In this document: positions 1 to 64,000 of the stretch, one piece after another
How the letters are laid out: the number at the start of each line of letters is the position of its first letter
Numbering within the stretch: position 1 is the first letter of the stretch
Source of the DNA: a virus
IMG/VR virus record: IMGVR_UViG_3300045988_120048
Span: 1 to 64,000 of that record
DNA: 64,000 nucleotides
Reading direction: 5' to 3' (one strand)
Translations under genes and position numbers: made by a program
Notes under the pieces: model-generated
The model's input: the letters and a program-made list of their open reading frames with translations, nothing else
What the model was told of the DNA's origin: nothing
Database searches by the model: none

Positions 1-198
1 AAGGAGATTTAGTATATGTAGATGGAAGTATGTATAGAGTGTCAGATTTATGCTGGCACTTTAATACTAATCCAAAGGAAGAACATGAAATAGTAATCAC
101 ATTAAATCAGGTGAATTAAGATGATAGACTTTCCAGAAATTTGGTATAGCTAAAGAATAGTAGGCTATATCTCTAATTAGTTAACTAAAAAAAAAACA

Positions 199-495
199 AT
201 GGAAAAAGGAAACAAAATGTACAGTGCTGAGGTTGTAGACAAAGCAACCTCAGCTGTAGCAATGGGATTTAGTTTAGATGACCGTAGCTTCAAAGAAAGT
301 ATTAAAGAACTTCCTGAGGAAGTACAGGCTATGGTTGTTGCATCAGTGTTAGCGGGACATGTTGCAATTCATGCGCAAATGAGAAAGGTTCTTTCTAAAG
401 CTTCTGAAATTGAGAAGAAGTTGAAGGAAATGAAGAATCCTACCAAAGAGGATGCAGACAAACTTTTCAAAGAAGCCTTTGAGAAAATGGGCTAG
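199..495 (+). CDS. hypothetical protein (ends at TAG; true stop may be the TAA at 514-516 if TAG is a sense codon)
   Basis: Provided ORF track, 98 aa, no recognisable motif. Confidence 0.4.
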   Translation: MEKGNKMYSAEVVDKATSAVAMGFSLDDRSFKESIKELPEEVQAMVVASVLAGHVAIHAQMRKVLSKASEIEKKLKEMKNPTKEDADKLFKEAFEKMG

Positions 496-917
496 GGAAA
501 GCAGCAATCCTAAAAGAATTGAGTTACACCTCTCAATTAAATGAAAAGGTGAACTTGGGAGCTACCTATGTAGTTGCAAATACATAGGACAGGTGATAAG
601 GCGAAATATGATTATTATCTAAGTAACCAAAGTACGTTCGATTCGTATGGCTCTCACAATTCCCTCTAAAATAGGATAACATCTCCTTAAAAGAAAGTAA
701 ATAGTCCCTGTCCACAAGTATAGCTGTTAACTTTCTTATCTGTAGGCTATAGAAGAGATAGTTACTAGGTTCGATACCTAGAGAGGGAACACATTTCTAG
801 TTTTGTATAGTTTTGAGTGAATAATAGTAGCTCCGCTTGAAAAATTATACTGACTGACAGTCAAAGACTGTAACTTTTCCTAGACGTAACAAATCCTCGC
901 TAGGGAGGTGAAATTCT

Positions 918-1172
918 ATGTTGAAGAATTTTAAAGCTATTATCACTACAAACAAAGATGCACAGGTTGGTCAGAATCAGCAGAAGGCTGTTGTAAATCT
1001 CCCATTTGAATTGGGGATTACAATTGACAAGAACAACCAGATTCATGACATCCATCCTAGAACTTTCCTTGGTGTGGATTTATTCTCCAAGTATCATGGT
1101 CGCACTATGGATTGGTGCTCAGACTTAGTAGAGGAGATGCGCGGACTTCACGAGGAGAAGATCAATGGCTAA
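918..1172 (+). CDS. hypothetical protein
   Basis: ORF track, 84 aa; its stop overlaps the start of the next ORF (ATGGCTAA). Confidence 0.4.
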   Translation: MLKNFKAIITTNKDAQVGQNQQKAVVNLPFELGITIDKNNQIHDIHPRTFLGVDLFSKYHGRTMDWCSDLVEEMRGLHEEKING

Positions 1173-1575
1173 GAAGTTTGATGCTGAGGCGCATATTGTA
1201 GGATTAAATACATTGCGCCACCAGCTAGCTAGAACTCCTTTTACAAGTGATACAATCCGAGAAGGATTTAAGAGTTGTGGAATACCATCAAATACAGTAT
1301 TTTGGACGGTATTTTCCAACTCTGAACTTGTAAAGCAAATTGGAGATGACTTGTATTGCTTTAATAATCCTAATAAGCCTATTCATTTTCATAAGCTTAA
1401 CGAGATTTATAAGGAATACCAAAAGAAAGTGAATACGTACCATAATAAATGGTACGATAAGAAGAGACGTAAGGATGTACTTAAAAGACCTGATATACAA
1501 GCTGCGATCAAACTCTTAAGAGAGAATGGTATGGATGTTGTACTCAGTGTCCAAAAGATATGTCTTGATATATAA
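1165..1575 (+). CDS. hypothetical protein
   Basis: ORF track, 136 aa, TAA stop. Confidence 0.45.
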   Translation: MAKKFDAEAHIVGLNTLRHQLARTPFTSDTIREGFKSCGIPSNTVFWTVFSNSELVKQIGDDLYCFNNPNKPIHFHKLNEIYKEYQKKVNTYHNKWYDKKRRKDVLKRPDIQAAIKLLRENGMDVVLSVQKICLDI

Positions 1576-1727
1576 TCTTTTATTGGGTTAGGATAGTATT
1601 TATGAGGAAGACTTGATTTAGATCAATTTACAAATTTTAACAGTATTTGATTTTGCAATTTTCTTTGTAGATACTATCTTTGCTATACAATTTTATAAGA
1701 GAGAATAAGAGGTTAATAAAAACCTAT

Positions 1728-1800
1728 GTCGTGGTGGTGTTAGTGGTTAGCATGTTAGCCTTCCAAGCTAAATGGGTGGGTTCGAGTCCCATTCACGACT
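1728..1800 (+). tRNA. tRNA-Gly (anticodon UCC)
   Basis: Cloverleaf folded by hand: acceptor GTCGTGG/TCACGAC, anticodon stem TTAGC/GCTAA with loop CTTCCAA, T-arm GTGGG-TTCGAGT-CCCAT. Confidence 0.65.
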
Positions 1801-1942
1801 CTTCTTTTCATCAACAAGATGGCGCACAGCAAAATTACTTATTCCAAACGCAATTTTATGGTAATTGAGTATTCGGAGGTTGTCCGAAGTAAATAAACAA
1901 CCAAAACGCCATCTGATTAGTTATGAATTTTTTGGTTATAGA

Positions 1943-1968
1943 TATAAGAACACTGACAGCAATTTTGT
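1943..1968 (+). promoter_or_regulatory. conserved intergenic motif TAAGA...ACAGCAA...TTT, instance a
   Basis: TATAAGAACACTGACAGCAATTTTG; the same motif recurs at 2033, 12758, 12901, 13084, 13815, 14143, 14255, 27613 and 33560. Confidence 0.5.
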
Positions 1969-2032
1969 TCCGCAACTTTTTGGAAGTACAAAAGTGTTCT
2001 GTTCTCTGACATTTCTTGTAATTTTTAAAGTT

Positions 2033-2060
2033 ATAATAAGAGTATTTACAGCAAACTTTA
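2033..2060 (+). promoter_or_regulatory. conserved intergenic motif, instance b
   Basis: ATAATAAGAGTATTTACAGCAAACTTTACG, about 60 nt upstream of tRNA-Glu. Confidence 0.5.
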
Positions 2061-2117
2061 CGATTTGAATTTTAAACTTATTTTGCTAAAAATACCTTTC
2101 GTTTGTACTCTGCTTCT

Positions 2118-2189
2118 ATCGCCATCGTCTAGTGGTTAGGACTCAACATTTTCAATGTTGCAACACCAGTCCGAATCTGGTTGGCGATG
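2118..2189 (+). tRNA. tRNA-Glu (anticodon UUC), CCA encoded
   Basis: Acceptor ATCGCCA/TGGCGAT, D-arm GTCT..GGAC, anticodon stem CAACA/TGTTG with loop TTTTCAA, T-arm ACCAG-TCCGAAT-CTGGT, discriminator G followed by CCA. Confidence 0.6.
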
Positions 2190-2384
2190 CCATATCACTT
2201 ATCTAGTGATAGAAGTGCGGACCTATTACGCATATAGGTCATAGAATCCTCAGTGTTATCTGTACACTATAATGACAGAAGGATGTGACTACGCCAAAAG
2301 AGAGTCAGTTAGAAGGTAATCTAGAAACCTTCCACCACTATCTGTATTCAATTACAAGAGCTTGAGGAACTCGATAGTGGATTC

Positions 2385-2468
2385 GTACGGTTAGCCAAGT
2401 GGACGACGGCAATAGGCTGTTAACCTATCAGAGTAATCTCATCGTAGGTTCGAATCCTACACCGTGCG
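2385..2468 (+). tRNA. type II (long variable arm) tRNA with apparent anticodon GUU (Asn-like); atypical
   Basis: Acceptor GTACGGT/ACCGTGC, 3-bp D stem GCC/GGC with an 11-nt loop, anticodon stem ATAGG/CCTAT with loop CTGTTAA, 15-nt variable arm containing a GAG/CTC hairpin, T-arm GTAGG-TTCGAAT-CCTAC. Confidence 0.5.
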
Positions 2469-2469
2469 C

Positions 2470-3039
2470 ATGATTTCTGATGATATTAAACAACAAGTAA
2501 TCGAATTGAGGAAGCAAGGAAAGACTTACCCTTAGATTCATGAACTTACTGGAGTAGCTAAAAGCTCTATATCTGACATTTGCAGACCATTGGGTTTAGG
2601 AGGAAATAAGGTAATTCCGCTTACTACAGAACTGATAAGAAAAGCACAAGAATTATATGATGAGATTGGAAGCATTAAGGAAGTTGGTAAAAAATTGGGT
2701 GTTAGTTATGATAGGCTAAATAAAGTAGTTATTCTAAAGAGACCATCCAATATCCCTAAATCAGAGGTAGTAATTCGATGGAGGAATAGGGTTAAGACTA
2801 AGCTAGTAGAGTATAAAGGAGGAAAATGTCAATGCTGCGGATACAATAGGTGTATAAGAGCATTAGAATTTCATCATCTTGATCCTAGTCAGAAGGATTT
2901 TACCATATCTGGAAAAAGTAAATCATTTGAAACGCTTAAAAAAGAAGCAGATAAATGTATTTTAGTATGCTCAAATTGTCATAAAGAAATTCACGCTGGT
3001 ATTAGAAAAATAGAAGATGAAGAAATATATTTATACTAA
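2470..3039 (+). CDS. HNH homing endonuclease with N-terminal HTH; one in-frame TAG at 2533-2535
   Basis: ATG at 2470 gives MISDDIKQQVIELRKQGKTYP-TAG-IHELTGVAKSSISDI, a classic HTH if TAG is a sense codon. It runs in frame into track ORF 2590-3039, which carries the HNH-type motifs CxxC...HH...CxxCH. TAA stop. Confidence 0.6.
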
Positions 3040-3254
3040 CGACATTACGAGAAATATTTGGACAGAATACCCTATGATGAATTTTCCAGATACTTCTCAT
3101 ACTTATGTCTCTTTAGAAGTTCTTAAGAAAGTTCTTTCTAAAGATGAATTTAGAGAGTTACAATTAAAGGTAAGAAAATACTGAGTCCTAAAAACAAAGT
3201 CGAAGTACAAGACTAGTTACTGTTTGTGCCAGAGTGCTTTTTCAGTAACATTTT

Positions 3255-3328
3255 GGGGTCTGTGATGTAATTGGCTAACATATCACTTTTGCAAAGTGAA
3301 ATTTAGGGTTCGAATCCCTCAGACTCCA
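3255..3328 (+). tRNA. tRNA-Ala (anticodon UGC)
   Basis: Acceptor GGGGTCT/AGACTCC with the G3:U70 pair diagnostic of Ala; anticodon stem TCACT/AGTGA with loop TTTGCAA; T-loop TTCGAAT. Confidence 0.7.
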
Positions 3329-3480
3329 CTTCCCTTTTAGTATTTAATAAAAGTAGTAAATTACGTAGAACTGATCCAACGACGGATTTCCTCAATATAG
3401 GTACCGAGTTCTTATTCATTCTTAGAAGTACCTTTTATAAAATAATAGTATTGGTATGTGAATATAGAGTACATTTTTAT

Positions 3481-3555
3481 CCACGGTTAGCTCAACTGGA
3501 CTAGAGCGAGAGTTTCCTAAACTCTAGGTTATAGGTTCGAGTCCTGTACCGTGGA
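3481..3555 (+). tRNA. tRNA-Arg (anticodon CCU)
   Basis: Acceptor CCACGGT/ACCGTGG, D-arm GCTC..GAGC, anticodon stem AGAGT/ACTCT with loop TTCCTAA, T-arm ATAGG-TTCGAGT-CCTGT. Confidence 0.7.
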
Positions 3556-3620
3556 CACTTTGTTTTGTAGGCATGATATGCAAGCTAGGAAGTCTATGTG
3601 AATAGATTTTCTAGCGAATT

Positions 3621-3693
3621 GGGACAATAGCTTAGATGGTCTGAGCGTTGGACTGAAAATCTAAAGGTCGTGGATCGTTACCACGTTGTCCCA
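3621..3693 (+). tRNA. tRNA-Phe (anticodon GAA)
   Basis: Acceptor GGGACAA/TTGTCCC, D-arm GCTT..GAGC, anticodon stem TTGGA/TCTAA with loop CTGAAAA, T-arm CGTGG-ATCGTTA-CCACG (unusual T-loop). Confidence 0.6.
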
Positions 3694-4012
3694 CTCATTG
3701 CAGCAGTACACCTCTCAAGGAAGTGGCAACTTAAGATAGGTAATGCAATTTTCTATACTTAAAATACTGTAGGAAAAGGTATAGACGTTAGTAACAGACG
3801 TGATGACTTAATTGTGGATAGAAAAGTTGTTACACCACAATACTTAGTGTCACATAAAGCATAAAAGTAGCGCCGACTGCCAATTGGTATTCGCGCTTGC
3901 TAAGTATCTTAGACTTAGAAACTGGATTTTAAAGGTAGGAGACAAAAACCCATTGCTCTACTAAGTTAGTCAGGATTAAATAAGGAAACTTGGGTTCTTT
4001 ACTAAGTCATTT

Positions 4013-4096
4013 GGGAGAGTAACCGGTAATTGGTAGCCGCACGGACTGTAAATCCGTTCCCTAACAGGACTGGGAGTTCGAGTCTCTCCTCTCCCA
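4013..4096 (+). tRNA. tRNA-Tyr (anticodon GUA), type II
   Basis: Acceptor GGGAGAG/CTCTCCC, anticodon stem ACGGA/TCCGT with loop CTGTAAA, long variable arm, T-arm GGGAG-TTCGAGT-CTCTC. Confidence 0.7.
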
Positions 4097-4205
4097 CTTC
4101 TCAAATCAACAATTAAAAGACACAAATCAACGACAAAACGCAAACATTGTTTTATTGTTTGTTTTTGTTTTAGTAGAATTGCCTGTGAAGGTAGTTCTAC
4201 TTTAT

Positions 4206-4276
4206 TGGACTATGGTGTAACGGTAGCACAACAGATTTTGGTTCTGTTAGTCCCGGTTCGAATCCGAGTGGTCCAA
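4206..4276 (+). tRNA. tRNA-Gln (anticodon UUG)
   Basis: U1:A72 acceptor pair (TGGACTA/TGGTCCA) typical of bacterial tRNA-Gln; anticodon stem ACAGA/TCTGT with loop TTTTGGT; T-loop TTCGAAT. Confidence 0.65.
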
Positions 4277-4321
4277 CAATTTTTGGATGTAGCATAGATA
4301 ATTTAAATGTTTAATTAAATT

Positions 4322-4493
4322 GTATTAAAATGAAAAAGTTAATTTTTGCATTTGCACTGATGTTTGGAGCAATGTTTGCTTCATGTGGAAATTCTACTAA
4401 CTCAGCTAACGCTGACAATGACAGTATTGATACTGTTCAGGTAGATACCCTCAATGCAGACACTGCTTCAGTTGACACTGTGTGTATGGATTA
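4322..4493 (+). CDS. small secreted or lipoprotein-like hypothetical (about 57 aa; MKKLIFAFALMFGAMFASCGNS...)
   Basis: ATG followed by a hydrophobic signal-like segment and a Cys (lipobox-like); too short for the ORF track. Confidence 0.3.
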
Positions 4494-4578
4494 ATCCCAA
4501 CTTGGCAAGATCTCTCTAAAGAGAGTTAAACCCTTAGGTGGAATATACTAAGGCACGCACATCGAAAGATGTGCTTAC

Positions 4579-4655
4579 GGGCTCATAGCTCAGTAGGTTA
4601 GAGCAGGTCACTCATAATGACAAGGTCGGGAGATCATACCTCTCTGGGCCCACCA
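4579..4655 (+). tRNA. tRNA with CAU anticodon (Met, fMet or Ile2 class), CCA encoded
   Basis: Acceptor GGGCTCA/TGGGCCC followed by A and CCA; D-arm GCTC..GAGC; anticodon loop CTCATAA; T-arm GGGAG-ATCATAC-CTCTC (unusual T-loop). A GCACATC-GAAA-GATGTGC hairpin lies immediately upstream. Confidence 0.55.
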
Positions 4656-4719
4656 AACAAAATATGGTAATTTAGCAAGTAATTAATAATTTAACCTGAA
4701 GCATTAAAATAACATATAT

Positions 4720-4802
4720 CGCGGGGGAGTGAAACGGACATTTATAAATCATGTCGGGGCTCATAATCCGTACGATAGTGGGTTAGACTCCCACACCCGC
4801 CA
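4720..4802 (+). ncRNA. atypical tRNA-like element (initiator-like 5' end CGCGGGG, internal CTCATAA loop, a hairpin with a 9-nt loop TTATAAATC)
   Basis: T-arm GTGGG-TTAGACT-CCCAC and a D-like GAGTGAAACGG are clear, but the body is about 10 nt too long for a canonical cloverleaf and the acceptor pairs imperfectly (1:72 C:C). It shares 5' and T-arm features with the CAU tRNA at 6531. Confidence 0.35.
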
Positions 4803-4829
4803 CATTATTAACAATAAAAATATATAAGT

Positions 4830-5102
4830 ATGTTTATAGTTCAAGTAACTTCTAGAGCATTCATCAGAGTATTTAATGATGAACTCGTAATTACTCCTGA
4901 TAAGGAGAAGGCAACAAAGTATGAAACAATTGGTGACGCAATGCGAGCAGCTGCACTTGCCAATGATTTTCTTGAATCAAAAACCATTCGTGCTATAAGG
5001 TACAATGGTGATGATTTAAGAGCTATCCTTGAATATGCTAAGGATAATAACTTAATGGACAAACCATTTGTAGAGGTGTATAATCTTTATAAGCGTCAGT
5101 AA
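4830..5102 (+). CDS. hypothetical protein
   Basis: ORF track, 90 aa. Confidence 0.45.
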   Translation: MFIVQVTSRAFIRVFNDELVITPDKEKATKYETIGDAMRAAALANDFLESKTIRAIRYNGDDLRAILEYAKDNNLMDKPFVEVYNLYKRQ

Positions 5103-5376
5103 GAATATAGTTCCAGTCGGTACTGGATAATTTCCTTAGCCCTTCTATGAGTCCTAGGCTAGAAGAGCTCTGTCTTTCCTATAGAAACCGGTGCACTCCA
5201 AAATGGAAAGATTACTGTTAAAAACATTGAAGCGAAGTTTCCTCTCTTGGAGTTTTGTACCTTCACATTCTCAGGTTTCTAGTAATCCATAAACTAGTGA
5301 CTTTTGTTGATTTTCAACAAGAAAATGCTGAGGATTGACATTATCCCAAATTAATGTTAGGCTCATAAAGAGTAAC

Positions 5377-5434
5377 ACGTAGGAGACCTTCTAGTAGTTT
5401 GAGAATAAAGCTAGAAACTCCTACGTCATTTTTT
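5377..5434 (+). terminator. long-stem hairpin (ACGTAGGAG...CTCCTACGT) followed by a T-run; candidate terminator or structured RNA
   Basis: 9-bp perfect inverted repeat with a 32-nt loop, followed by CATTTTTTAT. Confidence 0.35.
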
Positions 5435-5538
5435 ATAGATCTTCTCTCTTGAAATAAATATGACTATCCCAGTGTTAGTATTCTTTTTGAACTTTAAAAG
5501 ATTTAAAGTATATTTGAATACTTAAAAGTTCAAAAAAT

Positions 5539-6129
5539 ATGAATTGGGATAAGGAAATTGACAAATTAAAACATTATGTTTTTGTAGAAAAACTTTCATA
5601 TGAAGCTATTGGAAGAATTTATAATTGTTCTGGAAGCAATATTAAGAGAGTTATGACAAGAAGAGGTATAGATTTACCCATTAAATCTAGGAATGCTGGG
5701 AAGATTCCTGTAAATAAAGGAACAGGTAAAAAGCATTACTGTCTAAATTGTGGAAAGGAACTTGGAGGTTCACACAAGTATTGCTCTAATAAATGTTAGA
5801 TGGATTATGAATACAAGCAATGGGTGACAAAATATAAAGAGGACAACTCTATTGCTAAATCTACAAAGTGGGGCTAGATACCAAAAGTTTTAAAACGATA
5901 TATCTTTGAGAAATTTGAGAATAAATGTTGTAAGTGTGGATGGCATGAAGTTAATCCTTACACTAATACAATCCCCTTAGAAATTGATCACATAGATGGA
6001 AATGCAGAGAATAATTCTGAGGACAACTTACAATTAATTTGTCCAAACTGCCACTCCTTAACATCTACATATAGAGGGGCAAATAGAGGACATGGCAGGA
6101 ATATTACTTGGACTATCAAAGATGAATAA
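5539..6129 (+). CDS. HNH homing endonuclease (N-terminal domain paralogous to 26747 and 14331 genes); two in-frame TAGs at 5797 and 5875
   Basis: Track ORF 5539-5799 (zinc-ribbon CLNCGKE...YCSNKC) continues in frame through TAG into ...CCKCGWHEVNPY...EIDHIDGN...NLQLICPNCH (HNH motifs) and ends at TAA 6127-6129. Confidence 0.6.
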
Positions 6130-6329
6130 GTTCTCTAAGCTTTAAGGTGAAGCACGAAACTTTTAATTTCGGGAAAACGGGTCAGTACCGTTAGGGAACA
6201 CCAGGTGATAAATAATCATAGACGCTGTTTGAATCAAATGGCAGTACTACTGTTCGTGAGAATCGTGTGTGGGTAGCTTTCGGGCTATACGTGTTCCTAA
6301 GTCTCTACACGATAAAGAAGAGACGAGAT

Positions 6330-6403
6330 GGCGGAATAGCTCAGCTGGTTAGAGCGCAACATTCATAATGTTGAGGTCGTAGGTTCAAGCCCTACTTCCG
6401 CTA
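6330..6403 (+). tRNA. tRNA with CAU anticodon (Met or Ile2 class)
   Basis: Acceptor GGCGGAA/TTCCGCT (G1:U72), D-arm GCTC..GAGC, anticodon stem CAACA/TGTTG with loop TTCATAA, T-arm GTAGG-TTCAAGC-CCTAC. Confidence 0.65.
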
Positions 6404-6530
6404 CTAAGGTATAGAAACTGCAAACAAGGTTAATTTAGACAATGCCCTTCAATCGTAAAGATAGCGAACTGTTCGTAAGGAATATAGTCGTTGCGTGAGT
6501 CTATCTAATCGCCTGATACCTTTTTAACAT

Positions 6531-6603
6531 CCGGGGTGAGTGAAACGGCTTACACGTCTGTCTCATAAGCAGAAAACAGTGGGTTCGACTCCCACACACC
6601 CGA
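6531..6603 (+). tRNA. tRNA-like with CAU anticodon (initiator-like; imperfect acceptor stem)
   Basis: D-arm GTGA..ACAC, anticodon stem TCTGT/GCAGA with loop CTCATAA, T-arm GTGGG-TTCGACT-CCCAC; acceptor CCGGGGT/ACACCCG has two mismatches. Confidence 0.5.
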
Positions 6604-6953
6604 ACAATTAAACTTACATAATTACGGATTATAAGAGTTTAATAGTTGTTTAACTTTTAAAAATTAAATTATTATGTTTAAATTTGTAAAGAAAGCCGTA
6701 AGTTGGTACTTTAGAAAGTACTCAGAGTTGTATAAGATGGGATACTTGAATCCCTGTGCTTAAGATTAACTAATTATTTACTAAAATTAATTATGATGAT
6801 GAAGACACTTAAGAGAGCAATTAAATGGTACTTAAATTTGGCAGCCAAGACATATGCCTGGACTCCAAGTTGCACAATTCCTTACATTAAGTACAAAGAT
6901 TAATAGATTAATTATAGGATATTCTCAATTGGAGAATACTCCTGCTGCTGTGG

Positions 6954-6990
6954 TGTGATGGTCGCAAATAGAGTTCGATTCTCTATACAC
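6954..6990 (+). ncRNA. tRNA minihelix-like element (acceptor-like stem plus T-arm, no anticodon arm)
   Basis: GTGTGAT...TAGAG-TTCGATT-CTCTA-TACAC; preceded by hairpin GGATATTCTC-aattg-GAGAATACTCC at 6917-6942. Confidence 0.3.
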
Positions 6991-7088
6991 TAACTAATTT
7001 CCTGTCAAGCCTCTTAACAATGCTCAAATCGTACAGGCTCATTTTGAAAACAATAATTATGATATACAAATTTCTTTAAGAAAGGATG

Positions 7089-7200
7089 GCTCTATGGGGG
7101 AATGGTAGACCCGACAGACTTAGAAATAATTTCATTCATAATTTTGAGTGCTCTGATACGAAAGTTCAGAAGTAGAATCTCCCTAATTAAACAACTTAAT
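7089..7200 (+). pseudogene. degenerate tRNA-Leu(UAG)-like pseudogene
   Basis: GGCTCTATGGGGGAATGGTAGACCCGACAGACTTAGAA closely parallels the 5' half of tRNA-Leu at 8476 (GGGGCTATGGGGAAACTGGCTAGACCCAGCAGACTTAGGA) but lacks a matching 3' half. Confidence 0.4.
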
Positions 7201-7684
7201 AAGGTTGAAACACCTATAAGACTAGAATCTTAGAAAATGGAATTATACCGAGTAATCGTTATAATGAATTAAGTTGCGACAGAAGCCTCATCTATGGTGA
7301 CATAGGTTTTGGTGATGACGAGCTAAATTGAATATGCAATAGTACGTATAGAAAATGATTAGTATCTTCCGAGACTAGGCAAAAGGTATTAGTAAGTTTA
7401 AATACAAAATTTTCTATATTTGTGTATTCATAAATGTGTAGAGACTATACAGGAGATACCTAAGTTAATTAAAAGGAATGGTTTAGACTTCATCCTTAGT
7501 AATAAGGTTATAAGAGTAATGCATTATGTAAAAAAGGAGACGCTCATTGAGAGGTAAAACCTAATTCCTTACTTCGAAGTTAATTGATAAGGTAATAAAA
7601 TAGTCCAGACTACAATAACTTAAAAAAGAACAAAAGTGCCTGAATAGTTCAAGATGTGGCGCCGTAGAATAGACGAGAACATTT

Positions 7685-7770
7685 TTAAGTTAGCTTGTGT
7701 AAAAGCAAGTGTGGTAGGAAAATCTGTTGTCCAGGAATGGGCGTGCGAGTTCGACTCTCGCTAGAGCTAC
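7685..7770 (+). ncRNA. tRNA-like ncRNA candidate (T-arm GCGAG-TTCGACT-CTCGC, paired ends AGCTTGT/TAGAGCT, non-canonical body of about 88 nt)
   Basis: Clear T-arm and partially pairing termini, but no canonical D or anticodon arms; it lies in a 1.2-kb noncoding stretch upstream of the vWA/TROVE-like gene. Confidence 0.3.
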
Positions 7771-7796
7771 AAACATTAACATAAAAAAGAAAAGAA

Positions 7797-8342
7797 ATGG
7801 ATTATAGAGATAAATCAATTCACAAGTTGTTGATTTCAATAACTGATTCTTATAAGAAAGCTTCTACTAATAGTTCTAGATATTATCAAAAAGGATCTAC
7901 TACGATTAGGTTTTCTGATCATTACAGCGAACATGAGTTTGTTGATTTTGAAATAGTCAAGCTTTCCAACGGTTGCTATTATTTTACTGACAAGGATCTT
8001 GCAATAACTTCTTGCTTTTATAAGGAAGATATTGTAGGATTTTTAAAAAGTTACTTTAGTATAAGGGATTTATTTGCAAGTCATATAAAGAGCTTACTAA
8101 AGGCTCTCAAAAAGACTAACAAGGAGCTTCAAAAAGTCCATAAAGATCTGAATAGTGCTAAGCTGCGATCAGACTTGGAAGTAGCTGACTCTATATATGA
8201 GGAGAACAAAAGTCTAAAGGAACAATGCAAGACTATAAAGGTAGAACTAAACAACCTTAAGGGAAAGCTACAGAGTAGCAATAAGGCTTTACTGAAAGCA
8301 TCAAATGTAATAAAAGACGCTATCAATACTATTAAAATATAA
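7797..8342 (+). CDS. hypothetical coiled-coil protein
   Basis: ORF track, 181 aa; C-terminal heptad-like K/E/L-rich segment. Confidence 0.45.
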   Translation: MDYRDKSIHKLLISITDSYKKASTNSSRYYQKGSTTIRFSDHYSEHEFVDFEIVKLSNGCYYFTDKDLAITSCFYKEDIVGFLKSYFSIRDLFASHIKSLLKALKKTNKELQKVHKDLNSAKLRSDLEVADSIYEENKSLKEQCKTIKVELNNLKGKLQSSNKALLKASNVIKDAINTIKI

Positions 8343-8475
8343 CATTATGGATTTACAAGAACTAAAGTATTTGCTAGATTATGCCAAAAAGCATAATATG
8401 ATGCATAAACCATTTATTAGTGTTTATCAAGCTTGGTCTAAGGAATTAGAAAAGGCTTATTCCAATTAAAGGTTT

Positions 8476-8560
8476 GGGGCTATGGGGAAACTGGCTAGAC
8501 CCAGCAGACTTAGGATCTGCCGCTGAAATACGCATGTGAGTTCGAATCTCACTAGCCCCA
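8476..8560 (+). tRNA. tRNA-Leu (anticodon UAG), type II
   Basis: Acceptor GGGGCTA/TAGCCCC, 3-bp D stem GGG/CCC, anticodon stem GCAGA/TCTGC with loop CTTAGGA, long variable arm, T-arm GTGAG-TTCGAAT-CTCAC. Confidence 0.75.
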
Positions 8561-8576
8561 CAATAAAATAACTAAT

Positions 8577-8924
8577 ATGAAGAAAATTTTATGTGCTTTG
8601 CTACTTGTACTTATAAGTACTAGTGCAGTCTCTCAAAAGGTATTGAGAGCAAAAGGATGCTATGATTCTAACAATACTCCATATATAAAGACAGAAATAC
8701 TTAATAACACATGGAAAGACATTGTATGTTTGGTATTTACAGTAGAATATGGATATACCTCTAAGTATGATGTTAATCGTTACAAAGAGGCTGTGGTGAA
8801 AACCTATATAGAATCAGGCACATCCAAAATAATTACTTATTATCCTCCGAAGAATTATATTCGACCTATGAGGCAAACTCTTAGTAAGGTAATATTCTCG
8901 GATGGGAGTTATAAAAATTTTTAA
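8577..8924 (+). CDS. secreted hypothetical protein (signal peptide)
   Basis: ORF track, 115 aa; N-terminus MKKILCALLLVLISTSAVSQ. Confidence 0.4.
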   Translation: MKKILCALLLVLISTSAVSQKVLRAKGCYDSNNTPYIKTEILNNTWKDIVCLVFTVEYGYTSKYDVNRYKEAVVKTYIESGTSKIITYYPPKNYIRPMRQTLSKVIFSDGSYKNF

Positions 8925-8946
8925 TAATCATGTAAAAAAAAAAAGC

Positions 8947-10689
8947 ATGGAATTTCAAAAGAAGGTAAATTCACTTCTCGACATTAAACCTGCCGAGAAT
9001 CAGTTCGTAAAGCAAGCACTGAAAGTGTCTTCTGAAACTGAGTCAGGCAATGGAGCAAAGAAGTATTCCACAACTGGAAACGATTTTGTTGATAACTTTG
9101 CTGCTGCTTCATATTTCAAAGAGCCACGCTCTTATGAGGAGGTAGCAAAGGATATGCAAACTCTATGGGATTCAAATCCTACTCTCTGTGTAAAACTTGC
9201 GCTCTATTTCAGACTCATCACACGTAAGTCCAAAGTTGTTACTAAAGACAAAAGTGAAGAACTAGAAGTTCAGCGCGGACAGGGCTTGAAGAATGAAGGT
9301 ATTATGAGAATGCTGTGGTTGGCAATCAATCAACCTGCAACATTTAAAGTAAATCTTCCTCTTTTCATTGCAGCAGGCTCATGGAAGGATGTTATTCAAA
9401 TGCTCTCTTTAGACCTACAATATCATGGCTGGGAAGAGAGAAAGTTAGATTGGAATTTCCTATATCTGACTTTGTCAGCAGGTCTTAACAATCCTGATAC
9501 AACTCACCTGGTGCGTAAGTATTTGCCAACTATTAGAACCAATAAGAACTGTACAACGCTTGAGTCTCAAGCAGACACTCTTATAGGTAGATGGTTAGCT
9601 AGAAAATTCTCTCCTAAGTTGGAGAAGGAATCAGCTTATAAGGCTTATCGAAAGATTAAGTCTGAAGGTGTTGCTCATGAATGGCAACAACTTATTTCTC
9701 AGCAGCTGTATAACTCACTTAACTTTGACCACATTGCAGGTAGAGCGTTAGCTCTCTTGGTTGGTTCTAACTTCTTGGAAAACCACAATCTTACTAAGAA
9801 GTATATTGATTGGATTTCCTCTAAGCCTGTAGCTAAGTTCACAGGATATGTGTTCGAGCTATTTGCTCCTTTCGATGGAAACTATCGACACATAGAGGAT
9901 TACAAGGAGAAGACAATCAATGCTCAATTTGCACAACTTGTAAAGACAGGCAAAGAGAATGTGGATGCTAAGTCGTCACTACTTGTAGTACGAGATACTT
10001 CATGCTCAATGGAATCAACCGCCAGAGGATGCAAGGTGTCTTCATTCTGCATTGCTAAATCTATGGCATTGTATTTCTCTGAGTTCTTAGAGGGATGCTT
10101 CGCCGGTACATTTGCAGAGTTCTCTGATGGTTGCAAACTCCATAAATGGGCTGGAGCAACTCCAGTTGATAAGTACATCAATGATCATTGTGAGGCTTAC
10201 GGAAGTACTAATTTCCAATCTGTAATAGATCTCTTTATAAGGTTAAAATCAGAAGGAGTTGAGGAAAAGGATTTTCCAAGTGGAATCCTTTGCGTAAGTG
10301 ATGGAGAGTTTAATAGATGTGGTACTAACAAATCTACAAATTTCCAACTTGCAATTAGAAGACTTCGTGAGGCTGGATTTAGTGAGGAATACGTCAATTC
10401 CTTTAAGATTATCCTTTGGGATATTCCTAATGGATGGTATGGCGATGATAACAAGGTAAAGTTTGAAGACTTTGCAGATGCTCCTAATTTCTTCTATATG
10501 TCTGGCTATGACCCAAGTGCTGTGTCATTTATTTTAGGAGGAAATAGACCTGAACTTAAGGCTCCTAAGAATGCTGAAGAGTTATTCTTAACAGCAATGG
10601 ATCAGGAGTTACTTAATAGAGTAAGAATCGTGAAGCTTAGTGTAACTAAGCGTAAACGTAAAAAGCATACAGTTCGTACTGGTTCGTGA
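8947..10689 (+). CDS. vWA-domain protein (MIDAS motif DTSCSM); architecture compatible with a TROVE/Ro60-like protein
   Basis: Track ORF 8902-10689; the likely start is ATG 8947 (MEFQKK). MIDAS-like D-x-S-x-S sits about residue 350 of 580, C-terminal to a roughly 340-aa alpha-rich domain, as in Ro60 (TROVE then vWA). The TROVE assignment itself is tentative. Confidence 0.55.
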   Translation: MEFQKKVNSLLDIKPAENQFVKQALKVSSETESGNGAKKYSTTGNDFVDNFAAASYFKEPRSYEEVAKDMQTLWDSNPTLCVKLALYFRLITRKSKVVTKDKSEELEVQRGQGLKNEGIMRMLWLAINQPATFKVNLPLFIAAGSWKDVIQMLSLDLQYHGWEERKLDWNFLYLTLSAGLNNPDTTHLVRKYLPTIRTNKNCTTLESQADTLIGRWLARKFSPKLEKESAYKAYRKIKSEGVAHEWQQLISQQLYNSLNFDHIAGRALALLVGSNFLENHNLTKKYIDWISSKPVAKFTGYVFELFAPFDGNYRHIEDYKEKTINAQFAQLVKTGKENVDAKSSLLVVRDTSCSMESTARGCKVSSFCIAKSMALYFSEFLEGCFAGTFAEFSDGCKLHKWAGATPVDKYINDHCEAYGSTNFQSVIDLFIRLKSEGVEEKDFPSGILCVSDGEFNRCGTNKSTNFQLAIRRLREAGFSEEYVNSFKIILWDIPNGWYGDDNKVKFEDFADAPNFFYMSGYDPSAVSFILGGNRPELKAPKNAEELFLTAMDQELLNRVRIVKLSVTKRKRKKHTVRTGS

Positions 10690-10756
10690 GAATAGGTACG
10701 TAACTCTTTTCACCAAAAAGTAGGAGGGCTCAACTGACTGGGAGCTCTCCGAAAAT

Positions 10757-10829
10757 GCCCTCTTAACTTTAATGGTAGAGTGCCTGTCTTGTAAACAGGA
10801 AGTTGTCGGTTCGAGTCCGGCAGAGGGCT
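10757..10829 (+). tRNA. tRNA-Thr (anticodon UGU)
   Basis: Acceptor GCCCTCT/AGAGGGC, anticodon stem CCTGT/ACAGG with loop CTTGTAA, T-arm GTCGG-TTCGAGT-CCGGC. Confidence 0.7.
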
Positions 10830-10851
10830 CTAACATTCTAAAGGTATCAAT

Positions 10852-11043
10852 ATGGAAAAGCAAGTAATTTATAAAGGTCCAAGTATTCTTGGACTATTGG
10901 GTGTTGCCTTCGTAGTATTAAAGCTAGTTGGCGTAATTGGCTGGTCTTGGTGGTGGGTTACCCTTCCATTCTATGGACCAATAATCTTGTTAATCATTAT
11001 CTTAATCATTGCAGGTTTAATTGTATGCCAAAACACAAAGTAG
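10852..11043 (+). CDS. small membrane protein (two TM segments, W-rich)
   Basis: ORF track, 63 aa, hydrophobic. Confidence 0.4.
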   Translation: MEKQVIYKGPSILGLLGVAFVVLKLVGVIGWSWWWVTLPFYGPIILLIIILIIAGLIVCQNTK

Positions 11044-11285
11044 GTGAAATAAACGGCAATGAAGTTATTTACATTTCTGAGAAGGATGTGATTTTTTGTA
11101 AGAATACTGCTGTTAAGTTCCCTGTAATAGAACGTATCATTAGAAATGGGGAAGACAAAGGAGAAATTCCAGAAAAGAATCTTACAATCACTAAGGACAA
11201 TGGAATTGTCCATCTCGGATGTTTAACAACTACTATGGAAAACTGCCTAGATATTAGGCGCAGAGTTAATAAATTAAAAGTGTAA
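11025..11285 (+). CDS. hypothetical protein (likely start MPKHKVGEINGNEV within track ORF 10947-11285)
   Basis: ORF track; its upstream part overlaps the small membrane protein in another frame. Confidence 0.3.
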   Translation: MPKHKVGEINGNEVIYISEKDVIFCKNTAVKFPVIERIIRNGEDKGEIPEKNLTITKDNGIVHLGCLTTTMENCLDIRRRVNKLKV

Positions 11286-11298
11286 CAAAAAAAACCAG

Positions 11299-12744
11299 AT
11301 GAATCAAATTGCAAGAAAAAGCAAGAGTTCTGTTCTTGAGCAGAAGGTAAACAACTATGAAGAGGCTATGAAGAGTAAGTTCATAGAGGTAATGCAGTTA
11401 CCAGATACAACTTACGCTGATTGCCTTGACTACATTGAGAGTGAGATTGCCCAGTCTAAGAAGATGGCAAAAATTAACTATCGCATTCAGTGTTTCCGCA
11501 ACGATGGTATCTATCAGCTCAATCAGGCTATTTCTCAGGTGTTTGGATCTGTTGTTTCTAAGGAAAGTGGCAGTCCATCAGGTGAGAAAAGTGTTCAAAC
11601 TGTAGACATTACTCTTGCTGACGGAACTAGAGTTAAGGCTCCTTACGGAGATATTCAGCTCGATGGTCTTGGAGAGGATTCTTCAATTAACATTAATTAT
11701 CGTTCTGAGACACATGAACTGGTAATTACTGGAAGACTTCAGTTCCGTTTTTCATCTTTAATGGATGACATTATTGAGCAGACCAAAATGAATTTGAAGA
11801 CTAATTCGATTTATAAGGGTCAAGCTCTGGAGATTTCCAACATTAACAATCCGGAAATTCTCGACTTACGTAACATTGACGACCAGTTGATGGTTGTTAG
11901 TAAGGAAACTGAGTACGCCCTTCGTCCAATCAATGCTCGTATTCTCAATCCAGAAAAATGTATTGAGAAAGGTATTCCATTGAAGTTTGGAGCATTGTTA
12001 GAAGGAGGCTATGGAACTGGTAAAACTCTTCTTGCCTTCAAACTTGCTCGTCAGGCTGTCAAGAACAATTGGATGTTCATTTATCTGAAGGATCCAAAAC
12101 TCTTGGCAGAATCTCTTCGCATGTCTAAGATCATCGATCAATCTGGACATGGCGTTGTAATCTTTGTTGAGGATATTGATCAGGTAACACGAGGCAATCG
12201 TGATTCTGCTATGCAGGATATCCTTAACACATTGGATGGTGGTGATACTAAGGATATGAATGTCATTACCCTTTTCACTACTAATCATATTGAACTCATT
12301 GAGCCTACCTTCTTAAGAGGTAAGCGAGTTGGTACCATCATCTCTATGGGTACTCTGGATGCTGCTACAGCAGAAGAGTTTATTCGTAAATCTTTCGAGA
12401 TTGGTTGTTATCAGATTGAGGATGACCTTACAGATGTTTGTAAGTTCATCGAAGAGAACAACATCGCTCCTGCATTTATGGCAGAAATTATCGAGAAGGT
12501 TAAATCTATGATGGTGCTCACTGATGAGTGTGTCGTAAAGGCAGAGTATATTCTTAACTCTGTTAAGTCTTATCTGCACCAGGTTAAGCTTTCCCAGAAG
12601 AAGGATATGTCCCAAACTCCTGAGAAGAGACTTGTTGAGGCACTCAAGGAATGTCTCAATGTAGACGAGAAGCGTACTAAACAGTTCATTGCAATGACTG
12701 AAAGTTACTTCGACGATAGCTTGGATAACTATAACGTGCAGTAA
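11299..12744 (+). CDS. AAA+ ATPase (classical AAA clade)
   Basis: Walker A GGYGTGKT, Walker B VIFVEDID, sensor-1 FTTN, arginine-finger region LRGKR. Confidence 0.7.
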   Translation: MNQIARKSKSSVLEQKVNNYEEAMKSKFIEVMQLPDTTYADCLDYIESEIAQSKKMAKINYRIQCFRNDGIYQLNQAISQVFGSVVSKESGSPSGEKSVQTVDITLADGTRVKAPYGDIQLDGLGEDSSININYRSETHELVITGRLQFRFSSLMDDIIEQTKMNLKTNSIYKGQALEISNINNPEILDLRNIDDQLMVVSKETEYALRPINARILNPEKCIEKGIPLKFGALLEGGYGTGKTLLAFKLARQAVKNNWMFIYLKDPKLLAESLRMSKIIDQSGHGVVIFVEDIDQVTRGNRDSAMQDILNTLDGGDTKDMNVITLFTTNHIELIEPTFLRGKRVGTIISMGTLDAATAEEFIRKSFEIGCYQIEDDLTDVCKFIEENNIAPAFMAEIIEKVKSMMVLTDECVVKAEYILNSVKSYLHQVKLSQKKDMSQTPEKRLVEALKECLNVDEKRTKQFIAMTESYFDDSLDNYNVQ

Positions 12745-12757
12745 ACTAGCTATCATA

Positions 12758-12782
12758 AGAGAACTTTAGCAATATTGCTAAT
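12758..12782 (+). promoter_or_regulatory. conserved intergenic motif, variant (ATAAGAGAACTTTAGCAATATTGC)
   Basis: Matches the family consensus TAAGAG...GCAA...TT; lies between the AAA+ gene and the minihelix element. Confidence 0.4.
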
Positions 12783-12818
12783 GGTTATTTTATGATTCTT
12801 TTTAAGTTCTCTATTTAA

Positions 12819-12864
12819 GGTGCATTCCTCAGTGGGAAGTAGAGGTTCGAATCCTTATGCACCT
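12819..12864 (+). ncRNA. tRNA minihelix-like element (acceptor stem, D-loop-like segment and T-arm; no anticodon arm)
   Basis: GGTGCAT-TCCTCAGTGGGAAGT-AGAGG-TTCGAAT-CCTT-ATGCACC; perfect 7-bp acceptor pairing; followed by a T-rich run. Confidence 0.45.
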
Positions 12865-12900
12865 CGACTGGATACTTTTTTGTTTTTTATTGTTAATAAA

Positions 12901-12925
12901 TAAGAAGACTAACAGCAAGTATTTC
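12901..12925 (+). promoter_or_regulatory. conserved intergenic motif, instance c (TAAGAAGACTAACAGCAAGTATTTC)
   Basis: About 50 nt upstream of the tRNA at 12974. Confidence 0.5.
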
Positions 12926-12973
12926 ATACACTCGATTAGGGATCAAGTAAGTACAAACAAGTCTTCTGTTTAT

Positions 12974-13061
12974 CTAGGTGTACTCTAATTGGCTAGAGCC
13001 CTGATTTGGGATCAGGTGGAGGCTTAATAAGCGGATGCAGGTTCGAGTCCTGTCACCTAGA
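12974..13061 (+). tRNA. type II (long variable arm) tRNA with apparent anticodon UGG (Pro-like); atypical
   Basis: Acceptor CTAGGTG/CACCTAG, D-arm CTCT..AGAG, anticodon stem CCTGA/TCAGG with loop TTTGGGA, 20-nt variable arm containing a GCTTA-AT-AAGC hairpin, T-arm GCAGG-TTCGAGT-CCTGT. Confidence 0.5.
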
Positions 13062-13083
13062 CGCCGTTTACGTTTTTGACATG

Positions 13084-13112
13084 ATAAGAAGGAATCTAAC
13101 AGCAAATATATT
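13084..13112 (+). promoter_or_regulatory. conserved intergenic motif, instance d (ATAAGAAGGAATCTAACAGCAAATATATTC)
   Basis: Followed by tRNA-like fragments at 13120-13190 (a T-arm-like ATTGG-TTCGAAT-CCAAT, then a tRNA 5'-half-like GGTAGCTCAGCTGGTTTAGAGCA). Confidence 0.5.
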
Positions 13113-13119
13113 CTTGTAA

Positions 13120-13190
13120 AAGCAGCAAGTCATTGGTTCGAATCCAATCCTCAAAGGTAGCTCAGCTGGTTTAGAGCAGCAGCCATAAAA
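13120..13190 (+). pseudogene. fragmented or rearranged tRNA-like sequence (T-arm-like segment precedes a D-arm-like segment)
   Basis: GTCATTGGTTCGAATCCAATC then GGTAGCTCAGCTGGTTTAGAGCAGCAGCC; no consistent cloverleaf. Confidence 0.3.
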
Positions 13191-13233
13191 GAATAGATTC
13201 CTGTTTTAGATTAGTATTTATTAATTAAAAACT

Positions 13234-13755
13234 ATGATTATGAAACAACAGATTTATCAAAATGGATTTTACCTGATGATAGGTTTAATCCTTGGCGCTT
13301 TAATCACCATAATTTCAGTGCCAAAAAGTTCTCCTAAACCATCTGAAAATACTATTCGTATTGAAATGGTAAAGGATTCAGCAAAGGTTACATCTAAGGA
13401 CAAAAATGTTAAAGTTGCTCAGGTGAAACCAGTTGCCAAACCAAAAGTTCTTAATGAGACTAATTTGAGAGCTGAACTTATTAAGAACAACATACCTCAC
13501 GCAAATATTGTACTTGCTCAAGCCAAGCTTGAGACAGGTAATTTTAAGTCCAACTTGGTTCGTACTCATCAGAATATCTTTGGGCTTAAGAAGGGGAATT
13601 GTTATAGACGATATTCCCATTGGACAGAATGTGTAGAGGATTATAAGAAATGTATATCTAATAGATATAGTGGAGGTAGTTATTACGCCTTTCTAAATCG
13701 AATTGGATATGCTAGTCATCCAAACTATACTGGACTGTTAAAAGAAATGGTATAA
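13234..13755 (+). CDS. membrane-anchored peptidoglycan hydrolase (FlgJ-type glucosaminidase domain)
   Basis: N-terminal TM helix; NIVLAQAKLETGNFKS resembles the glucosaminidase LAQAALESGWG motif. Confidence 0.6.
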   Translation: MIMKQQIYQNGFYLMIGLILGALITIISVPKSSPKPSENTIRIEMVKDSAKVTSKDKNVKVAQVKPVAKPKVLNETNLRAELIKNNIPHANIVLAQAKLETGNFKSNLVRTHQNIFGLKKGNCYRRYSHWTECVEDYKKCISNRYSGGSYYAFLNRIGYASHPNYTGLLKEMV

Positions 13756-13814
13756 TGGAAAGTCCTAAGCATGACCTGAAACTGCTTACTATGGGGATGT
13801 TTGGTTTTGATTGC

Positions 13815-13838
13815 ATAGGAGATAAGAAGCACAGCAAA
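13815..13838 (+). promoter_or_regulatory. conserved intergenic motif, instance (GGAGATAAGAAGCACAGCAAAGAC)
   Basis: Same family; followed by a 280-nt structured noncoding region. Confidence 0.4.
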
Positions 13839-13929
13839 GACAGTTGGAAAGACAACAAAACAATAAATGCTAGAGTTATTAATATGACTCCTGCTTATCA
13901 GGCTGCTGCCTAATAAGCCGAGCAGCACT

Positions 13930-14040
13930 TGCTTAGGAACAGAAAGGTGCGCCATTGACAATTCTATAAGTTCTCTGTATACTTTAGGAACAGAGTGGTG
14001 GAAGTTGACAGTATATCAATCCTGTCAGCCCTAAAAGACA
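13930..14040 (+). repeat. imperfect tandem direct repeat (TTAGGAACAGA..GTG...TTGACA, two copies) in noncoding region
   Basis: TTAGGAACAGAAAGGTGCGCCATTGACAAT and TTAGGAACAGAGTGGTGGAAGTTGACAGT about 55 nt apart; preceded by hairpin GCTGC-15nt-GCAGC at 13895-13920. Confidence 0.4.
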
Positions 14041-14075
14041 AGGATAGTCTTTAAAACCTATGCTGTAAGAATGCT

Positions 14076-14112
14076 TTGATGCAAATATGTAAGACAGGGG
14101 TTCGACTCCCCT
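14076..14112 (+). pseudogene. tRNA 3' fragment (T-arm AGGGG-TTCGACT-CCCCT plus acceptor 3' strand) with no recognisable 5' half nearby
   Basis: ACAGGGGTTCGACTCCCCTCATCTCCA; upstream body does not fold as a tRNA. Confidence 0.35.
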
Positions 14113-14142
14113 CATCTCCACTTAAATGTTATATTTAGAAGA

Positions 14143-14170
14143 TTGTTATAGGAATGCACACAGCAAACTT
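14143..14170 (+). promoter_or_regulatory. conserved intergenic motif, instance h (TTATAGGAATGCACACAGCAAACTTAG)
   Basis: Family member. Confidence 0.4.
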
Positions 14171-14254
14171 AGACTATAATACAAGACTTTTAATCTTGAA
14201 CATTTCTAGTAGCATTCCGTTTTTGTTTTGAATCCATTTTTACTATATTGTTTG

Positions 14255-14282
14255 AATAAGAATACTAACAGCAATTTTATCA
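14255..14282 (+). promoter_or_regulatory. conserved intergenic motif, instance e (AATAAGAATACTAACAGCAATTTTATC)
   Basis: About 50 nt upstream of the HNH gene at 14331. Confidence 0.5.
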
Positions 14283-14330
14283 AGAATTAGTGGTTAATTT
14301 CTAAAATGTATTCTGTTTAATTTTTTTTTT

Positions 14331-14807
14331 ATGAATTGTATAAACTGTGGCAAAGAGTTAACTGGTAATTAGAAGAAATTTTGTTCTAGAAAGTGTAAAT
14401 ATGAATATTATAAGAAAGAGAATGAGGGAACTTCTTATAATTCAGCTTATAGTAAAAGAAAAGACGCTCATGGTGTTTATCTTAAATATAAGTTAATAAA
14501 GTATAAGGGAGGAAAATGTGAATGTTGTGGATATGATAAGAACATTGCGGCACTTCAATTTCATCATTTGGATCCCACTACTAAGAAATTTACATTGGAT
14601 TCTAGAACTATAGAGAGAAAAAGTGACGAAGAGATTCTATAGGAACTTAGTAAATGTAAGTTACTTTGTGCTAATTGCCATGCTGAATTGCACAATCCAG
14701 AGATGGCAAAGGAAAATTGTGTAAAGTTTAAAGAGGCTTCGAAAGGAATAAAACGTCGAAAACCTCATAACCTAGATATTTTGAATATCTCCTAGTGTTC
14801 CGAATGA
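14331..14807 (+). CDS. HNH homing endonuclease paralog with three in-frame TAGs (14370, 14637, 14793)
   Basis: MNCINCGKELTGN-TAG-KKFCSRKCKYEYY...GGKCECCGYDKNIAALQFHHLDP...CANCHAELH, closely similar to the 2470-3039 gene; ends at TGA 14805-14807 and overlaps the start of tRNA-Cys. Confidence 0.55.
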
Positions 14808-14860
14808 TTAGGTTCCGCTCTGCAAAAGCGTGTATGTGGGTTTGAGTCCCACCTAGGAGT
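14789..14860 (+). tRNA. tRNA-Cys (anticodon GCA)
   Basis: Acceptor CTCCTAG/CTAGGAG, anticodon stem CGCT/AGCG with loop CTGCAAA, T-arm GTGGG-TTTGAGT-CCCAC; D-arm imperfect. Confidence 0.55.
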
Positions 14861-14893
14861 CAAGGAGGGTTCGACTCCCTCACTGCCCTCTAC
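14861..14893 (+). pseudogene. tRNA 3' fragment (T-arm GAGGG-TTCGACT-CCCTC plus ACTGCCC) abutting tRNA-Cys
   Basis: CAAGGAGGGTTCGACTCCCTCACTGCCCTCT directly follows the tRNA-Cys discriminator. Confidence 0.35.
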
Positions 14894-14911
14894 TTATTAA
14901 GTAGAATTGTT

Positions 14912-15235
14912 ATGAAGAAAATATTATCTTTCGTTAAATTATCTGAACGTTGGTTTGTAGATATTCCTTGGGAAGGAGATGTGTCTGATCTGCAAATGGT
15001 AGCAGGTGCAGATTTACTTCTAGATTCCCTCTGTAATGGAAACACTAGAATCTCTATAGAAGTATCAACAGACCCTATAAAGGATTATATTCATCTCAAT
15101 AGAGTTTCTGAGGATGAATTTGGAGCTACTTATGGAGTAAATACTCCTAACTTTAGCGGGGAGATTTGGCTATGTCCAGTTACATTAGCAGTTTTTCCTA
15201 ATTATCCAAAGGACTTGTATATGAAGGTGTTATAA
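14912..15235 (+). CDS. hypothetical protein
   Basis: ORF track, 107 aa. Confidence 0.4.
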   Translation: MKKILSFVKLSERWFVDIPWEGDVSDLQMVAGADLLLDSLCNGNTRISIEVSTDPIKDYIHLNRVSEDEFGATYGVNTPNFSGEIWLCPVTLAVFPNYPKDLYMKVL

Positions 15236-15239
15236 GAAT

Positions 15240-15313
15240 GGTCCATTTAGTGTAACGGTTAGCACGCAATGCTGTGAACATTGAAGAATGGGTTCGACTC
15301 CCAGGTGTGACCC
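15240..15313 (+). tRNA. tRNA-His-like (anticodon GUG, extra 5' G); acceptor 3' strand pairs poorly
   Basis: G(-1)+GTCCATT, D-arm GTGT..GCAC, anticodon stem CAATG/CATTG with loop CTGTGAA, T-arm TGGG-TTCGACT-CCCA; the 3' acceptor strand is not complementary as I read it. Confidence 0.45.
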
Positions 15314-15340
15314 AAATAGATTATTAATTAAATATTTAAT

Positions 15341-15574
15341 ATGGAAAGAAACTTTAAAGATGAAGCTCTTAAGACCGTAAATGGTTTCAAAGAGGTAAAG
15401 AGTGTAGTATGTATTGTAAGCGATGGTGAATACTCCTCAGCTTGCATTGGTTCAGAAGGACGAGCAAATCTGCAGAATATGATTGTTAATGCAATGCTTC
15501 AGAATGATGCTGTACTAGCTCTATTTAAGGCAGCAGTTATAGCTGCTGAGGTATTCAAAGGTGAAGAGAATTAA
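15341..15574 (+). CDS. hypothetical protein
   Basis: ORF track, 77 aa. Confidence 0.4.
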   Translation: MERNFKDEALKTVNGFKEVKSVVCIVSDGEYSSACIGSEGRANLQNMIVNAMLQNDAVLALFKAAVIAAEVFKGEEN

Positions 15575-15581
15575 TTCTCTA

Positions 15582-15668
15582 GGAGAGTTGACTGAGCGGT
15601 TTAAAGTGGCGCCCTGCTAAGGCGCTGATCGAGTAATCGGTCCAGAGGTTCGAATCCTCTACTCTCCG
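15582..15668 (+). tRNA. tRNA-Ser (anticodon GCU), type II
   Basis: Acceptor GGAGAGT/ACTCTCC, anticodon stem GCGCC/GGCGC with loop CTGCTAA, long variable arm, T-arm CAGAGG-TTCGAAT-CCTCTA. Confidence 0.75.
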
Positions 15669-15670
15669 CT

Positions 15671-15955
15671 ATGAATGATAAAATTAATAAATTTAAGGAG
15701 GAACATAGAGAGTTTCTGGATTGCTTAATGGATGATACTTGGTTATGTGAAGAACCAATTCCATTAAAAGAAACTAAGGCTTGCTGGTATTGGGCTATAC
15801 AAATAGGTATAGAAACTGTGCCAGAAGATAAATTTGAAGATACATTTGGTATTACTTTTCAGGAATTAACTGATTGGTGGAACCAGGACATATTAAAAGT
15901 AGGACAGGAAGAAGCAACACACGAAACAAGTACGCGCGTTAAGGTGAATGAGTAA
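15671..15955 (+). CDS. hypothetical protein
   Basis: ORF track, 94 aa. Confidence 0.4.
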   Translation: MNDKINKFKEEHREFLDCLMDDTWLCEEPIPLKETKACWYWAIQIGIETVPEDKFEDTFGITFQELTDWWNQDILKVGQEEATHETSTRVKVNE

Positions 15956-16006
15956 GGCATATAGAGTAATCTATAGGACACGATGCTTTTCTTAGTTCTA
16001 TTATTT

Positions 16007-16095
16007 GGAGGGTTGGCAGAGCTGGCTTAATGCACCGGTCCTGAAAACCGGAGAACGTGACAAGCGTTCCGTGAGTTCGAATCTCACACCCTCCT
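16007..16095 (+). tRNA. tRNA-Ser (anticodon UGA), type II; position 33 is C
   Basis: Acceptor GGAGGGT/ACCCTCC, anticodon stem CCGGT/ACCGG with loop CCTGAAA, variable-arm hairpin GAACG-TGACAA-GCGTTC, T-arm GTGAG-TTCGAAT-CTCAC. Confidence 0.65.
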
Positions 16096-16183
16096 CTAAA
16101 GCTGGCACTAGTAATAGTGTCAGCTATTTTTGTATATAACGCCGAAAGGCATATTTAATAACTTTTTAAATTTTTTACACAAA

Positions 16184-17164
16184 ATGATCAAATCAATTTT
16201 GTACACTTCAAACCCTAATTTCGTTCCAACAACTTTGGAGCAGGTGTCTAACTTCGCAGAAGAGAATGGTAAGTTTATGACTTGCTTTGCAAAGGAAGGT
16301 ACTGAACTCTACTCAGTAGAGGAAGGTGCTCACATTCTTAGCAGCAAGGGCAATCACATCTATGTCCTTGAGACAGGTGGTGACTACAGCTACGCTAAGA
16401 AGAGCAACATCATCGGTGTTGTACAGGTAGATTATCCATTTGGCGCAAAGAAGCCTCTTGTAAACACTTCTACAGAGGGTGTTACCAAGAACACTATTGC
16501 AGGTTTCTCTGATCGCTTGAAGGAGACATTCATGCCTACAGAGGCTAAGGATGTTCGTGTCTCTATGGATGGTAACATCTGTGTTGCAACCAATCAGGGT
16601 TATGTAGCAATTGACGCTCAGAATCACCTGACTGCTTATCCAGAGGAACTCACTCTTCCACTGCCTGTGTTCATCATGAGCAAGCCTAAGGAGAACCTCG
16701 TAGTAGGTGATATCATTGCTCTTGATCGTAGCTATGCTAAGGTTACCTCTATCAAGGGTGAGAAGATCAACGCTATCAGCTATACAGGTGCTGGTAAGCT
16801 GATCCGCACCATCAAGGACTTCATGTTCAACCAGACTATGGTCCGCGTAGTGGTATCTCTTACTGGTAACATGGGAGGCCAGATGAATCCTATGATGCTT
16901 ATGGCACTTGCTAAGGATGGAAATAAGGATGACTCATTGGCTTCATTGTTCCCTCTCATGATGATGAATCAGCAGGGAGGTGCTGTGGCTGGTAATCCTA
17001 TGATGTTTGCATTGCTTGCTGGTAAGGATGGTTTGTCTACTAAGGATATGCTTATGATGAGCATGATGGGAGGCAACAGTCCTTTCGGTAACATGTTTGG
17101 CGCTGCTCAGGCTCCCGCTCAGGCTGCTCCTGAGAAGGAAACAGAGGAAGACATCGAGGACTAA
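16184..17164 (+). CDS. hypothetical protein with a Met/Gly/Ala-rich low-complexity C-terminal region ending in an acidic tail (EKETEEDIED)
   Basis: Track ORF 16130-17164; probable start ATG 16184 (MIKSILYTS). Confidence 0.5.
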   Translation: MIKSILYTSNPNFVPTTLEQVSNFAEENGKFMTCFAKEGTELYSVEEGAHILSSKGNHIYVLETGGDYSYAKKSNIIGVVQVDYPFGAKKPLVNTSTEGVTKNTIAGFSDRLKETFMPTEAKDVRVSMDGNICVATNQGYVAIDAQNHLTAYPEELTLPLPVFIMSKPKENLVVGDIIALDRSYAKVTSIKGEKINAISYTGAGKLIRTIKDFMFNQTMVRVVVSLTGNMGGQMNPMMLMALAKDGNKDDSLASLFPLMMMNQQGGAVAGNPMMFALLAGKDGLSTKDMLMMSMMGGNSPFGNMFGAAQAPAQAAPEKETEEDIED

Positions 17165-17225
17165 TCCACCCTCATAACCTTAAGAGGCTCTGAATAATAG
17201 TAGGAGCCTCTATTTTTTTTCTTTA

Positions 17226-17987
17226 ATGAAAGATTTTCAATTTTTAGATTACCACACGGAATATTCATGTAAAGGTGCCTTTAAGAAGGATATGGATGTA
17301 GAAGCATGCTTCTCATTCGTATTTAGACACACCGACGAGGAAAATGTAAGTGAAGAATATGAAGTTATCCTTTATAAGGGAACTGATTTTTCTAGAGAAA
17401 AGCATAATTCAAATTCGTGTCTCTTTACAAAGAAACAGATAAGGAACCATCTCAGACAAGCTCAAGGTATTTATCCATTCGATTTCTACATTACAGAAGT
17501 CACCAACTGGGGAGATGGTTATAATGTATTTAAGGTTCGCTTAAAACTCACTAACGTTCCTGGTACGTTTCATAAGTATCTTTTAACTTGGCTGAGATAT
17601 ATGTATGAGTACCCTTATAATGTTATCTTATATGATGCTTATAAGTTAAAAAAGGACCCATGCTTTAGGTTCACCTCTATGTCTGACTTGTTTAATCTTG
17701 TGCTAGGCTGTTTTAACGAAAATCCTAGAGATATTCATCAAATAGCTAGGAACCAAGTTAGCAAGACTATGTTAAAGAGAGACATTAGAGAGAAACTTCA
17801 GAATATCAAAATGTTAAATAACGTTTATGATAAGTTGAAGAATAAAGGCAATAACAACCAAATTCCAAATGAAGATGGAGATCTTACCACCTCTGATTTT
17901 GAATTTTGGGAAAGCGACGACATCTTCGAAAGACGAAGAAAGCCAGTTTACATGAATGTTTATAAAGAAGTAATAAAGAAGAAATGA
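17226..17987 (+). CDS. hypothetical protein
   Basis: ORF track, 253 aa. Confidence 0.45.
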   Translation: MKDFQFLDYHTEYSCKGAFKKDMDVEACFSFVFRHTDEENVSEEYEVILYKGTDFSREKHNSNSCLFTKKQIRNHLRQAQGIYPFDFYITEVTNWGDGYNVFKVRLKLTNVPGTFHKYLLTWLRYMYEYPYNVILYDAYKLKKDPCFRFTSMSDLFNLVLGCFNENPRDIHQIARNQVSKTMLKRDIREKLQNIKMLNNVYDKLKNKGNNNQIPNEDGDLTTSDFEFWESDDIFERRRKPVYMNVYKEVIKKK

Positions 17988-18613
17988 AGATTTATGTTGT
18001 AGGTGGAGCTGATAACTACGTCAACTTCATTGAAAATGTGCAGCTTGTTGATAAACTTGAAGATGCACAATTAGTAGTATTCACCGGCGGAGAAGATGTC
18101 ACACCTTCTCTTTATGGATGTAAGAAGCATAGAACTACTTATTCCAACCTTAGAAGAGATCAGGCAGAACAGGCTATCTTCAATAAGATAGACCCAAAGA
18201 AACAGGTTTGTCTTGGAATTTGCCGTGGATCTCAATTTCTATGTGTGATGAATGGTGGCAAGCTTGTCCAAAATGTGACGAGTCATGCTACTGGATTTAC
18301 CCATGGGATAACTGATGGCGACAAGATTTATCAAATAACTTCTACCCACCATCAGATGCAGTATCCATTTAATCTTAATGGGGAAGATTATGATATCCTG
18401 TTTGCATCTTATGGAGTAGAGAGTGACTATTATGAAGGGGAAGGAATAGACCCTAACGTTGTTCTTGGAAGAGAACCAGAAATTGTTTTATATCATAAGA
18501 AGGGATTGCCTAAGTGTCTCGCAGTACAAGGTCATCCTGAGATGATTCCTGATTCTCCTGTTGCTGAAATGATTAATAACCTTGTAAAAGATCTCGTAAA
18601 TGAAATTGCGTAA
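17984..18613 (+). CDS. class-I glutamine amidotransferase-like / gamma-glutamyl hydrolase (peptidase C26 family)
   Basis: GICRGSQF (nucleophile Cys), HH pair and AVQGHPE motifs characteristic of GATase1/C26. Confidence 0.65.
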   Translation: MKIYVVGGADNYVNFIENVQLVDKLEDAQLVVFTGGEDVTPSLYGCKKHRTTYSNLRRDQAEQAIFNKIDPKKQVCLGICRGSQFLCVMNGGKLVQNVTSHATGFTHGITDGDKIYQITSTHHQMQYPFNLNGEDYDILFASYGVESDYYEGEGIDPNVVLGREPEIVLYHKKGLPKCLAVQGHPEMIPDSPVAEMINNLVKDLVNEIA

Positions 18614-19067
18614 TGTAACTATTGGTGCAGACCCAGAACTGTTTATTATTAATGAGAAGACAAAGAAGGTAGTGTCTGCCGTTGGATTAATCCCTGGTGA
18701 AAAAGGCAATCCATGGAGATCTGATGATATGCCAGAGGGCTTTGGACTTGAGACTGATAATATTCTTGCAGAATTTAATATTCCTCCTGTTAAGGATGGA
18801 ATAAACTTTGTTAACAACATCGTTTATATGCAGGAGTATATAGATAAGTTTGTTAAGAGTAAAAATCCTGACCTTGGCATCAAATGTATAGCCTCCCAGA
18901 CCGTACCTACATCTGAATTGCAGAGCGATCAAGCTAAGCTTTTCGGATGTGATGTTGATTATAACGCCTATACAATGAAGGCAAACCCTAAGCCTAAGGG
19001 TACATCAACTAATCTTCGCTCTGCTGGTCGAATAAGTGAGGGCCAGAAGTATAGAAATATACAGTAG
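18600..19067 (+). CDS. amidoligase (COOH-NH2 ligase, glutamine-synthetase-like fold) 5' exon
   Basis: ADPELF N-terminus typical of phage Amidoligase_2 proteins. The ORF is broken by TAG and a LAGLIDADG gene; the C-terminal continuation (FHIHVGYENP...) resumes at 20192. Confidence 0.5.
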   Translation: MKLRNVTIGADPELFIINEKTKKVVSAVGLIPGEKGNPWRSDDMPEGFGLETDNILAEFNIPPVKDGINFVNNIVYMQEYIDKFVKSKNPDLGIKCIASQTVPTSELQSDQAKLFGCDVDYNAYTMKANPKPKGTSTNLRSAGRISEGQKYRNIQ

Positions 19068-20191
19068 AATTGCGTAAAAACGGTGAATGATAAATTCCTA
19101 TAAATAATTTTGAATTGCTGGAATAATTTTGTATTTTTGGTTAAATTAAGTTTAACTATAAAAATATCGAATTATGACAGAATTTCAACAAATTGTAATT
19201 AATCTAGTTAATGAAGGCAAAACTGTTTCCGAAATTGCAAAACAATTAAATAAAAATATGTCTTCAGTATCTTCAGTTGTTAAAAGATTTAATTTAACTC
19301 CTAAAAAAGCTTATGAAAATACTATCAAAGATGACTTTTTTGATGTAATAGACACAGAAGAAAAAGCCTATCTTTTAGGATTTTTTATAGCTGATGGATG
19401 TATAAATAAATCTACAAGTAGGTGTAAAGGTAGATTTTCAATTAATCAATCTGAAGATGATAAAGAAATTGTAAAAGCTTTTAAGGAGTATTTACAAGTA
19501 CCTTCAAAAATTCAATTAATAAATAATCAATCAGGTGTAAAACATAGAAAAACACAATGGAGAATTAGATGGACATCAGTTCATATGATGGAAACTATGG
19601 AAACTATTTATAATATACACCCACATAAAACTACAGATATTGAATTTGAATTTCCTATAAAATTAATTCCTGAAAATTTACAAGGACATTTTGTTCGAGG
19701 TTTTATTGATGGAGATGGTTATATGGGAAATAATGGAGAAATAAATAATTTTTCAGTAAGTATAGTAGGTGTAAGTGAAAAATTTCTTACTATGATTGGA
19801 GATTTAATTTCTAATACTACTGGAATGACTTACAATTTATATAAATCAAAAGGAAAAACTGTTGATTATATAAGTTTAAGATGGTTCTCTGAAGGTAAAA
19901 ATAAACTAGAAAAAATTACAAAATTAAAAGATTATTTATATAAAGATGCTACTATATATCTTTTTAGAAAGAAAAAAGAAATAGATGCATATATTAAATA
20001 CCGTGCTAATGTATTGAATAATATCAATACACAGTGTAACGCGTAGGAGATGAACCTGGAAACAGAATATAATTCTCCCAAGAGTGCGCAACCCTTAACA
20101 GATAATGCTGAAGGTGAAAATGTACGCTGAACTACTACGAAGGAATATAAGTAGTAGAATTAGAGGATAAAAAGCCTCTAAGATAACAAAA
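19068..20191 (+). mobile_element. intervening sequence (probable group I intron) carrying a LAGLIDADG homing endonuclease gene, splitting the amidoligase gene
   Basis: Host ORF broken at 19067 and resumed at 20192; HE ORF embedded; AT content markedly higher than flanks. Core intron elements not clearly recognised by eye. Confidence 0.5.
19174..20046 (+). CDS. LAGLIDADG homing endonuclease (double-motif)
   Basis: Motifs YLLGFFIADGCI and FVRGFIDGDGYM; N-terminal HTH-like segment; very AT-rich codon usage. Confidence 0.75.
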   Translation: MTEFQQIVINLVNEGKTVSEIAKQLNKNMSSVSSVVKRFNLTPKKAYENTIKDDFFDVIDTEEKAYLLGFFIADGCINKSTSRCKGRFSINQSEDDKEIVKAFKEYLQVPSKIQLINNQSGVKHRKTQWRIRWTSVHMMETMETIYNIHPHKTTDIEFEFPIKLIPENLQGHFVRGFIDGDGYMGNNGEINNFSVSIVGVSEKFLTMIGDLISNTTGMTYNLYKSKGKTVDYISLRWFSEGKNKLEKITKLKDYLYKDATIYLFRKKKEIDAYIKYRANVLNNINTQCNA

Positions 20192-20557
20192 TTGTTTCAC
20201 ATTCATGTGGGATATGAAAATCCTGACGTAGATACTAGTCTTGCTCTTGTAAAGTATATGGATGCCTTTTTAGGTATTCCTTCCGTCGTTAAGGATAAAG
20301 ATAAGAAACGTCGCTCTCTTTATGGTAAAGCCGGCTGCTTCCGTTTAACTGACTACGGTGTTGAGTACCGAGTTCTTAGTAGTGCAATGATGGGTTCCCC
20401 TTCTAAGTTGTCCTTCATCTGGAAGCAATTGCAGAAGGCTTTGAAAGCTTATCAGACCAACTATAGTCTTCCAAGTAGAGATTTAGTTCAGGAAGCCATT
20501 AATAACAGTAATGTTGAACTAGCTGAACAGTTAATAACTCATTATAATTTAGCATAA
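20192..20557 (+). CDS. amidoligase 3' exon
   Basis: Begins FHIHVGYENP (Amidoligase_2 catalytic His motif region). TTG in the track is probably not a real start; this is exon 2. Confidence 0.5.
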   Translation: MFHIHVGYENPDVDTSLALVKYMDAFLGIPSVVKDKDKKRRSLYGKAGCFRLTDYGVEYRVLSSAMMGSPSKLSFIWKQLQKALKAYQTNYSLPSRDLVQEAINNSNVELAEQLITHYNLA

Positions 20558-20559
20558 TT

Positions 20560-21906
20560 ATGTGTGGAATATTTGGTATCGTTACAAAGAGCATGAGGTC
20601 TTTTGACTTTCCAACTTTCTGTACATTAGGTATTGCTAATGACAGTAGAGGTGGTGACTCTTGTGGCTATTTTATTGATGGACACTACGAGTATGGAGCA
20701 AAAGGCGATGATAAGTGGTTCCAGTGTTTTTTCCAAGACAATAAGTTCCTTAATGAGCTTAAAATGAGTTCGGTAGCTTTTGGTCATTGTAGAAAAGCGT
20801 CTGTTGGTATCATCGACGAAACAACTGCTCAGCCAGTGGTACTTACTAATGCCAATGGAAAGGTAGAATATGTTCTAATGCATAATGGAACTATCTATAA
20901 TTACAAGGAGTTAGCTAAAAAATACATACCAGATATTGATATTACTGGTATGACTGACTCTCAGGTAATGGCTAGAATTTTCTATCGTTCTGGATACAAG
21001 GCACTCAGTGAGTATAACGGTGGAGCAGTGTTTGCAATTGCAGACTACCGTGGTGGAAAACCAAAGATTTTACTCTTTAAAGGAGCCTCCAAGAAAGACA
21101 AGTGGGATAAGAAGGAAACGGATGAACGTCCATTGTACTTCTGTGTCGATCCTATAAAGGGAGAGTTAATTTTCTCTTCTATTGCTTCTTATTTAATGTC
21201 TCTTAGACATAAGCTCACAACTTGGATTTTAAATCCAAATTGCCTCTTTGAGTTTAATGGTAAGGACTTAATTGCCGTTGAGGAAGTTTCTAGAGCCAAT
21301 GCTTGTCAAAGGAAGGAAACCGTATATGTAACTCCATCTAAATATGGTGGAAAATATTGGGGAGAATTTGGGCTGGAAGAAAGCAATGGTAATCTTTACG
21401 ACGATTTTATTTCGACTAACCAAGTAGATAATACTTATCATGGAAGGGGCAAAAAGCTCCAAGGACGAGTAATACTTAGTAAGTATGGAATGATGATGGA
21501 TGAAGCTCCTAAGAAGTCAACATATAAGGAGATATTCTTCTGGGATGGAGTTGCTCTTAAGAATGTTGCGTGCTTTCGATTTCTTACAGTCCTTAAGAAG
21601 GACAGCAAGCTCGAAGATAAAGAGTTTAATAAGAAGTTTAAGAACCTTATAAGGTATTTGAGCGTTGATGGTGTATATCATGAGAAGGATGTATGGTATC
21701 GAGCTACCTCTCCAACTAAGAGAGTTCCTTTTACAGGAACATTAAACATGATTACATCAACTTCTTCTACAGAATTTTTTGCTGGAAGCAGAAGAACTAC
21801 TAAATATGGTAGGACTTCTGATGAGGCATTTAGTTCTCTAGAGGAAGCTAAATTGGATGTTAATTTTAAAACAATTAAGGAAGAATGCAAGTCTTTGATG
21901 AAATAA
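20560..21906 (+). CDS. class-II (Ntn) glutamine amidotransferase domain protein
   Basis: N-terminal MCGIFGIV with catalytic Cys2, as in the Gn_AT_II family. Confidence 0.65.
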   Translation: MCGIFGIVTKSMRSFDFPTFCTLGIANDSRGGDSCGYFIDGHYEYGAKGDDKWFQCFFQDNKFLNELKMSSVAFGHCRKASVGIIDETTAQPVVLTNANGKVEYVLMHNGTIYNYKELAKKYIPDIDITGMTDSQVMARIFYRSGYKALSEYNGGAVFAIADYRGGKPKILLFKGASKKDKWDKKETDERPLYFCVDPIKGELIFSSIASYLMSLRHKLTTWILNPNCLFEFNGKDLIAVEEVSRANACQRKETVYVTPSKYGGKYWGEFGLEESNGNLYDDFISTNQVDNTYHGRGKKLQGRVILSKYGMMMDEAPKKSTYKEIFFWDGVALKNVACFRFLTVLKKDSKLEDKEFNKKFKNLIRYLSVDGVYHEKDVWYRATSPTKRVPFTGTLNMITSTSSTEFFAGSRRTTKYGRTSDEAFSSLEEAKLDVNFKTIKEECKSLMK

Positions 21907-22784
21907 CTAAAAGATGGGTGAGCTCTCGAAATTGTGCGAGGATTATCATCCAACAACTCCCAGAGCAAGTTATCTTCGGATATACTAGTAAGCCTGATAA
22001 GGTTGTTAGAGTTCTTATAGCTAGCTCTAGTGGGCATAGTAATTACTTTGAAACGGATTTAAATCTATATAAGGGGAAACTCTTGTATAGTAAGAGAAAT
22101 GGAGTATACTTTTCTCCTATCCATCACAACGAAGATTTTATACTTACAGAGCAGCTCATAAAGGGTTTCGGAGATTTTCCTTATATTCTTACTAGAAGGT
22201 ATGAAGCTGTAGAGAATTTCGATGCTTTCAATGGAAAGCAAGAAATCAAAGACCATGAAACTTTGTATCCCTTATCAAAATATTTAAAGTACACTTTTGG
22301 ACTGGAGTTCGAAACATCTCAAGGATATGTGCCTGAGGACGTATGTTATCGAGATGGATTAATCCCATTAAGGGATGGATCCATTACCGGACCAGAGTAC
22401 TCTACCGTTATACTGAAGGGAGGAGAGGGACTTTCTCTTCTTCATCAGCAGATAGAGACACTCAAAGAGTATACTAACTTTAATAAGGAATGCTCTCTAC
22501 ATGTTCATCTAGGAGGTTATCCTCTTAAGCCTGATACTATCTACAATCTTTATCTTGTATGTAAATCTATTGAACCTGAGCTGGAAAATATGCTTCCTGC
22601 TTTGACTTTCAATAGTGCTAGATATAAGGATAATGGTAAAGACTATTGTAAAAAGCTTGCTTTGTACGGTAGTTTTGAGGATATGTATTCACATCTAGTG
22701 GGAAGACAATTCTTCGGAAGCTTTACCCAAGCTCATCCTGATGATAAAGAACGAAAAAGAAAGTGGAATATACCAACTCGTTAG
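21885..22784 (+). CDS. amidoligase paralog, 5' exon
   Basis: FGLEFETSQG...SLHVHLGGY motifs of Amidoligase_2; ORF terminates at TAG-TAA immediately before intron-like sequence. Confidence 0.6.
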   Translation: MQVFDEITKRWVSSRNCARIIIQQLPEQVIFGYTSKPDKVVRVLIASSSGHSNYFETDLNLYKGKLLYSKRNGVYFSPIHHNEDFILTEQLIKGFGDFPYILTRRYEAVENFDAFNGKQEIKDHETLYPLSKYLKYTFGLEFETSQGYVPEDVCYRDGLIPLRDGSITGPEYSTVILKGGEGLSLLHQQIETLKEYTNFNKECSLHVHLGGYPLKPDTIYNLYLVCKSIEPELENMLPALTFNSARYKDNGKDYCKKLALYGSFEDMYSHLVGRQFFGSFTQAHPDDKERKRKWNIPTR

Positions 22785-23085
22785 TAAAATGGCGAGGCTA
22801 ACTGGAGACAGTTAGAAAAATAAATTGGGTGAATTTAGGGAAACCTAAATAAAATCATTATATTTGTAGTATATCAATTTATGCTACAAAGTAAGTGATT
22901 TTACAAGGCAATCCTAAGCCAAGCTATAGCTTAACAACTATAGAAGGTTCAGAGACTAACAGTTGAAACTCCTTTTAAGGAGAATATAATACTGACACGA
23001 GCGCCCGACATCCTTATGGGATGAAGATATAGTCCGATACCTAGAGGAAACTTTAGGATGCAAGATAAAGAACTTGCTATAACAT
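22785..23085 (+). mobile_element. group I intron (ORF-less) in amidoligase paralog
   Basis: Contains GGTTCAGAGACTAACAG (R element) and GAAGATATAGTCCGA (S element) in correct order; flanked by the two halves of one amidoligase reading frame. Confidence 0.7.
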
Positions 23086-23424
23086 TTGTATTATTGGTGT
23101 AATTTCATTAATGCTCTTTGTTATCAGGTAAATAAAACTATCGAGTTTAGATTTCTTCGTCCAACCTATAGCTTTAAGAAGATCCTCCTATGGCTTTATA
23201 TATTCAACGGCATTTTAAGATATGCTGAGGAGTACTATGTGCCGGGATGTCACACTAATCTAACTGTGATTATGCAGAAGTGTTATCCTTCGGACTTGGC
23301 AAAAGAACTTTGCCTTGGTATAAAGAAGCTTTGGGCACTTAGTGTAAATCAGCGTGGAAACGGTGATCCTATCGGAGCTGACGTTTGGATGGAGGAAGAA
23401 TTGTTTAACAGCTTAAAGATTTAA
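23086..23424 (+). CDS. amidoligase paralog, 3' exon
   Basis: Track ORF (TTG start artefact); continues the amidoligase after the intron. Confidence 0.5.
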   Translation: MYYWCNFINALCYQVNKTIEFRFLRPTYSFKKILLWLYIFNGILRYAEEYYVPGCHTNLTVIMQKCYPSDLAKELCLGIKKLWALSVNQRGNGDPIGADVWMEEELFNSLKI

Positions 23425-23430
23425 CAAAGT

Positions 23431-24012
23431 ATGGCAAAACAGGTATTAGAAATTGAAGTTCCAGATGGTAAAAAAGCCATTTGGAAGGATGGTCGTGTTG
23501 TCTTCGAAGATGTAGATACTATGGAAAGTATCAAAACTATCGAGGACGCTGCTCAATTTCTCGCAGACAAGAGGATCTGTGAGGATATTCTGGACTCATT
23601 ATCTAGACTTCCTAAGGACTCATTTGAGTGGAAGATAGCTGCTTATAGGGCAGTGGTTGCAGCTGTAACCTATAATGAACAGAGGCATCTTACCACTGGA
23701 GAACGTTGGTTTCCTACTATTGAGTTCTGTCGACCTGGAAAGCTTAAGAATTGTTGCGGTGACATCGTTGTAGGACGAATCAAATCAGAAGGAGAAGAGT
23801 TCGATGTCGTGGGCGGTCACGCTTATAACGGCGCGAGTGCGGGTCTCGGTTCCTTCTACTCGTCTTACGGCGTGTCTTACGCCTGGACGTATATCGGCTT
23901 CCGGTCGGTTGGTTCAAAGAAAGCCGCTCTATACATTTCTAAGCAATTTGGAAAGCTTCTGTTTGAGGTTAGTTATGGTGGTACGAACTGTGATTGGAGA
24001 TGGATGGCATAG
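23431..24012 (+). CDS. hypothetical protein (contains a local GC-rich patch 23800-23900)
   Basis: ORF track, 193 aa. Confidence 0.45.
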   Translation: MAKQVLEIEVPDGKKAIWKDGRVVFEDVDTMESIKTIEDAAQFLADKRICEDILDSLSRLPKDSFEWKIAAYRAVVAAVTYNEQRHLTTGERWFPTIEFCRPGKLKNCCGDIVVGRIKSEGEEFDVVGGHAYNGASAGLGSFYSSYGVSYAWTYIGFRSVGSKKAALYISKQFGKLLFEVSYGGTNCDWRWMA

Positions 24013-24088
24013 TCATAATCTGTATATCAGTAGTAGCACTATTCATTGTAGACACAATTTGTGACACTATTAAGGATTGTAAGAAAAA

Positions 24089-24610
24089 ATGATGGAGTGG
24101 TATTACATTCTGGGAATCATCTCTTATGGTATTTTCATTGTCCAATTCCTTCTCTCCAACTTCTTTGGTTGGGGAGATTTGGATTTAGACATTGATTTTG
24201 ATGGTGAACCAGACTTTGGACTTGGAGATGTTCTCTCCTTCAAAGGATTAGTTCATTTTGCAATGGGCTTCTCCGGATGGCTTATGCTGGCGGGAAAGGT
24301 TACCCTTACCACCTTAGCAATAGCTTCTGTAATTGGTTTTGCATTTATTGTGATTTTATACTATGCCTATAGGCTATGTTTAAAGTTCAATAGTGAACCC
24401 CAAATCAAAAGTGGAGAAAGTTTAGTTGGAAAGGAAGTAGCAATTTCTGTCCAGATTTCAGAAATGGAATACTCTGGAAACTGTATAACAGACTCTGGAT
24501 ACATTCCATTGGATAGGTGCAGACTTTCAAAGCCAGCAAACCACACAATAAAGTGTGGAGACATTCTTCACATTGACTCGTATAAGTCAGGAATTTATTT
24601 TATTTCTTAA
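24089..24610 (+). CDS. NfeD-like membrane protein (N-terminal TM helices plus C-terminal beta-rich OB-like domain)
   Basis: Hydrophobic N-terminal half; immediately upstream of and co-oriented with an SPFH/flotillin gene, the classical NfeD-flotillin pairing. Confidence 0.45.
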   Translation: MMEWYYILGIISYGIFIVQFLLSNFFGWGDLDLDIDFDGEPDFGLGDVLSFKGLVHFAMGFSGWLMLAGKVTLTTLAIASVIGFAFIVILYYAYRLCLKFNSEPQIKSGESLVGKEVAISVQISEMEYSGNCITDSGYIPLDRCRLSKPANHTIKCGDILHIDSYKSGIYFIS

Positions 24611-24628
24611 TTAATAAAAATTTTATAA

Positions 24629-26437
24629 ATGTTAACAGAAAGTTTAGTTATTGCAGGCGCAATAGTTGTGCTTGTAATCTTGACCCTCATCGGTCTTATG
24701 TCACGTTATCGTCGTTGTGCAAGTGATGAAATCTTGGTAGTCTTTGGTAAGACTGGCAAGAAAGTTGGAATTAATCCAGCAACTGGCAAGAAGGAAACAA
24801 CAATTCTTCCTTCTAAGATCATCCATGGCGGAGGTACCTTTGTATTCCCTGTAATTCAGGATTGGAAGAAGATGTCTCTGAAACCAATTCAGATTCAGAC
24901 AGAGGTAGAAGGTGTGTCAAGTCAGATGATTAAGGTCAAGATTCCGGTTACCTTGACTACTGGAATTGGTACAACTGATGTACTCATGCAAAATGCTGCA
25001 AGTCGTTTCCTGACTGCTAAACCTGATGAGATTTCTGCTCAAATTACTGATATTCTTATTGGTGAAATGCGTGCTTTGATGGCTACTATGACCATTGAAG
25101 AGATCAATGCTGACCGAATCAAGTTCCTTGGTAATGCTAAGGAGGATATTGAGACTGAATTGAACAAGGTAGGTTTCAGTATTATTAACATTAACAATGC
25201 TGATATTACTGATGATGCTGACTATATTAAGAATCTTGGTAAGAAGGCAGCTACCAAGGCAAAGGCTCAGGCTGAAGCAGACATCGCTGAGGAGGAAAAG
25301 AAGGGTGACATTCAGATTGCTGAAACCAATAAGGAGAAAGCAATTGCTGTAGCTGCTGCAGAGAAGGATCAAGCTACTCAGGTGGCTCAGACTAAGCAGG
25401 AGCAGGAAGTAAAGGTTGCCGAGATCGAGAAGAACAAGGCAATTAGTCTTGCAGAGGCTGATAAGACTAAGGAGTCTGAGGTTGCTAATCAGCAGGCTGA
25501 TAAGGAAGCTGCTACCGCTGCTGCACAGGCTCGTTCAGCTGCTGCTGTAGCAAAGTCTGAAGCAGATGCTCTTGCTGCACAGGCAGAGGCAGAGGCTGAG
25601 AAGAATATTCGTATGGCTAAGGCTGAACAGCAGCAGGAAGCTGAAACCAGAAAGGCTATTAATGAGCAGGAAGCTAAGGTAGCTGAGTATGATGCTGAAA
25701 AGCGTAAGCGTACAGCTGAAGCTAATAAGCAGGCAGGCGTAGCTGAGCAGACAGCAACTATTGAGGTTTCTAAGGCACAAGCTGAGGCTGCTAAGGCACA
25801 GGCTGAAGCAGTCCGTGTTGAGGGTGTATCTAAGGCTGAAGCTGAAGTAGCAATTGCTAAGAAGAATGCTGAAGCTAAGGAGGCACAGTTGAACGCTGAG
25901 TCTATTGTTCCTGCTCAGAAGAAGAAGGAAGCTGTAGTTATTGAGGCTGAGGCTGAGAAGCAGAAGAAGATTGTTGAGGCACAGGCTGAGGCTGAAGCAA
26001 TTAAGCAGAAAGCTTTAGCTGAGGCTCAGGCAATCCAGGCTAAGGCAGAAGCTGAGGCAGAGGGTAACAAGAAGAAACTCCTTGCTGAGGCAGAGGGTAA
26101 GCGTGCCTCTTTGATGGCTGAGGCTGATAAGGTTCAGGCTATTGAGATGGCTCCAGCACTTGCAATTGAGAAGATGATTGAGACAGGTATGACTCCGGAG
26201 ATGATTGTTCAGTATAAGACTGTCGATCAGCTTAAGGGTATTGCCGAAGCTCAGGCTGAGGTTTATGAGCATATCCATCTTGGTGAGGTTACTGTTTATG
26301 GTAACGAGAACACTGCTGGTAACTTCATGGCTTCAATGGCTGAGAATCTCAATCCAGCATTTGAACTTCTCAAGTCTATTCCTTTCAAGAAGACTCTCAA
26401 TGCTATAGCAGGCAAGGAAGAGGTCAAGAATGATTAA
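24629..26437 (+). CDS. flotillin-like SPFH/band-7 protein with long Ala/Glu/Lys-rich coiled coil
   Basis: N-terminal TM segment, SPFH-like region, then about 300 aa of EA/AEA/KAQAEA repeats (flotillin architecture). Confidence 0.7.
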   Translation: MLTESLVIAGAIVVLVILTLIGLMSRYRRCASDEILVVFGKTGKKVGINPATGKKETTILPSKIIHGGGTFVFPVIQDWKKMSLKPIQIQTEVEGVSSQMIKVKIPVTLTTGIGTTDVLMQNAASRFLTAKPDEISAQITDILIGEMRALMATMTIEEINADRIKFLGNAKEDIETELNKVGFSIININNADITDDADYIKNLGKKAATKAKAQAEADIAEEEKKGDIQIAETNKEKAIAVAAAEKDQATQVAQTKQEQEVKVAEIEKNKAISLAEADKTKESEVANQQADKEAATAAAQARSAAAVAKSEADALAAQAEAEAEKNIRMAKAEQQQEAETRKAINEQEAKVAEYDAEKRKRTAEANKQAGVAEQTATIEVSKAQAEAAKAQAEAVRVEGVSKAEAEVAIAKKNAEAKEAQLNAESIVPAQKKKEAVVIEAEAEKQKKIVEAQAEAEAIKQKALAEAQAIQAKAEAEAEGNKKKLLAEAEGKRASLMAEADKVQAIEMAPALAIEKMIETGMTPEMIVQYKTVDQLKGIAEAQAEVYEHIHLGEVTVYGNENTAGNFMASMAENLNPAFELLKSIPFKKTLNAIAGKEEVKND

Positions 26438-26537
26438 CCTTTGTTAATTTTGTAAATTAACTAAGAATTAGTATCTTTATAAGTCTACTTGATATGGGTA
26501 TTAAATGTACTCTATCGAGTAGACTTTTTTATCATTT

Positions 26538-26621
26538 GGAGGGATAGCACGTAATTGGAAGCGTCACAGTCTTCTAAACTGTTGCCATATGGCCTTCAGG
26601 GTTCGAATCCCTGTCCCTTCA
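26538..26621 (+). tRNA. type II (long variable arm) tRNA with apparent anticodon UCU (Arg-like); atypical
   Basis: Acceptor GGAGGGA/TCCCTTC, anticodon stem ACAGT/ACTGT with loop CTTCTAA, variable-arm hairpin GCCATATGGC, T-arm CAGGG-TTCGAAT-CCCTG. Confidence 0.5.
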
Positions 26622-26746
26622 CATTATTATTAATTTTTGATGGGCATTCTTCCCTTATATGTTTAAAAAGAAATGATTTATGTATTATGTAGAGCAAATG
26701 GTTTGAAGAAAAAGAAAATTTAGAGAATATGATTCTCGTGTAGAAA

Positions 26747-27595
26747 ATGAGTTATGAAGACATAGGTAGACATTATGGTTGTAGTGGCTCAAATATTAAG
26801 AAAGTTGCTATTAGAATTGGTATTCAACTCCCTTAGAGAAGAAAATCAAAAGAAAGTGAAACTTTCAATAAGGGAACTGGACAGAAGTATTACTGTCTGA
26901 ACTGTGGAAAGTTGTTAAATCAAGACAATGGTGGTAGCTACAAGCATAAATTTTGTGATAACAAATGCTAGAGGGAATATCAGCACAAAATTGGGTATCA
27001 GAAAATACTAGATGGAGATTCATCAATAATGAGGGCTAATTACTCTCCACATGCTTTTAAGGACGATATACTTCAGGAACAAAATGGAGTATGTGCTATA
27101 TGTGGTTCAAAGCCTGAGTGGAATGGTAAACCTCTAGTATTTATTTTGGATCATATAGATGGTCATGCATCTAATAATATTAGAACTAATCTTAGATGTA
27201 TATGCCCAAACTGTGATTCTCAATTAGATACCTATAAATCTAAAAACAAATGTGGAGAAAGGAGTTACTATCGCTATCATAAATATGAGGATATAACTAA
27301 GCAAAAAGATAATGAACTAGTATTTAAGGAACTAAATCTCAATTTAGACATAAAGGTATGTACTATAGGGGGAGAAGAAATCAACCTTACAAAGAATGAA
27401 TTTAATCTCCTTGAATTTCTTATAAAGAACAAGAACAAAATACATTCTAGACAGGAAATCCTTAATAATGTATGGGATTCTAAAGTTTCTTTAAGAACTG
27501 TAGATACTACTATGTCGAGGTTGCGTAAAAAAATGAAAAATTTAGGTAAGTATTTAATAACTAGATTAGGATTTGGATACGGTATTTTGGAATGA
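26747..27595 (+). CDS. HNH endonuclease fused to C-terminal OmpR/PhoB-type winged-helix domain; two in-frame TAGs (26834, 26969)
   Basis: ATG 26747 gives MSYEDIGRHYGCSGSNIKKV...YCLNCGKLL...FCDNKC-TAG-..., paralogous to the N-terminus of the 5539 gene. It continues in frame into track ORF 27029-27595, which has HNH motifs CAICG...LDHIDGH...CPNC and a trans_reg_C-like LTKNEFNLLEFL...RTVDTTMSRLRKKM. Confidence 0.6.
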
Positions 27596-27612
27596 GGTTT
27601 TGCCATAATCTT

Positions 27613-27640
27613 ATAATAAGAGCACTTGCAGCAAAAATTC
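27613..27640 (+). promoter_or_regulatory. conserved intergenic motif, instance f (ATAATAAGAGCACTTGCAGCAAAAATTC)
   Basis: Family member, about 140 nt upstream of the minihelix element at 27777. Confidence 0.45.
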
Positions 27641-27776
27641 AAAAATAAAATATTATTCATAAAATGACTTTTGAATTTAATAACTAGCTGGTCTAGTCCG
27701 ATTTCTATTGAGGTTAATGTAGAATATTCTCTTGCTACTATTAGAAGATAAATAGAAGTAGTGGAGGTGCTCTGTT

Positions 27777-27823
27777 TAGGTTGGAGTTAAGGCTCTATAG
27801 AGGTTCGAACCCTCTCAACCTTC
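27777..27823 (+). ncRNA. tRNA minihelix-like element (acceptor-like stem plus T-arm; no anticodon arm)
   Basis: TAGGTTG-GAGTTAAGGCTCTAT-AGAGG-TTCGAAC-CCTCT-CAACCTT; 6 of 7 acceptor pairs. Confidence 0.4.
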
Positions 27824-27945
27824 TAAGTTTATAAAGATTAAAGTAGAATAAGATGAAAAAGAATGTTTTTGCCTTGAAATGAGTACACTTAGTACTCTCG
27901 TCTTTTCGGTTATTATTTCACTGTGTTGTATATTTTAATTAATTT

Positions 27946-28959
27946 ATGAAAAATTTTATGAAGAAATTTATTTTCATCATGAGTTTGCTGTTTACTCTGT
28001 GTAGTTTTACCTACTCACAAACAGCGTATGAAGAATCTAAAATCCTTGATAACACTTCTATTAGTGTTGTAGGTGGAGCAACTACTCCTCTGGACTTTAA
28101 CTCAGTATTTCCAGTAAATGGAGTTGCTGGTATTAAGTTGCAGAAGGACTTTACTCCTGTATTTGGGTTTAATATCGAAGGATTGGCTTCCTTTGGTGAT
28201 AACCACTATGGTAGTGCTCCTACTGTAGTAAAATCTGTTAATACCGGATTGAACGGAGTTGTTAACTTCTCTAACCTGCTGTGCGGATATAATGGAGCCC
28301 CTCGGAGGTTTGAAGTAAGCACTGAGACTGGTATTGGCTGGCTGCATAGTTGGACAGGACACTGTAACTATATTACCTCTAAAACTGGAGCGGTATTGTC
28401 ATTCAATCTAGGTAAGGAGAAGGCTCACTCGATTATAGTTAATCCTGCAGTATACTGGAATCTGAACAAGACAGGTCATGTAGAGTTCAATAAGAATTAT
28501 GCTCAGCTTGGTGTCTTGATTGGATGGGTATATCACTTTAAGACTTCTAATGGTACAAGAAGCTTTAAGGCATATGACATTGCATCAATGAACAATGAAA
28601 TTAATTCTCTTAAGAAGGATTTAGCAAAGAAACCTACAGAAATTGTAAAGGAAGTTGTTAAGACTGAAGTTGTTACTAATACAATTGGTAACACAGTGAT
28701 TTTCTTTGCACAAAATTCTGCAAAACTTACTGGAACCGCAATGTCTGAATTGTCTAAGATTCCATCTGGTTCTAAGGTAAGCATTATTGGTTCTGCGTCT
28801 CCAGAAGGCTCCTCTAATTACAATCAGAAGTTGTCGGAGAAACGTGCAAAAACTGTTTCCAAATTCTTAACTGGAAATGGTGTAATCGTAGAGAATTGTA
28901 TTGGAGCTGGTGTTACTGACACTACTAGTGGTCGTGTAGCAATAGTTACTATTAAGTAA
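27946..28959 (+). CDS. OmpA-family outer-membrane protein (signal peptide, beta-rich N-domain, OmpA-like C-domain)
   Basis: Signal peptide MKNFMKKFIFIMSLLFTLCSF; C-terminal GSASPEGSSNYNQKLSEKRAKTV matches the OmpA-like domain motif (NxxLSxxRA). Confidence 0.65.
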   Translation: MKNFMKKFIFIMSLLFTLCSFTYSQTAYEESKILDNTSISVVGGATTPLDFNSVFPVNGVAGIKLQKDFTPVFGFNIEGLASFGDNHYGSAPTVVKSVNTGLNGVVNFSNLLCGYNGAPRRFEVSTETGIGWLHSWTGHCNYITSKTGAVLSFNLGKEKAHSIIVNPAVYWNLNKTGHVEFNKNYAQLGVLIGWVYHFKTSNGTRSFKAYDIASMNNEINSLKKDLAKKPTEIVKEVVKTEVVTNTIGNTVIFFAQNSAKLTGTAMSELSKIPSGSKVSIIGSASPEGSSNYNQKLSEKRAKTVSKFLTGNGVIVENCIGAGVTDTTSGRVAIVTIK

Positions 28960-29138
28960 AACTTTAGGTAACAAACATCTCCCACTGACTCGTTTAAATA
29001 TCGTAAATTACCTTAAAATTAATCATTTGGGTTAGAAAGAAAAAGAACGTACGATAGGTGCTGGGACAATGGAATGTTATAATAAAACCAGTGAAAATAA
29101 CCTAAACTCATTTCTAGTTGGAGTATAACTAACTAGAT

Positions 29139-29218
29139 TACCTCCTTATATCAGTGGTAGAAGTTTAACAAAGTCTATATTAGTGAAACTGTCAGTGGTT
29201 CGAATCCACTAGGAGGTA
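29139..29218 (+). ncRNA. tRNA-like element (perfect acceptor ACCTCCT/AGGAGGT and T-arm AGTGG-TTCGAAT-CCACT; body does not fold into a canonical anticodon arm)
   Basis: Middle segment is about 6 nt longer than a class I tRNA; only an AGTTT/AAACT stem with a 19-nt loop is evident. Confidence 0.4.
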
Positions 29219-29253
29219 CTACCTGTTCCTGTAAACAAAAAAAAAAGAAGAAA

Positions 29254-30528
29254 ATGGCTGATTTTAATATGAGTAAATTGTGGCTCGGTAAAGATGGATA
29301 TTACCGAGATGTAAACGGCAACAAGATTGCCTAGAAAGGGCAGCCCATTTCTGGTGCTGCTTGGAGATATTTAGCAGGAAAATATGGAAGGGAAGTTGCC
29401 AATAGAACCTCAATGAATACTAGAAATGGAAACATATTCTAGAATGGACGTTGGCGTTTTAATGATATCAAATCTTCTAAGCAAGGGAAAACTGCTACAT
29501 GGGATGAAGCAGCTTCTAGAATAGAGGAAAATGCAAAGGCAGCAGGAGCTAGAAAGACAGCAACCGGCTATACATAGAGAAACCCTTTCAATAATAAAGA
29601 TACCTATCTAAATCAAGATACAAAGAATAAAGCTATGAAGGCTTATAGAGCACGACAGAAATCATAGACTTCTGCTGAGAATCCTGATGAATTTAGTTGG
29701 AGTGATCTAAATCCTTTCAAGAAAGGTGCTTGGGAAGGCAACTGGGATAGTGCAGCAAAAAACTTCGTTGATTCCTTTAAATCAATTCCTGATATTTGGA
29801 AAAAGGGGTATGCTAGAAGAGGTGAAATGTACGATAATGTTCCTCAGAGTGTGTTGGGTCCAAAACGAAACACAGGTGCTTTGGCACGATTCAATGATAC
29901 TCTTGGAGATATTTCTAGAACTGGAAATGCTGTTCTGGGAGGAACTATTGGAACTGCCTTGCAGCTCTTGCTACCATAGAAGGTTGAGAGAGAAGCTGGC
30001 AATCTAGGACAATATCTAGATCTAGGTAAAGATGTTAACTCTGTCAGAAGTTATTTAACTCCAGGAGAAGAAGGAATATTGCCAGATGATCCTAGGAATA
30101 AGGGATTTGCTGATTAGAATTTTGCCTGGACTGGACTAGACGAATAGTAGAGAAGAAATATTAACGATGATGCCAACTTTGCTATGGCTATCCTTGGAAC
30201 TAAAGGTATGAAGGGTGGAGTCTCTAGACTTAAGACTGGAGTCTCTGGAATGATAAGAGATGGAGTAGGTACTACGCTGAAGAATAATTGGAAACCTATT
30301 ATGTCTCATACACCAGGTGCTGCTAACCTTTATTAGGCTGGAAGTGCACTTAATTCTGTAAGAAGGGCATTAGCCCCTAAGAGACTAGGAGGAGCAGAAG
30401 GAATTGGCAGTAGATCTGCAAATGTAGGAAAAGCTGCATTTCAGGGGCTTATGGCTTCAGATCCTACTATGGCACTATACCCTTATGCACATAGCAGTTA
30501 TATGGTAAATTTATCTAATAATAATTAA
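29254..30528 (+). CDS. hypothetical protein encoded with about 9 in-frame TAG codons (read-through required); ends at TAA
   Basis: One frame is continuously open from ATG 29254 to TAA 30526 except for TAG codons (for example GCC TAG AAA; TTC TAG AAT; GAA TAG TAG AGA). No in-frame TAA or TGA. Track ORF 29726-30007 is in a different, spurious frame. Confidence 0.55.
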
Positions 30529-30530
30529 AT

Positions 30531-31997
30531 ATGAGTATTAAAAAGAAGGCACAATATTTAGGTGAGGGAGTAAATTGGTTAAAAGGTCATGGTTAGATGA
30601 TACCAGATTACTTCGGAAACCTGATGAGACGAATTGGAGGAGGTGAGAGAGCTGTAGTTAGAGCTAGGCAAGCTTCTCCAGAATTAATTGCATCTAGAAA
30701 TAGTTAGAGAGGAGCTGAAATGAGTCATAATCTTGCAGCTCAAAGATATAAAGAAGCTTAGCAAGCAGAAAGTAAATTATTAGACAGCACTAAAAATTGG
30801 AAGTAGCCTAATAGTAAAAGAAATGTAAAGAGAGTAAATGATGCTGCGCGAAAAACAGATGAAGCTGAAAGAAGTGCAATAACTGCATCATAGAAAAGTA
30901 TGGAAGCTAAGGAAGCTTTCAATAATACTAAGAGACAGGTTACGAATGATGCCCTAAGACAAGTTAGGAATAAAGGTATTAAAAGAACTCTTAAAACTAC
31001 TGGACTTGTAGGTGGTCTTGGTACTGGAGCTTATCTAGTTATTCCAAGAAATTCTAAATCACCTAGTGCTGCAGCTGAAAAGAAATTAAACAAGCTTGCA
31101 AAGTAGAAAATATTGCAGTAGACAGGTAGTTGGAGACCTACATAGAAGATGAGAGAAATCAACTTAGAAGGGAAGAAGCAGTCCATCAGGGATGCAAAAG
31201 CCATGAGGAGTGCAGCTTCTAAGGCTCAACTCAAATGGATGTAGGAAAACTCTGATAAAGCTACCAAGGTTTACAAGAGTGGCGCTAGAGAATTTGGAGG
31301 GGATGAAAATAAATTAGCCCTTCTAAAGGTTAGACAAGAAGCAATGAAACCATTCATTTCGTAGGAAGCAAGTAAAATCCGAAGGAATAGAGCATTAGGT
31401 ACTTTAGGCTTAGCCGGACTTGTCACTGCAGGTTATAACTTTGAACCAACTAACTTTTATGTTCACGATCTTCATAAAGGGTGGAGAAATAAAATTGGTT
31501 TGGATTCAAAGAGTACAACTCGTACCGAAAAAGATATGTCAGATAACTTCAATAATCAAATTCAAGAGTTGGCTGCTCTGGCAATAGCCTCTGATTAGAA
31601 GGGATTAACTCCTTGGGTTTACCAAGTGTATAATAGATCACATGGCAGGGAAGCTAAATATGCAGATTTTAGTAATCCTATAAAATTCCTTAACCCTGGA
31701 TAGAGAGTTGAATATTCTAATGGAGGTATGAGCATGTCCTAGTCTAGAAATAAGGATGGATTTAATGTAGTATTAACTGACGAAGCAGCTTGGGATCCAG
31801 ATTAGGGTGCATCCTATTCAGCACTTTCTCCTAGAGGACTTCCAGTTACATTAGGAGTGACTAGGAAGAATTTGGGAAATAATATTGACAAAATGAGATA
31901 TTAGTATAATATCCCGCTCGAAAAGGTAGATAGTATGCGGAATGTATACAATAAATATTCTGAAATAATAAGAAAAGAAAGAGAAAATAAGGCATGA
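30531..31997 (+). CDS. hypothetical protein encoded with about 23 in-frame TAG codons; ends at TGA overlapping the next gene's ATG
   Basis: Frame open from ATG 30531 to TGA 31995-31997 apart from TAGs; contains track ORF 30900-31106 in the same frame; no in-frame TAA or TGA. Confidence 0.55.
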
Positions 31998-32491
31998 AAA
32001 AGATGTTAGTATTGCTTATTAGCATTCCATGTATGTTTATCGCATGGTATTGCTATGGGATGGGTAAATCTCAGTATTCTGGAAATATCTATTCTTGTAT
32101 AGATATGAAAATAGAATATGGACATATCAATCCGAATAATTTGAAGGAAGTTATTGATTTCTCAAATGAGATAACTTCTCGTACATTAACTTTTTCTACA
32201 AAATCTGAATATAAAGGTTTTGATAAGTTATCATTAAACAAAGAGACTAAAACTCATTGTGTCTATTATGCCAGAACTTATAAGAAGGTATTTGATTACA
32301 TTATCTCAAAAGGTAACTTAAAAGCAACTTGTGAAATAAGAAGAGAACCCATAAAGGGTTTAGGATTTATTCCAAAATTCTTTAAGTCCATTGGAGATAC
32401 TAGAATGTATAATTTTACCAAGGACCATGACTACTGTGTAGTTAATGGCGTAATTGTAGTAGACCCAACTGTTTATGATTTCTTACATTAA
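31994..32491 (+). CDS. secreted or lipoprotein-like hypothetical protein
   Basis: ORF track, 165 aa; hydrophobic N-terminus; start overlaps upstream stop (ATGA). Confidence 0.45.
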   Translation: MKKMLVLLISIPCMFIAWYCYGMGKSQYSGNIYSCIDMKIEYGHINPNNLKEVIDFSNEITSRTLTFSTKSEYKGFDKLSLNKETKTHCVYYARTYKKVFDYIISKGNLKATCEIRREPIKGLGFIPKFFKSIGDTRMYNFTKDHDYCVVNGVIVVDPTVYDFLH

Positions 32492-32499
32492 GAAAAAGA

Positions 32500-32544
32500 A
32501 GCTCTATATGGTATTTTTGGCAGGTTCGAATCCTGCCAGAGCTA
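32500..32544 (+). ncRNA. tRNA minihelix-like element (acceptor stem plus T-arm; no anticodon arm)
   Basis: AGCTCTA-TATGGTATTTTTG-GCAGG-TTCGAAT-CCTGC-CAGAGCT. Confidence 0.45.
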
Positions 32545-32567
32545 CAATTAACTTTAATTTTTAACAT

Positions 32568-33452
32568 ATGGTTAACGAATTTTATCAAGAATTACCTAGT
32601 AATTATGCAAATTATGAAGACGTTGTTCTTCCTAAGCACGAATCAATGAGAGAAAAAACTCGTAGAGAGGGAGTATATGGGTATCATGACCATTGGAATA
32701 AGGATGCCTATACTTGGATAGATAGATTCCTTGAGGATTCTGTTGGGAAGAAGTTTGACAACGTATATCCTAAGGTATGCGAGAGATTTAGAAAGAAGAA
32801 GGACTTCGGGTTCCGTGAAGAGTTTAAGTCAAGAATTGATCCTCATAATATGTCTGATGTATGTTGGCATAGTAACAACTACTATTTGGATTCCAATCAT
32901 ATTATTAGAAGGTATAAACCTATTAAGAATAATAAGCGCAGAAAGTATGTTATGGAGCTAGATAGGTCAGAAGATTACTACATTGTAAACAAGGAAAAAC
33001 TCTTTTTGGAACATCCAGAAATTGTACTATATTTAAAAGCCAAATTGGGCAAGGATATAGATTATATAATTGCATCCAGTGAACGACTCTCGAATGACCT
33101 TGGAAAGAAGGTACAGGAGTGTATTACTGAGGCAATAGGAAAACTGTATACAAATTATCCTCCTAATTGGTCTCTTGATTACTGGTATTCTCCTATCATA
33201 CGAAATAAAAAGTATAAGAGGCTTAGTACTTCTGACCTCATAAAGTGTTATTACGATTCTATCAATAAAACGTATTATGAGGGAACTCCAGAGTATTCAA
33301 AACATTATTATGAGGAGAGATCTGCAGAGCGGAAACGAATGAGGGAGTATAGAAAGGAGAAAGAACTAGTCCACGCTCAAATGTTGAAAGACTCGTTAAT
33401 TAGAGCCAATGCGGAAAAGTGGATTAGAAAGAATACTCGCGAATCAAACTGA
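32568..33452 (+). CDS. hypothetical basic protein
   Basis: ORF track, 294 aa, K/R/Y-rich. Confidence 0.45.
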   Translation: MVNEFYQELPSNYANYEDVVLPKHESMREKTRREGVYGYHDHWNKDAYTWIDRFLEDSVGKKFDNVYPKVCERFRKKKDFGFREEFKSRIDPHNMSDVCWHSNNYYLDSNHIIRRYKPIKNNKRRKYVMELDRSEDYYIVNKEKLFLEHPEIVLYLKAKLGKDIDYIIASSERLSNDLGKKVQECITEAIGKLYTNYPPNWSLDYWYSPIIRNKKYKRLSTSDLIKCYYDSINKTYYEGTPEYSKHYYEERSAERKRMREYRKEKELVHAQMLKDSLIRANAEKWIRKNTRESN

Positions 33453-33559
33453 AAAAGGGTTTATAGTAAGTAGAATACAAACCAGAAACCCTGAGTAGGC
33501 TATAAATTGCCAAACAGCCATCCTTGTAATGAGGTAGGAGCGTTGTTAGGTATCCTTAT

Positions 33560-33590
33560 AAGATAACATACAGCAAAATTATTCTTCACT
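33560..33590 (+). promoter_or_regulatory. conserved intergenic motif, instance g (TATAAGATAACATACAGCAAAATTATTC)
   Basis: About 100 nt upstream of tRNA-Trp. Confidence 0.45.
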
Positions 33591-33674
33591 TCTTAAAAAT
33601 GAATAAAGACCCCTCTATTTTGGGTTCTTCAATGGAGGTTAAAGAGAATGTTAGAACCTTGTTGTCTGATTTTA

Positions 33675-33746
33675 TGCACCTATAGGTTAATGGTTAGACT
33701 AGCGGTCTCCAAAATCGCAGATGGGAGTTCGATTCTCTCTGGGTGT
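33675..33746 (+). tRNA. tRNA-Trp (anticodon CCA)
   Basis: Acceptor GCACCTA/TGGGTGT (with G:U pairs), anticodon stem GCGGT/ATCGC with loop CTCCAAA, T-arm GGGAG-TTCGATT-CTCTC. Confidence 0.6.
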
Positions 33747-33765
33747 GCTAATTAAGTTTAGCAAT

Positions 33766-34071
33766 ATGGAAAATATAAAGGTAAAAGACGAAGAGATTAT
33801 CGTACCTTGTGATGACTCAGTTAATGAGTTATTTATTTGCCAATGTAATAACGTAGAACATCAACTTATTTTCTCATACTTTTCTGATGATGAGGATAAA
33901 GATGTCTATGTATCAGTACATTTATCTCCAGATTCTTTCTGGAAACGCATTTGGAACTCTATAAAGTACATATTCGGATATAGGTGCATGTTTGGTCACT
34001 TTGATGAATTTATCTTTAAGAAGCAAGATGCAGGCAAGTTACAAAGGGTAGTGGATTTTCTCAAGTCTTAA
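33766..34071 (+). CDS. hypothetical protein (likely start MENIKVKDEEI inside track ORF 33721-34071)
   Basis: ORF track; the upstream part overlaps tRNA-Trp, so the internal ATG is preferred. The printed sequence and the track appear to differ by one nt near 33840. Confidence 0.4.
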   Translation: MENIKVKDEEIIVPCDDSVNELFICQCNNVEHQLIFSYFSDDEDKDVYVSVHLSPDSFWKRIWNSIKYIFGYRCMFGHFDEFIFKKQDAGKLQRVVDFLKS

Positions 34072-34072
34072 A

Positions 34073-34543
34073 ATGTTTAGGGCTTCTGTGAGAATTTTTC
34101 TTGCGGAAGCTTTTTTTTTTTCTATGTCTAGTTATAAGTTAATAACCGACGGTGCGTATTCATCTAAACTAGACCAAGGTGGACTTGGCTTAGTATTTTT
34201 AAAAGATGATAAGTTAATCCTTAGATATTCAAAGATGTATAAACATACTACAAATAATCAGATGGAACTAGGGGCAATTATTACTGGGCTAAAGTGTATT
34301 ACTAAGCCTATTGATAACCTAACTATTGTATCTGATAGTATGTATTGCATTGGATGTGCTACTAAGGGTTGGAAAAGAAGTAAAAATGTAAAGTTGTGGG
34401 AAGAGTTTGATAGGCAATATACTCGTGTATCCGAACTATGTCCAAATATTGTTTTTGAACATGTTAAAGGGCATAATGGTGATAAATGGAATGAATATTG
34501 CGACAAGCTTGCAACTACAGCTTCTAAAAGAATGGGAGATTAA
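34073..34543 (+). CDS. rnhA: ribonuclease HI
   Basis: Conserved RNase H residues/motifs: ...LGLVF...ELGAII...SDSMY...HVKGHNGDKWNEYCDKLA. Confidence 0.75.
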   Translation: MFRASVRIFLAEAFFFSMSSYKLITDGAYSSKLDQGGLGLVFLKDDKLILRYSKMYKHTTNNQMELGAIITGLKCITKPIDNLTIVSDSMYCIGCATKGWKRSKNVKLWEEFDRQYTRVSELCPNIVFEHVKGHNGDKWNEYCDKLATTASKRMGD

Positions 34544-34757
34544 GTATGGGATTTTTAATTGTATTAGGAATATTTATGGCTTTAGCCCTATTTTCAATTC
34601 TGACGACAAAGTATTCCTCTATAGAGGTAGACCCTAATGAGGAAATTTAGTAATAACATAAATTAACAATTCGTCCGTCAGATACAGTTATAAAAAGATT
34701 ATATTTACAGACAGAAATGTAGATAAAACTTTTTATTTATATTAATGGTATTTAATT

Positions 34758-35273
34758 ATGGTATCTGAAAACGGAACTAAAGTATGTTGTAAATGTGGAA
34801 AAGAGAAACCAGTGAGTGAGTTTCATAAAGACAAGAACTCAAGTGATGGTTATACCTATCAGTGTAAAGAATGTAGAAATGCAAAATACAAAGAGTATTA
34901 TCACTCTAACATTGATAAAATGAAAGAGAAACGGGAAAATACTAAGGAATATCGAAAAGAATATTATAGCGATCCAGAAAGGAAATTTCAGTATAGAAAA
35001 AGGTATATTGAACGAGAGTTCGGTATTAAATATGAGCAGTATGATAAGATGCTAGAGGCACAAGAGGGGGTATGCGCTATATGTGGCAAACCTGAAACGA
35101 AATCTAATGCTAAATATCTAGCGGTGGATCATAATCACGAAACTGGTGTAGTAAGAGGGTTACTGTGCAATAATTGTAATAGAGCCCTTGGTCTTCTCGG
35201 TGATAACGTGGAAACATTACAAAACGCAATAAATTATTTATTAAAACATGAGAGAAATAATAACAGCATGTGA
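34758..35273 (+). CDS. HNH endonuclease (endonuclease VII-like zinc-binding HNH)
   Basis: CxxC...CxxC N-terminal; LAVDHNHETGVVRGLLCNNCN. Confidence 0.7.
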   Translation: MVSENGTKVCCKCGKEKPVSEFHKDKNSSDGYTYQCKECRNAKYKEYYHSNIDKMKEKRENTKEYRKEYYSDPERKFQYRKRYIEREFGIKYEQYDKMLEAQEGVCAICGKPETKSNAKYLAVDHNHETGVVRGLLCNNCNRALGLLGDNVETLQNAINYLLKHERNNNSM

Positions 35274-36801
35274 TGGATATAAATTATCTCATCATCGTAT
35301 GTACCCAGAGGGTACACAAATGGTTTATAGTAACTGGACTCCAAGAAGTTGCCGTTACTTTCCAGAAGCCACAGAAGGCTCTGTAGTATTTGGTATTCAG
35401 TACTTTGTAAAGAAGTATTTGATTGAGGAATTTAACAAATGGTTTGCTCTTCCTAAGGAAGAAGCTATTAAGCAATTTGCTTATCGTGTAGGTAACTTTG
35501 TAGACCTTAATCAGGTTGGAACAAAGCATATTGAGGAACTTTATGATTTAGGATATCTTCCTATTGAAATTAAAGCTCTTCCTGAGGGTTCTATCTGCCC
35601 TATAAGGGTACCTATGATGACTATTAAGAATACTCTTCCGGACTTCTTCTGGTTGACTAATTATTTGGAGACTCTGATTAGCTGCACTCTATGGCTTCCT
35701 TGTACTTCTGCAACAAGTGCTCGTCTTTATAAGAAGAGACTTATGGAACATGCTAGAAAGACTGGATTCCCGGAGGAAGTAAATCTGGGTTTCTCCTGTC
35801 ACGATTTCTCAATGAGAGGTATGGCTGGACTTGATGCCGCTATTATCTCTGGTATGGCTCACATGACTTCATTCTGTGGTAGTGAAACAATTCCTGCTAT
35901 TGAAGCAGTAGAGCACTATTACAATGCAGATGTTACTAAAGAACTTGTAGCTGCAACTGTTCCAGCAACTGAACACAGTGTAATGTGTGCAGGAGGTGAG
36001 GACGATGAGATTGAAACATATCGTCGTCTTATTAATGACCTATATCCAACAGGTATTATCTCAATAGTATCTGATACTTGGGATTTCTGGCAGGTAGTTG
36101 AGAAGTTCTTGCCTAAGCTTAAGGCAGACATTATTAAGCGTGATGGTCGAGTAGTAATTCGTCCTGATAGTGGTGATCCAGTAGATATTATTTGTGGTCT
36201 TCGTACAAATCCTCATTATCACACTGCAATGAAGGAAGGCAAGTACTACTGTGATTTCAATCCATTTATGGATGATGATGAAAGTCATTATGTAGAAGTA
36301 TCTGAAGGTCAGTACTATGGAGCATATTATATGCTAGGCAAGATCTTTGGCTGGAATACTACTGTAAACGATTATCGTTATCCAAGTACCAAGGTAGGTT
36401 TGCTCTATGGAGATTCTATCACTCTGGAGCGTCAGCGTGATATCTATGCTCGATTAGAGAACGCTCATATGGCAGCTTGTAACCTCGTTCTCGGCATTGG
36501 ATCTTATACTTATCAGTTTAAGTCTCGTGATTCTTTGGGATTTGCAGTTAAAGCAACTGCATGTACTATTAAAGGACAACTTCGAGAAATCTTTAAGCAT
36601 CCAAAGACTGATGATGGAACGAAGAACTCCCTTAAAGGTCTTATTAGAGTTGAGGAGGAGAATGGCAAGTATGTTGCTTATGATCAGCAGACTAAGGATG
36701 CAGAACTGGGAGGCTGTCTTAAAACAGTCTTTGTAAACGGAGACTTAGTAAGAGAATATTCTCTTTCTGAGATTCGAGAACGTGTAAATTCAACACTATG
36801 A
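35248..36801 (+). CDS. nadV: nicotinamide phosphoribosyltransferase (NAMPT/NadV-like)
   Basis: Size of about 517 aa and the VVIRPDSGDPVD motif characteristic of NAMPT/NAPRT-family enzymes. Confidence 0.7.
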   Translation: MREIITACDGYKLSHHRMYPEGTQMVYSNWTPRSCRYFPEATEGSVVFGIQYFVKKYLIEEFNKWFALPKEEAIKQFAYRVGNFVDLNQVGTKHIEELYDLGYLPIEIKALPEGSICPIRVPMMTIKNTLPDFFWLTNYLETLISCTLWLPCTSATSARLYKKRLMEHARKTGFPEEVNLGFSCHDFSMRGMAGLDAAIISGMAHMTSFCGSETIPAIEAVEHYYNADVTKELVAATVPATEHSVMCAGGEDDEIETYRRLINDLYPTGIISIVSDTWDFWQVVEKFLPKLKADIIKRDGRVVIRPDSGDPVDIICGLRTNPHYHTAMKEGKYYCDFNPFMDDDESHYVEVSEGQYYGAYYMLGKIFGWNTTVNDYRYPSTKVGLLYGDSITLERQRDIYARLENAHMAACNLVLGIGSYTYQFKSRDSLGFAVKATACTIKGQLREIFKHPKTDDGTKNSLKGLIRVEEENGKYVAYDQQTKDAELGGCLKTVFVNGDLVREYSLSEIRERVNSTL

Positions 36802-37229
36802 AGCACCCATTCAATCAGCAAGCCTGCTTAGATAGGCTCAAAGGGGAGTATGATAAATACGGTAAGCTGATTGTTGCCTTTGACTTTGACAACACTATAT
36901 ATGACTTCCATAATAATGGAGGTGATTATAGTGAAGTCATTGAACTTTTAAAAGAATGTATTAAACTAGAGTTTGATCTCATTCTGTTTACCGTGGATGA
37001 GGATCCTGATAAAGTATCTGAGAAGGTACGATGGCTAGTATCTAATGATTTATGGAACTACAAGAGTTCCCATTTCTTTGTTAATACTAGTCCAATATTT
37101 AGCAGATCCAGAAAACCCTATTATAATATTCTGCTTGATGATAGAGCGGGATTGGAAGAAAGTTATAACATTTTAAAACAAGTTGTAGATTATGCAAATT
37201 CTAAATTTAGTAAATTTGGAGAAGAGTGA
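36798..37229 (+). CDS. HAD-superfamily hydrolase (phosphatase)
   Basis: Motif I FDFDNTI (DxDxT). Confidence 0.5.
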   Translation: MKHPFNQQACLDRLKGEYDKYGKLIVAFDFDNTIYDFHNNGGDYSEVIELLKECIKLEFDLILFTVDEDPDKVSEKVRWLVSNDLWNYKSSHFFVNTSPIFSRSRKPYYNILLDDRAGLEESYNILKQVVDYANSKFSKFGEE

Positions 37230-38001
37230 CATTAAGTATACTCTATCCAGATTTCCAGATGGGGAAGTACAAATTTCCTTAGGAGACTTCAGTCACAAAG
37301 ACCAAATCTGTGTAAAGTGTAGAATTACTAATGCTGAGGAGTTGTTCATTGTGACTCAGGTTCTCGACATTCTTGACAGACATGATGTCTGTTATGACGT
37401 CGATATATTTTATCTTATGGGAATGAGAATGGATAGAGTCATGGACTTTAACCGCCCATTTACTCTTAAGGTAATAACAAAGATGCTTGGTAATTCTAAC
37501 GCAGAAAATATTTCTGTTTTAGAGCCTCACTCAGATGCGATATACGACTATAGATTTGGAGACAAATTTAGAGCCTTGTATCCTGAGAAACATACACGCC
37601 CAGATGGTTGGACGGTTGATTATCAGTTAGTCTTACCAGACGCTGGAGCAGTGGAGCGCTACGAATATCTTGATAAAGATCCTATATCTTGCAGCAAAGT
37701 TCGTGATACAGCTACTGGCAAAATTTTAGAGATTAAAATAGACAATTCTGAAAAACTTGATGGTAGACCATTAATGATAATTGATGATTTGTGCGATGGA
37801 GGAGGAACCTTCTGTGGAATTGCAGAATGCTTCAAAAAGATTGGAATACCTAAAGACAGACTTAACATCTCTGTAGTTCATATGGTTAATCCTAAGGGCA
37901 TTGAGAATCTATCTAAGAATTTCAATCACGTATGGTTTACTAACTCTTATAAGGACTGGGAGAATCTTCCAGAAAATGTAACAATGATTAAAGTAGTATA
38001 A
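37192..38001 (+). CDS. prs: ribose-phosphate pyrophosphokinase (PRPP synthetase)
   Basis: N-terminal RFPDGEVQISL (compare Prs RFSDGEVSVQI) and PRPP-binding loop LMIIDDLCDGGGT. Confidence 0.65.
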   Translation: MQILNLVNLEKSDIKYTLSRFPDGEVQISLGDFSHKDQICVKCRITNAEELFIVTQVLDILDRHDVCYDVDIFYLMGMRMDRVMDFNRPFTLKVITKMLGNSNAENISVLEPHSDAIYDYRFGDKFRALYPEKHTRPDGWTVDYQLVLPDAGAVERYEYLDKDPISCSKVRDTATGKILEIKIDNSEKLDGRPLMIIDDLCDGGGTFCGIAECFKKIGIPKDRLNISVVHMVNPKGIENLSKNFNHVWFTNSYKDWENLPENVTMIKVV

Positions 38002-38135
38002 TATGAAGTACAAGAAGAAACTTGAAAATCTTAAAGCGGCACAGGCATGGTGGGATAAGCTTCCAGAACGCGATAAAGCTGGTTTAACCCGCCCAGGTGG
38101 AATAAATCAGAAAACAGCTGCCTCTGCTTAAGCTT

Positions 38136-39308
38136 ATGAGGAGAGTAGTTATTGTTGGAATGGGAATATATTCCAGCATAGGCACTAATAAAAAAGAGGT
38201 TCTAGAGTCTTTACGAAAGGGCTTCTGTGGAATTGGAATGGATCCATCTAGGGAAGGGTTTAACTCTAAACTAACTGGAATCGTCCCAATTCCAGATAAA
38301 ATACCTCAGCATATTAGAAGATATATGGCTCCTCAAACCTGCTATATGTACAATGCCCTAAACGAGGCTTTAGAAGATGCTCACTTAGAATGTCCTCCTG
38401 TTAACTGTGGATTAATTATTGGAAATGATAGTAGTTCTCAGGCTACAGTAGAGGCAGTAGAGTCCTATTCTAAACTCAAAAGGACTTCTAAGTTGGGTGC
38501 AACTCATGTTTTTAAGACATTAACTTCTAATCCTACAGCTGTTCTAAGTACATACTTTAGACTAGAGGGTCCATCCTTTAGTGTTGGGGGAGCATGTGCT
38601 TCTGGAGCTCACGCAATAGGAGTTAGCTATAACTTGATTGCTGGGGGCGCTGCAGACATTATAGCTGCAGGTGGATGTCAGGAGGTTAATCCTGCTGCCA
38701 CCTTTGCCTTTGATGCTATTGGAACTTTCTCAAAATCCACTATTCCTAAAGAAGCGGTTAAGCCCTTTGATAAGAATAGAGAGGGGTTAGTTCCTAGCGG
38801 TGGCGCAGCTTGTTTAATCTTAGCAGAAATGGATTGGGCATTGGAGCAGAATCTTCAAATTTATGGGGAGATAGTTGGATATGGAGCTAATTCTTCTAAT
38901 CATCTCTCGAAGAGTGATTTGAACGCTGAATTAGAGTGTATGCAGAAAGCCCTTAGGAACTATTCTCCTAATGATGTTAGTGTAATTAGTGCCCACGCTA
39001 CTGGTACAGTTGATGGCGATCTCAGTGAAGCAGGAGCTATACTAGGATTATTTGATAAATGTAGACCCTACATAAGTGCAACCAAGGCTCTTACTGGACA
39101 CGAAATGTGGGCAGCAGGGTCTACTGAAATAGTATATTCAATATTATCTAGTAAAGCTGGCTTTGTTCCACCTAATATTAATACTGAAGATGGTTCCTAC
39201 TCCCTTAATATCCATAGAGACTTAGTAGAAGTTGAATCCCCAAAGTTCATTTTGAGTAATTCCTTTGGACTAGGCGGTACTAACAGTTCAATATTAATTA
39301 AGTTATGA
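38136..39308 (+). CDS. beta-ketoacyl-ACP synthase (KAS I/II, FabF/FabB-like)
   Basis: Active-site Cys in GGACASGAHAIG; His motifs SAHATGT and ALTGHEMWAAG; C-terminal GGTNSS. Confidence 0.8.
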   Translation: MRRVVIVGMGIYSSIGTNKKEVLESLRKGFCGIGMDPSREGFNSKLTGIVPIPDKIPQHIRRYMAPQTCYMYNALNEALEDAHLECPPVNCGLIIGNDSSSQATVEAVESYSKLKRTSKLGATHVFKTLTSNPTAVLSTYFRLEGPSFSVGGACASGAHAIGVSYNLIAGGAADIIAAGGCQEVNPAATFAFDAIGTFSKSTIPKEAVKPFDKNREGLVPSGGAACLILAEMDWALEQNLQIYGEIVGYGANSSNHLSKSDLNAELECMQKALRNYSPNDVSVISAHATGTVDGDLSEAGAILGLFDKCRPYISATKALTGHEMWAAGSTEIVYSILSSKAGFVPPNINTEDGSYSLNIHRDLVEVESPKFILSNSFGLGGTNSSILIKL

Positions 39309-39553
39309 TAGAGGAAATAATTTCTGACATAATTCACTATATTACGGAAGACATAGGATACCCTGTGCAGTTGAATGAGAACAGCAATTTAGCAGATGAT
39401 GCAGGAATGGATAGTCTAGATACGGTAGATCTCCTAGGGCACCTTGAGGCTAAGTATGATGTTAAGTTCAACGAGGAGGATCATTCTATCTTTAAGAAAA
39501 GTATTCGTGAAATAGCGAAGTATACTGATTCACTAAGAGGAAATGAAGCATAA
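39305..39553 (+). CDS. acyl carrier protein
   Basis: DAGMDSLDTVDLL phosphopantetheine-attachment motif; 82 aa acidic. Confidence 0.75.
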   Translation: MIEEIISDIIHYITEDIGYPVQLNENSNLADDAGMDSLDTVDLLGHLEAKYDVKFNEEDHSIFKKSIREIAKYTDSLRGNEA

Positions 39554-39869
39554 AATTTATCTAAAGGTTGTGAAGGGTAGATGGTATATATCATTGGGGT
39601 GTAAGGGATATAAATCTACATATGCCCTAAATAGAGCCTTATCTACATTAATTCATGGAGAGTCTGCAGAGGTTACATTCACCTCTGATAGAACAGAAAA
39701 TTCCGCTTATAAAGCTGTAGTTACCAGAAGGGATGACCTATACATTCTGGAACTTCATGACTTAGATACTGATGAATTGAAGATGTCTATAGAGCAATGT
39801 CCAAAGATATTTAACGATTTTGATATCGGTTCTGAGTTTTATATAAATTATAAGCCTAATGATAATTGA
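39543..39869 (+). CDS. hypothetical protein
   Basis: ORF track. Confidence 0.4.
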   Translation: MKHKIYLKVVKGRWYISLGCKGYKSTYALNRALSTLIHGESAEVTFTSDRTENSAYKAVVTRRDDLYILELHDLDTDELKMSIEQCPKIFNDFDIGSEFYINYKPNDN

Positions 39870-40128
39870 GGAGAAGGATTTTCGGTTAACTCCAGTTTCT
39901 GAATCTAGTCCTATGTTCGACTTAGAACTTCTGTATACAGTACGTCCTAAGGGCAAAGAGGCTAGACAGGAATTTAAGAATGTAGCCTATGGAATAAGCT
40001 TAGAGTCCGCTCTAAAGAAGGTTATTCAGTATAGAGTATCATGTAAACATGATACTACTGACTTGGCAACATATCTGAAGGACTTTAGAGAGGAATTAGA
40101 TTCACTTAAAGCACTATGCGGAATTTAA
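39859..40128 (+). CDS. hypothetical protein
   Basis: ORF track. Confidence 0.4.
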   Translation: MIIEEKDFRLTPVSESSPMFDLELLYTVRPKGKEARQEFKNVAYGISLESALKKVIQYRVSCKHDTTDLATYLKDFREELDSLKALCGI

Positions 40129-40607
40129 ATGTTCACAGCTTACAGAGATCATTAAACGATTTATGTTTGCAACTTAACAATAAATACCTTATAAACAATG
40201 GTGGATGTTGTTTTGTTGCATATTTGATTGCCTTCCATCTAGATAGGTTGGGGCTAAGATATAAGTTACTTATCTTTACAAATGAGTTGAAAGATGATAT
40301 TAGTATTTCATCTGAAATTCATTCTAAAGTTAAGAATAACTCAAGAAGGACCTCCATAGTAGGTTCGGGAACTTGTCATCATTACGCTCTATATTTAGAA
40401 GGAGGGGGAACTATAAATGTTGGAGGGTTTAATAGTCTTCCTAACAAATATCTGGTTGAAGATATAAAGTCCTCTGATATTAAATGGATTTATAGGTCTG
40501 GAAGATGGAATCCAAAGTATAATGTCCATAACAATAGAATTATTCGTAAAACTTTTAATGCATTTTTTAATGGCTACGAAGAAAGAAACGGTTTATCCAA
40601 TCACTAG
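40116..40607 (+). CDS. hypothetical protein
   Basis: ORF track. Confidence 0.4.
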   Translation: MRNLNVHSLQRSLNDLCLQLNNKYLINNGGCCFVAYLIAFHLDRLGLRYKLLIFTNELKDDISISSEIHSKVKNNSRRTSIVGSGTCHHYALYLEGGGTINVGGFNSLPNKYLVEDIKSSDIKWIYRSGRWNPKYNVHNNRIIRKTFNAFFNGYEERNGLSNH

Positions 40608-40706
40608 GACATTACTATGTCCTAGGTGTAGACAAAGGGGGAAGCATACCCTCTATGTTCCTGAGTATGCAATTTATAAATGTACAATTTGTGGTAATAT
40701 ACACGC

Positions 40707-41153
40707 ATGAAAGAAGAAAATGTTAAAAGTCCTATTAAGGCAGCCCAGGGTGATGAGGATCGCTGGGTAGATGTGCACGATGATGCACTTATGGTTGAAT
40801 TGGGTATTCACCCTCGTCCTGTAACTCCTAGAGACCCTAGTGTCTGGAGCAAGAGCAAACAGGAGAAGAAAATACTCCGAACTCTAAGATGTGCTCATAA
40901 GGGCAAGATGCATCTTGGTACCTCTCCTCGTAAGGTAATTCCTGTACGAGCTAAGCTTATTGTTCAGCTAAAGAAGAACAAACGATTCCCATATACAACA
41001 TACTCCACTATCTGTGGTATGCACCAGATAGGAGATGTTCTTAACTTTTTCCATCAGTGGGATCGTCAAAATAGAATGATGGTTAGTGTTGTAGCTAAGT
41101 ATACCTTCAATGGGAAAACGTACACGCCAAACGAACGACCATTCTGGAAGTAA
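40707..41153 (+). CDS. hypothetical protein
   Basis: ORF track. Confidence 0.4.
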   Translation: MKEENVKSPIKAAQGDEDRWVDVHDDALMVELGIHPRPVTPRDPSVWSKSKQEKKILRTLRCAHKGKMHLGTSPRKVIPVRAKLIVQLKKNKRFPYTTYSTICGMHQIGDVLNFFHQWDRQNRMMVSVVAKYTFNGKTYTPNERPFWK

Positions 41154-41429
41154 GTTTTATAAGTATGAAGGAGGGATTGTTGAACTCCTTCCTACTTTCA
41201 CGTATGAAGTAACCTTAAGTAAGTATTGGAATAATGGTTTCTGCCAACTTGGTAGTAAGTTATACAAGGCTGATAGGTTACTTCATATAAAGGATAATTG
41301 TATTGTAACAAAGTATGATGGATACAGTATCGAGAAAGAAATTTCCTTGGTAGGTGTCCCTCAAGAGTTTGTAGATGAAATGAATCTACCACTCTATGTT
41401 TCTAAACCAAATAAAAAATTAAAGAAAAA

Positions 41430-41990
41430 ATGAATAACGAAATCGTACTTAAGGACAAGTTTGTTGATTATGCTGGTAAAGAGCATCAGTTTGTAATTGC
41501 AGCTACAAAGGTTGCACTCAAGAATACTGACTCTGGTTATCCATTAGTAATGAAGATTGTTAATGGAACTGGTGAAGGACTTGGATGTGTTCAGGTAGGC
41601 TTGCAGATTGGTGTATCTATCTGTAATCCAGTAGATAAGTTCAGTGAGAAGGTGGGTGTACTTAAGGCAGTTGCTCGTGCCAAGAACTCTGAAATTGCAC
41701 TTTATGCTGCACATCCTGGACAGATGAGTGATAATCTCGTCCGTACTTATCTTGCTCAGGAAGCAGAGTATATTAAGGAGAATCCTGAGAAGTACATCAA
41801 GGGATATAATGACGCTAAGGCTCGTTTCTTGAAGCATCAGGAAATGGAGCAGGTGAAGGAGAACTTTACTGACATTGAGAAGGTTATCGTAGAAGGAGTG
41901 AAAAAGGATCCTGCTTACCTTGACAATGTACAGAAGTATCTCGACTATCTGAACAAGCAAACTAAGAAATGCGGAAAGCAGAGAAAGTAA
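41430..41990 (+). CDS. hypothetical protein
   Basis: ORF track, 186 aa. Confidence 0.45.
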   Translation: MNNEIVLKDKFVDYAGKEHQFVIAATKVALKNTDSGYPLVMKIVNGTGEGLGCVQVGLQIGVSICNPVDKFSEKVGVLKAVARAKNSEIALYAAHPGQMSDNLVRTYLAQEAEYIKENPEKYIKGYNDAKARFLKHQEMEQVKENFTDIEKVIVEGVKKDPAYLDNVQKYLDYLNKQTKKCGKQRK

Positions 41991-42167
41991 TTCTGGTTTT
42001 CTTCATATTTACTAGTTTAGCTTTAGGATATATTATATTTAAACCTGAGAAACAAGTTCAGGCTCCGGACTATTCTGAAAGAATAGATTCCTTGGAGTCT
42101 GAACTCTCCTCCATAAAGAGTAAAAGAGATTCTATAGCAGGAAGAATTGATACAACTGTAATTAAAA

Positions 42168-42572
42168 TTGAACAGAATGAAAAGAGCTACAAAGAGACTA
42201 TTAGTAACATTGTTAATAACACTACTAGCGACGACTACATCTTCTTCATCAACTATCTCAAGTGGAATAGAGAAAGATTCGACAGTATCAATAACTCCAG
42301 CCCAACTGAAGGAGACTAATCTAATCTTTGCTGAACACCATAAGTTATTAATTGAAAACCAATTACTTTCTGAGCAATTAAATAATTATAAGGAAGATAA
42401 TAAACTTCTTACAAGAGCTGATTCGGTTAGACAAGCTCAGATTAAAGTCTACAAAGATTGGAATAATTCTTTAACCAAGGATCTCAATAAGAAAAATAGA
42501 ACTCTATTTTTCTGGAAGATTGGAGGCATTATAGTTAGTTCTGGTTTATTAGTACTTCTGTTAGTAAAGTGA
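42168..42572 (+). CDS. hypothetical membrane-anchored coiled-coil protein
   Basis: ORF track; C-terminal TM segment; overlaps track ORF 41969-42319 in another frame. Confidence 0.35.
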   Translation: MNRMKRATKRLLVTLLITLLATTTSSSSTISSGIEKDSTVSITPAQLKETNLIFAEHHKLLIENQLLSEQLNNYKEDNKLLTRADSVRQAQIKVYKDWNNSLTKDLNKKNRTLFFWKIGGIIVSSGLLVLLLVK

Positions 42573-42741
42573 GCCTTATAAGGATAGAAAAAGATAAATT
42601 TGGAGTTAAATTAAAGTTTCCTAATAGGGAATGTAAGTCTTGTAGAAGGTATCCATGCTTTCGTGGAATTGAAAAGTGTTCTTCTAATTTTGCAGCCTAT
42701 GGTTGCACCTATTATAGGGAACTTAATTCTTCAAATTAATC

Positions 42742-43047
42742 ATGACTGTTCTAGCTAAATTATTGGCTAGTGAAGAGGATGCTCTTGGCTATACAACATA
42801 TGTCTTTGAGTGTCTAGATGAGGACGTGATTAAAGAAACTAGGTACATTATGTGCACTAGGTATCCAAATTGGGATCACCGTAAGATAGAGATAGGTGAG
42901 GTTGGGTTTCTAAACTTCTTTGAAGTAAAGGCTGGAGTTGATAAGTGGTTTGACGGAAATAAATTTGTCCCTTATCGCTATAGCAACATTCAGTTTATGA
43001 AGTTTGTAGAGAAACCTATTAAAAAGCCTCACAAGTTTACAATGTAA
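42742..43047 (+). CDS. hypothetical protein
   Basis: ORF track. Confidence 0.4.
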   Translation: MTVLAKLLASEEDALGYTTYVFECLDEDVIKETRYIMCTRYPNWDHRKIEIGEVGFLNFFEVKAGVDKWFDGNKFVPYRYSNIQFMKFVEKPIKKPHKFTM

Positions 43048-43091
43048 GATATAATTTAAAAAATAACAATATGAAAGACAGTAAATAAATT

Positions 43092-43961
43092 ATGACAGTA
43101 ATGAGAGACAAACTTATGGAGGCAATGGAAGCAAAGAATAATGACATTAAGTCATTTGTATGGAAACTTGCACGAAAGGCAGATGGAACTCAGGAGGAGA
43201 TTCATCTTGTTGACGCTACTCCAGAACAACTTAATCAATTCTACAAGCATTGTTTATCAATGCTTCATAGTACTGATAAGTTAAATCCTGGTAGATATGT
43301 TCTTTTGGACATTATTAGTGAGCAGCGTAAGAAGTGTAATGTTGAGCTCTTCCTTCGTAAGTTGGAGTCTGGCGAAATATGCGCAGATGGTAAACCTTAC
43401 CCTCGCCATCTGTATATTCAGGACCTTCGTGGATATATGAATAGTCATAAGGAGGATTTCCCTTCTAATGAACTAAAGAATATCTCTATTGCAGCATGCA
43501 CTGGAGGTCTTCCTAGAGAGTTTGAAAGAATCTCTATAGAGGATGTTCTTGACGGAGGCTTGGATCAACTTGGTTATTTTGATAACAAACATATAACTTT
43601 TAGTTTCATTCTTAATATGGGTGTATATCTTACTCCATCTGAAATGAAGGAGTTTGATGAAAAGGATAAGGATGGAAACACACGTAGTAAGCTTGAGGTT
43701 ATTAAGGAGCGCCTTAATATTAAGAATACTGTACGCTTAACCGTAAAGCCTACAGGTCTTAATTTCAATGAACTGCGTGCTATGGTCAACTTAAGACCTA
43801 AGAAGTATTCTGAATTGACTACTGATCAACTTATGGTGCTTCGTAATAAGGTTCTGTTCCGTTTGGAAAATGAGGTTATGTTCCACATTGACCAGTGGGA
43901 GGAGAGAATCCGTCAGCTTAAACTAGTTGCAGAAAGTCGTGGAATCACACTTGAAGACTAA
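43092..43961 (+). CDS. hypothetical protein
   Basis: ORF track, 289 aa. Confidence 0.45.
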   Translation: MTVMRDKLMEAMEAKNNDIKSFVWKLARKADGTQEEIHLVDATPEQLNQFYKHCLSMLHSTDKLNPGRYVLLDIISEQRKKCNVELFLRKLESGEICADGKPYPRHLYIQDLRGYMNSHKEDFPSNELKNISIAACTGGLPREFERISIEDVLDGGLDQLGYFDNKHITFSFILNMGVYLTPSEMKEFDEKDKDGNTRSKLEVIKERLNIKNTVRLTVKPTGLNFNELRAMVNLRPKKYSELTTDQLMVLRNKVLFRLENEVMFHIDQWEERIRQLKLVAESRGITLED

Positions 43962-44048
43962 TGGATAAGCTATCAGATTTTCTTATTAACTGTCAGAACT
44001 TCATCAATATAGATAACTATGCTATATTGTTATATGGATTGATAGAAT

Positions 44049-45329
44049 ATGCAAGAATCTTCATTTAAAAGGACTACCCGAGACGAAAGACAGGAGAAGT
44101 GTCGAGTCAAATGGGTAAAAAATAAGTGTAAGGGAACAATAGTTGCATCCACTGGTTTTGGAAAGACTAGAGTTGGACTTAACTGTATTAAGACAGTCCT
44201 GAAAAAATATCCAAGCATGAAAGTCATAGTTATAGTTCCTACTACTGCTCTAAAAGAGCAGTGGCTGGGGCTACTTGACTTTAATGGATTGTCTCTTAAT
44301 TGTGAGGTGTTAGTAATTAATACTGCTATTAAGAGATTATACAAATGTGACATTATTGTGATTGATGAAATCCATAGAGTTGCAGCAGATACATTGAAGC
44401 ATGTCTTTGAAACTGTTAATTATAAGTATATTCTTGGTTTGACAGCAACCTTTGAGAGACTTGATGGAAAACATGAGTTGCTTAAGAAATACTGTCCTGT
44501 TATTGATGAAATTACCCTTGCTGAATCAAAATTCCAAGGATGGATTTCTGACTATAAGGAATACCAAGTTATACTGGATGTTGATGATATTGCTACCTAT
44601 AAAGAAATGAATAGGGAATTTACCGAGCATTTTGAGTTCTTTAATTTCGACTGGGAGAAAGTTCTAAATTGCCTAGGACCAAGGGGGTTTATGTATCGTT
44701 CTCAATTGAGGGATGAAATGTGTCCTAATGGGACAGAAGAGCAAAGAAAACAGGTATTTAAGCAAATAACATATCACGCAACACAATTTATGCGGGTTGT
44801 ACAGTCTAGAAAAGCTTTTATTAATAATCATCCAAAAAAGATAGAAGTTGCTAGACGAATTATTCAAGCTAGACCAAATTCTAAGATTATTACTTTTTCA
44901 AATAATGTCAAGATGGCAGAATCTATAGGCATGGGAGGAAAAGTGTTTTCTGGAAAGGATAGTAAGAAGAAGGGGAGAATGACAATAGAGGAATTTAGTA
45001 CTGAAAAGACTGGAATATTACATACTATCAAAAAAGCCGATGAAGGCTTAGATGTACCAGGATTGTCAGTTGCTATTATACTTGGTCTAGATTCTTCTAA
45101 AATCCGCAAGACACAACGAATAGGACGTGTGGCTAGGAAGGAAGGTGACAAAAAGGCTGAAATATTTACGTTAGTCTTAGATCAAACTGTTGAGACAGAA
45201 TGGTTTAAGAGATCCAACAGTTCTGCAAGTGTTATTACAATTGATGAAAAAGGGTTAGATGACGTTTTAGCTGGAAAGGAACCTAGACCTTATGTTAAAC
45301 ATATTAAGGACTTTACATTTAGATATTAA
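44049..45329 (+). CDS. SF2 DNA/RNA helicase (DEAH-type; phage UvsW/RAD25-like)
   Basis: Motif I GFGKT, motif II VIDEIH, motif III LTATFER, motif VI QRIGRVAR. Confidence 0.7.
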   Translation: MQESSFKRTTRDERQEKCRVKWVKNKCKGTIVASTGFGKTRVGLNCIKTVLKKYPSMKVIVIVPTTALKEQWLGLLDFNGLSLNCEVLVINTAIKRLYKCDIIVIDEIHRVAADTLKHVFETVNYKYILGLTATFERLDGKHELLKKYCPVIDEITLAESKFQGWISDYKEYQVILDVDDIATYKEMNREFTEHFEFFNFDWEKVLNCLGPRGFMYRSQLRDEMCPNGTEEQRKQVFKQITYHATQFMRVVQSRKAFINNHPKKIEVARRIIQARPNSKIITFSNNVKMAESIGMGGKVFSGKDSKKKGRMTIEEFSTEKTGILHTIKKADEGLDVPGLSVAIILGLDSSKIRKTQRIGRVARKEGDKKAEIFTLVLDQTVETEWFKRSNSSASVITIDEKGLDDVLAGKEPRPYVKHIKDFTFRY

Positions 45330-45597
45330 TATATGATAAATGAGAAAATGAATGAACTTCTCATTCTAAGCTCCCTCTTAAGTACAATTAATACCAAGGA
45401 TATTGAATATAACGGAGAAACTAGAATGATTAAAAGAAATGACGGAACTTATTACAACGTAGACAAAATGCAAGAAAGAGCAGAAATCTTAGTTGAGGAG
45501 TTTATGAAGCCGTATGCAATTTGATTCCACCTCGAAAGAGGTCTAACTTATGTGCAGTTGTAAGATTAGTATTTTTCAATATTAACTTATAAACTGC

Positions 45598-46215
45598 TTG
45601 AAAAATTTAACTTTAACACTAGAAGAAGAAATATCTATACTCAGTAAGTATAGAATAACCCCAAATGAGCTGATGTTTATCAGAACTTTACTGTTGCTTC
45701 AGGATGAAGAGAATGAAGATATATTCAAATCATACATAGAAGCATTATATAAATGTGAAGTGAAAACTAGGGAGGTTATTCTATCTTTACAGAGTAAAGG
45801 AATTATTCTAAAGAGTTTTCATTGTCCAAAGGAAGGAGAAGCTTTTGATCCATATTCTATACCATTTAATAAGAACTTTATAAAGAATCTTTATAGATGT
45901 TCTTTTGAAATGGGAAAGGAATTGTTTGAAGCATATCCTCAATTTGGAATTATAGGAACCTCCACGGTTCCGTTAAGAACTGTAGCTAAAAAGTTTGATT
46001 CATTAGAAGAAGCTTATTTTAGATATGGCAAAAGCATTAAGTGGAATGAAGAAAAACATAATCAAATCATTGAATTAGTTAGATGGGCGAAAGATAATAA
46101 TATTATTAACTGTAGTCTAGCTAGCTTTATTGTTAATCAGGGATGGATTGATCTAGAAGCCCTTAAGAAGGGAGATGGCGCTAATGTTAATTTTGACGCA
46201 ATTAAGTTGGTATGA
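45598..46215 (+). CDS. hypothetical protein
   Basis: ORF track, 205 aa. Confidence 0.45.
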   Translation: MKNLTLTLEEEISILSKYRITPNELMFIRTLLLLQDEENEDIFKSYIEALYKCEVKTREVILSLQSKGIILKSFHCPKEGEAFDPYSIPFNKNFIKNLYRCSFEMGKELFEAYPQFGIIGTSTVPLRTVAKKFDSLEEAYFRYGKSIKWNEEKHNQIIELVRWAKDNNIINCSLASFIVNQGWIDLEALKKGDGANVNFDAIKLV

Positions 46216-47315
46216 TAACTGGTAGAGAAGAGTTTTTTAACCTAGTTCGTGAAGGACGAGAGGGTAAGAATATTGGCTTATCTGTAGGTTCTAAAAGATT
46301 AGAAAGCTTTATAGATGGCTATTTACCAGGAACTAGCTACTTGATAGGTGCTGCGTCTGGTGTAGGTAAATCAACCTATGCTCTATGGACATTTGTATAT
46401 CAGCCACTTATTCACTTTCTTGATGGAGAGTGTCCGGAGAGAGATCCAAGATGGCTTCTCTTTAGTCTAGAGATGACTAGAAGTCAAGTATATGCAAAAC
46501 TAGTATCCATGTACATTATGGATAAGTTTGGAGTAGAACTCAGATATAAGGAGATGTTCTCTAGAGGTAAAGATTGTATCCTATCTGATGATAGGTATGA
46601 ACTTCTAGAGAAAGCTTCTGAATTTATGGATGTACTTGATGAAAGACTAACCTTTTACGAGGGGAGTCTAACTGAGGCAGTATATCTTAGAGAAGTCGAA
46701 AAAGAACTCAGAAAGTATGGAGAATTTACGGAGGATGGTTATATCCCTAATAATCCTCAACAGATTCTTGGAGTTCTTGTGGATCACTTTACTCTCGTTA
46801 AAGCAACTTCTGGAAGATCTAAGAAAGAGGAAATAGATGCAATTTCTAGAGACTCTGTAATGCTTAGAAATAAAACTAAGATTATGAGTCCTATTCATAT
46901 TGCTCAGTTTAATAGAGATTCTAATAATCAAGAAAGAATGAAGCAAGGATTGCAAGATCCTTCCTCTAATGATTTCAAGGATAGTGGTGCTCTCTATGAG
47001 GATAGTCAAGTAGTTCTTGCACTATTTAGTCCTCATAAATATAAGCTCTCATCTTATAGGAAGTACGATATTAAGACGTTGGAACAATGTTTCATAGGTC
47101 TATTCCTTTTAAAGAGTAGATTTGGTACTTCCGACATAATGGTTCCTCTAGGTTATTATGGTGATAGTTCTCACTATATAGAATTACCTAAACCTGATGA
47201 AATATTTGATTATGAAAAATATAAAAGTCCAGAATGGGCTTTGGAAGAGCAGCAAGATAACGTAAAGATAGAAGATGATAATAAAACTATTCAAAAATCT
47301 AAATTTACATTATAA
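46212..47315 (+). CDS. DnaB-family replicative helicase (C-terminal RecA-like domain)
   Basis: Walker A GAASGVGKST, then LLFSLEMT (H1a-like) and the DnaB-like layout. Confidence 0.65.
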   Translation: MITGREEFFNLVREGREGKNIGLSVGSKRLESFIDGYLPGTSYLIGAASGVGKSTYALWTFVYQPLIHFLDGECPERDPRWLLFSLEMTRSQVYAKLVSMYIMDKFGVELRYKEMFSRGKDCILSDDRYELLEKASEFMDVLDERLTFYEGSLTEAVYLREVEKELRKYGEFTEDGYIPNNPQQILGVLVDHFTLVKATSGRSKKEEIDAISRDSVMLRNKTKIMSPIHIAQFNRDSNNQERMKQGLQDPSSNDFKDSGALYEDSQVVLALFSPHKYKLSSYRKYDIKTLEQCFIGLFLLKSRFGTSDIMVPLGYYGDSSHYIELPKPDEIFDYEKYKSPEWALEEQQDNVKIEDDNKTIQKSKFTL

Positions 47316-47599
47316 TGGCTGAATTAATAGCAATCGTCGGTGAAAGTGGAAGTGGTAAAACTTCAAGTGTTAGAAATCTTGACCCAGCAAAGACCTTTAT
47401 CATATCAACAACTGGTAAGCGTCCTGGAATTAAGGGAGCTAACAAGAAATATCCTTCTTTCACTGTTCAGGATGGAAAAGTTTCTGGCAATTTCTTTGCC
47501 TCTGCAAATGTTGATCAAATCGGTAAGGTATTACAGATTATTGACAAGAAAATGCCGCACATTACAACTGTCGTCATAGACGATAAACAAATCTTTTAA
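47315..47599 (+). CDS. Sak4-like / AAA_24 phage ATPase, 5' exon
   Basis: Walker A GESGSGKTS and Walker B TVVIDD; ORF stops before a LAGLIDADG gene and the same protein family resumes at 48691. Confidence 0.55.
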   Translation: MAELIAIVGESGSGKTSSVRNLDPAKTFIISTTGKRPGIKGANKKYPSFTVQDGKVSGNFFASANVDQIGKVLQIIDKKMPHITTVVIDDKQIF

Positions 47600-48690
47600 A
47601 ACACATTAGATATTTTGAGAACCCACGAAATATTATTATATTTATATCATAATAATTAACTTAATTTATTTTTGATATGAATAGAAAATATAACGATTCT
47701 CAAATCATTGAATTACATTCTGCTGGTCTTACAGACCGAGAAATTGCTGAAACTCTTGGTGTATCTCCTAATAATCTTGCTACTAAGAGAAGGAAATTGG
47801 GACTTACTCCAAATAAAAGTAAGAGAGACACATATAAATTAACAAAGAAAGAATTAGAAATTTTAGTAGGAACCATATTAGGAGATTCTACTATTAGGTA
47901 TGTGCACAGTCAGTGCAAATATCCAAATCTAACTTTTTCACATGGACTTAACCAAAAGGAGTACTTCGATTGGCTTACTGATAAGTTATCTAATCTGAGA
48001 TCTTCCATCGGAAAATATAATTCTAAGTATATTAGAACAAACGGGGAAATCGCTGAAAGATTAGTTTATACAGGAAGTAATATGTTCTGTTTGAAAGAAC
48101 TTCGTGACGTTTTTTATACGAAAGAGGGAAAGAAAATTATCCCCATTGAGTATATCAAGAGTATCTTCTCTGAATTAAGTCTATATTGTTTATTTATGGA
48201 CGATGGAAGTTATGATATTAGAAGCAATAGCTATATAATTAATACACAATGTTTTTCTAGAGAAAATCTCGAAGAATTTGTATGTTTATTACATAACAAA
48301 TTTGGGCTTGATTTTAGTATTAAGTCTGATAATTGTCTATATCTAAAGCATTCGTCAAATGAACAAATGTATAAAATCCTTACTTCAGTAAATGAATGTA
48401 AATCAATGGACTACAAATGTGGTAGTCGTCGTAAAACTCCGTTAAACGGGGAAACCCCAGAAATGGACAATCCCGTGCTAAACCCTCAAGAAATTGAGGA
48501 AAATGCCGATCGACTAGAGGTGATGCCAAATAAGTAATGTTGTGGCTATAAAATCCTCCACGAAAGCGGGGCACTACTCAAAGTACAGTTCGAGAGAATA
48601 GGAAATGAGCCAAAGATATAGTCAGGACTATATAGTAATATATAGAACTGGAGGATAAAGAGCCTTCAGGATAACATATCGTTCCAGTAT
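47600..48690 (+). mobile_element. group I intron carrying a LAGLIDADG homing endonuclease, splitting the Sak4-like ATPase gene
   Basis: P/Q-like element TAAACGGGGAAACCCCAGAAATGGACAATCCCGTGCTAAAC at 48444-48485 (homologous copy in the ligase intron at 63790), S element AAGATATAGTC at about 48608, R-like GTTCGAGAGAATAG at about 48586. Confidence 0.65.
47677..48537 (+). CDS. LAGLIDADG homing endonuclease with N-terminal HTH
   Basis: Motifs ILVGTILGDSTI and LYCLFMDDGSY; N-terminal HTH (LTDREIAETLGVSPNNL). Confidence 0.7.
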   Translation: MNRKYNDSQIIELHSAGLTDREIAETLGVSPNNLATKRRKLGLTPNKSKRDTYKLTKKELEILVGTILGDSTIRYVHSQCKYPNLTFSHGLNQKEYFDWLTDKLSNLRSSIGKYNSKYIRTNGEIAERLVYTGSNMFCLKELRDVFYTKEGKKIIPIEYIKSIFSELSLYCLFMDDGSYDIRSNSYIINTQCFSRENLEEFVCLLHNKFGLDFSIKSDNCLYLKHSSNEQMYKILTSVNECKSMDYKCGSRRKTPLNGETPEMDNPVLNPQEIEENADRLEVMPNK

Positions 48691-49104
48691 GTGATGGGCT
48701 TTGAGGCAATGGATAGAGCTAAGGAGAAGAGCTATGATAAATTTACTGATATGGCACAGCATGCGTATCAGGTATTGAAGTCTGCAATGAACATGCGTGA
48801 CGACTTAAATGTTGTAGTCTCTACTCATAGTGAAAACATGGGTGATAGAGTGTCTCCTTATTACAAAATGAAGACTCTCGGAAAGATGTTGGATTCTGTG
48901 ATTACTCTGGAAGGTTTGTTTACTTATGTGTTCTTCACCACTATACAGCGCGATGAGGACAATAAGCCTTCATATAAGTTTATCACTAATTCTGATGGTA
49001 CTTGTACTGCTAAGTCTCCAATGGGATTATTTAACGATATTTATATCGATAATGATCTTGATTATGTAGTAAAACGTATTAAGGAATATAACGAGGAAGA
49101 CTAA
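48691..49104 (+). CDS. Sak4-like ATPase, 3' exon
   Basis: Continuation of the AAA_24-like protein after the intron. Confidence 0.5.
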   Translation: MMGFEAMDRAKEKSYDKFTDMAQHAYQVLKSAMNMRDDLNVVVSTHSENMGDRVSPYYKMKTLGKMLDSVITLEGLFTYVFFTTIQRDEDNKPSYKFITNSDGTCTAKSPMGLFNDIYIDNDLDYVVKRIKEYNEED

Positions 49105-49703
49105 TGCCTACTGTAAAAGAAACTTTTATCCTAAGTCTAACCTATGAAATGTCGGTGGACACAGAAACCGGCGAAGTGTTAGAAACCAAGCTTATTGACA
49201 GGAGTGTTAATAAGCCAGTTAAAGCAATGAAAGCAACTGCAAATGAAGCAGTGCAAGATGATGATAAAGAGCCAAAACTTTATTTGGAAGATAACAAGTG
49301 TAGACTTAACTCTAAGGCTGTATCCCTTATGGGGATTAGCCCAGGAGATAAGTTAGACATCAAGTATGATGATGGAAAGAATGGTTCAGTTCCTATCATT
49401 GGAACTGATGAGGCTTTTGGTACGAAGGGAGGTAATAAACTGACTAAGTCAAATACCATAGCCTGCAGAGGTAGCAAGAATGAAGAACTTTCCAAATATG
49501 GAAAGGAATTTGTTCTAGCTGTACACCCATCGAAAGCCGGATTATTCGTACTTACTTCTGAAGAGATGGCTGTAGATCAATTAGTTGGAGATGACAATGT
49601 TAACATTGATACTCCAGAAGGGATAGATCTTAATTTAGAAGGATTAGTAGATGACAAAGATGCAAATGTAAGTTCTATAGATACAAACTTCTTTAAACTT
49701 TAA
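49104..49703 (+). CDS. hypothetical protein
   Basis: ORF track, 199 aa. Confidence 0.45.
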   Translation: MPTVKETFILSLTYEMSVDTETGEVLETKLIDRSVNKPVKAMKATANEAVQDDDKEPKLYLEDNKCRLNSKAVSLMGISPGDKLDIKYDDGKNGSVPIIGTDEAFGTKGGNKLTKSNTIACRGSKNEELSKYGKEFVLAVHPSKAGLFVLTSEEMAVDQLVGDDNVNIDTPEGIDLNLEGLVDDKDANVSSIDTNFFKL

Positions 49704-49715
49704 TTTGTAAATATT

Positions 49716-50423
49716 ATGTCAGAATTTAATTTTGGTAGTCTCGCAACAACACAAGCAACTTCTAATGTACAGCAGCGTCTTAAACCTTGGGGAATTTATC
49801 CTGTAAAGTTCTCAGGAGCTCGCAAGGAAACTATTAAGGGTAAGAAAGACCCTAATGCAGTTTATGAAATTCTTAAGGTCCGTTTTGACGGAGCTGACGG
49901 ATATTATGAAGAGTCTATCTTTTATCCTAAGGATGGAGACGAAAAACGTCCTACTTATACAAGTAAAGAAGGTCATGAATATCAGGGAGCATCTTCTTTT
50001 GATAGAACAATGACCTTTATTGCACAGGTAGCAGAGGTTCTCAATCCAGAAGGGTTCAAAAAGATGCAGGCAGCTAGTGCTAAGTTTAGATCTTTTGATG
50101 ATGTAGTTACTGCATTCATAAAGATTACTGACAGCGCCAAAGGTAAGGAAACTAATCTCAAACTTGTAGGAAGAACACAAAACGGAAACGTTGTAGCAAG
50201 TCTTCCTAAGTTTGTTGCAATAAATAAGAATGGAGAGAAGTTTACCTGTGATAACTTCGTGGGTGATAAGCTTTTCTTCTCTGCTTATGAAGAGTCTAAA
50301 AAGGCAGAATATCTGAATGCCAAGCCAACTAACATGGATAGTGGTGAAAATTCTACTATTGCCAAGGAAGTTGATAGCAAAGCAGCAGGTTCTGAAGATA
50401 TAGACTTCGAATCATTGCTTTAA
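49716..50423 (+). CDS. hypothetical protein (possibly ssDNA-binding; unverified)
   Basis: ORF track, 235 aa; sits among replication genes. Confidence 0.4.
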   Translation: MSEFNFGSLATTQATSNVQQRLKPWGIYPVKFSGARKETIKGKKDPNAVYEILKVRFDGADGYYEESIFYPKDGDEKRPTYTSKEGHEYQGASSFDRTMTFIAQVAEVLNPEGFKKMQAASAKFRSFDDVVTAFIKITDSAKGKETNLKLVGRTQNGNVVASLPKFVAINKNGEKFTCDNFVGDKLFFSAYEESKKAEYLNAKPTNMDSGENSTIAKEVDSKAAGSEDIDFESLL

Positions 50424-50515
50424 TAAGAATTGAGAGGTATCTACTGTGATAGTAGGTATCTCTATTTTGGTTTTTACTAGAAATTTAGTATTTTTGTGTT
50501 CTAAACACAATTATT

Positions 50516-51526
50516 ATGGACTTCTCGTTTCAACCAAAAATTACTAAAGAATTAATTTTATCTAGGTTCTCTGAGGAGCAACTTATGGAATACTACTTGC
50601 ACATTCCAGTTAAGAAGGGGCTATTTCGCTCTCCTCTAAGGAGAGATAAGCAACCAACTTGTAGTTTCTATAGGAACAAGTCTGGAACATTAATATTTAA
50701 GGATTTTGCAACTGGACAGCATTTGAACATATTTGATGTAGTCCAATCTATCTTTAGATGTGACTATTTCGAGTCACTTAGAATCATTGCTAATGACTTT
50801 GGAATTGTTCGAGATAATGCTCTACATAAGAATCCAGGTAAGATTAATTTAAATCCTATTAAGATTAAAGATAAAGAGATATCAAAGATTCAAATTGAGG
50901 TGCAGGAATTTACAGACAGTGAACTTAAATGGTGGGGAAAATATGGAATCTCCAAGGACATCTTAAAGCGCTTTAATGTATATTCATGTAAGCATGTCTT
51001 TCTAAATGATCAATTATTTGCTGAATCACAGCAGCACTGCCCTATATTCGGGTATTATGGCAAGAAGTATCAGGGTCTTGAGCTATGGAGATGCTATTTT
51101 CCAAAGAGAACTTCTTTTAGGTTTATAACGAATTGGCCTAGTAAGAAAATTCAGGGCTATGACCAGCTGCCAAAGAAAGGAAAGCTACTAGTGATTACTA
51201 AATCAATGAAGGATAGCATGTGTCTCTACTCCTGTGGAATAACTGCATGTGCCCCGAATAGTGAAAATCTATTTATTCCTGACAAGGTTTTGGAGGACTT
51301 AAAGAATCGTTTCGAGAACATTGTAGTTCTATATGACAACGATAGACCAGGCTTATATAATATGGCTAAGATTCGGAAAGAACATCCAGAGCTTACTTAC
51401 ATATTTATTCCTAAGAGGTATGGAAGTAAGGATATATCAGATTTTTATAAAGATCATGGAAGAAAGGAAACACTCAATTTAATAAAAACATTTATATTAT
51501 GGTTAAAAGAACATAGACAGAATTAG
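50516..51526 (+). CDS. DNA primase (zinc-binding domain plus TOPRIM-like domain)
   Basis: CSFYRNKSGTLIFKDFATGQHLNIFD resembles the DnaG zinc-ribbon region; LYDNDRPG is a TOPRIM-like acidic motif. Confidence 0.6.
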   Translation: MDFSFQPKITKELILSRFSEEQLMEYYLHIPVKKGLFRSPLRRDKQPTCSFYRNKSGTLIFKDFATGQHLNIFDVVQSIFRCDYFESLRIIANDFGIVRDNALHKNPGKINLNPIKIKDKEISKIQIEVQEFTDSELKWWGKYGISKDILKRFNVYSCKHVFLNDQLFAESQQHCPIFGYYGKKYQGLELWRCYFPKRTSFRFITNWPSKKIQGYDQLPKKGKLLVITKSMKDSMCLYSCGITACAPNSENLFIPDKVLEDLKNRFENIVVLYDNDRPGLYNMAKIRKEHPELTYIFIPKRYGSKDISDFYKDHGRKETLNLIKTFILWLKEHRQN

Positions 51527-51756
51527 ACACATCTGTAAGGGCAACTTTCAAGGATGGAACTTCTAAAGACTTTACATCTATAGAGGAGGCTAGTGATGGT
51601 ACAGGAATATCTGTTGCAGCTATTAAGATTAGATGTAATAAGCCTGGAACTGGTGGAAAAGACAAAACCACCTTTGAATGGTTAAATGATACTACTGCTA
51701 GACACTATAGAGCCAAGAAATCCAAGAACAAGGGAGCAGGCTTAGAAGCAGAAGTT

Positions 51757-52068
51757 GTGAATAAACTAAAGGAGATTGGTTATGGCGGGGTATGTAGAGC
51801 TGCTGGAGAGTCTAAGAATTTAGACGCTTCTAAGGTCGATATCGCAGATATTAACCATGAACTTGAGGTAGCCATTCAGTGCAAGCACTATGCTAAATTT
51901 CCGAATTACTTTGACATAAAAGATGAGTGTACAGATCCTCGTGACTTTGTCTTAGTTTGGAAGAAATCAGCCCAAGCAGGAGAGAACAGTAAAGGAACAG
52001 TAGCTGTTCTTGATATAGACTTTTTTTATAAGTTGTTAAAAACTTACCATGAATATGGAAACAAATAA
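51757..52068 (+). CDS. hypothetical protein
   Basis: ORF track. Confidence 0.4.
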   Translation: MNKLKEIGYGGVCRAAGESKNLDASKVDIADINHELEVAIQCKHYAKFPNYFDIKDECTDPRDFVLVWKKSAQAGENSKGTVAVLDIDFFYKLLKTYHEYGNK

Positions 52069-52304
52069 TGTTCATGGTCTAAAAGACCGGGACAAGTAAT
52101 GAATAAATATATAATTCCAGTATGTAATATCTCAAATTCAAAGGTGTATAACCTTAGGATAATCGCAAATTCTAATGCTGATTGTCAGGACAAAATTATG
52201 GAAAAATTTGCAGACTATTCCGAATGTGATTCCTACCGTGATTTCATTAAAGATTTGAATAGCCAGGATATTCTTATTGGAGCAATAACTGATATAGAAG
52301 AATT

Positions 52305-52838
52305 ATGAGATTACGAATAGGACTAGATATTGATGATACAGTCTGTGATTTTATAAATCCTTATTTGAAGCGCTTTGGCACTCCCCATAAGGATAGTGAG
52401 ATCACCAGAAATGTAAACAGGATCCTTATAAAGGATAGAGAATTTTGGTTAAATCTTCCGGTTATCAACCGTCCAGACTTTATGCCTGCTTTGTATTGTA
52501 CTAAGAGAGTACATTCTAAAGCTTGGTCTAAGAAGTTTTTGGAATTGAATGATTTGCCAATAGCTCCTATATATCAGGTTTACTGTCAGGTATCTAGTAA
52601 AGCACCTAGGATTAAAGGTAGGGTTGATGTTTTCGTTGATGATAGTATCTCAAATTTCATTGACCTTAACTTGCATGGAATACCCTGCTTGCTAATGGAT
52701 GCTAAGCATAATAGAAAGTGGGGTCCAGTTGGAAGGATCTTTAGTCTTAGAGAAGAAGAAATAGAGGATTGTTATAATCTATTCTTAGATACACTATATC
52801 CTAACTTTAAAGATTTAGTATATGATAAGTTTGGCTGA
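52305..52838 (+). CDS. HAD-family 5'(3')-deoxyribonucleotidase-like phosphatase
   Basis: Motif I GLDIDDTVCDF. Confidence 0.5.
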   Translation: MRLRIGLDIDDTVCDFINPYLKRFGTPHKDSEITRNVNRILIKDREFWLNLPVINRPDFMPALYCTKRVHSKAWSKKFLELNDLPIAPIYQVYCQVSSKAPRIKGRVDVFVDDSISNFIDLNLHGIPCLLMDAKHNRKWGPVGRIFSLREEEIEDCYNLFLDTLYPNFKDLVYDKFG

Positions 52839-53862
52839 TTTAAATCAGATTCAGATTATACCTCTATTGGATACTTTAAGGTTGCAGAAGATAGACGATG
52901 TAGAGTATTTTAGTGAGAAATACAATAGCTACATAAGCAATTCTAGACTGTCTCTTATAAATCCAGATCAAGACAATGATCCTAAGGCTTTCTTTGAGGG
53001 GTTTGGAAAACACAACAAGTACAGTGATGCCTTAATATTTGGTAGTGCTGTTCATGAACTTACTCTTCAGCCAGAGTTCTTCCACATGTGTACAAGTGTG
53101 GATAGACCTACTGCCAAAGCAGGTTTTATGGCGGATGAACTCTTCGAAGAGTATAAGAAAAATCCTTCTTTAAGCTCAGATGCTCTTATAAGAGCTTCTG
53201 ATAAAGTTGATTATTACAAGGGCAAATTTGATAAAGAGAAACAAGATGCCCTGCTCTCAAAGTGTTCAGACTATTGGGAGGGCAGACAGGAATATGAATC
53301 TTCTCCTTTAAATAGCACCCCAATTTATTTGGATGCTAAGGGTAGAGAAAGAGTTTTACAGTGTGTAAGAGCTTTAAAGGAAAACGAGAGTATCCAGAAG
53401 CTACTTCATCCTGAAGGACTCTTGGAAGATCCTATTTCCGAGAATGAGCAAGCAATTTTGCTTGATGTCAAAGTTATAGTTCCAGGATGTGATCCTTTCG
53501 TGTTAAAGCTAAAGGCTAAACTTGATAACTATACTATTGACAAAGAAACTAATACTATTGTAGTTAATGATGTCAAGACTATTGGGAAAATAGTTTCAGA
53601 ATTTCCTGACAATTTTAAGAGGTTTCACTATCATCGGGAGTTATCCTTGTACAGCTGGATGTTATCTCTTGTAGCTAAGAAGCATTATGGTATGGAGAAT
53701 TGTACAATTCGTTCCAACTGTTTAGTTGTATCTACCATACCAAAGTATTACACTAAGGTATATGAAGTTACCAAAGCTGACTTTACAAGAGGGTGGGAAG
53801 AATTTAAAGCTCTTCTAAGGCTTGTAGCCCACTATTATAATAAAGGATATAGGTTCGTCTAA
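52822..53862 (+). CDS. hypothetical protein (possible PD-(D/E)XK nuclease; weak)
   Basis: ORF track, 346 aa; VNDVKT could be an (D/E)xK motif. Confidence 0.35.
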   Translation: MISLADLNQIQIIPLLDTLRLQKIDDVEYFSEKYNSYISNSRLSLINPDQDNDPKAFFEGFGKHNKYSDALIFGSAVHELTLQPEFFHMCTSVDRPTAKAGFMADELFEEYKKNPSLSSDALIRASDKVDYYKGKFDKEKQDALLSKCSDYWEGRQEYESSPLNSTPIYLDAKGRERVLQCVRALKENESIQKLLHPEGLLEDPISENEQAILLDVKVIVPGCDPFVLKLKAKLDNYTIDKETNTIVVNDVKTIGKIVSEFPDNFKRFHYHRELSLYSWMLSLVAKKHYGMENCTIRSNCLVVSTIPKYYTKVYEVTKADFTRGWEEFKALLRLVAHYYNKGYRFV

Positions 53863-54215
53863 TGGATATTGCCATGGATGTTATAACCACTCCCCCGTAC
53901 CAAGATATGCAGCGGTTATATAACCGTTACTACTCGTTGGGATATTTAGAAACGGACATAAATGCTAAATTTGCATTGATTTCCCTTATAGGGTATCTAA
54001 CTTTTAAGCTAAAGCAAAAGAAGCCAGATGTAACTGCTTATCAGGTTATAAGAAAGATAGTTGAAGACAGCTTACCAGAAGACTTCATAAAAGGAATTGC
54101 GGTGGTTGTAGAAGACTTTTCTTATGGCTGTAAAAGCTTCCCTACATTTGGTATAAACGACAAAGATATTCCTAATAAAATAAAGGAAATTTTGTCAACA
54201 TATGTTCCGTTTTAA
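53862..54215 (+). CDS. hypothetical protein
   Basis: ORF track. Confidence 0.4.
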   Translation: MDIAMDVITTPPYQDMQRLYNRYYSLGYLETDINAKFALISLIGYLTFKLKQKKPDVTAYQVIRKIVEDSLPEDFIKGIAVVVEDFSYGCKSFPTFGINDKDIPNKIKEILSTYVPF

Positions 54216-54493
54216 TTATAAGTAGGTAGATTCATTTATTTTGTGCAGATAATTTTGTTAACATTTGTTAACAATAAAATAGTCACTTTTCGTTTGCATA
54301 GGTTGAGTAATATATTATATTTGCTTTACCAAAGTCAACGAAAGAAGATGAGGTAAAATTTAGAGCTTAAGATAAACTTTACAAATTATTGTTTTGATGA
54401 TTCAATAAAGAATAGTATATTTGTAATGTTAGATGAAAGATGTTGATACGAATTAATGTTTTTGATTTTAAACTTTTTAAATTTTATTGAATT
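54216..54493. promoter_or_regulatory. AT-rich intergenic region with direct repeat TTGTTAACA x2 (palindromic GTTAAC cores); candidate promoter/operator or origin-proximal region
   Basis: TTTGTTAACATTTGTTAACAATAAA at about 54255-54280; about 280 nt without ORF between two gene blocks. Confidence 0.3.
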
Positions 54494-55045
54494 ATGACAC
54501 AAATTATGAATTTTAAGAGAATGGAAGTAACTGGAGCAACTAAGGATGAAGCACTTGCAAAGGCTCCTTTTGACATTATGGGTGATGCTACACAGGCTTA
54601 CAAAATCTGGAAGAAAAAGCAGGTAAACGGTGTAACTGACGCTGACAAGAAGCAGTTTATGCTTGATTATCTTTCTAAGAAATCTAAGAATGTTGCTGGC
54701 GTAGGATTCTCAATCACATTGGAGTCAGCCGTTGCTGATAGCCGTGAGCGTCCTTATAGTATTCACGACAAGAAAAATGAGTCTGGTGCTCGTAAGTACA
54801 AGACTACTTATCAGTTGATTGATAAGACTACTGGTTCAGTTATTGCTGAAACAAACGAAACTAAGGCTAAGGCTAAGGAAATTGCTAAGAATTTGTATGT
54901 AGATAAGGGCTTTAAGGGCAACATTATCTGCACATATACAAAGCAGGTAGTTGATGGCGAGCCAATCGCATTTGAAGCTGAGTATACTCCTTCAAAGAGT
55001 TCTCGTGTTGGTAGTTATCTTGTATTCGGAGTTGAAAGAGGTTAA
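54494..55045 (+). CDS. hypothetical protein
   Basis: ORF track, 183 aa; followed by hairpin GGGCAGTTGTTGAGAAACGACTGCCC plus T-run (terminator-like) at about 55069-55100. Confidence 0.45.
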   Translation: MTQIMNFKRMEVTGATKDEALAKAPFDIMGDATQAYKIWKKKQVNGVTDADKKQFMLDYLSKKSKNVAGVGFSITLESAVADSRERPYSIHDKKNESGARKYKTTYQLIDKTTGSVIAETNETKAKAKEIAKNLYVDKGFKGNIICTYTKQVVDGEPIAFEAEYTPSKSSRVGSYLVFGVERG

Positions 55046-55068
55046 TTCCATATCTAAATCCTATATTA

Positions 55069-55102
55069 AGGGCAGTTGTTGAGAAACGACTGCCCGTTTT
55101 TT
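55069..55102 (+). terminator. rho-independent terminator-like hairpin plus T-run
   Basis: GGGCAGTTG...CGACTGCCC stem followed by GTTTTTTTTTT. Confidence 0.5.
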
Positions 55103-55152
55103 TTTTATAGCATAATAGCTTAATATAAAATTGAATAAATCAATTAAAAATA

Positions 55153-56700
55153 ATGAAACATTCGACTGTTAGAAAATATACTGAAATATTAACCGCAGCA
55201 AAAAATAGCGGACAGAACTTACATCTTTTCTGTGAGAAAAACGGACTTAACTATAATAGTATAGTTGGAGCTATCTCTACTCTTAAGAAGCAGAATGATG
55301 TTGAAACTGACGAGGTAAAGACTTTGCTTCATTTGTATAGTGAAGTAGTCTCTAAGAAGGGAAAGTCCTTGAAGGAGGTGATTGATACGGACGATAGAGC
55401 AGAAACTTCTGTTCTCAGAGGAGAAGATGGAAGGATTAACTTCTATAGTTATCAAATCTTTAGAAGGGATAAGGCACCTCTAACTGGTAAATTAACTAGG
55501 GAGGAAATGAATACTATTCATAGACTCTACTCTTACTATGGAGACTCTCTAACTCAGAGAGTTATTTCTAGACACTTTGTGGACTTATCTCTTGTAGACT
55601 TTAAGAGAATCCTTCGTGCATTTAATATCACTAAAGCATCTGCTCCATTTGCTCCTCATATGTTTGAGGAATTGAGTGAGGATGAGCTTAGAGAAATTCA
55701 ACTTCGTGAGAAGGAGAATAGCTTCCTCCGCAAAGCGGAAGAGGATCAAATCAAAAATACAGAGAAGCTTCTAAAGAAGTATGCCAAAGAGAATATCGAA
55801 CTTAAAAGACAGATGAAGGATCTGTCTGAATTTAAAGTAAAGCTCCCAGAAAATCTTAATCCTATTCTTTTAGAAGAGAGAAAGGAGGTGGGAAGGAACA
55901 TAAATCTTTATCTTTCTGACCTACATTTAGGAGCTGCTTTGACTACAGGTTCTCTTTATAAGGAGAATATTAAGTATGGTTTTGTCGAAGCTCAGAGAAG
56001 ACTCGCTGAGATTCTGGAGAGGCTTCATCAACTCGGAACTTTTGATACTATCAATCTTGTGCTAATGGGAGATAACATTGACTGTGCAGGAGTATATGGT
56101 AAGACAGCAAGGCTTGATCATGACCTTCCAGAAAATATGGATGCCAGAGAACAAGCCAACAAATTCATAGAGCTCTTGCTATGGTTTATAGGATCTTTAG
56201 TGGAGAAGGAAAATAAATTCTGTTCTCACATAAACCTGTATTCAGTTCCTTGTGGTAATCATGGAGGCAATTATGAATATATGTGTAATAAAGCATTGAT
56301 TGCAACAGTAAATGCTAAATTTCCAAATATAAAAACTATATTTTGGGAGGATTTCTTTGGAATATTTGAGTTTAATGATAACACCTTTATATGTTGTCAT
56401 GGCAAGGATGACCAATATATGAGACGAGGTCTTCCTCTAAATCTTGACGATAAGTCAAAGGTTATGCTCTATGAGTGGCTTCATGAAATGGGTATTCATA
56501 AAGATAATGTCCATTTTATAAAGGGAGATTTGCATTCTAATTCTTTAAACTCTTGTAAGAGATTAGATTATAGAAATGTTTTAAGTCTCTTTGGAGCTTC
56601 CGATTATTCTAATTACAACTTTAGCAGAAATTCCTATGGTATGTCTTATGACTTATTTGTAGGAAGCAATCTTATTAGAGGAACATTTGAAAATCTTTAG
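55153..56700 (+). CDS. Mre11/SbcD-like metallophosphoesterase nuclease
   Basis: Calcineurin-like motifs LSDLHLG, MGDNID and CGNHGG in the C-terminal two-thirds. Confidence 0.6.
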   Translation: MKHSTVRKYTEILTAAKNSGQNLHLFCEKNGLNYNSIVGAISTLKKQNDVETDEVKTLLHLYSEVVSKKGKSLKEVIDTDDRAETSVLRGEDGRINFYSYQIFRRDKAPLTGKLTREEMNTIHRLYSYYGDSLTQRVISRHFVDLSLVDFKRILRAFNITKASAPFAPHMFEELSEDELREIQLREKENSFLRKAEEDQIKNTEKLLKKYAKENIELKRQMKDLSEFKVKLPENLNPILLEERKEVGRNINLYLSDLHLGAALTTGSLYKENIKYGFVEAQRRLAEILERLHQLGTFDTINLVLMGDNIDCAGVYGKTARLDHDLPENMDAREQANKFIELLLWFIGSLVEKENKFCSHINLYSVPCGNHGGNYEYMCNKALIATVNAKFPNIKTIFWEDFFGIFEFNDNTFICCHGKDDQYMRRGLPLNLDDKSKVMLYEWLHEMGIHKDNVHFIKGDLHSNSLNSCKRLDYRNVLSLFGASDYSNYNFSRNSYGMSYDLFVGSNLIRGTFENL

Positions 56701-56713
56701 AAATTAAATTATT

Positions 56714-57037
56714 ATGGTAAAAGAAAAGAAAGTAAGAAGAGAAGTAAAAAATAAATATGCCTTTGGTGTATATAAACCAAACAAGAATTGCAAACCAGTT
56801 ACCTATAATGGTACTGAGTATTTATCTAAAGCACAGTGTATGGCTCTTGAAGGAATTACACGTAAAGAGCTGGATGAATACTTAAATGGGGGCTTAGGCG
56901 AAATTAACGAAGCGATTAACGAAGCAATTGATGTTAAAGAAGACCAACCAGCAGAGGGACCTCTAGAAGGACCTTTGGAAGGACCATGGGGTCCAGATGA
57001 AGCTCCTGGAGATGTGAACTTGGACGACATATTTTAA
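56714..57037 (+). CDS. hypothetical acidic protein; followed by terminator-like hairpin (57040-57075)
   Basis: ORF track; GGAGAGAACAGTATTCTCTCC plus T-run downstream. Confidence 0.4.
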   Translation: MVKEKKVRREVKNKYAFGVYKPNKNCKPVTYNGTEYLSKAQCMALEGITRKELDEYLNGGLGEINEAINEAIDVKEDQPAEGPLEGPLEGPWGPDEAPGDVNLDDIF

Positions 57038-57155
57038 TTATAAGGAGAGAACAGTATTCTCTCCTGTTTTTTTTAGACTGAATACAGATAAACCAGATTA
57101 TGGAGATTACTTAGATAGTAGATATATTTTCACAATCAATCTGATATTTTAGTCA

Positions 57156-57938
57156 ATGGAATTAAACCTTAACGAATTATTGAAAGGAAAAGCCACGGTT
57201 ATACGTGGAAAAGAGTATTTGAGTGCGGAAGCTTATGCTGTTCCATTTTTGGAAAGAATGTCCAAATTTACTAAGGACTTTAGAATCCAAGCAAAGTTAC
57301 CAGACCAAATGAGTCTCACAAGAGATAAAGATCTCAACGCTGAAGATACCGTCTTTAATAGAGTTTGGATTCAAGCAATTCTCCCAGAGGAATTTAGCAT
57401 TGATAATCACAACGAGGTTATAGGTATGGTCTATGGACTTGATACTAGGAAGCCTGTAGCTAAGATTTATAGAGGAGCTTTAAATATGGCATGTCTTAAC
57501 TTATGTGTATTTAATCCATCCTTTCTAAATTTACAGGAAATAGAACCAGAGAAACCTTTAGATTTTGGATGTATTCAACCTCTTATGGAACAAACCTCTA
57601 CCTTGAAGGTATGGTTAGATAAATTAAAATCTACCGAAGTACCTTATGATAATCGTCTAATTAACGAGAATCTAGGAATGTGGGTAAGAGAGACGATAGC
57701 ATGCTCCTATAATACGGGATTTGGAAAGGTAAAACTTGCCAGCAATACTGCTATTGATGCATATAAACTTCTTTATGAGAAAGAGGATTCCCCTTATTTT
57801 GTAGGAGAGGGAGAAAGTACATCTATGTTTAATGTGTATAATGCATTTACAGAACTTATAAGTAATGCAGACACAAGGGATATAGTAAATAAAGTTGAGA
57901 AGACCTTGCTCCTTAGAAATATTTTACATTTATCTTAA
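57156..57938 (+). CDS. hypothetical protein
   Basis: ORF track, 260 aa. Confidence 0.45.
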   Translation: MELNLNELLKGKATVIRGKEYLSAEAYAVPFLERMSKFTKDFRIQAKLPDQMSLTRDKDLNAEDTVFNRVWIQAILPEEFSIDNHNEVIGMVYGLDTRKPVAKIYRGALNMACLNLCVFNPSFLNLQEIEPEKPLDFGCIQPLMEQTSTLKVWLDKLKSTEVPYDNRLINENLGMWVRETIACSYNTGFGKVKLASNTAIDAYKLLYEKEDSPYFVGEGESTSMFNVYNAFTELISNADTRDIVNKVEKTLLLRNILHLS

Positions 57939-57995
57939 GATTTTAAAATTTCAATAACTTTTATTATATTTACTAAATATTAATCTAAGTAAATT

Positions 57996-60164
57996 ATGTA
58001 TAGAGTTACAAAACGCGAAGGAAATTTAGAGTCTTTTGATATTAGCAGAATAGAAAGTGCTATACGTAAGGCTTTTATGTCTTGTGAGACAGAAGTTAGT
58101 GAAGATGTTATTAAAAATATTGCAAAAGCAGTTAATATCTGGGATACAATCAGTATAGAGGACATTCAAGATCAAATAATTGAACTCCTCGGAGATTATG
58201 ACTATCCCGATGTAGCTGCTGCCTATAGATCTTATAAGGATAAGCAATCAAGAGCTAGAATGCTTTGGCGGAAAATTCATTATATGGACGAATATATAGA
58301 CAGTAATGAAAATGCTGCTACTATGTCCAATACTGATGGAAATGCGAATACTTCTGCTAAGAATGTTGCAACTCTGGAGCCAGAGGTATTTAAGGACGAT
58401 TTCAGAACTATACAGAGGTATAGGATGAAGAGGAAGCTTAAGCAGATGTATCCAGAGGTTGCATATGATTATGAGAGAGATATAGAAGGACATGAAATTT
58501 ATGTTCATGATGAGGCTTCAACTCCAACTCTAAAGCAATATTGTATGGCTGTATCCCTATATCCTCTAATGTTGGAAGGATGTGGAGTTCTAGATAAAAC
58601 TACTCCATCAGAGCCAAATGACTTGCAGTCCTTCAGTGGGCAATTAGTAAATTCTATATTTACTCTATCTGCTCAATGCAAGGGAGCCGTAGCAGTAGGT
58701 TCGTATTTTATTGCTTTAAATTACTATATCATTGCTGAATATGGAGAAAAGTGGTATGAACATTTAGATGATGTAGTTACATCTAGCAACTGCAAAAAGT
58801 CTAGAACTATGAGAAATATGATTGAAAAAGCATTCAAGCAATTTGTTTGTGGAATCAATCAGCCTGCAGGTAATAGGGGTTATCAAAGCCCATTCACCAA
58901 TATCTCATATTATGATCATACTTACTTCTCATCATTGTTTGGAACTTTCTACTATCCAGATGGTACTCAACCTGAGTGGGAAGCAGTTGATGCTTTGCAA
59001 AGATTGTTCATGAATTGGTTTAATCAGTGGAGATTGAGACAACTCGTGGCGTTTCCAGTAGAAACTATGGCTATGGTATATGATCCAAAAACAGGGGATA
59101 TCATAGATAAGGATTACAAGGATTTAACTGCTGAGATGTATGCTAAGGGTCATTCCTTCTTCACTTATATATCTGATAGTGCAGACAGTCTTGCTTCATG
59201 CTGTAGACTAAGAAATGAGTTATCAGAAAATACGTTTAGTCCTACATCTGGTATGACGGGAATCAAGACCGGAAGTGCCAATGTTATTACTTTGAATGTG
59301 AACAGAATTATTCAAAACTACTTTGGACCTTGTAAGCATAAGGAGGTAGTGGAGAAAGAGCTCTGGAATGATTCTGTGCATAGGTCAGAATTTGTAAGGT
59401 ACCTTACTTCAATCTTGGAGAGAGTTTATAAGTATCATATTGCTTATAAGACTATGCTTTATGAGTGGGAGAGTAAAGGTGCCTATGCCTCTTCTAATGG
59501 AGGATTTATTAATATAAAGGACTTGTATAGTACAATTGGTATAAATGGATTAAACGAGGCTGCCAGATTCTTGGGTTTAGAAGTCTCTAACAATCCAGAA
59601 TATATTCAATTTCTACAATTAGTTCTTGGAACTATTAAGGAACAGAACAAGAAACATTCTATTCACGACAAGAAGAGACCTTTCTTATTCAATAGTGAAT
59701 GTGTTCCTGCTGAGTCTTTAGGAGGTAAGAATTATCGCTGGGATAAATCCGATGGGTTTTGGGTTCCCGAAGACGAGAATCTTTATAATTCATATTTCTA
59801 TAATGCTCACGACAATACCTCTGTTCTTGACAAGTTTATATTGCATGGAAGGCAAACTGCCTCTTATTGCGATGGAGGTTCTGCACTTCACTGTAACCTA
59901 CAAGATCATTTAAGCAAGGAACAATATCTTAAGCTTATTGATTTTGCAGTAAGTCAGGGAACCAATTACTTCACTTTTAATATTCCAAATAGTCAGTGTG
60001 ATGATTGTCATTTCATTACTAAGCATCCTATAAAGGTATGTCCGAAATGTGGAAGCTCTCATATTACTCAATATACAAGAATTATTGGTTATTTAAGACC
60101 AATTACAGCCTTTGGTTCTGATAGAAAAATAGAGGCTGGAGAAAGAACTTACAGTACATTATAA
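57996..60164 (+). CDS. nrdD: anaerobic ribonucleoside-triphosphate reductase (class III)
   Basis: N-terminal ATP-cone (VTKREGNLESFDISRIESAIRKA), C-terminal Zn ribbon CDDCHF...CPKCGSS and glycyl-radical motif TRIIGYLRP. Confidence 0.85.
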   Translation: MYRVTKREGNLESFDISRIESAIRKAFMSCETEVSEDVIKNIAKAVNIWDTISIEDIQDQIIELLGDYDYPDVAAAYRSYKDKQSRARMLWRKIHYMDEYIDSNENAATMSNTDGNANTSAKNVATLEPEVFKDDFRTIQRYRMKRKLKQMYPEVAYDYERDIEGHEIYVHDEASTPTLKQYCMAVSLYPLMLEGCGVLDKTTPSEPNDLQSFSGQLVNSIFTLSAQCKGAVAVGSYFIALNYYIIAEYGEKWYEHLDDVVTSSNCKKSRTMRNMIEKAFKQFVCGINQPAGNRGYQSPFTNISYYDHTYFSSLFGTFYYPDGTQPEWEAVDALQRLFMNWFNQWRLRQLVAFPVETMAMVYDPKTGDIIDKDYKDLTAEMYAKGHSFFTYISDSADSLASCCRLRNELSENTFSPTSGMTGIKTGSANVITLNVNRIIQNYFGPCKHKEVVEKELWNDSVHRSEFVRYLTSILERVYKYHIAYKTMLYEWESKGAYASSNGGFINIKDLYSTIGINGLNEAARFLGLEVSNNPEYIQFLQLVLGTIKEQNKKHSIHDKKRPFLFNSECVPAESLGGKNYRWDKSDGFWVPEDENLYNSYFYNAHDNTSVLDKFILHGRQTASYCDGGSALHCNLQDHLSKEQYLKLIDFAVSQGTNYFTFNIPNSQCDDCHFITKHPIKVCPKCGSSHITQYTRIIGYLRPITAFGSDRKIEAGERTYSTL

Positions 60165-60367
60165 TGGAAATAAAGAATCTTAAGTCCGTTTCGGATGATT
60201 TAAATAAGTATAGCTATGTAGCTAAAGAGGGGGATTATATAACTGTCACTGAGTGGGCTAACGGGGAAGGATGGGATATAGACCTTAACGGTACTCCTAT
60301 CAAACTCCATGACACCGAGCTTGCTGCAATTAATTATTTAACTCAGGTATTAATGTATGAAAAATGA
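60164..60367 (+). CDS. small hypothetical protein
   Basis: ORF track, 67 aa, tightly packed between nrdD and the phosphatase. Confidence 0.4.
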   Translation: MEIKNLKSVSDDLNKYSYVAKEGDYITVTEWANGEGWDIDLNGTPIKLHDTELAAINYLTQVLMYEK

Positions 60368-61007
60368 AATTTTAGTGATTCCAGATGTTCATGGGCGTGA
60401 TTTCTGGAAAGAACCTTGCAGAGAATGGGAGGGGAAGGTAGTCTTTTTAGGAGACTACCACGACCCATACCCTCAGCAGGTGAGTAAAAACAATTCCTTA
60501 GAAAATTTAAAAGTTCTTATAAATTTCTATGAGAATAACAAGTCCAGAGTAGTCTGCCTCTTAGGAAACCACGATGGCAACTACCTTATAATGGATGGGT
60601 TTGCTGATAGAGTTGACTATGGCAATTACCACGAAGTTACTTCCCTTCTAAAGAGGCTAGATCTTAAGGTTGCTTATCATGTTAATGATGTTCTATTTAG
60701 CCATGCTGGAGTCCTTCCTAAGTGGTTAAAGGTTAATAACCTCTCTATAGAGGATGTTCCGAACCTGAAATTTGATCATAAAGCCTTAACTGATGTATCT
60801 CCTTGGAGAGGAGGATTTTCGGAAGTTGGAGGAATCCTTTGGGGAGACGTTAGAGAGTATGCGTCAGAGGATCATATACCTGATCTCTATCAAGTCTTTG
60901 GACATACTCAAATGAAGAAAGAAATAATTCAACCTGACTTTGCTTGTCTAGACTGTAGGAAGTGTTTCATTATGGACTTAGATTCTAAGGAAATAAGGGA
61001 ATATTAA
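60357..61007 (+). CDS. metallophosphoesterase (PPP-family Ser/Thr phosphatase-like)
   Basis: Motifs IPDVHGR, GDYHD and GNHD. Confidence 0.7.
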   Translation: MKNEILVIPDVHGRDFWKEPCREWEGKVVFLGDYHDPYPQQVSKNNSLENLKVLINFYENNKSRVVCLLGNHDGNYLIMDGFADRVDYGNYHEVTSLLKRLDLKVAYHVNDVLFSHAGVLPKWLKVNNLSIEDVPNLKFDHKALTDVSPWRGGFSEVGGILWGDVREYASEDHIPDLYQVFGHTQMKKEIIQPDFACLDCRKCFIMDLDSKEIREY

Positions 61008-61017
61008 ATGTGAATGT

Positions 61018-61491
61018 ATGCTTAAATACGTTAATTATGAAGTAGTATTCGCAGAAATTCCAGATGAGATTTCCTTAGCAATAAACATTTCTAATTGTCC
61101 TTGTAAATGTTCTGGTTGTCATTCCCCTTATTTAGCAGAGGACATAGGTACCTTATTAACTCAGAGAAGGTTGAAAGACATCATTGAGAAAAACAAAGGA
61201 ATTACCTGTGTATGCTTTATGGGAGGTGATCTTGAGCCACACTATATTAATACTTTAGCCAAGCAAATTAAGGAAACAACGGATTTGAAGGTTGGATGGT
61301 ATAGTGGAAGGCAAGTACTGAGTGCAGAAATCAATCCTAAATGGTTTGATTTTATTAAGATTGGACCATATGTTGAGCAATTCGGACCTCTAAACAATCC
61401 TAATACTAATCAGATTATGTATAAGGTAGTTCATGAAAGTGGTAAAAATGTGCTGCTTGACATTACAAATAAATTTTGGAAGGAATCATGA
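61018..61491 (+). CDS. nrdG: anaerobic RNR activating enzyme (radical SAM)
   Basis: CPCKCSGCHSP cluster (CxxxCxxC-like) and placement after nrdD. Confidence 0.7.
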   Translation: MLKYVNYEVVFAEIPDEISLAINISNCPCKCSGCHSPYLAEDIGTLLTQRRLKDIIEKNKGITCVCFMGGDLEPHYINTLAKQIKETTDLKVGWYSGRQVLSAEINPKWFDFIKIGPYVEQFGPLNNPNTNQIMYKVVHESGKNVLLDITNKFWKES

Positions 61492-61694
61492 AGATATGGG
61501 CAATTATTTTAATCATACTTAGCTTAAGTAAGCTATGTATAATAGGAAGTCAGGAGAAACATGAGCTTGCACGAGATCTATTTTATCAAATAAGAGATAA
61601 TTTAGAGGAGTTTCAAAAGAAAGCTATGTTTGTTCTGATTATTGACAGTATCATTGGATTAGTCTGTGGTGCTGCTATATTGTTTATTTTATGA
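61476..61694 (+). CDS. small membrane protein
   Basis: ORF track, 72 aa, two hydrophobic segments. Confidence 0.4.
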   Translation: MEGIMKIWAIILIILSLSKLCIIGSQEKHELARDLFYQIRDNLEEFQKKAMFVLIIDSIIGLVCGAAILFIL

Positions 61695-61957
61695 CAGACG
61701 TTATTGTTGTTTACAGTGACAAGAATCAGCTTGACAGAATCGGAGATACTTCTAAGTATACTCCGATTTTTCGTTTTGTTGATTCTTTAGCCAAGAAGAG
61801 TAAAAAGGAAGCATGGAGGATTAAATCCTACTATGGAGCCAAATTAGATCCATTTGCAGTTATATTAGATGACGAAAAGCCAGTTAGAGCTTTTTACACA
61901 GAAGCAGAAGATGTAATTGATTCTCTTATTAAATACTTAAACAACAATGGAAAATAA
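61691..61957 (+). CDS. hypothetical protein
   Basis: ORF track, 88 aa. Confidence 0.4.
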   Translation: MTDVIVVYSDKNQLDRIGDTSKYTPIFRFVDSLAKKSKKEAWRIKSYYGAKLDPFAVILDDEKPVRAFYTEAEDVIDSLIKYLNNNGK

Positions 61958-62468
61958 AATAGTAGTAAACGTAATTAACAAGTCTAACAACCCTCTTCCT
62001 AAGTATGAAACAGCAGGTGCTGCTGGTTTTGACATTAGAGTCGATTTGAGTCGTGTTACTCCAGACACTCCTATTAAGGGTTTCGGAGATGCGGAGGTTA
62101 TTTGGTCCGGTGAGGGACATACAGTTCCGATGATTCGAATTGCTCCAAGGTCTAGAGCTTTGCTTCCTACTGGTATATTTGCTGCTATTCCTGAAGGATG
62201 GCAGGTAAGCTGTCGTCCAAGAAGTGGTATGTCTATAAAGAAGGGATTGACCCTTGTAAATACCCCTGGCACTATAGATGCAGATTACCGTGGAGAATGG
62301 CATCTTCCTGTAATTAATCTTGGACTAGAGGATGTATACATTGAGGATGGGGAGCGTATTTGTCAAGGTATTTTAGAGCCTGTTTACCACATTGAGTGGA
62401 ATGAGGTGACATCTTTAGATGAAACTGAGAGAGGAGATGGAGGTTTTAATTCAACTGGATCAAAGTAA
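61947..62468 (+). CDS. dut: dUTP diphosphatase
   Basis: dUTPase motifs AGAAGFDIR, RPRSGMSIK, GTIDADYRGE and C-terminal GDGGFNSTG. Confidence 0.75.
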   Translation: MENKIVVNVINKSNNPLPKYETAGAAGFDIRVDLSRVTPDTPIKGFGDAEVIWSGEGHTVPMIRIAPRSRALLPTGIFAAIPEGWQVSCRPRSGMSIKKGLTLVNTPGTIDADYRGEWHLPVINLGLEDVYIEDGERICQGILEPVYHIEWNEVTSLDETERGDGGFNSTGSK

Positions 62469-62471
62469 GCT

Positions 62472-62834
62472 ATGGGATTAGATATATTTCTTACTAAAAA
62501 GAAACGTTCAGAGATTGGTTACTTTAGAAAAGTTAATTTTCTAGTAAAATTCTTTGAGAAGAAGGGGTTTGATGTTCCAAATCAGACTCCACTGGTAATC
62601 AAGAGAGAAGATGCAGAAGAACTACTTTCTAAGTGTGAGGAAGTTTTGTGGGATCACTCAAAAGGTCCAGAATTGCTTCCTACCATGTCTGGATTCTTCT
62701 TTGGAAGTACAGACTATGATGATTACTACTATGATGACGTAGAAGCAGTTAGAGACTACGTCAAAGACAAGTTACTTCCTGAGTTTGATACTCTAGAGGA
62801 AGGAGAAGACATATACTTTGAAACTTGGTATTAA
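62472..62834 (+). CDS. hypothetical acidic protein
   Basis: ORF track. Confidence 0.4.
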   Translation: MGLDIFLTKKKRSEIGYFRKVNFLVKFFEKKGFDVPNQTPLVIKREDAEELLSKCEEVLWDHSKGPELLPTMSGFFFGSTDYDDYYYDDVEAVRDYVKDKLLPEFDTLEEGEDIYFETWY

Positions 62835-63038
62835 ATGAAAGGATTTATTAAAACAGAAGCAATAGATGGATGGTTAGATAAAGGAAATGGTATAACTACC
62901 GTGTACCTACGTAGTGGCATTGCAATTAATATTCCAACTAGTGATTTTATGACTGGATGGAATAGTAATAAGGAAATTGCCGAAACCATAACAAAAGATC
63001 AAATGATTTGTATTGGTGGTTTAAATAAAAATAGTTAG
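62835..63038 (+). CDS. hypothetical protein
   Basis: ORF track. Confidence 0.35.
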   Translation: MKGFIKTEAIDGWLDKGNGITTVYLRSGIAINIPTSDFMTGWNSNKEIAETITKDQMICIGGLNKNS

Positions 63039-63039
63039 A

Positions 63040-63348
63040 ATGATAACTAAGGAAGAATTTATTGATCTTATTTTGAAACAACAGGAGTGGTCTAATAGAA
63101 TTGATGAAGTTTCAGAAGCTCTCAGTGTGCCTACACTCTTCGAGAGTGACTGGGTAGAGTATGCATCTGTCCTCTTCGATAAAACTTTAGATCTCTTGTT
63201 TAATGAGGATGGAGTAGATGACATAGACTGGTGGATGTATGAAAAATCTGGAAACCCAGAACTCAAGATGTGGGATGAAAATGGAAAGGAAATTCCTACA
63301 GATACAGTAGAAGATCTTTGGAATTTGGTTAAGGATAATCAGAAATGA
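63040..63348 (+). CDS. hypothetical protein
   Basis: ORF track. Confidence 0.4.
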   Translation: MITKEEFIDLILKQQEWSNRIDEVSEALSVPTLFESDWVEYASVLFDKTLDLLFNEDGVDDIDWWMYEKSGNPELKMWDENGKEIPTDTVEDLWNLVKDNQK

Positions 63349-63780
63349 TTAAGTATCTCCTTGGTAAAGCATCAACTGGAAAGTTTCGTTTCGCAGTAGT
63401 TGAATGCGATGAAGAATGGCATGAACCTGAACATGGCTACGTAATACAGCGTAGCTATGGTCAGGTAGGCGGCAAGACTACACTATCGCCTAAGATTATT
63501 GTAGATAGGGCTAAACAGAAAAGAACTTGGAAAGAGCAATATACTCTTCAATTCAATTCTGAAACCAAGAAGTTCTTAGACAAGGGATATGTTGAAGTAG
63601 AAAAGCATCCTAAGGAATACACCCTTGATGAGCTTCAGTCAATTTTTGGAGAGGTTAAGACTAATCAATATGGGGTAATTAAACCCCAACTTGCTAAACA
63701 AGCAGATAAGGTGACTAATCCAAAGATATTTGAAAAGAAGTGGCTTATTAGTAGAAAGCTTGACGGTAGATTTATGCTGT
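63345..63780 (+). CDS. ATP-dependent DNA (or RNA) ligase, 5' exon ending just after motif I
   Basis: Adenylation motif I ISRKLDGRF (KxDG). The reading frame then runs into an intron-like structured element and stops at 63876-63878. Confidence 0.55.
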
Positions 63781-64000
63781 CGTTAAATCCGGCTAAACGG
63801 GGAACCCTGAGATGGGAATCCCGTGCTAAATTAGTTAGTAATAACTATAAATGCCTAGAGACTAGGAATGCTTCCTAAAAATACTTCAGGAAAATAAATT
63901 TCCCACGAAAACCGGATTTCGTCTAAATATTTTATTTTGATGGGATAAAAATTTTAGTTATTATTGCATAAGTTTAATTTTAAAAATTAATTTAGCTTAT
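63781..64000 (+). mobile_element. group I intron-like element interrupting the ligase gene (extends beyond window)
   Basis: TAAACGGGGAACCCTGAGATGGGAATCCCGTGCTAAAT (63793-63830) is homologous to the P/Q-like element of the intron at 48444; a downstream TAGAGACTAGGA resembles an R element. Confidence 0.5.

What the first reader, a model, noticed from the sequence alone, without database searches (positions are those of the whole stretch)
16184..23424. Amidoligase / class-II amidotransferase / gamma-glutamyl-hydrolase module with both amidoligase genes intron-interrupted
The window has consecutive + strand genes for a GATase1/C26 gamma-glutamyl hydrolase-like enzyme (17984-18613), an Amidoligase_2-type COOH-NH2 ligase (18600-20557), a class-II Ntn amidotransferase with N-terminal MCGI (20560-21906), and a second amidoligase paralog (21885-23424). 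This is the gene combination predicted in comparative genomics to synthesise or attach gamma-glutamyl-type peptide tags or novel metabolites in phages. Its actual product is unknown. Both amidoligase genes are split: the first by a LAGLIDADG-encoding insertion (19068-20191), the second by an ORF-less group I intron with R and S elements (22785-23085). Upstream, ORF 16184-17164 ends in a Met/Gly-rich low-complexity region and an acidic EKETEEDIED tail. I speculate it could be a substrate for C-terminal ligation.
Basis: partly seen in the sequence, partly recalled or inferred. Interest (0 to 1): 0.75.

Follow-up and report, generated by a model that had tools for sequence, protein, structure and literature searches.

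The report
Intron-split phage amide-ligase gene cluster
A large uncultured gut-type phage carries a widespread but biochemically uncharacterised four-enzyme amide-bond operon, and both of its ligase genes are interrupted by mobile self-splicing group I introns that close relatives lack; this is a well-documented example of known kinds of element, not a new system.

Summary
Window 17226-23424 is a tightly packed + strand operon: a crAss-specific protein (orfB), a C26/class-I GATase, a COOH-NH2 ligase, a class-II GATase and an Amidoligase_2 enzyme. Gene order matches crAss-like phage cr108_1.

Both ligase genes are interrupted.
- Intron 1 is 19029-20194 and carries a LAGLIDADG endonuclease gene.
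- Intron 2 is 22782-23088, has no ORF and scores 88 bits against Rfam RF00028.
- Relatives about 98% identical lack both introns, exactly at these boundaries.
- The spliced products align without gaps to uninterrupted homologues.
- dN/dS is 0.03-0.18.
- Rfam misses intron 1, but four diverged copies give 16 compensatory base pairs, including P1, P10 and a P3 helix that spans the ORF.

- The first ligase is PF14395, not PF12224.
- The two ligases are not detectable paralogues.
- Intron boundaries shift by 3-39 nt.
- No ATP-grasp or GGCT gene is nearby.

The idea that OrfA is a ligation substrate is unsupported, because the module occurs widely without OrfA.

The module has been known since 2009 from phiEco32-, LUZ24- and crAss-like phages, and its product is still unknown. 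This lineage resembles the intron-rich, TAG-recoding crAss-like phages already described. I rate it a new member of known kinds, of moderate interest.

The parts
16184..17164 (+). OrfA: a lineage-specific 326-aa protein with a Met/Gly-rich C-terminal region and an acidic ...EEDIED tip. It lies upstream in the same orientation. Whether it belongs to the module is unproven.
   Evidence: One search gives the ORF. It has no Pfam, PHROG or NCBIfam hit. It has 342 unnamed homologues, seen only on contigs of this phage lineage. Searches cover tail conservation. A terminator-like hairpin at 16100-16125 precedes it, and there is none between it and ligase 2.
17226..17987 (+). OrfB: a 253-aa module-associated protein of unknown function. 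Its stop codon overlaps the start of the GATase1 gene.
17984..18613 (+). Class-I glutamine amidotransferase / Peptidase_C26-like enzyme (gamma-glutamyl hydrolase type), 209 aa.
   Evidence: Pfam PF07722 at 4e-16 and PF00117 at 2e-6. phrog_7218 at 1.7e-35. Weak best NCBIfam hits are gamma-glutamyl-CDP-amidate hydrolase and PuuD. The GICRG nucleophile elbow and GHPE are present. It is 43% identical to the cr108_1 'putative amidotransferase'. dN/dS is 0.06-0.10.
18600..19028 (+). Ligase 1 (COOH-NH2 ligase type 2, PF14395), exon 1, codons 1-143. It ends ...NLRSAG.
   Evidence: Junction 19028|20195 equals L003 10429|10430. The spliced 263-aa product aligns without gaps, 49% identical, to the uninterrupted 267-aa cr108_1 ligase.
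19029..20194 (+). Intron 1: a 1166-nt group I intron. The 5' splice site follows U19028 and the intron ends in G20194.
   Evidence: It is absent, precisely at these boundaries, from L003-L007. The same intron sits at the same codon in L016-L019. With the ORF removed, the alignment gives 53 pairs, 98.6% of cells paired and 16 pairs with compensatory changes; 0 of 500 shuffles and the slid controls (0-1 such pairs) do not reach this. P1 and P10 co-vary with the exon sequences. Rfam does not detect it.
19174..20046 (+). Intron-encoded double-motif LAGLIDADG homing endonuclease with an N-terminal HTH, 290 aa. It is in a different frame from exon 1.
   Evidence: Pfam LAGLIDADG_3 at 9e-12 and HTH_23. 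phrog_4645 at 2e-45. About 30% identical to proteins annotated as intron-encoded endonucleases in Staphylococcus phages. The motifs LLGFFIADG and FVRGFIDGDG are visible.
20195..20557 (+). Ligase 1, exon 2, codons 144-263. It begins FHIHVGY.
   Evidence: Pfam PF14395 spans residues 142-210 of the spliced protein.
20560..21906 (+). Class-II (Ntn) glutamine amidotransferase, 448 aa, with N-terminal Cys2 and a ~160-aa C-terminal domain of unknown fold.
21885..22781 (+). Ligase 2 (Amidoligase_2, PF12224), exon 1, codons 1-299. It ends ...KWNIPTR.
22782..23088 (+). Intron 2: a 307-nt ORF-less group I intron. The 5' splice site follows U22781 and the intron ends in G23088.
   Evidence: Rfam RF00028 at 88.3 bits, E 3e-21, full model, 22773-23057. 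It is absent from L003, L004, L006 and L007. It is present at the same codon in L005 (471 nt, with an 80-aa ORF) and L009 (846 nt, with a 158-aa HNH-like ORF). P1 is compensated in L009.
23089..23424 (+). Ligase 2, exon 2, codons 300-410. It begins YYWCNFIN and contains the TIEFR motif.
   Evidence: There is a gapless alignment across the junction with the 486-aa cr108_1 homologue, 47% identical. Pfam PF12224 covers residues 176-335 only after splicing.

Best explanation
Window 17226-23424 is the crAss-like-phage version of the phage 'COOH-NH2 ligase / amidoligase / glutamine amidotransferase' operon, first described for phiEco32 and common in LUZ24-like phages.

Shown:
- Five genes are translationally coupled: orfB, a C26/class-I GATase, a PF14395 ligase, a class-II GATase and a PF12224 ligase.
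- Each ligase gene carries a mobile group I intron inserted in a highly conserved motif: SAG|FHIHVG in ligase 1 and PTR|YYW.N in ligase 2.
- Removing 19029-20194 and 22782-23088 restores intact ligases of 263 and 410 aa.
- Intron 1 carries its own LAGLIDADG homing endonuclease. Intron 2 is an ORF-less derivative of an intron that carries an HNH-type ORF in a relative.
- Both introns vary by presence or absence among near-identical phages.

Inferred:
- The introns self-splice from the pre-mRNA, so the operon is functional.
- The two glutamine-synthetase-like ligases use ATP to activate a carboxylate as an acyl-phosphate and form amide bonds.
- The class-II GATase supplies glutamine-derived ammonia, or alternatively cleaves a gamma-glutamyl amide as EgtC does.
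- The C26 enzyme removes a gamma-glutamyl group, the role that a GGCT/AIG2 enzyme appears to fill in other phages.
- The product would therefore be a small amide or gamma-glutamyl-derived metabolite, or an amidated host component, made through a gamma-glutamyl intermediate. The acceptor is unknown.
For: Module identity:
- cr108_1 has the same gene order at 43-49% identity.
- The ligase-1 family is found in 318 phage records.
- Canonical modules in KBNP1711 and PaP3 are shown.
- The literature lists the same set of genes with no assigned function.

Introns:
- Intron-less alleles give exact boundaries.
- Alignments across both junctions are gapless.
- Rfam scores intron 2 at 88 bits.
- Intron 1 has 16 compensatory pairs, including a long-range P3 that spans the ORF, and P1/P10 that follow the exon sequences.
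- The ribozyme parts of intron 1 are 81-87% identical to the copies in L016 and L017, while the flanking exons are only 61-65% identical. This indicates horizontal spread.

Functionality:
- dN/dS is 0.03-0.18 for all four enzyme genes against intron-less alleles, with no internal stop codons.
- Catalytic residues are kept.

Chemistry:
- The GAT2 N-domain matches class-II GATases and EgtC.
- The best weak hits for GAT1 are gamma-glutamyl hydrolases.
- GGCT is present and C26 undetected in phi14:2, L011 and L012. C26 is present and GGCT undetected in the window, cr108_1 and L003-L010.
Against: - No transcript or biochemical data exist, so splicing is inferred from sequence alone.
- Rfam does not recognise intron 1.
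- The PF12224 match of ligase 2 is marginal (24.3 bits against 22). The PF14395 match covers only profile positions 94-162; the full-length support for ligase 1 comes from PHROGs.
- The C26-versus-GGCT exchange is not strict, because L013 has both.
- ATP-grasp and GGCT, present in most other versions of the module, were not found in this window. The pathway here may therefore differ, or be completed by genes elsewhere in the ~170-kb genome.
- The folds of orfB and of the GAT2 C-domain gave no functional clue.
- Nothing identifies the substrate.
Confidence: 0.6

Rival explanations
1. The genes form two glutamine-dependent amidation pairs. Each glutaminase (GAT1 with ligase 1, GAT2 with ligase 2) channels ammonia to its overlapping ligase partner, and the ligases convert carboxylates to carboxamides on a host envelope component such as peptidoglycan stem-peptide Glu or DAP, as MurT/GatD does. 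The purpose would be to block superinfection or alter lysis.
For: The gene pairs overlap: GAT1/ligase 1 by 14 nt and GAT2/ligase 2 by 22 nt. Both glutaminases keep their catalytic residues. According to PMC10580990, Iyer et al. 2009 proposed cell-wall modification preventing superinfection for phiEco32. MurT/GatD is a precedent for a ligase plus a class-I GATase (listed; the mechanism is from general knowledge).
Against: The best family for GAT1 is C26 gamma-glutamyl hydrolases, not ammonia-channelling GATases. In PaP3 and phiEco32-like phages, the protein next to ligase 1 is not recognisably a GATase. Neither ligase resembles Mur ligases. There is no envelope-targeting signal.
Confidence: 0.15
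2. This is a protein-tagging system. The ligases add Glu or gamma-glutamyl residues to the acidic C-terminus of OrfA (16184-17164), in the manner of RimK acting on ribosomal protein S6.
For: OrfA lies directly upstream with no terminator in between. Its ...(D/E)(D/E)IED tip is kept in 111 of 113 full-length homologues that are at least 54% identical.
Against: OrfA occurs only in this lineage, while the module is widespread without it. L009 keeps the ligases but has no OrfA or orfB. The tip becomes ...KE in L008 and a basic ...EEEKK in L010. The RimK-like ATP-grasp enzyme of other modules is missing here. An acidic tip after a disordered linker is also typical of protein-interaction tails.
Confidence: 0.05
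3. The module decorates phage DNA or nucleotides, attaching an amino acid or amide to a hypermodified base.
For: Lee et al. 2021 found genes with amidoligase and amidotransferase domains next to thymidine-hypermodification genes in viral contigs. In phi14:2 and cr108_1 the module sits among replication and nucleotide-metabolism genes, next to UDG.
Against: No 5-HMUDK, aGPT-Pplase, dUMP hydroxymethylase or TET/JBP domain turned up among the window ORFs scanned. Here the module lies between tRNA genes and an SPFH-domain (membrane-type) gene.
Confidence: 0.08
4. The interrupted ligase genes are dead, or are expressed as separate half-proteins. On this view the insertions are free-standing endonuclease cassettes or decayed elements, not splicing introns.
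For: Exon 1 of each gene runs into a TAG shortly after the junction, and each exon 2 has an in-frame TTG nearby. Rfam does not recognise intron 1.
Against: P1 and P10 guide pairings track the exon sequences in four diverged copies. There are 16 compensatory pairs. Intron 2 is a full-length RF00028 match. The exons are under strong purifying selection with no lesions. The split points lie inside catalytic motifs, where half-proteins would be implausible.
Confidence: 0.03

Closest known systems
Operon of crAss-like phage cr108_1 (Steigviridae, MT774385, genes QOR59007-QOR59011)
   Same: It has the same gene order: two orfB-like paralogues, a 'putative amidotransferase' (class I/C26), a 'putative COOH-NH2 ligase', a class-II GATase and an Amidoligase_2 protein. 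Identities are 43-49%.
   Different: cr108_1 has uninterrupted genes, an ATP-grasp gene upstream and UDG downstream. It has two orfB paralogues instead of one and no OrfA.
phiEco32 / LUZ24 / PaP3-type phage amidoligase module (Iyer et al. 2009; Pfam PF14395 'Phage phiEco32-like COOH.NH2 ligase-type 2')
   Same: A PF14395 ligase, a PF12224 amidoligase and a class-II GATase are clustered in the early/replication region, and the function is unknown.
   Different: Those modules add a RimK-like ATP-grasp enzyme and often a GGCT/AIG2 enzyme, neither of which was found here. The small protein next to their ligase 1 is not a recognisable GATase1. Gene order differs, and no introns are reported in these genes.
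Mobile group I introns with homing endonucleases in phage genes (T4 td/nrdB/sunY, Staphylococcus Twort/K-like phages, and the intron-dense Zeta group of crAss-like phages, Yutin et al. 2021)
   Same: The splice sites have U.G at the 5' end and a terminal G at the 3' end. A P1/P10 internal guide and a P3-P9 core are present. The LAGLIDADG ORF is looped out. Insertion is in conserved catalytic motifs, and presence varies among close relatives.
   Different: The host genes, an amidoligase-module ligase pair, are not among those listed for crAss-like phages (MCP, PolB, primase, TerL, RNAP). The Rfam model misses intron 1 and its relatives.
PuuA/PuuD (gamma-glutamyl-polyamine synthetase plus C26 hydrolase) and EgtC-type Ntn amidohydrolases
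   Different: All matches are far below the family cut-offs. This is an analogy for the mechanism, not family membership.

Membership tests
Group I intron (intron 2, 22782-23088) | Match to the RF00028 covariance model above the gathering score | tested here: met
   88.3 bits against a cut-off of 50, full model 1-253, E 3e-21.
Group I intron (intron 2, 22782-23088) | U at the 5' splice site paired to G in P1, a terminal G, and removal that restores the reading frame | tested here: met
   U22781 and G23088 are present. P1 is CUCGU/GCGAG, with a compensated copy in L009 (CACGU/GCGUG). The alignment across the junction is gapless.
Group I intron (intron 1, 19029-20194) | Match to the RF00028 covariance model | tested here: not met
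   No hit even at E<=10, and none in the homologous copies L016-L019. The 870-nt ORF inside the fold is the likely reason, since L009's ORF-bearing intron 2 is also missed.
Group I intron (intron 1, 19029-20194) | An internal guide sequence that forms P1 with the 5' exon (U.G at the splice site) and P10 with the 3' exon, plus a terminal G | tested here: met
   P1 is CUGGU/GCCAG in the window, CGGGU/GCCCG in L016 and L018, and UGGGU/GCCCA in L017. P10 is GUGAGG/UUUCAC in the window and UGUGAA/UUCAUA in L017. G20194 is the last intron base.
Group I intron (intron 1, 19029-20194) | A conserved core of paired helices (P2, P3, P8, P9 and others) supported by covariation, with the ORF in a peripheral loop | tested here: met
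   There are 53 pairs with 98.6% of cells paired and 16 pairs changed on both sides; 0 of 500 shuffles reach this, and slid controls give 0-1. The P3 helix (alignment columns 51-57 with 206-212) spans the ORF site. P4-P6 and P7 were assigned only by eye.
Group I intron (both introns) | Guanosine-dependent self-splicing | not testable with these tools
   This needs in vitro transcription and splicing, or RNA from infected cells.
PF14395 COOH-NH2_lig (phiEco32-like type 2) | Score above the Pfam gathering threshold, with full-length similarity to family members | tested here: met
   42.4 bits against 25, although only profile positions 94-162 are matched. phrog_3815 matches residues 2-260 of 263 at 3e-66. 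The protein is 49% identical end to end to the cr108_1 ligase.
PF12224 Amidoligase_2 | Score above the Pfam gathering threshold | tested here: met
   The spliced protein scores 24.3 bits against 22, over residues 176-335. Exon 1 alone fails at 20.4 bits. phrog_2443 'amidoligase enzyme' matches at 3e-13. The margin is small.
Peptidase_C26 / class-I GATase | Pfam threshold met and the Cys-His-Glu triad present | tested here: met
   PF07722 scores 59.9 bits against 20.5. GICRG and GHPE are in the sequence. Whether the enzyme acts as a gamma-glutamyl hydrolase or as an ammonia donor cannot be told from sequence.
Class-II (Ntn) glutamine amidotransferase | N-terminal catalytic Cys, an Asn-Gly oxyanion hole, Asp for the glutamine amino group, and the Ntn fold | tested here: met
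phiEco32/LUZ24-type amidoligase module | RimK-like ATP-grasp ligase and GGCT/AIG2 cyclotransferase present alongside the ligases and the class-II GATase | tested here: not met
   tblastn with ATP-grasp and GGCT proteins from cr108_1, phi14:2, PaP3 and KBNP1711 finds nothing in the window (no hit below E 0.4) and no hit at E<=0.01 in L003 or L008-L010. Both are found in L011-L013. Genes elsewhere in the ~170-kb genome cannot be excluded.
Peptide-tagging system with a dedicated acceptor (OrfA) | Acceptor co-occurs with the ligases across lineages and keeps an invariant acceptor terminus | tested here: not met
   The module is widespread without OrfA. The terminus differs in L008 and L010, although ...IED is kept among closer homologues.

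The most novel reading that the evidence does not exclude
OrfB plus the four enzymes, possibly with OrfA, form a crAss-lineage-specific conjugation or amidation system that modifies a defined macromolecular target: a phage or host protein terminus, a peptidoglycan precursor, or a nucleic-acid base. The repeated invasion of its catalytic-motif codons by homing-endonuclease introns reflects that the system is indispensable and highly conserved in these abundant gut phages. The insertion sites seen are GICRG|S in GAT1, C|D, G|FHIH and G|VEYR in ligase 1, and R|YYW in ligase 2.
Probability: 0.1. Interest if true: 0.7.

Novelty: new member of a known kind. Interest (0 to 1): 0.35.

Why it matters
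The ligase/GATase module is found in hundreds of cultured phages (318 records for ligase 1 alone) and in abundant gut phages, yet no product has been assigned since its prediction in 2009.

This window adds three things:
- It defines a reduced crAss-type version of the module: no ATP-grasp or GGCT nearby, a C26 hydrolase instead, and a lineage-specific partner protein, orfB.
- It gives exact exon junctions, so correct cDNAs can be synthesised for biochemistry.
- It shows that the module genes are favoured homing sites for group I introns, which marks their catalytic motifs as strongly conserved.

It is also a practical warning for annotation. Standard ORF calling splits both ligases into fragments that fall below, or only barely reach, domain thresholds. 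Rfam misses the ORF-bearing intron family altogether.

Tried and rejected
- Megablast of 16000-24100 against GenBank phages found no match.
- Rfam at a permissive E-value on 18900-20350 and on L016-L019 gave no group I hit for intron 1. I classified it by comparative analysis instead.
- A scan of IMG/VR with the LAGLIDADG protein and with an 18-nt core pattern of intron 1 found nothing. The metagenome scan did find copies.
- The paper of Iyer et al. 2009 (PMC3268129) is not held. Its proposal is cited second-hand from PMC10580990.
- Sequence searches of PDB found no homologue for ligase 1 and only one chance-level match (E 0.66) for ligase 2.
- phmmer found no link between OrfA and the two conserved hypothetical proteins that precede the module in cr108_1, PaP3 or KBNP1711. 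OrfB links only to the cr108_1 pair, with a faint hint to PaP3 ORF50 (E 0.005 in a 12-sequence database), which I did not accept.
- Pfam on the small protein next to ligase 1 in PaP3 and KBNP1711 gave no GATase hit.
- I looked for thymidine-hypermodification genes among about 40 window ORFs and found none.
- The sigma-70 promoter scan was at background level and uninformative for a Bacteroidota-type phage.

Full report

Yes.

Pfam assigns the following:
- 17984-18613 is Peptidase_C26 (4e-16) and class-I GATase.
- 20560-21906 is class-II GATase (GATase_6 at 1e-14) and starts MCGI.
- 19174-20046 is a LAGLIDADG endonuclease with an N-terminal HTH.
- The 20192-20557 fragment is PF14395 COOH-NH2_lig.
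- The 21885-22784 fragment matches PF12224 Amidoligase_2 weakly, below threshold.

Rfam finds a full-length group I intron at 22773-23057 (88.3 bits). It finds nothing in the first insertion, even at E<=10.

**2. Exact anatomy**

Reading the sequence, I predicted splice junctions at 19028|20195 and 22781|23089. In both cases there is a U before the 5' splice site and a G as the last intron base.

Two independent tests confirm these junctions:
- The spliced products (263 and 410 aa) align without gaps across both junctions to uninterrupted genes of crAss-like phage cr108_1. The alignments are TNLRSAG|FHIHVGY against TNLRTTGCHFHIGY, and KWNIPTR|YYWCNFIN against KWNIHARYVWANLIN, at 49% and 47% identity.
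- IMG/VR holds close relatives on 128-176-kb contigs. L003 (98% nucleotide identity), L004, L006 and L007 lack both insertions, exactly at those boundaries.

Intron 1 is therefore 19029-20194 (1166 nt) and intron 2 is 22782-23088 (307 nt).

After splicing, ligase 1 matches phrog_3815 'COOH.NH2 ligase' end to end (3e-66) and PF14395 at 42.4 bits. Ligase 2 passes the PF12224 threshold (24.3 against 22), with the match spanning the junction.

The four enzyme genes show dN/dS of 0.03-0.18 against intron-less alleles and have no internal stops. They are not pseudogenes by sequence criteria.

**3. Is intron 1 really a group I intron?**

Rfam misses it, so I looked for other copies. A metagenome scan with the LAGLIDADG protein returned four loci, L016-L019, with endonucleases 67-70% identical.

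In all four, the element sits at the same codon (143|144) of ligase-1 homologues that are only about 53% identical in protein. The ribozyme parts are 81-87% identical and the endonuclease gene is 74-78% identical. The flanking exons are only 61-65% identical. This is the pattern expected for horizontal homing.

I aligned the four distinct copies with the ORF removed. RNAalifold predicts 53 pairs, 16 of which have compensatory changes. On that structure:
- 98.6% of cells are paired.
- 0 of 500 column shuffles reach the observed covariation.
- Sliding the partner columns drops pairing to about 40%, with 0-1 compensated pairs.

The helices include P2, a long-range P3 that spans the ORF insertion site, P8, P9, a further 3' hairpin and a hairpin just after the ORF.

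The internal guide behaves canonically. Its 3' half pairs with the end of exon 1 (P1) and its 5' half pairs with the start of exon 2 (P10). Both pairings change in step with the exon sequences in the diverged copies.

The endonuclease belongs to a family annotated as intron-encoded in Staphylococcus phages. I regard intron 1 as a genuine group I intron whose ORF defeats the Rfam model. L009's ORF-bearing copy of intron 2 is missed in the same way.

**4. Intron dynamics in the module**

- Intron 2 is present at the same codon in L005 (471 nt, with an 80-aa ORF) and L009 (846 nt, with a 158-aa HNH-like ORF). The window's copy is the ORF-less form.
- L005 has a further insertion of about 1 kb in the GATase1 gene, immediately after the GICRG nucleophile motif.
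- L018 and L019 carry a second endonuclease-bearing intron in ligase 1 at codon 116|117, with a paralogous core. L019 has a third near codon 199.
- Every insertion lies in a highly conserved motif, as is usual for homing sites.

**5. What is the module?**

The nearest annotated relative is cr108_1 (Steigviridae). Its gene order is ATP-grasp, two hypothetical proteins, 'putative amidotransferase', 'putative COOH-NH2 ligase', glutamine amidotransferase, a hypothetical protein that is PF12224, and UDG.

The ligase-1 family occurs in 318 GenBank phage records, mostly LUZ24-like Pseudomonas phages and phiEco32-like coliphages. In those phages, PF14395, PF12224 and a class-II GATase cluster with a RimK-like ATP-grasp enzyme and often a GGCT.

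Papers list these genes without a function. PMC10580990 summarises the 2009 proposal of Iyer et al. as cell-wall modification preventing superinfection, and states that the function remains to be explored. I found no experimental assignment.

The window's version lacks ATP-grasp and GGCT within 64 kb, and so do the 20-kb neighbourhoods of L003 and L008-L010.

The two ligases are not detectably similar to each other. They belong to different Pfam families of the same fold class. The fold assignment is from my knowledge of the Pfam descriptions and was not tested here.

**6. Accessory proteins**

*OrfB (17226-17987)*
- It overlaps the GATase1 start codon.
- It is homologous to both hypothetical proteins upstream of the cr108_1 module.
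- A profile search finds 445 cluster representatives.
- Its model (pLDDT 75) matches only crAss-like proteins in BFVD and nothing informative in PDB.
- It is the real module-associated unknown.

*OrfA (16184-17164)*
- It has 342 homologues, all unnamed and all from this lineage.
- The Met-rich repeats are conserved.
- The ...IED tip is kept among homologues at least 54% identical, but it changes to ...KE and to a basic tail in L008 and L010.
- The module occurs widely without OrfA, and L009 lacks both OrfA and OrfB.
- Nothing supports it as a ligation acceptor. A conserved acidic tip after a flexible linker is equally typical of a protein-interaction tail.

*GAT2*
- The model is confident (pLDDT 86.6).
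- Its C-domain matches nothing.

*GAT1*
- Its best NCBIfam hits, far below cut-off, are gamma-glutamyl-CDP-amidate hydrolase and PuuD.

**7. Mechanism**

Shown: a functional-looking operon whose two ligase mRNAs require removal of group I introns.

Inferred:
- The two ligases perform ATP-dependent carboxylate-amine ligation.
- The class-II GATase supplies nitrogen from glutamine.
- The C26 enzyme hydrolyses a gamma-glutamyl amide.
- In phi14:2, L011 and L012, a GGCT is present and C26 is undetected. The reverse holds here and in cr108_1. L013 has both. This loosely suggests that either enzyme can remove a gamma-glutamyl group, as in the PuuA/PuuD and butirosin-type logic (general knowledge).

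The acceptor is unknown. Rivals are listed separately:
- Two ammonia-channelling amidation pairs acting on the envelope.
- Tagging of OrfA.
- DNA hypermodification. Amidoligase and amidotransferase genes do accompany thymidine-hypermodification clusters elsewhere, but no such genes are in this window.
- Non-splicing insertions.

**8. Genome context and novelty**

The window is all + strand and 36% GC. Its features are:
- 17 to about 20 tRNA genes and a tmRNA.
- Three group I introns.
- An amber-suppressor tRNA followed by a gene with nine in-frame TAG codons.
- NrdD, NAMPT, DnaB-like and SPFH genes.
- Its DnaB is closest to sequences from human-faecal phage contigs, and then to crAss-like and Flavobacterium phages.

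Contig sizes of 165-179 kb, intron density and TAG recoding all fit the description by Yutin et al. 2021 of large crAss-like phages (145-192 kb, up to 14 introns per genome, stop-codon reassignment). I could not test TerL or MCP membership.

Both halves of the finding are therefore instances of known kinds: a known but uncharacterised enzyme module, and known types of mobile intron in a lineage already noted for them. What is new is their combination, the exact junctions, the recognition of orfB, and the observation that the module genes are intron hotspots.

It is a new member of known kinds, and I score interest at about 0.35.

Noticed in passing
window 29140-29219 and ~29254-30528: ARAGORN finds a tRNA with anticodon CTA (an amber suppressor, labelled tRNA-Pyl). 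Directly downstream is an open frame (MADFNMSKLW...) with nine in-frame TAG codons and no TAA or TGA. The whole stretch 28960-31990 has no standard-code ORF of 70 aa or more. This looks like TAG recoding as described for crAss-like phages. All module genes end in TAA or TGA; the intron endonuclease gene and ORF 23431-24012 end in TAG.
   Followed up: partly
window 47677-48645: This is a third group I intron (Rfam 50.1 bits at 48363-48645). A LAGLIDADG_2 ORF (47677-48537) precedes and overlaps it, just downstream of the DnaB-like helicase gene. ORFs 47315-47599 and 48694-49104 may be the two exons of the interrupted gene.
   Followed up: no
window 13793-14123; L006 5554-6433: The phage encodes a tmRNA. 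In relative L006, the tmRNA gene carries an 869-nt insertion at window position 14102|14103 that contains a group I intron (Rfam 87 bits).
   Followed up: partly
L005 8619-9624 (equivalent to window 18228|18233): A close relative has an insertion of about 1 kb in the GATase1 gene, immediately after the catalytic GICRG motif. It has a group-I-like 3' core (GATGAAGATATAGTC ... GATAACAAAATG) and no ORF of 60 aa or more. Rfam does not detect it.
   Followed up: partly
L018 259-1276; L019 259-1276 and 2694-3707: In more distant phages, the 263-codon ligase-1 gene carries two or three endonuclease-bearing introns, at codons 116|117, 143|144 and about 199. The intron at 116|117 has a core paralogous to intron 1.
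   Followed up: partly
L009 13000-13845; L005 13020-13490: Intron 2 exists in three forms: with a 158-aa HNH-like ORF (L009), with an 80-aa ORF (L005), and without an ORF (the window). This looks like stages of endonuclease loss.
   Followed up: partly
L009 8000-10000: This relative has no OrfA or OrfB homologue upstream of the module. Its GATase1 matches in two pieces starting at residue 44, so the gene may be truncated or frameshifted. A group I intron (8716-8919) and a tRNA lie there instead.
   Followed up: no
window 1700-16100, 26538, 33676: There is a dense tRNA array: 17 genes by ARAGORN and about 20 by Rfam. It includes tRNA-Ser at 16007-16096, followed by a strong terminator-like hairpin at 16100-16125 just before OrfA. 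Relative L007 has an insertion of about 750 nt at window position ~16043, inside this tRNA region.
   Followed up: no
window 7001-7038: Rfam reports an 'abiF RNA' motif (RF03085) at 50.2 bits against a cut-off of 37, within the tRNA region.
   Followed up: no
window 24089-26437, 27946-28959, 35248-36801, 38136-39308: Several auxiliary genes lie nearby. These are an SPFH/Band-7 protein (602 aa, with a long Ala/Glu/Lys-rich coiled region) preceded by a small membrane protein, an OmpA-domain protein, a nicotinamide phosphoribosyltransferase, and a beta-ketoacyl synthase.
   Followed up: no
homologue list of GAT2 (P0395, P0402-P0405, P0412, P0423, P0427): Several close GAT2 homologues are truncated to 65-85% of full length. 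This may mean the class-II GATase gene is also split by insertions in other members of the lineage.
   Followed up: no

What the first reader, a model, noticed from the sequence alone, without database searches (positions are those of the whole stretch)
22785..64000. Three to four group I-type introns in one window, two sharing a near-identical P/Q-like structural element
The ORF-less intron at 22785-23085 shows textbook R (GGTTCAGAGACTAACAG) and S (AAGATATAGTCC) elements. The Sak4-like ATPase gene is split by an intron (47600-48690) holding a LAGLIDADG endonuclease gene and an S element (AAGATATAGTC). The ligase gene is interrupted immediately after its KxDG active-site motif (63781 onward). 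The 48444-48485 element and the 63793-63830 element are clearly homologous (TAAACGGGGAAACCCC.AGA..GGA.AATCCCGTGCTAAA), so they are related introns inserted in different essential genes. Insertion at catalytic-motif codons is typical of homing-endonuclease-driven intron spread. The fourth candidate (19068-20191) has the endonuclease gene but no core elements I could recognise.
Basis: partly seen in the sequence, partly recalled or inferred. Interest (0 to 1): 0.6.

Follow-up and report, generated by a model that had tools for sequence, protein, structure and literature searches.

The report
Four group I introns in gut phage
This stretch of a large crAss-like gut phage genome carries four real self-splicing-type (group I) introns, three with their own homing-nuclease genes, splitting four enzyme genes at conserved motifs; this is a known habit of these phages, although one intron is a variant that the standard detection model misses.

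Summary
All four candidates are real group I introns; only the coordinates needed correcting. The exact limits are I4 19029-20194 (COOH-NH2 ligase, LAGLIDADG ORF in P5), I1 22782-23088 (Amidoligase_2, no ORF), I2 47585-48681 (Sak4-like ATPase, LAGLIDADG ORF in the P1 loop) and I3 63768 onward. I3 is 944 nt and is completed on contig L001 (ATP-dependent DNA ligase, HNH/EndoVII-like ORF in P8).

- **Splice sites.** Each follows a U that pairs with G in P1, ends in G, and lies in codon phase 0. Each restores an ungapped conserved motif: NLRSAG|FHIHVG, KWNIPTR|YYWCNF, VVIDD|FQYVMG, SRKLDG|VKALFYY.
- **Intron-free relative.** An IMG/VR genome 96-99% identical in DNA lacks all four introns, and its alignments break exactly at these limits.
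- **Rfam.** Only I1 (88 bits) and I2 (50 bits) pass. I3 is hidden by its ORF and I4 by a variant P7 (GCGUA/UACGC).
- **I4-type fold.** Twelve I4-type elements support a full group I fold: 94.5% of cells paired and 36 of 56 pairs compensatory.
- **Shared I2/I3 element.** It is real and is the P4-P5-P6 domain.

Dense introns in crAss-like phages were reported by Yutin et al. 2021, so these are new members of a known kind. Splicing itself is inferred.

The parts
18600..19028 (+). Exon 1 of the phiEco32-like COOH-NH2 ligase gene; ends ...NLRSAG (GGT)
   Evidence: Spliced protein aligns 1-262 in one piece to the cr108_1 COOH.NH2 ligase. Junction NLRSAG|FHIHVG matches NLRTTGCHFHIG and ALRSAGGHIHIG.
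19029..20194 (+). Intron I4 (1166 nt), a group I intron with a variant P7. P1 19024-19028/19042-19046 (U.G at the splice site); P10 19036-19041 with 20195-20200; P2 19049-19062; P3 19070-19075/20086-20091; P4 19080-19085/19999-20004; P5 19088-19092/19992-19996, enclosing the ORF; P6/P6a 20005-20035; P7 20041-20045/20123-20127; P7.1/7.2 20046-20078; P8 20093-20114; P9 20132-20157; P9.1 20160-20181; terminal G at 20194.
   Evidence: Helix coordinates and complementarity. Absent from 93-99% protein-identical alleles L088-L092, with breakpoints 19028|20195. Orthologs at the same site in L257, L258 and L264. Covariation on A3. nhmmer canonical profile hit at 20033-20196, E = 1.6e-9. No Rfam hit.
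19174..20046 (+). LAGLIDADG homing-endonuclease ORF (290 aa, N-terminal HTH) in the P5 loop of I4. Its 3' end overlaps P5', P4', P6 and the 5' strand of P7.
   Evidence: Pfam LAGLIDADG_3, E = 9.4e-12. PHROG 4645 endonuclease, E = 2.2e-45.
20195..20557 (+). Exon 2 of the COOH-NH2 ligase gene (starts FHIHVGYENPD)
   Evidence: Pfam COOH-NH2_lig, E = 7.4e-9; alignment A2.
21885..22781 (+). Exon 1 of the Amidoligase_2-like gene (ends ...KWNIPTR)
   Evidence: Weak Pfam Amidoligase_2 match. Junction aligned with cr108_1 and phi14:2 g041 'amidoligase enzyme'.
22782..23088 (+). Intron I1 (307 nt, no ORF), a canonical IA-type group I intron. P1 22777-22781/22792-22796; P2 22798-22815; P3 22825-22831/23002-23008; P4 22835-22840/22912-22917; extended P5; P6/P6a 22918-22948; R/P7 22954-22958 with S/P7' 23030-23034; P7.1/7.2 22960-22994; P8 23009-23023; P9 23040-23057; P9.1 23060-23077; terminal G at 23088.
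   Evidence: Rfam RF00028 88.3 bits, E = 3.4e-21. The RNAfold MFE reproduces P1, P2, P3, P6a, P7.1/7.2, P8, P9 and P9.1, with z = -7.5. L102 is identical to the predicted spliced junction at 90 of 90 bases. Orthologous introns in L101 and L104.
23089..23424 (+). Exon 2 of the Amidoligase_2-like gene (starts YYWCNFINAL...TIEFRF)
   Evidence: Alignment.
47315..47584 (+). Exon 1 of the Sak4-like / AAA_24 ATPase gene (Walker A GESGSGKT; ends at Walker B VVIDD)
   Evidence: Weak Pfam AAA_24 match. tblastn to HK620 hkaL 'Sak4-like ssDNA annealing protein'. Alignment A1 shows that KQIF is not part of the protein.
47585..48681 (+). Intron I2 (1097 nt), group I. The internal guide GUCGUC at 48425-48430 pairs with the exon end GACGAU at 47579-47584 across an ~840-nt P1 loop that holds the ORF. 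P3 48437-48441/48567-48571; P4 48446-48451/48471-48476; P5 48457-48466; P6/P6a 48477-48506; P7 48512-48516/48619-48623; P7.1/7.2 48517-48558; P9 48628-48645; P9.1 48648-48669; terminal G at 48681.
   Evidence: Rfam 50.1 bits. Helices. The 6-nt guide is unique within the intron. Absent from L024 and L009 (protein 100% identical), with breakpoint 47584|48682. The ORF-deleted form scores 93 bits against the independent profile.
47677..48537 (+). LAGLIDADG homing-endonuclease ORF (286 aa, N-terminal HTH). Its last ~113 nt overlap the guide, P3-P6 and the 5' strand of P7.
   Evidence: Pfam LAGLIDADG_2, E = 5.4e-25. PHROG 11023, E = 2e-18.
48443..48482 (+). P4-P5-P6 element of I2, shared with I3
   Evidence: blastn 80% over 55 nt. 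Exact 13-mer found twice against 0.06 expected.
48682..49104 (+). Exon 2 of the Sak4-like ATPase gene (starts FQYVMGFEAM)
   Evidence: Alignment A1.
63345..63767 (+). Exon 1 of the ATP-dependent DNA ligase gene; ends at motif I ...SRKLDG
   Evidence: Exon 2 on L001 carries Pfam DNA_ligase_A_M. Spliced protein aligns 4-406 in one piece. Junction SRKLDG|VKALFYY matches SRKVDGLRCSFYW.
63768..64000 (+). 5' part of intron I3. The whole intron is 944 nt, L001 10424-11367, which equals window-equivalent 63768-64711. P1 63762-63767/63776-63781; P3 63787-63792/63912-63917; P4 63797-63802/63819-63824; P5 63805-63816; P6/P6a 63825-63854; P7 5' strand 63860-63864; P7.1/7.2 63865-63903; P8 5' strand 63920-63927. 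Beyond the window lie the HNH/EndoVII-like ORF (L001 10655-11359), P8', S/P7', P9, P9.1 and the terminal G.
   Evidence: Partial Rfam hit, 18.5 bits. L001 sequence. Helices. PHROG 1035 'endonuclease VII', E = 2.1e-27. Absent from L132 and L106 (protein 99% identical), with breakpoint 63767|L001 11368. The ORF-deleted form scores 73.9 bits, E = 4.5e-22.

Best explanation
The window comes from a large crAss-like gut phage; its close relatives are 165-190 kb contigs. It carries four group I introns of the phage IA type, inserted in phase 0 at conserved motif codons of four enzyme genes: COOH-NH2 ligase, Amidoligase_2, Sak4-like ATPase and ATP-dependent DNA ligase.

Inferred splicing mechanism. 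After transcription each intron folds into the P3-P9 core. An internal guide pairs with the last 5-6 exon bases to form P1, with a U.G wobble at the cleavage site. Exogenous G attacks after that U. The adjoining guide bases pair with the start of exon 2 (P10), and the terminal G is bound in P7 (a bulged base followed by a G-C pair) for exon ligation. This restores an intact reading frame.

Inferred mobility. Three introns carry a homing-endonuclease gene looped out of a peripheral element: LAGLIDADG in P5 of I4, LAGLIDADG in the P1 loop of I2, and HNH/EndoVII-like in P8 of I3. Each ORF's 3' end overlaps core helices. These nucleases are inferred to cut intron-less alleles during co-infection, so that repair copies the intron in (homing).

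What is shown and what is inferred. Shown: the boundaries, the fold (by covariation and profile matches), the nuclease families, and the presence/absence polymorphism. Inferred: catalytic self-splicing and nuclease activity.
For: - **Rfam.** RF00028 passes its gathering score for I1 (88.3 bits) and I2 (50.1 bits), and gives a partial hit for I3.
- **Junctions.** All four predicted junctions give ungapped alignments to uninterrupted homologs.
- **Intron-free relative.** IMG/VR contig 3300045988_129723 is 96-99% identical in DNA and lacks all four. Its blastn segments end and restart at 19028|20195, 22786|23089 (a 5-base overlap from microhomology at the 22781|23089 junction), 47584|48682 and 63766|L001 11368. 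L102 matches the predicted I1 spliced junction at 90 of 90 bases.
- **Not an assembly artefact.** The I3-bearing allele is seen on 19 contigs.
- **Splice-site rules.** P1 with a U.G pair, P10, and a 3'-terminal G are present in all four.
- **Independent profile.** A profile built from 112 IMG/VR introns scores 95.2 (I1), 93.0 (I2), 73.9 (I3) and about 30-32 bits (I4). The best of 800 shuffles scored 0.8.
- **I4-type covariation.** 94.5% of cells are paired, against 30-43% when partners are slid. 36 of 56 pairs have compensatory changes, and 0 of 500 shuffles reached the observed values.
- **Mobility of the I4 type.** It occurs in other genes and sites: the DNA ligase at RGG|E in L133, L134 and L137, and elsewhere in L011 and L129.
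- **Nuclease ORFs.**
- **Thermodynamic fold.** The I1 MFE fold reproduces the helices, with z = -7.5.
- **Literature.** Group I introns are dense in Delta and Zeta crAss-like phages, including in the AAA ATPase ATP_43b (PMC7886860).
Against: - No RNA evidence of splicing is available here.
- I3 and I4 fail the Rfam gathering score. I4 gives no hit at all, and I3 gives nothing in a 10-kb search.
- In I2 the guide lies about 840 nt from the 5' splice site, so P1 must form across a long ORF-containing loop. P8 of I2 and P5 of I4 are only weakly defined.
- P10 of I2 has one mismatch in 4 bp.
- No Pfam family matches the I3 ORF.
- Some of the introns may need a protein cofactor (maturase) or may splice poorly.
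Confidence: 0.9

Rival explanations
1. I4, and possibly I3, are decayed or protein-dependent group I relics. They keep the fold but no longer self-splice, and rely on the encoded LAGLIDADG protein as a maturase or on host factors.
For: I4 has a non-consensus P7 and J8/7 and gets no Rfam hit. Long ORF loops sit inside P5 (I4) and P8 (I3). The LAGLIDADG family includes maturases; this is established knowledge and was not tested here.
Against: The I4 type keeps every core helix under compensatory change across 12 diverged members. It also keeps an invariant J8/7 and a P7 with a bulged base followed by G-C, which indicates selection on the ribozyme. The host genes are intact in frame and conserved. 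The type occurs in at least 44 IMG/VR stretches and 75 GenBank phage records.
Confidence: 0.07
2. The genes are truly split. The upstream and downstream halves are translated separately, and the intervening DNA is merely an inserted free-standing nuclease gene cassette.
For: ORF callers find TTG or GTG starts near the start of each exon 2. Three of the four inserts carry a nuclease gene.
Against: The splits fall inside catalytic motifs (KxDG|xR, Walker B, G|xHxH), which would leave non-functional halves. The inserts carry complete group I cores with guides matched to their own exon ends. I1 has no ORF at all. The insert limits obey the U...G rule.
Confidence: 0.02
3. The insertions are assembly chimeras of the metagenomic contig rather than real features of one phage genome.
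For: The closest IMG/VR genome lacks all four.
Against: An independent Logan assembly (L001) is identical over 10.6 kb apart from one base and carries I3. The I3 exon-1 product is found on 19 contigs. Orthologous I1 and I4 introns sit at the same sites in other genomes. The insert limits are exact to the base and in phase.
Confidence: 0.01

Closest known systems
Phage subgroup IA (IA2-like) group I introns, such as T4 td/nrdB/nrdD, SPO1 and Twort, and the Bastillevirinae introns (PMC11878797)
   Same: P1-P10 architecture, with extra nested P7.1/P7.2 between P7 and P3'. R/S consensus GAGACUA / AAGAUAUAGUCC in I1-I3. ORFs looped out of peripheral helices. Insertion in conserved motifs of DNA-metabolism genes. 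Intron-plus and intron-minus alleles among close relatives.
   Different: The host genes here (two amidoligase-cassette genes, a Sak4-like ATPase, an ATP-dependent DNA ligase) and the phage lineage differ. Subgroup assignment was not tested against GISSD models. The comparison with the T4, SPO1 and Twort structures rests on my own knowledge.
Group I introns of Delta and Zeta crAss-like phages (Yutin et al. 2021, PMC7886860)
   Same: The same kind of phage: NrdD is 63-71% identical to Crassvirales phages, relatives are 165-190 kb, and there are many tRNAs, a TAG suppressor tRNA and TAG-recoded genes. Introns with LAGLIDADG genes in core genes, including the AAA ATPase ATP_43b, were reported, with up to 14 introns per genome.
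   Different: That study identified introns by their endonuclease protein domains. Here the ribozyme cores, exact splice sites, guides and an intron-free near-identical genome are defined. Insertions in the amidoligase cassette and the ligase are not mentioned in the text I read. Zeta-group membership of this window was not tested phylogenetically.
I4-type elements in cultured phages (Clostridioides phiCD211, Staphylococcus 6ec, Flavobacterium phages, Bacillus vB_BsuS_PJN02, bajarodcaudo virus 1 MCP)
   Same: 67-79% identity over 80-159 nt of the P7-to-3'-end domain among the listed matches. In bajarodcaudo virus 1 the element abuts a split major capsid gene next to ORFs annotated 'intron associated endonuclease'.
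   Different: These elements lie mostly under no annotated feature. Whether they have been described as group I introns I could not establish (one search found nothing).

Membership tests
Group I catalytic intron (Rfam RF00028) | Covariance-model score at or above the gathering score (50 bits) | tested here: inconclusive
   I1 88.3 and I2 50.1 bits: met. I3 18.5 bits, partial: not met. I4 no hit: not met. Ten I4-type loci also gave no hit on the element.
Group I catalytic intron | 5' splice site after a U that forms a U.G wobble in P1 with an internal guide; 3'-terminal G; P10 with exon 2 | tested here: met
   All four meet this. In each intron the guide lies just upstream of P2 or P3.
Group I catalytic intron | Conserved core: P4-P6 domain, and P3-P8 domain with the P3/P7 pseudoknot, supported by covariation | tested here: met
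   I4 type: 56 pairs, 94.5% paired, 36 with compensatory changes; P3 has 5 of 7 pairs and P6 has 9 of 11 pairs covarying. I1-I3: Rfam alignment, helix complementarity and profile scores of 74-95 bits.
Group I catalytic intron | G-binding site in P7 (a bulged nucleotide followed by a G-C pair) | tested here: met
   Read directly from the sequence. G(A)GACUA/UAGUCC in I1 and I3; U(C)GACUA/UAGUCA in I2; A(C)GCGUA/UACGCU in I4. In A3 the G-C after the bulge is invariant and the outer pair covaries AU/GC/CG.
Group I catalytic intron | Precise excision restores a functional gene; intron-less alleles exist | tested here: met
Group I catalytic intron | GTP-dependent self-splicing | not testable with these tools
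   Needs an RNA experiment or RNA-seq.
Subgroup IA2-like phage introns | P7.1/P7.2 insertion between P7 and P3'; P9.1 | tested here: met
   A nested pair of helices is present in all four. P7.1 has 4 of 5 pairs covarying in the I4 type. The GISSD subgroup models were not run.
LAGLIDADG homing endonuclease (ORFs of I4 and I2) | Pfam LAGLIDADG domain above the cut-off | tested here: met
   LAGLIDADG_3 45.5 bits (cut-off 22.5); LAGLIDADG_2 88.7 bits (cut-off 25). Cleavage activity was not tested.
HNH / endonuclease VII-like nuclease (ORF of I3) | Profile match to the nuclease family | tested here: inconclusive
   PHROG 1035 'endonuclease VII' E = 2.1e-27 and PHROG 3118 'HNH endonuclease' E = 3.7e-10. 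No Pfam family even at E <= 10.
Group II intron (suggested for candidate 4) | Domain V / group II RNA model hit and a reverse-transcriptase ORF | tested here: not met
   No group II family hit at E <= 10 in 18900-20400. The ORF is LAGLIDADG, not a reverse transcriptase.
Intein | Insert translated in frame with the host protein | tested here: not met
   In-frame stop codons follow each 5' splice site: 19065, 22782, 47597, 63876.

The most novel reading that the evidence does not exclude
The I4 type (P7 GCGUA/UACGC, J8/7 GAAAAUG, invariant CUCCAAGAGUG before P3') may be an unmodelled sub-lineage of phage group I ribozymes. It is systematically invisible to Rfam RF00028 yet widespread: at least 44 IMG/VR stretches and 75 GenBank phage records from Bacteroidota and Bacillota phages, mostly unannotated. 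The pair formed by this genome and IMG/VR 3300045988_129723 (96-99% identical, with four introns against none) may capture very recent multi-intron invasion in a gut phage population.
Probability: 0.3. Interest if true: 0.5.

Novelty: new member of a known kind. Interest (0 to 1): 0.38.

Why it matters
**Annotation.** These four genes would be mis-annotated as eight fragments plus three stray nuclease genes unless the introns are recognised. The exact splice sites given here allow correct protein models for this abundant gut-phage lineage.

**Detection limits.** Rfam alone finds only two of the four. ORF loops and a variant P7 hide the other two, so introns in phage metagenomes are probably undercounted.

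**A natural test case.** The near-identical intron-free genome supplies ready-made homing-site substrates and a natural comparison for studying how quickly introns spread in gut phage populations.

None of this changes current understanding of group I introns.

Tried and rejected
- **Megablast against GenBank phages.** Window 18000-25000 gave no match. The lineage was identified by tblastn of NrdD instead.
- **Rfam on candidate 4.** At E <= 10 it gave only chance snoRNA and miRNA hits.
- **Rfam on ten I4-type loci.** It hit two unrelated canonical introns in L296 but none of the I4-type elements.
- **Rfam on L001 10300-20534.** Nothing at E <= 1, so the complete I3 is also missed when its ORF is in place.
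- **Pfam on the I3 ORF.** Nothing; PHROGs was needed.
- **First guess for the I2 5' splice site.** I placed it after KQIF at 47596. Alignment to homologs rejected this and placed it after VVIDD at 47584. The guide then turned up 840 nt downstream.
- **Group II intron and intein readings.** Both rejected (see the membership tests).
- **A free-standing nuclease helping the ORF-less I1.** Considered. The flanking ORFs 23431-24012 and 24089-24610 have no Pfam match and are also present in the intron-less relative L102, so there is no support.
- **Literature search for 'group I intron' with phiCD211.** Nothing found.
- **Covariance model of my own.** Not built. nhmmer profiles and pair counting answered the question.

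Full report
**Source of the window.**
- There is no near-identical GenBank phage.
- The NrdD protein (57996-60164) is 63-71% identical to those of crAss-like phages cr85_1, cr111_1 and IAS virus and the unclassified bajarodcaudo virus 1. cr85_1 is classified in Crassvirales, Steigviridae.
- Close relatives in IMG/VR are contigs of 165-190 kb.
- The window holds about 22 tRNA genes, a tmRNA and a CUA-anticodon suppressor tRNA.
- This profile fits the large, intron-rich Zeta group of crAss-like phages described by Yutin et al. 2021 (genomes of 145-192 kb, up to 14 introns per genome, suppressor tRNAs; PMC7886860). I did not test that placement phylogenetically.
- An independent Logan assembly, L001, is identical to the window apart from one base over 10.6 kb and extends 10 kb past the window end.

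**Checking the observation.**
- Rfam RF00028 passes its gathering score at 22773-23057 (88.3 bits) and 48363-48645 (50.1 bits).
- In a focused search it gives a partial hit at 63722-63917 (18.5 bits, E = 0.018), running from P1 to P3' and cut by the window end.
- Candidate 4 gives nothing, including no group II family.
- The shared I2/I3 element is not chance. blastn finds 80% identity over 55 nt. The exact 13-mer ATCCCGTGCTAAA occurs twice, against 0.06 expected.

**Exact boundaries.** I derived each junction from the U...G rule and the P1 pairing, then tested it in two ways.

*Test 1: protein alignment.* The spliced proteins align without a gap to uninterrupted homologs.

| Intron | Junction in this phage | Uninterrupted homologs |
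|---|---|---|
| I4 | NLRSAG\|FHIHVGY | NLRTTGCHFHIGY, ALRSAGGHIHIGG |
| I1 | KWNIPTR\|YYWCNF | KWNIHARYVWANL, KWNIRSRYFYLNF |
| I2 | VVIDD\|FQYVMG | VIIDDFQYVLS, VIVDDFQYVMS |
| I3 | SRKLDG\|VKALFYY | SRKVDGLRCSFYW, SRKIDGVRCSFYL |

*Test 2: an intron-free relative.* IMG/VR contig 3300045988_129723 (175 kb) is 96-99% identical in DNA to the window and lacks all four inserts. Its blastn segments stop and restart at 19028|20195, 22786|23089 (a 5-base overlap from microhomology at the 22781|23089 junction), 47584|48682 and 63766|L001 11368. The predicted I1 spliced junction matches L102 at 90 of 90 bases.

*Resulting limits.*
- I4 = 19029-20194 (1166 nt)
- I1 = 22782-23088 (307 nt)
- I2 = 47585-48681 (1097 nt)
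- I3 = 63768 to L001 11367 (944 nt; 233 nt lie inside the window)

All four are in codon phase 0.

**RNA anatomy.** Coordinates are.
- *P1 and P10.* In each intron a guide sequence just upstream of P2 or P3 pairs with the last 5-6 exon bases, ending in a U.G wobble: CUGGU/GCCAG, CUCGU/GCGAG, GACGAU/GUCGUC, GACGGU/GCUGUC. The bases immediately 5' of the guide can pair with the start of exon 2 (P10, 4-6 bp).
- *The I2 guide.* The 6-nt guide is unique within the 1097-nt intron and sits 7 nt before P3, about 840 nt from the splice site. The LAGLIDADG ORF therefore occupies the P1 loop.
- *Shared layout.* All four have P3, P4-P5-P6, P7 with a bulged base followed by G-C, nested P7.1/P7.2 (the phage IA-type feature), a J7.1/3 segment whose 5' part is CACGA in I1-I3 and CAAGA in I4 (CACGAAA in I2 and I3), P8, an A-rich J8/7, P9, P9.1 with an invariant 8-nt loop AUAAAGAR, and a tail GAUAAYA(n)G.
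- *Thermodynamic check.* RNAfold of I1 alone reproduces P1, P2, P3, P6a, P7.1/7.2, P8, P9 and P9.1, with z = -7.5.

**Nuclease ORFs.**
- I4: 290 aa, LAGLIDADG_3 with an HTH, in the P5 loop.
- I2: 286 aa, LAGLIDADG_2 with an HTH, in the P1 loop.
- I3: 234 aa, no Pfam match, but PHROG 'endonuclease VII' (E = 2e-27) and 'HNH endonuclease', in the P8 loop.
- In each case the 3' end of the ORF overlaps core helices.
- I1 has no ORF.

**Is candidate 4 really a group I intron?** Rfam is blind to it, so I tested it independently in four ways.
1. *Relatives of its 3' domain.* blastn found them in other loci already fetched. One sits in the DNA ligase of three related genomes, at RGG|E, a different site from I3.
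2. *Collection scan.* A scan of IMG/VR for CTCCAAGAGTG...GTGAAAAKGTACGC found 44 stretches. These include orthologs at the same COOH-NH2 ligase codon (L257, L258, L264).
3. *Covariation.* I aligned twelve diverged members from P3 to the 3' end, with the ORF loop removed from I4, L257 and L258 (A3). I then counted pairs for my proposed structure, including the P3/P7 pseudoknot:
   - 94.5% of cells are paired, against 30-43% when partners are slid by 1-3 columns.
   - 36 of 56 pairs have changes on both sides.
   - 0 of 500 shuffles reach any of the observed measures.
   - P3 has 5 of 7 pairs covarying, P6 has 9 of 11, P7.1 has 4 of 5, and P9.1 has 7 of 7.
   - The outer P7 pair varies AU/GC/CG, while the G-C after the bulge is invariant.
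4. *Independent sequence profile.* I built it from 112 canonical phage introns retrieved from IMG/VR with AAGATATAGTC...GATAAAGA. It hits 20033-20196 at E = 1.6e-9.
   - Against ORF-deleted forms it scores 95.2 (I1), 93.0 (I2) and 73.9 (I3) bits, and 16 + 14 bits for I4.
   - The best of 800 shuffles scored 0.8 bits.

I4 is therefore a group I intron whose P7 (A(C)GCGUA/UACGCU) and J8/7 (GAAAAUG) differ from the R/S consensus. Rfam models R and S as unpaired sequence, which explains the miss. Rfam also failed on the I4-type element in all ten I4-type loci tried. It failed on the complete I3 as well when the ORF is left in place.

**How the four are related.**
- Global identity between the ORF-free cores is 65-69% for every pair, and I2-I3 is 68%.
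- The P4/P6 variant ACGGGGAA...UCCCGUGCUAA shared by I2 and I3 is rare among other phage introns (2 of 112). I4 has a close version, ACGGUG...UACCGUGCUAA.
- I3 and I4 share their last 41 nt at 83%.
- The three ORF-bearing introns therefore look like a mosaic sub-lineage. I1 carries the more common P4-P6 type.

**Population picture.**
- Nearly all relatives in IMG/VR have intron-less alleles at the four sites.
- I1 orthologs occur in two genomes (L101, L104), and I4 orthologs in three loci (L257, L258, L264).
- I2 and I3 were not seen at these sites in IMG/VR, but the I3 allele is present on 19 Logan contigs.
- This presence/absence pattern among near-identical genomes is what mobile introns produce. 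The direction (gain or loss) is inferred, not shown.

**Comparison with what is known.**
- Dense group I introns with LAGLIDADG genes in core genes of Delta and Zeta crAss-like phages have been published. The AAA ATPase ATP_43b is one of the reported host genes, and it is plausibly the Sak4-like gene here, which lies next to a DnaB-like helicase gene. The source is PMC7886860.
- The failure of Rfam and GISSD models to recognise phage intron variants, and the splitting of hits by nuclease loops, have also been described (PMC11878797).
- The finding is therefore new members of a known kind.
- What is added here: exact splice sites and ribozyme models, the Rfam-invisible I4 type with covariation support, its wide occurrence (75 GenBank phage records, mostly unannotated), and an intron-free near-identical genome.

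**Limits.**
- Splicing and nuclease activity are inferred.
- P8 of I2 and P5 of I4 are only loosely defined.
- Alignment A3 includes three sequences whose ORF loops I removed by hand, and its structure was derived from these same sequences. That favours the unslid register to some degree.
- Subgroup assignment was not tested against the GISSD models.

Noticed in passing
window 13793-14123 (+): A tmRNA gene (Rfam RF00023, 65.7 bits, E = 2e-23) lies inside a phage tRNA array of about 22 tRNAs at 1.7-16.1 kb. ARAGORN did not call it.
   Followed up: no
window 29140-29219 and 29300-31997 (+): A suppressor tRNA with anticodon CUA is followed by two long reading frames (about 29.3-30.5 kb and 30525-31997). 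They are open only if TAG is read as sense (11 and 15 in-frame TAGs), which points to TAG recoding in part of this genome. The exons of the four intron host genes contain no internal TAG. The two ORFs were not searched against protein families.
   Followed up: partly
window 7001-7038 (+): Match to the abiF RNA motif (RF03085, 50.2 bits against a gathering score of 37) within the tRNA region.
   Followed up: no
window 16130-23424 (+): A cassette of amidoligase-type genes: C26 GATase 17984-18613, COOH-NH2 ligase, GATase_6 20560-21906 and Amidoligase_2. It is syntenic with crAss-like phage cr108_1 and, for the amidoligase gene and its aminotransferase neighbour, with Cellulophaga phage phi14:2. 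Two of the four introns have landed in it.
   Followed up: partly
window 26555-27595 (+): A reading frame with an HNH-like motif (CAICG...LDHIDGH...CPNC) and a C-terminal OmpR-type winged helix. It has 4 in-frame TAGs and begins inside tRNA-Arg 26538-26622. It may be a free-standing nuclease.
   Followed up: no
L133/L134/L137 about 1365-2500 (IMG/VR 089481, 085380, 058539): In three related genomes the DNA ligase gene carries an I4-type intron with an I4-like LAGLIDADG ORF at a second site (TASRGG|EHYDY), not at the KLDG site used by I3.
   Followed up: partly
L129 1560-1680 (IMG/VR 3300012983_000464): An I4-type intron carries an insert of about 110 nt in P7.1/P7.2 that contains a tRNA T-arm-like GGGGTTCGACTCCCC.
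   Followed up: no
GenBank phages, e.g. phiCD211 28740-28864, Staphylococcus 6ec 22651-22725, bajarodcaudo virus 1 19925-20069: The I4-type 3' ribozyme domain has blastn relatives in 75 phage records (Clostridioides, Staphylococcus, Flavobacterium, Bacillus, Enterocloster). Most lie under no annotated feature, so they are probably unannotated introns. In bajarodcaudo virus 1 the element abuts a fragmented major capsid gene.
   Followed up: partly
window 63767 versus L132: The nearest intron-less ligase allele has A at the base before the I3 insertion site (GGA Gly). The intron-bearing allele has the T (U) that P1 needs. Other intron-less alleles have T.
   Followed up: no
window 20167-20174, 23065-23072, 48655-48662; L001 11340-11347: The 8-nt P9.1 loop AUAAAGAR is invariant in all four introns, and GATAAAGA at a fixed distance from S occurs in at least 120 IMG/VR elements. 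Its tertiary partner is unexplained.
   Followed up: no

Follow-up and report, generated by a model that had tools for sequence, protein, structure and literature searches.

A flotillin-like SPFH protein and a small NfeD-like membrane protein encoded as an adjacent pair by a probable crAss-like gut phage

The two adjacent genes described here lie in a 64,000-nucleotide stretch of a viral genome (positions 1 to 64,000 of IMG/VR record IMGVR_UViG_3300045988_120048, hereafter the window) and encode a flotillin-like member of the SPFH superfamily and a small NfeD-like membrane protein predicted to pair with it physically; both assignments are well supported. It is likewise well supported that the pair was captured together, by the ancestor of a probably zeta-type clade of phages, from a Bacteroidales-like host. 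With slightly better than even confidence, we think that the whole is best explained as a captured membrane-scaffold operon of Bacteroidales type with an accessory role in maintaining the host membrane during infection. Both open reading frames lie exactly where an earlier note, made by a model from the letters of the sequence, had placed them (Table 1).

Table 1. Positions in the window of the two genes, the parts of their products and the flanking elements
Feature	Position	Strand	Remarks
Small-protein gene	24089..24610	+	ATG start, TAA stop, 173 aa; short NfeD-like membrane partner of flotillin
Membrane-embedded N-terminal half, small protein	24098..24388	+	residues 4-100; hydropathy segments and AF2 helices
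Acidic loop, small protein	24167..24238	+	residues 27-50; D-x-D-x-D-G pattern
C-terminal OB-fold domain, NfeD-like, small protein	24434..24604	+	residues 116-172
Intergenic spacer	24611..24628	+	18 nt, without terminator; read from the sequence
Flotillin-like SPFH gene	24629..26437	+	ATG start, TAA stop, 602 aa
N-terminal membrane anchor, flotillin	24629..24712	+	residues 1-28, then basic stretch RYRR
SPFH / Band_7 domain	24725..25300	+	residues 33-224; Pfam PF01145
Ala/Glu/Lys/Gln-rich helical region	25241..26128	+	residues 205-500; 11-residue hydrophobic period
Conserved C-terminal region	26129..26434	+	residues 501-602; HLG-x-VTVYG segment, short beta element
Intrinsic-terminator-like hairpin	26481..26532	+	20 bp followed by a U6 run; would end the transcription unit

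The product of the longer gene matches Pfam Band_7 with E 8e-21 and a score of 75.3 bits, where the cut-off is 23.6, which places it in the SPFH superfamily and bears out the SPFH/band-7 identity that had been proposed for it. The single N-terminal transmembrane helix predicted in the earlier note is seen as the only hydrophobic segment of the protein (residues 1-28, hydropathy 3.04) and as a helix at residues 2-29 of the AF2 model. The aligned phage homologues all share S25, R26, Y27, R28 and C30, and the R and Y of the stretch adjoining the anchor, together with the Cys, are still invariant when bacterial homologues are added. By the positive-inside rule, the N-terminus would lie outside and the C-terminus inside. 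The roughly 300-residue Ala/Glu/Lys region was also confirmed: Ala, Glu, Lys and Gln make up 70% of residues 205-500 (29%, 17%, 14.5% and 9%, respectively), autocorrelation gives the 11-residue repeat of hydrophobic positions, and AF2 models three very long helices at residues 199-276, 286-422 and 432-519. In the C-terminal region, columns 547-566 are invariant and AF2 places strands near residues 550-556; by comparison with other SPFH complexes, this region may serve to close a cage.

Within the SPFH superfamily, the flotillin subtype named in the earlier note held up. The only solved proteins that the sequence finds in the PDB at E <= 0.001 are flotillin-1 and flotillin-2 (E 2.8e-21; about 22-24% identity), the components of the eukaryotic flotillin complex (PDB 9BQ2, 9L3G), with residues 20-194 of human flotillin-1 aligned to the phage SPFH domain and part of the flotillin-1 helical region aligned to phage residues 307-486. 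The five best Foldseek matches are likewise flotillins, ahead of prohibitin, stomatin and HflK/C (the last ranked 30th or lower), a result that we use as support only because the query model is of low confidence (monomer pLDDT 57); for the same reason we argue for a flotillin cage by homology only. Two features that mark a flotillin were found: the protein resembles flotillins more closely than it does stomatin, prohibitin or HflK/C, and its SPFH domain is followed by long Ala/Glu-rich helices. It has 2777 homologues at E <= 1e-10, and the exact protein already bears the name flotillin in NCBI and JGI sources. The Pfam Flot family (PF15975), which had been suggested as a check, gives no match at E <= 0.1 to the phage protein and none at E <= 0.01 to its Bacteroides and Oscillospiraceae relatives. 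The match to the FloT equivalog model (NCBIfam NF058507) reaches 131.9 bits where the curated cut-off is 700, with residues 10-289 of the protein matched to positions 4-275 of the 477 in the profile.

In the small protein, AF2 predicts helices at residues 4-25, 51-68 and 73-100, and an SFKG-x-x-HF motif at residues 50-57 is invariant in the alignments of homologues. This membrane half is covered by no Pfam family, either in the protein or in the 64 close homologues that were scanned with it. The acidic loop, across which AF2 confidence is low, has invariant D34, D36 and D38 and a near-invariant G39 in both of our alignments (A1 and A2), and 8 of the 25 residues in the stretch 26-50 that adjoins it are Asp or Glu; the resemblance to the known DxDxDG motif suggests that the loop could bind a divalent cation. 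The C-terminal domain is modelled confidently as five beta strands (pLDDT 85-91), an OB fold that resembles solved NfeD domains. Being anchored by transmembrane helices and encoded beside an SPFH gene, the protein is laid out like the short NfeD proteins of the YuaF class; it consists of transmembrane helices and an OB fold only and has no protease domain.

The NfeD-like partner proposed in the earlier note is thus upheld in its transmembrane helices and beta-rich C-terminal domain, whereas direct HMM recognition formally failed. Searches of Pfam, NCBIfam and PHROG with the 173-residue protein gave no match. Pfam NfeD (PF01957) appeared at chance level, in 2 of the 64 close homologues at E 0.12 and not in the window protein, and the other Pfam matches among these homologues are chance matches to membrane proteins. 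Neither YqiJ_N nor YqiJ_OB matches the protein or any of the 64, and the sole match of a sequence profile search against the PDB is an unrelated transmembrane helix of ErbB2. A link to NfeD is obtained transitively. The protein has 106 homologues at E <= 0.001 and belongs to a family of 880 clusters at 50% identity (also E <= 0.001), whose distant members score 27.9 and 27.2 bits against Pfam NfeD (cut-off 29.1). Two bacterial members encoded next to flotillin genes pass this gathering score with 31.5 and 29.2 bits, and the profile of the phage family reaches those same two proteins at E 3e-12 and 2e-5. The public label on the exact small protein is DUF1449 (TPA record DAP08671.1).

Of 82 related phage-type loci, 80 have the small gene directly upstream of the flotillin gene, an order also found in bacterial genomes, and similarly short spacers separate the homologous pairs of phages and bacteria. 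This arrangement suggests that the two genes are co-transcribed. Folding of positions 26438-26540, behind the flotillin gene, gives a minimum free energy of -30.4 kcal/mol (z = -5.25), equalled by none of 200 shuffled sequences; a consensus terminator scanner missed the hairpin, probably on account of a bulge within the stem. A tRNA-Arg gene starts after the hairpin, at 26538. A sigma-70 promoter scan did no better on the real sequence (13 sites) than on shuffled ones (9.9 +/- 3.6), using a model that is the wrong one for Bacteroidales and crAss-like phages. The phage has a suppressor tRNA whose anticodon is CTA, and TAG serves as a sense codon in some of the genes nearby. In-frame TAG codons are absent from both genes of the pair, whose translation can thus do without the suppressor. 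As evidence for early expression this is weak, because many other genes of the window also lack TAG.

The window is probably part of a large crAss-like gut phage of zeta type. It carries 17 tRNA genes in addition to the suppressor, its helicase is closest to Crassvirales, and near-identical viral contigs in IMG/VR are 165-175 kb long. These features agree with the published table for zeta crAss-like phages and with what we would expect of such a phage, namely a genome length around 155-190 kb, a GC content of 30-37%, a block of tRNA genes, amber recoding with a CTA suppressor, and replication genes of crAss-like type. The pair sits in the non-structural part of the window, among phage genes for replication and metabolism, with NAD, nucleotide and tRNA genes around it. 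An OmpA-family protein is encoded nearby at 27946-28959, and two TAG-rich open reading frames at 29254-31997 gave no match in a PHROG search.

The viral origin assumed in the earlier note is accordingly borne out by the tRNA array, the phage gene content, the IMG/VR counterparts and the Crassvirales-like helicase. We give next to no credence to the reading that the window is bacterial or that the long protein is the coiled coil of a tail fibre or tape measure, and consider both refuted by the following evidence. Two close homologues do come from bins labelled as bacterial MAGs, but the contigs concerned are 140-153 kb long, encode a pair of the phage type and are placed within the phage clade. 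The Ala/Glu/Lys-rich helical region is superficially similar to a structural coil, yet the protein has a Band_7 domain and a membrane anchor, its PDB matches are exclusively flotillins, and no tail or tape-measure PHROG family matches it.

The closest cellular relatives of the pair are found in Bacteroidales. The flotillin operon of Bacteroides, Phocaeicola, Parabacteroides, Prevotella and Leyella consists of the two genes found in the phage, likewise with the small gene first and about 20 nt between them, and we counted 39 Bacteroidales chromosomal loci in which the small gene lies directly upstream of the flotillin gene. The Bacteroidales small protein is annotated as a hypothetical protein (for example, WP_099147419.1) and its downstream neighbour as a flotillin family protein. 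It belongs to the same family as the phage small protein (HMM E 1e-31 to 1e-46; about 32-36% identity, typically near 33%); the D-x-D-x-D loop is common to the two and the SFKG-x-x-HF motif is present in nearly all members. The Bacteroidales flotillins are 38-40% identical to the phage protein over its full length and, like it, match only Band_7 in Pfam. The phage flotillins differ from them in being longer (602-657 aa as against about 550-566): some 17 residues are inserted early in the SPFH region and the helical region is extended. They are also encoded on a viral genome rather than a chromosome.

An adjacent pair is also present in the large epsilon crAss-like gut phage crAssE-Sib (OR575929.1, where the name is given as csAssE-Sib), annotated as a transmembrane protein (WOZ57346.1) and a flotillin family protein (WOZ57345.1). 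These proteins are 34% and 40% identical, respectively, to those of the window, and the pair lies in another neighbourhood, beside replication genes and a gene for acyl carrier protein; at least 80 further viral contigs carry the epsilon-type copy. In the neighbor-joining tree of the flotillins, the phage clade that includes the window is supported by 99 of 100 replicates, the group of Bacteroidales and crAssE-Sib by 100 of 100, and the clade uniting all of them by 100 of 100. The small-protein tree, built with Poisson distances, mirrors it with support of 121, 140 and 200 of 200. Because the crAssE-Sib copy groups with the bacterial copies and not with the phage clade of the window, the trees indicate two independent captures, one in the zeta-type lineage and one in the epsilon lineage. 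An identity of only about 40% to any cellular copy argues that the capture in the lineage of the window was not recent.

The earlier note had called this the canonical bacterial arrangement of yqiJK and yuaFG. The arrangement does match that of bacterial chromosomes, and in both E. coli yqiJ-yqiK and B. subtilis yuaF-floT (yuaG) a small OB-fold membrane protein is encoded upstream of a membrane-anchored flotillin, but the source is an operon of Bacteroidales type and not these operons themselves. Residues 21-179 of YqiK align to the phage flotillin with an hhalign probability of 97.8%, over the transmembrane and SPFH regions only and at 22% identity; YqiK scores 139.8 bits for Pfam Flot, a domain absent from the phage protein. 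YqiJ scores 58.2 and 54.0 bits for YqiJ_N and YqiJ_OB, neither of which the phage small protein matches, and alignment of our small-protein profile (A3) to YqiJ, confined to the OB region, is not significant (hhalign E 0.061, probability 0.9%). Direct orthology to yqiJK or yuaF-floT was rejected.

Both genes are kept under purifying selection, with dN/dS of 0.03-0.13 for the flotillin gene and 0.03-0.37 for the small gene. These values, well below 1, together with the many homologues and the adjacency of the two genes in nearly all of the loci, show that they are not chance open reading frames. The intact pair has been retained down to 51% identity in the flotillin and about 35% in the small protein. 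Two natural decay variants were found, and natural deletion variants show that the module is accessory and that the phage can propagate without it. The circulation of such variants might suggest a passenger, host DNA acquired by chance with no role for the phage. We consider this very improbable and effectively refuted by the conservation and the dN/dS values, since the intact pair persists in 80 of 82 loci through deep divergence, the capture is old as judged by the identity to cellular copies, and a second lineage has fixed a capture of its own.

In the mechanism that we favour, the two genes would be transcribed together from the non-structural region, with a stop at the hairpin behind the flotillin gene. 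The N-terminal helix of the flotillin would insert into the host cytoplasmic membrane and leave the SPFH domain in the cytoplasm. Many copies could then form a ring, by analogy with the solved flotillin, HflK/C, stomatin and prohibitin complexes, in which the SPFH domains would lie on the membrane, the helices of 11-residue period would make up the wall of a dome and the C-terminal segment would close it. Such a dome would fence off a patch of membrane, and the small protein may reside in or beside this patch by means of its transmembrane helices, with its OB-fold domain docked to the flotillin. The most probable gain to the phage would be that it supplies or tops up the scaffold while it takes over host gene expression. 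In this way the cytoplasmic membrane could remain ordered and intact for the duration of the infection and continue to support the complexes bound to it, an accessory host-maintenance role like that of the neighbouring NAD, nucleotide and tRNA genes. We thus infer that the function of the pair is that of a membrane scaffold cage supporting the membrane of the infected cell.

Other uses of the same cage can be envisaged. One, which we regard as rather unlikely, is a role in conflict, where the cage would block the entry of competing phage DNA (superinfection exclusion) or shield the membrane from abortive-infection effectors that depolarise or perforate it. The pair does lie among early, non-structural genes, a frequent site of such phage functions, with membrane or envelope genes such as that of the OmpA-family protein close by; its sometimes being lost is typical of conflict genes, and two independent captures by crAss-like phages suggest a strong and specific benefit. 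However, none of the PADLOC defence models matches the pair or its immediate neighbours (the only hits being HNH and MotB-like noise on other genes), the slow evolution of the flotillin under strong purifying selection is atypical for a gene in an arms race, and there are no known examples of a flotillin acting in this way.

The cage might alternatively surround a membrane protease of the host or hold it in check, so that phage proteins become more stable. HflK/C-FtsH is an established precedent for a protease enclosed by an SPFH cage, and one JGI annotation of a family member reads "implicated in regulation of membrane protease activity", the historical description of NfeD. The probability of this is low in our judgement, given that the phage protein groups with flotillins and not with HflK/C in both the PDB and Foldseek searches, that the small protein has no protease domain and that there is no adjacent protease gene. 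Equally improbable to us is a part in lysis timing or assembly, suggested in the earlier note, in which microdomains would gather holins or hold them back, or would tether complexes for replication or virion assembly to the membrane. Firmicutes flotillins are reported to scaffold membrane complexes, but the pair of the window is not beside lysis or structural genes, and the neighbourhood in the epsilon lineage is a different one, with no conserved neighbour to indicate lysis or assembly.

A viral flotillin was described as unusual in the earlier note, which is only partly right. Genome papers have recorded SPFH genes in phages from 2006 onwards, with no role assigned to them, and the proteins studied here already carry the database names flotillin and DUF1449, although we found no paper that discusses them. 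The SPFH/Band 7 proteins of the T4-like phages 44RR, Aeh1 and RB43 and PHROG 200, annotated as a lipoprotein, belong to the same superfamily, PHROG 200 matching the flotillin of the window weakly (E 0.003). Relatives of flotillin type among 50,697 deposited phage records are limited to crAssE-Sib and a few fragments. Neither the flotillin nor the pair is mentioned in the paper that describes crAssE-Sib, and our literature search turned up no paper on the flotillins of crAss-like phages, of jumbo phages or of Bacteroides.

Eukaryotic flotillins are not known to have an N-terminal transmembrane helix or an NfeD partner, and the function of the bacterial flotillin with its NfeD partner is still debated. 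What we present is a well-supported annotation and an evolutionary story rather than a new mechanism. The maintenance under selection of a whole flotillin operon in two human-gut lineages that acquired it separately nevertheless argues for a real advantage to the virus in Bacteroidales hosts. It is possible, though on present evidence doubtful, that the independent captures by two abundant crAss-like lineages reflect a specific infection role beyond membrane upkeep. The phage proteins could neutralise abortive-infection or lysis triggers that target the membrane, or they could co-assemble with the host flotillin and repurpose it for infections that are long and either non-lytic or of carrier type. 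Mixed complexes are formed by flotillin-1 and flotillin-2, and infections of this kind are seen in crAss-like phages. A specific role, if true, would be the first assigned to a viral SPFH protein and would offer a natural handle on bacterial flotillin function; once demonstrated, it would make membrane organisation a further category of gut-phage auxiliary genes and provide a new probe of flotillin function, and the natural deletion variants are already available for comparison.

The two ORFs of the pair lie exactly where the earlier note had placed them and are separated by a spacer of 18 nt. Neither gene contains an in-frame TAG, and TAG-bearing ORFs lie nearby. A hairpin stands just 3′ of the flotillin stop, with a tRNA-Arg beyond it, and the region 26438-26540 folds with a ΔG of -30.4 kcal/mol (z = -5.25; 0 of 200 shuffles fold as well). 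The hairpin and its U6 tract after the flotillin stop make the pair look like the end of a transcription unit, and we infer that the two genes are co-transcribed. The GC content at 24001-26000, 41.8% as against about 32-40% in the other 2-kb bins of the window, is the highest of all and likely reflects the coding of the Ala/Glu-rich helical region of the flotillin rather than a recent foreign origin. The product of the 193-aa ORF just before the pair is similar to the C-terminal ends of PHROGs, a 'tail protein' family among them (E 1e-9 to 8e-5). An acyl carrier protein gene takes its place as the pair's neighbour in the epsilon lineage, so the 193-aa ORF is probably outside the module.

The 602-aa protein begins with one strongly hydrophobic segment (residues 1-28) followed by RYRR, carries a Pfam Band_7/SPFH domain at residues 33-224 (E 8e-21, 75.3 bits against a cut-off of 23.6), and over residues 205-500 consists to 70% of Ala, Glu, Lys and Gln and shows an 11-residue hydrophobic period. 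Of the two SPFH/flotillin HMMs proposed as a check only Band_7 is found, the C-terminal Pfam 'Flot' domain being undetected. When all PDB sequences were searched, flotillin-1 and flotillin-2 were the sole matches at E <= 0.001 (E 2.8e-21; structures 9BQ2 and 9L3G among them), and the alignments take in the SPFH domain as well as part of the helical stretch. In the AlphaFold model, which is poor overall (pLDDT 57), a TM helix leads into an alpha/beta SPFH region, after which come three very long helices (199-276, 286-422 and 432-519) and a short C-terminal beta element; with this weak model, Foldseek placed flotillin chains at the top, above prohibitin, stomatin, the vault protein and HflK/C. 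Orthology to FloT or YqiK was rejected because the protein scores 131.9 bits against the NCBIfam FloT equivalog cut-off of 700, lacks the Flot domain that scores 139.8 bits in E. coli YqiK, and because a profile built from the phage proteins aligns with YqiK over the TM and SPFH part alone. We class it as a flotillin-like SPFH protein of a Bacteroidales-type subfamily.

Searched directly against Pfam, NCBIfam and PHROG, the 173-aa protein gave no match, and the NfeD HMM test suggested in the earlier note therefore formally fails. Two further lines, one structural and one transitive, nevertheless favour an NfeD-like character of the partner. A phage-family profile of the small protein matched 880 clusters at E <= 0.001, and some distant family members match Pfam NfeD at E 2.7e-6 and 4.4e-6, just below the gathering score. 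The same profile recovers bacterial small proteins whose genes precede a flotillin gene; two of these proteins, from Pseudodesulfovibrio and a planctomycete, exceed the Pfam NfeD gathering score (31.5 and 29.2 bits against 29.1). This chain of sequence similarity supports the NfeD-like reading. Generic OB folds such as eIF1A come next in the ranking for the 173-aa protein after the NfeD-like matches. Its N-terminal half, which is covered by no Pfam model, contains an invariant SFKG-x-x-HF motif and an acidic loop in which, in family alignments, D34, D36 and D38 are invariant and G39 is nearly so; we take this D-x-D-x-D-G pattern to resemble known calcium-binding loops. One public record for the exact protein is labelled 'DUF1449', the family of E. 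coli YqiJ, and a profile comparison of the small-protein family with YqiJ aligned the OB region alone and was not significant (E 0.06).

All substantial ORFs of the window are on one strand. ARAGORN predicts 17 tRNAs, one of them with a CTA (amber suppressor) anticodon, and reading TAG as sense raises the plus-strand ORF coverage from 47.5 to 57.2 kb. PHROG matches include NAMPT, anaerobic ribonucleotide reductase, helicases and an exonuclease, and the DnaB-like helicase has crAss-like phages as its sole matches among annotated records, at 22-28% identity. Viral contigs of 165-175 kb in IMG/VR contain this pair as well, 96-100% identical. In the published table of zeta crAss-like phages, genomes are 155-189 kb in length with a GC content of 30-37%, many members have 17-31 tRNAs, with a CTA suppressor and amber suppression, and the hosts are Prevotella, Phocaeicola or Bacteroides (PMC12386605). 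The features of the window match this table, and its phage is, on good grounds, probably a zeta-type crAss-like phage. The suppressor tRNA is followed directly by two long ORFs that are open only with TAG as sense, and a segment just upstream of it resembles Lak megaphage genomes. Rfam searches also placed a tmRNA, an abiF RNA motif and further tRNA matches in the window.

Positions of features in the window and, where a locus is named, in related phage-type contigs
Feature	Position	Strand	Details
tRNA matches, three	6531-6603, 10757-10829, 15241-15312	+	not listed by ARAGORN
abiF RNA motif	7001-7038	+	RF03085, 50.2 bits
tmRNA	13793-14123	+	RF00023, 65.7 bits vs gathering score 47; absent from ARAGORN output
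Peptide/amide-bond chemistry cluster	17984-23424	+	Peptidase_C26 (gamma-glutamyl hydrolase-like), COOH-NH2 ligase, GATase_6/7, Amidoligase_2
ORF, 5′ of intron	21885-22784		299 aa, weak Amidoligase_2 match
Group I intron	22773-23057	+	RF00028, 88.3 bits, E 3.4e-21
ORF, 3′ of intron	23086-23424		112 aa
ORF upstream of pair	23431-24012	+	193 aa
Small membrane-protein gene	24089-24610	+	ORF, ATG start, TAA stop, 173 aa
Flotillin-like gene	24629-26437	+	ORF, ATG start, TAA stop, 602 aa
Hairpin	26481-26532	+	20-bp stem then U6
HNH endonuclease-Trans_reg_C ORF	26687-27595	+	extends upstream through 4 in-frame TAGs
OmpA-family gene	27946-28959	+	N-terminal signal-like sequence, Pfam OmpA E 8.5e-9
Lak-like segment	28973-29104	+	85% identity to Lak megaphage genomes
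tRNA, CTA anticodon	29140-29219		amber suppressor
TAG-recoded ORF	29254-30528	+	9 in-frame TAGs; no PHROG match
TAG-recoded ORF	30531-31997	+	15 in-frame TAGs; no PHROG match
ORF, 5′ of second intron match	47677-48537		3′ end contains start of intron match
Second group I intron match	48363-48645	+	50.1 bits, E 9e-10, just at gathering score
ORF, 3′ of second intron match	48691-49104		
L082 decay variant	3139-3982		
P0098 fusion loci	L163:4001-4642; L164; L165		

When one genome per bacterial species was scanned, the flotillin matched best, among cellular proteins, the chromosomal flotillins of Bacteroides, Phocaeicola, Parabacteroides, Prevotella and Leyella (38-40% identity, full length). Wherever an examined locus extends far enough upstream, the gene directly preceding the flotillin is a small one of the family seen in the phage, named 'hypothetical protein' in RefSeq, and the same two-gene arrangement is found, more distantly, in Flavobacteriia, Planctomycetota and Clostridia. 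Two matches at 67% in bins labelled as bacterial MAGs are probably mis-binned phage, since their contigs are 140-153 kb and they fall within the phage clade. In distance-based neighbour-joining trees of limited sampling, support in the flotillin and small-protein trees was 99/100 and 121/200 for the phage clade of the window's type, 100/100 and 140/200 for Bacteroidales bacteria with the epsilon crAss-like phage crAssE-Sib, and 100/100 and 200/200 for all of these together. The matching groupings argue that the two genes travelled together. On these sparsely sampled distance trees, crAssE-Sib (OR575929.1), whose two genes bear the names 'transmembrane protein' and 'flotillin family protein', would have acquired its pair separately, as a second capture; the epsilon-type copy recurs, 96-100% identical, in 80 or more other viral contigs. 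We consider the identity and origin of the pair, taken jointly, to be very probably as described.

Flotillin relatives are carried by 73 IMG/VR contigs, mostly of 95-190 kb, at 99, ~75, ~67, 57 and 51% identity, and by long contigs from gut metagenomes in the same setting of small ORFs on one strand. Of 82 loci examined, 80 have the small gene immediately before the flotillin; of the two exceptions, the contig of L007 breaks off 91 bases 5′ of the flotillin, and in L082 the small gene and the first ~58 flotillin codons, including the anchor, have been replaced. In a further variant, P0098, an in-frame deletion joins the small protein's N-terminal half to the flotillin's C-terminal tail. Six contigs, which come from several samples and include two of about 183 kb, have this fusion at the identical syntenic position. 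Both decay variants sit in otherwise similar phage contigs of ~183-186 kb, so the module can be lost. The intact pair is under purifying selection, with dN/dS, limited to comparisons with unsaturated dS, of 0.03-0.13 for the flotillin and 0.03-0.37 for the small gene. One 270-kb contig (IMGVR_UViG_3300045988_069849) contains the pair twice, in diverged copies of the 68% and 51% types about 180 kb apart; it may have been assembled chimerically from two phages, or it may truly carry both.

The observations thus establish domain make-up, tight linkage, host-like origin, selective retention and dispensability in some variants; the function can be approached by analogy. The flotillin would be anchored in the cytoplasmic membrane, its SPFH domain facing the cytoplasm, and its copies could oligomerise to a ring whose long helices form a dome, fencing off a patch of membrane, which the small protein would join via its TM helices and OB domain. 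This cage model is drawn from solved SPFH complexes, among them the flotillin entries 9BQ2 and 9L3G. By supplying such a scaffold during cell takeover the phage might keep the host membrane ordered and intact, in parallel with the nearby host-maintenance genes for NAD salvage, nucleotide synthesis, tRNAs and tmRNA. We put forward a membrane-upkeep benefit over other roles only tentatively. The pair could instead be an exclusion or counter-defence device; none of the defence-system models matches it. Protease control, and lysis timing or the organisation of assembly sites, are further candidates.

As early as 2006, SPFH/Band 7 genes were recorded in the genomes of T4-like phages (PMC1524935), and a 2026 paper describes the reason for SPFH genes in phages as still unclear (PMC13239085). 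The word 'unusual', used in the earlier note of a virus with its own flotillin scaffold, is only partly right. The flotillin type with an NfeD-like partner is rare: among 50,697 deposited phage records, it is limited to crAssE-Sib and a few fragments. The paper on crAssE-Sib makes no mention of the flotillin pair, and our literature search found no paper on flotillin in crAss-like or jumbo phages. The exact proteins of the window are in public databases as 'flotillin' and 'DUF1449', so the existence of the genes was known at the annotation level. The present analysis adds a case for NfeD on structural and transitive grounds, traces the whole operon to Bacteroidales, documents that selection has retained it throughout a large phage clade, and brings to light a second, apparently independent capture as well as natural loss variants.

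The surroundings of the pair contain several other features. The cluster for peptide/amide-bond chemistry just upstream is conserved in the relatives L005, L006 and L008. A group I intron lies in it between two ORFs, and since L008 has a single uninterrupted 410-aa gene at the corresponding site, the amidoligase gene of the window appears to be intron-split; a second group I intron match is found further downstream in the window. On the other side of the pair, an HNH endonuclease is fused to a winged-helix Trans_reg_C DNA-binding domain, whereas in relatives the Trans_reg_C part is a separate gene of 95-96 aa. The OmpA-family gene that follows is another envelope-directed gene near the pair, and in one relative, glucosaminidase and YkuD_2 (L,D-transpeptidase-like) proteins are encoded as well.
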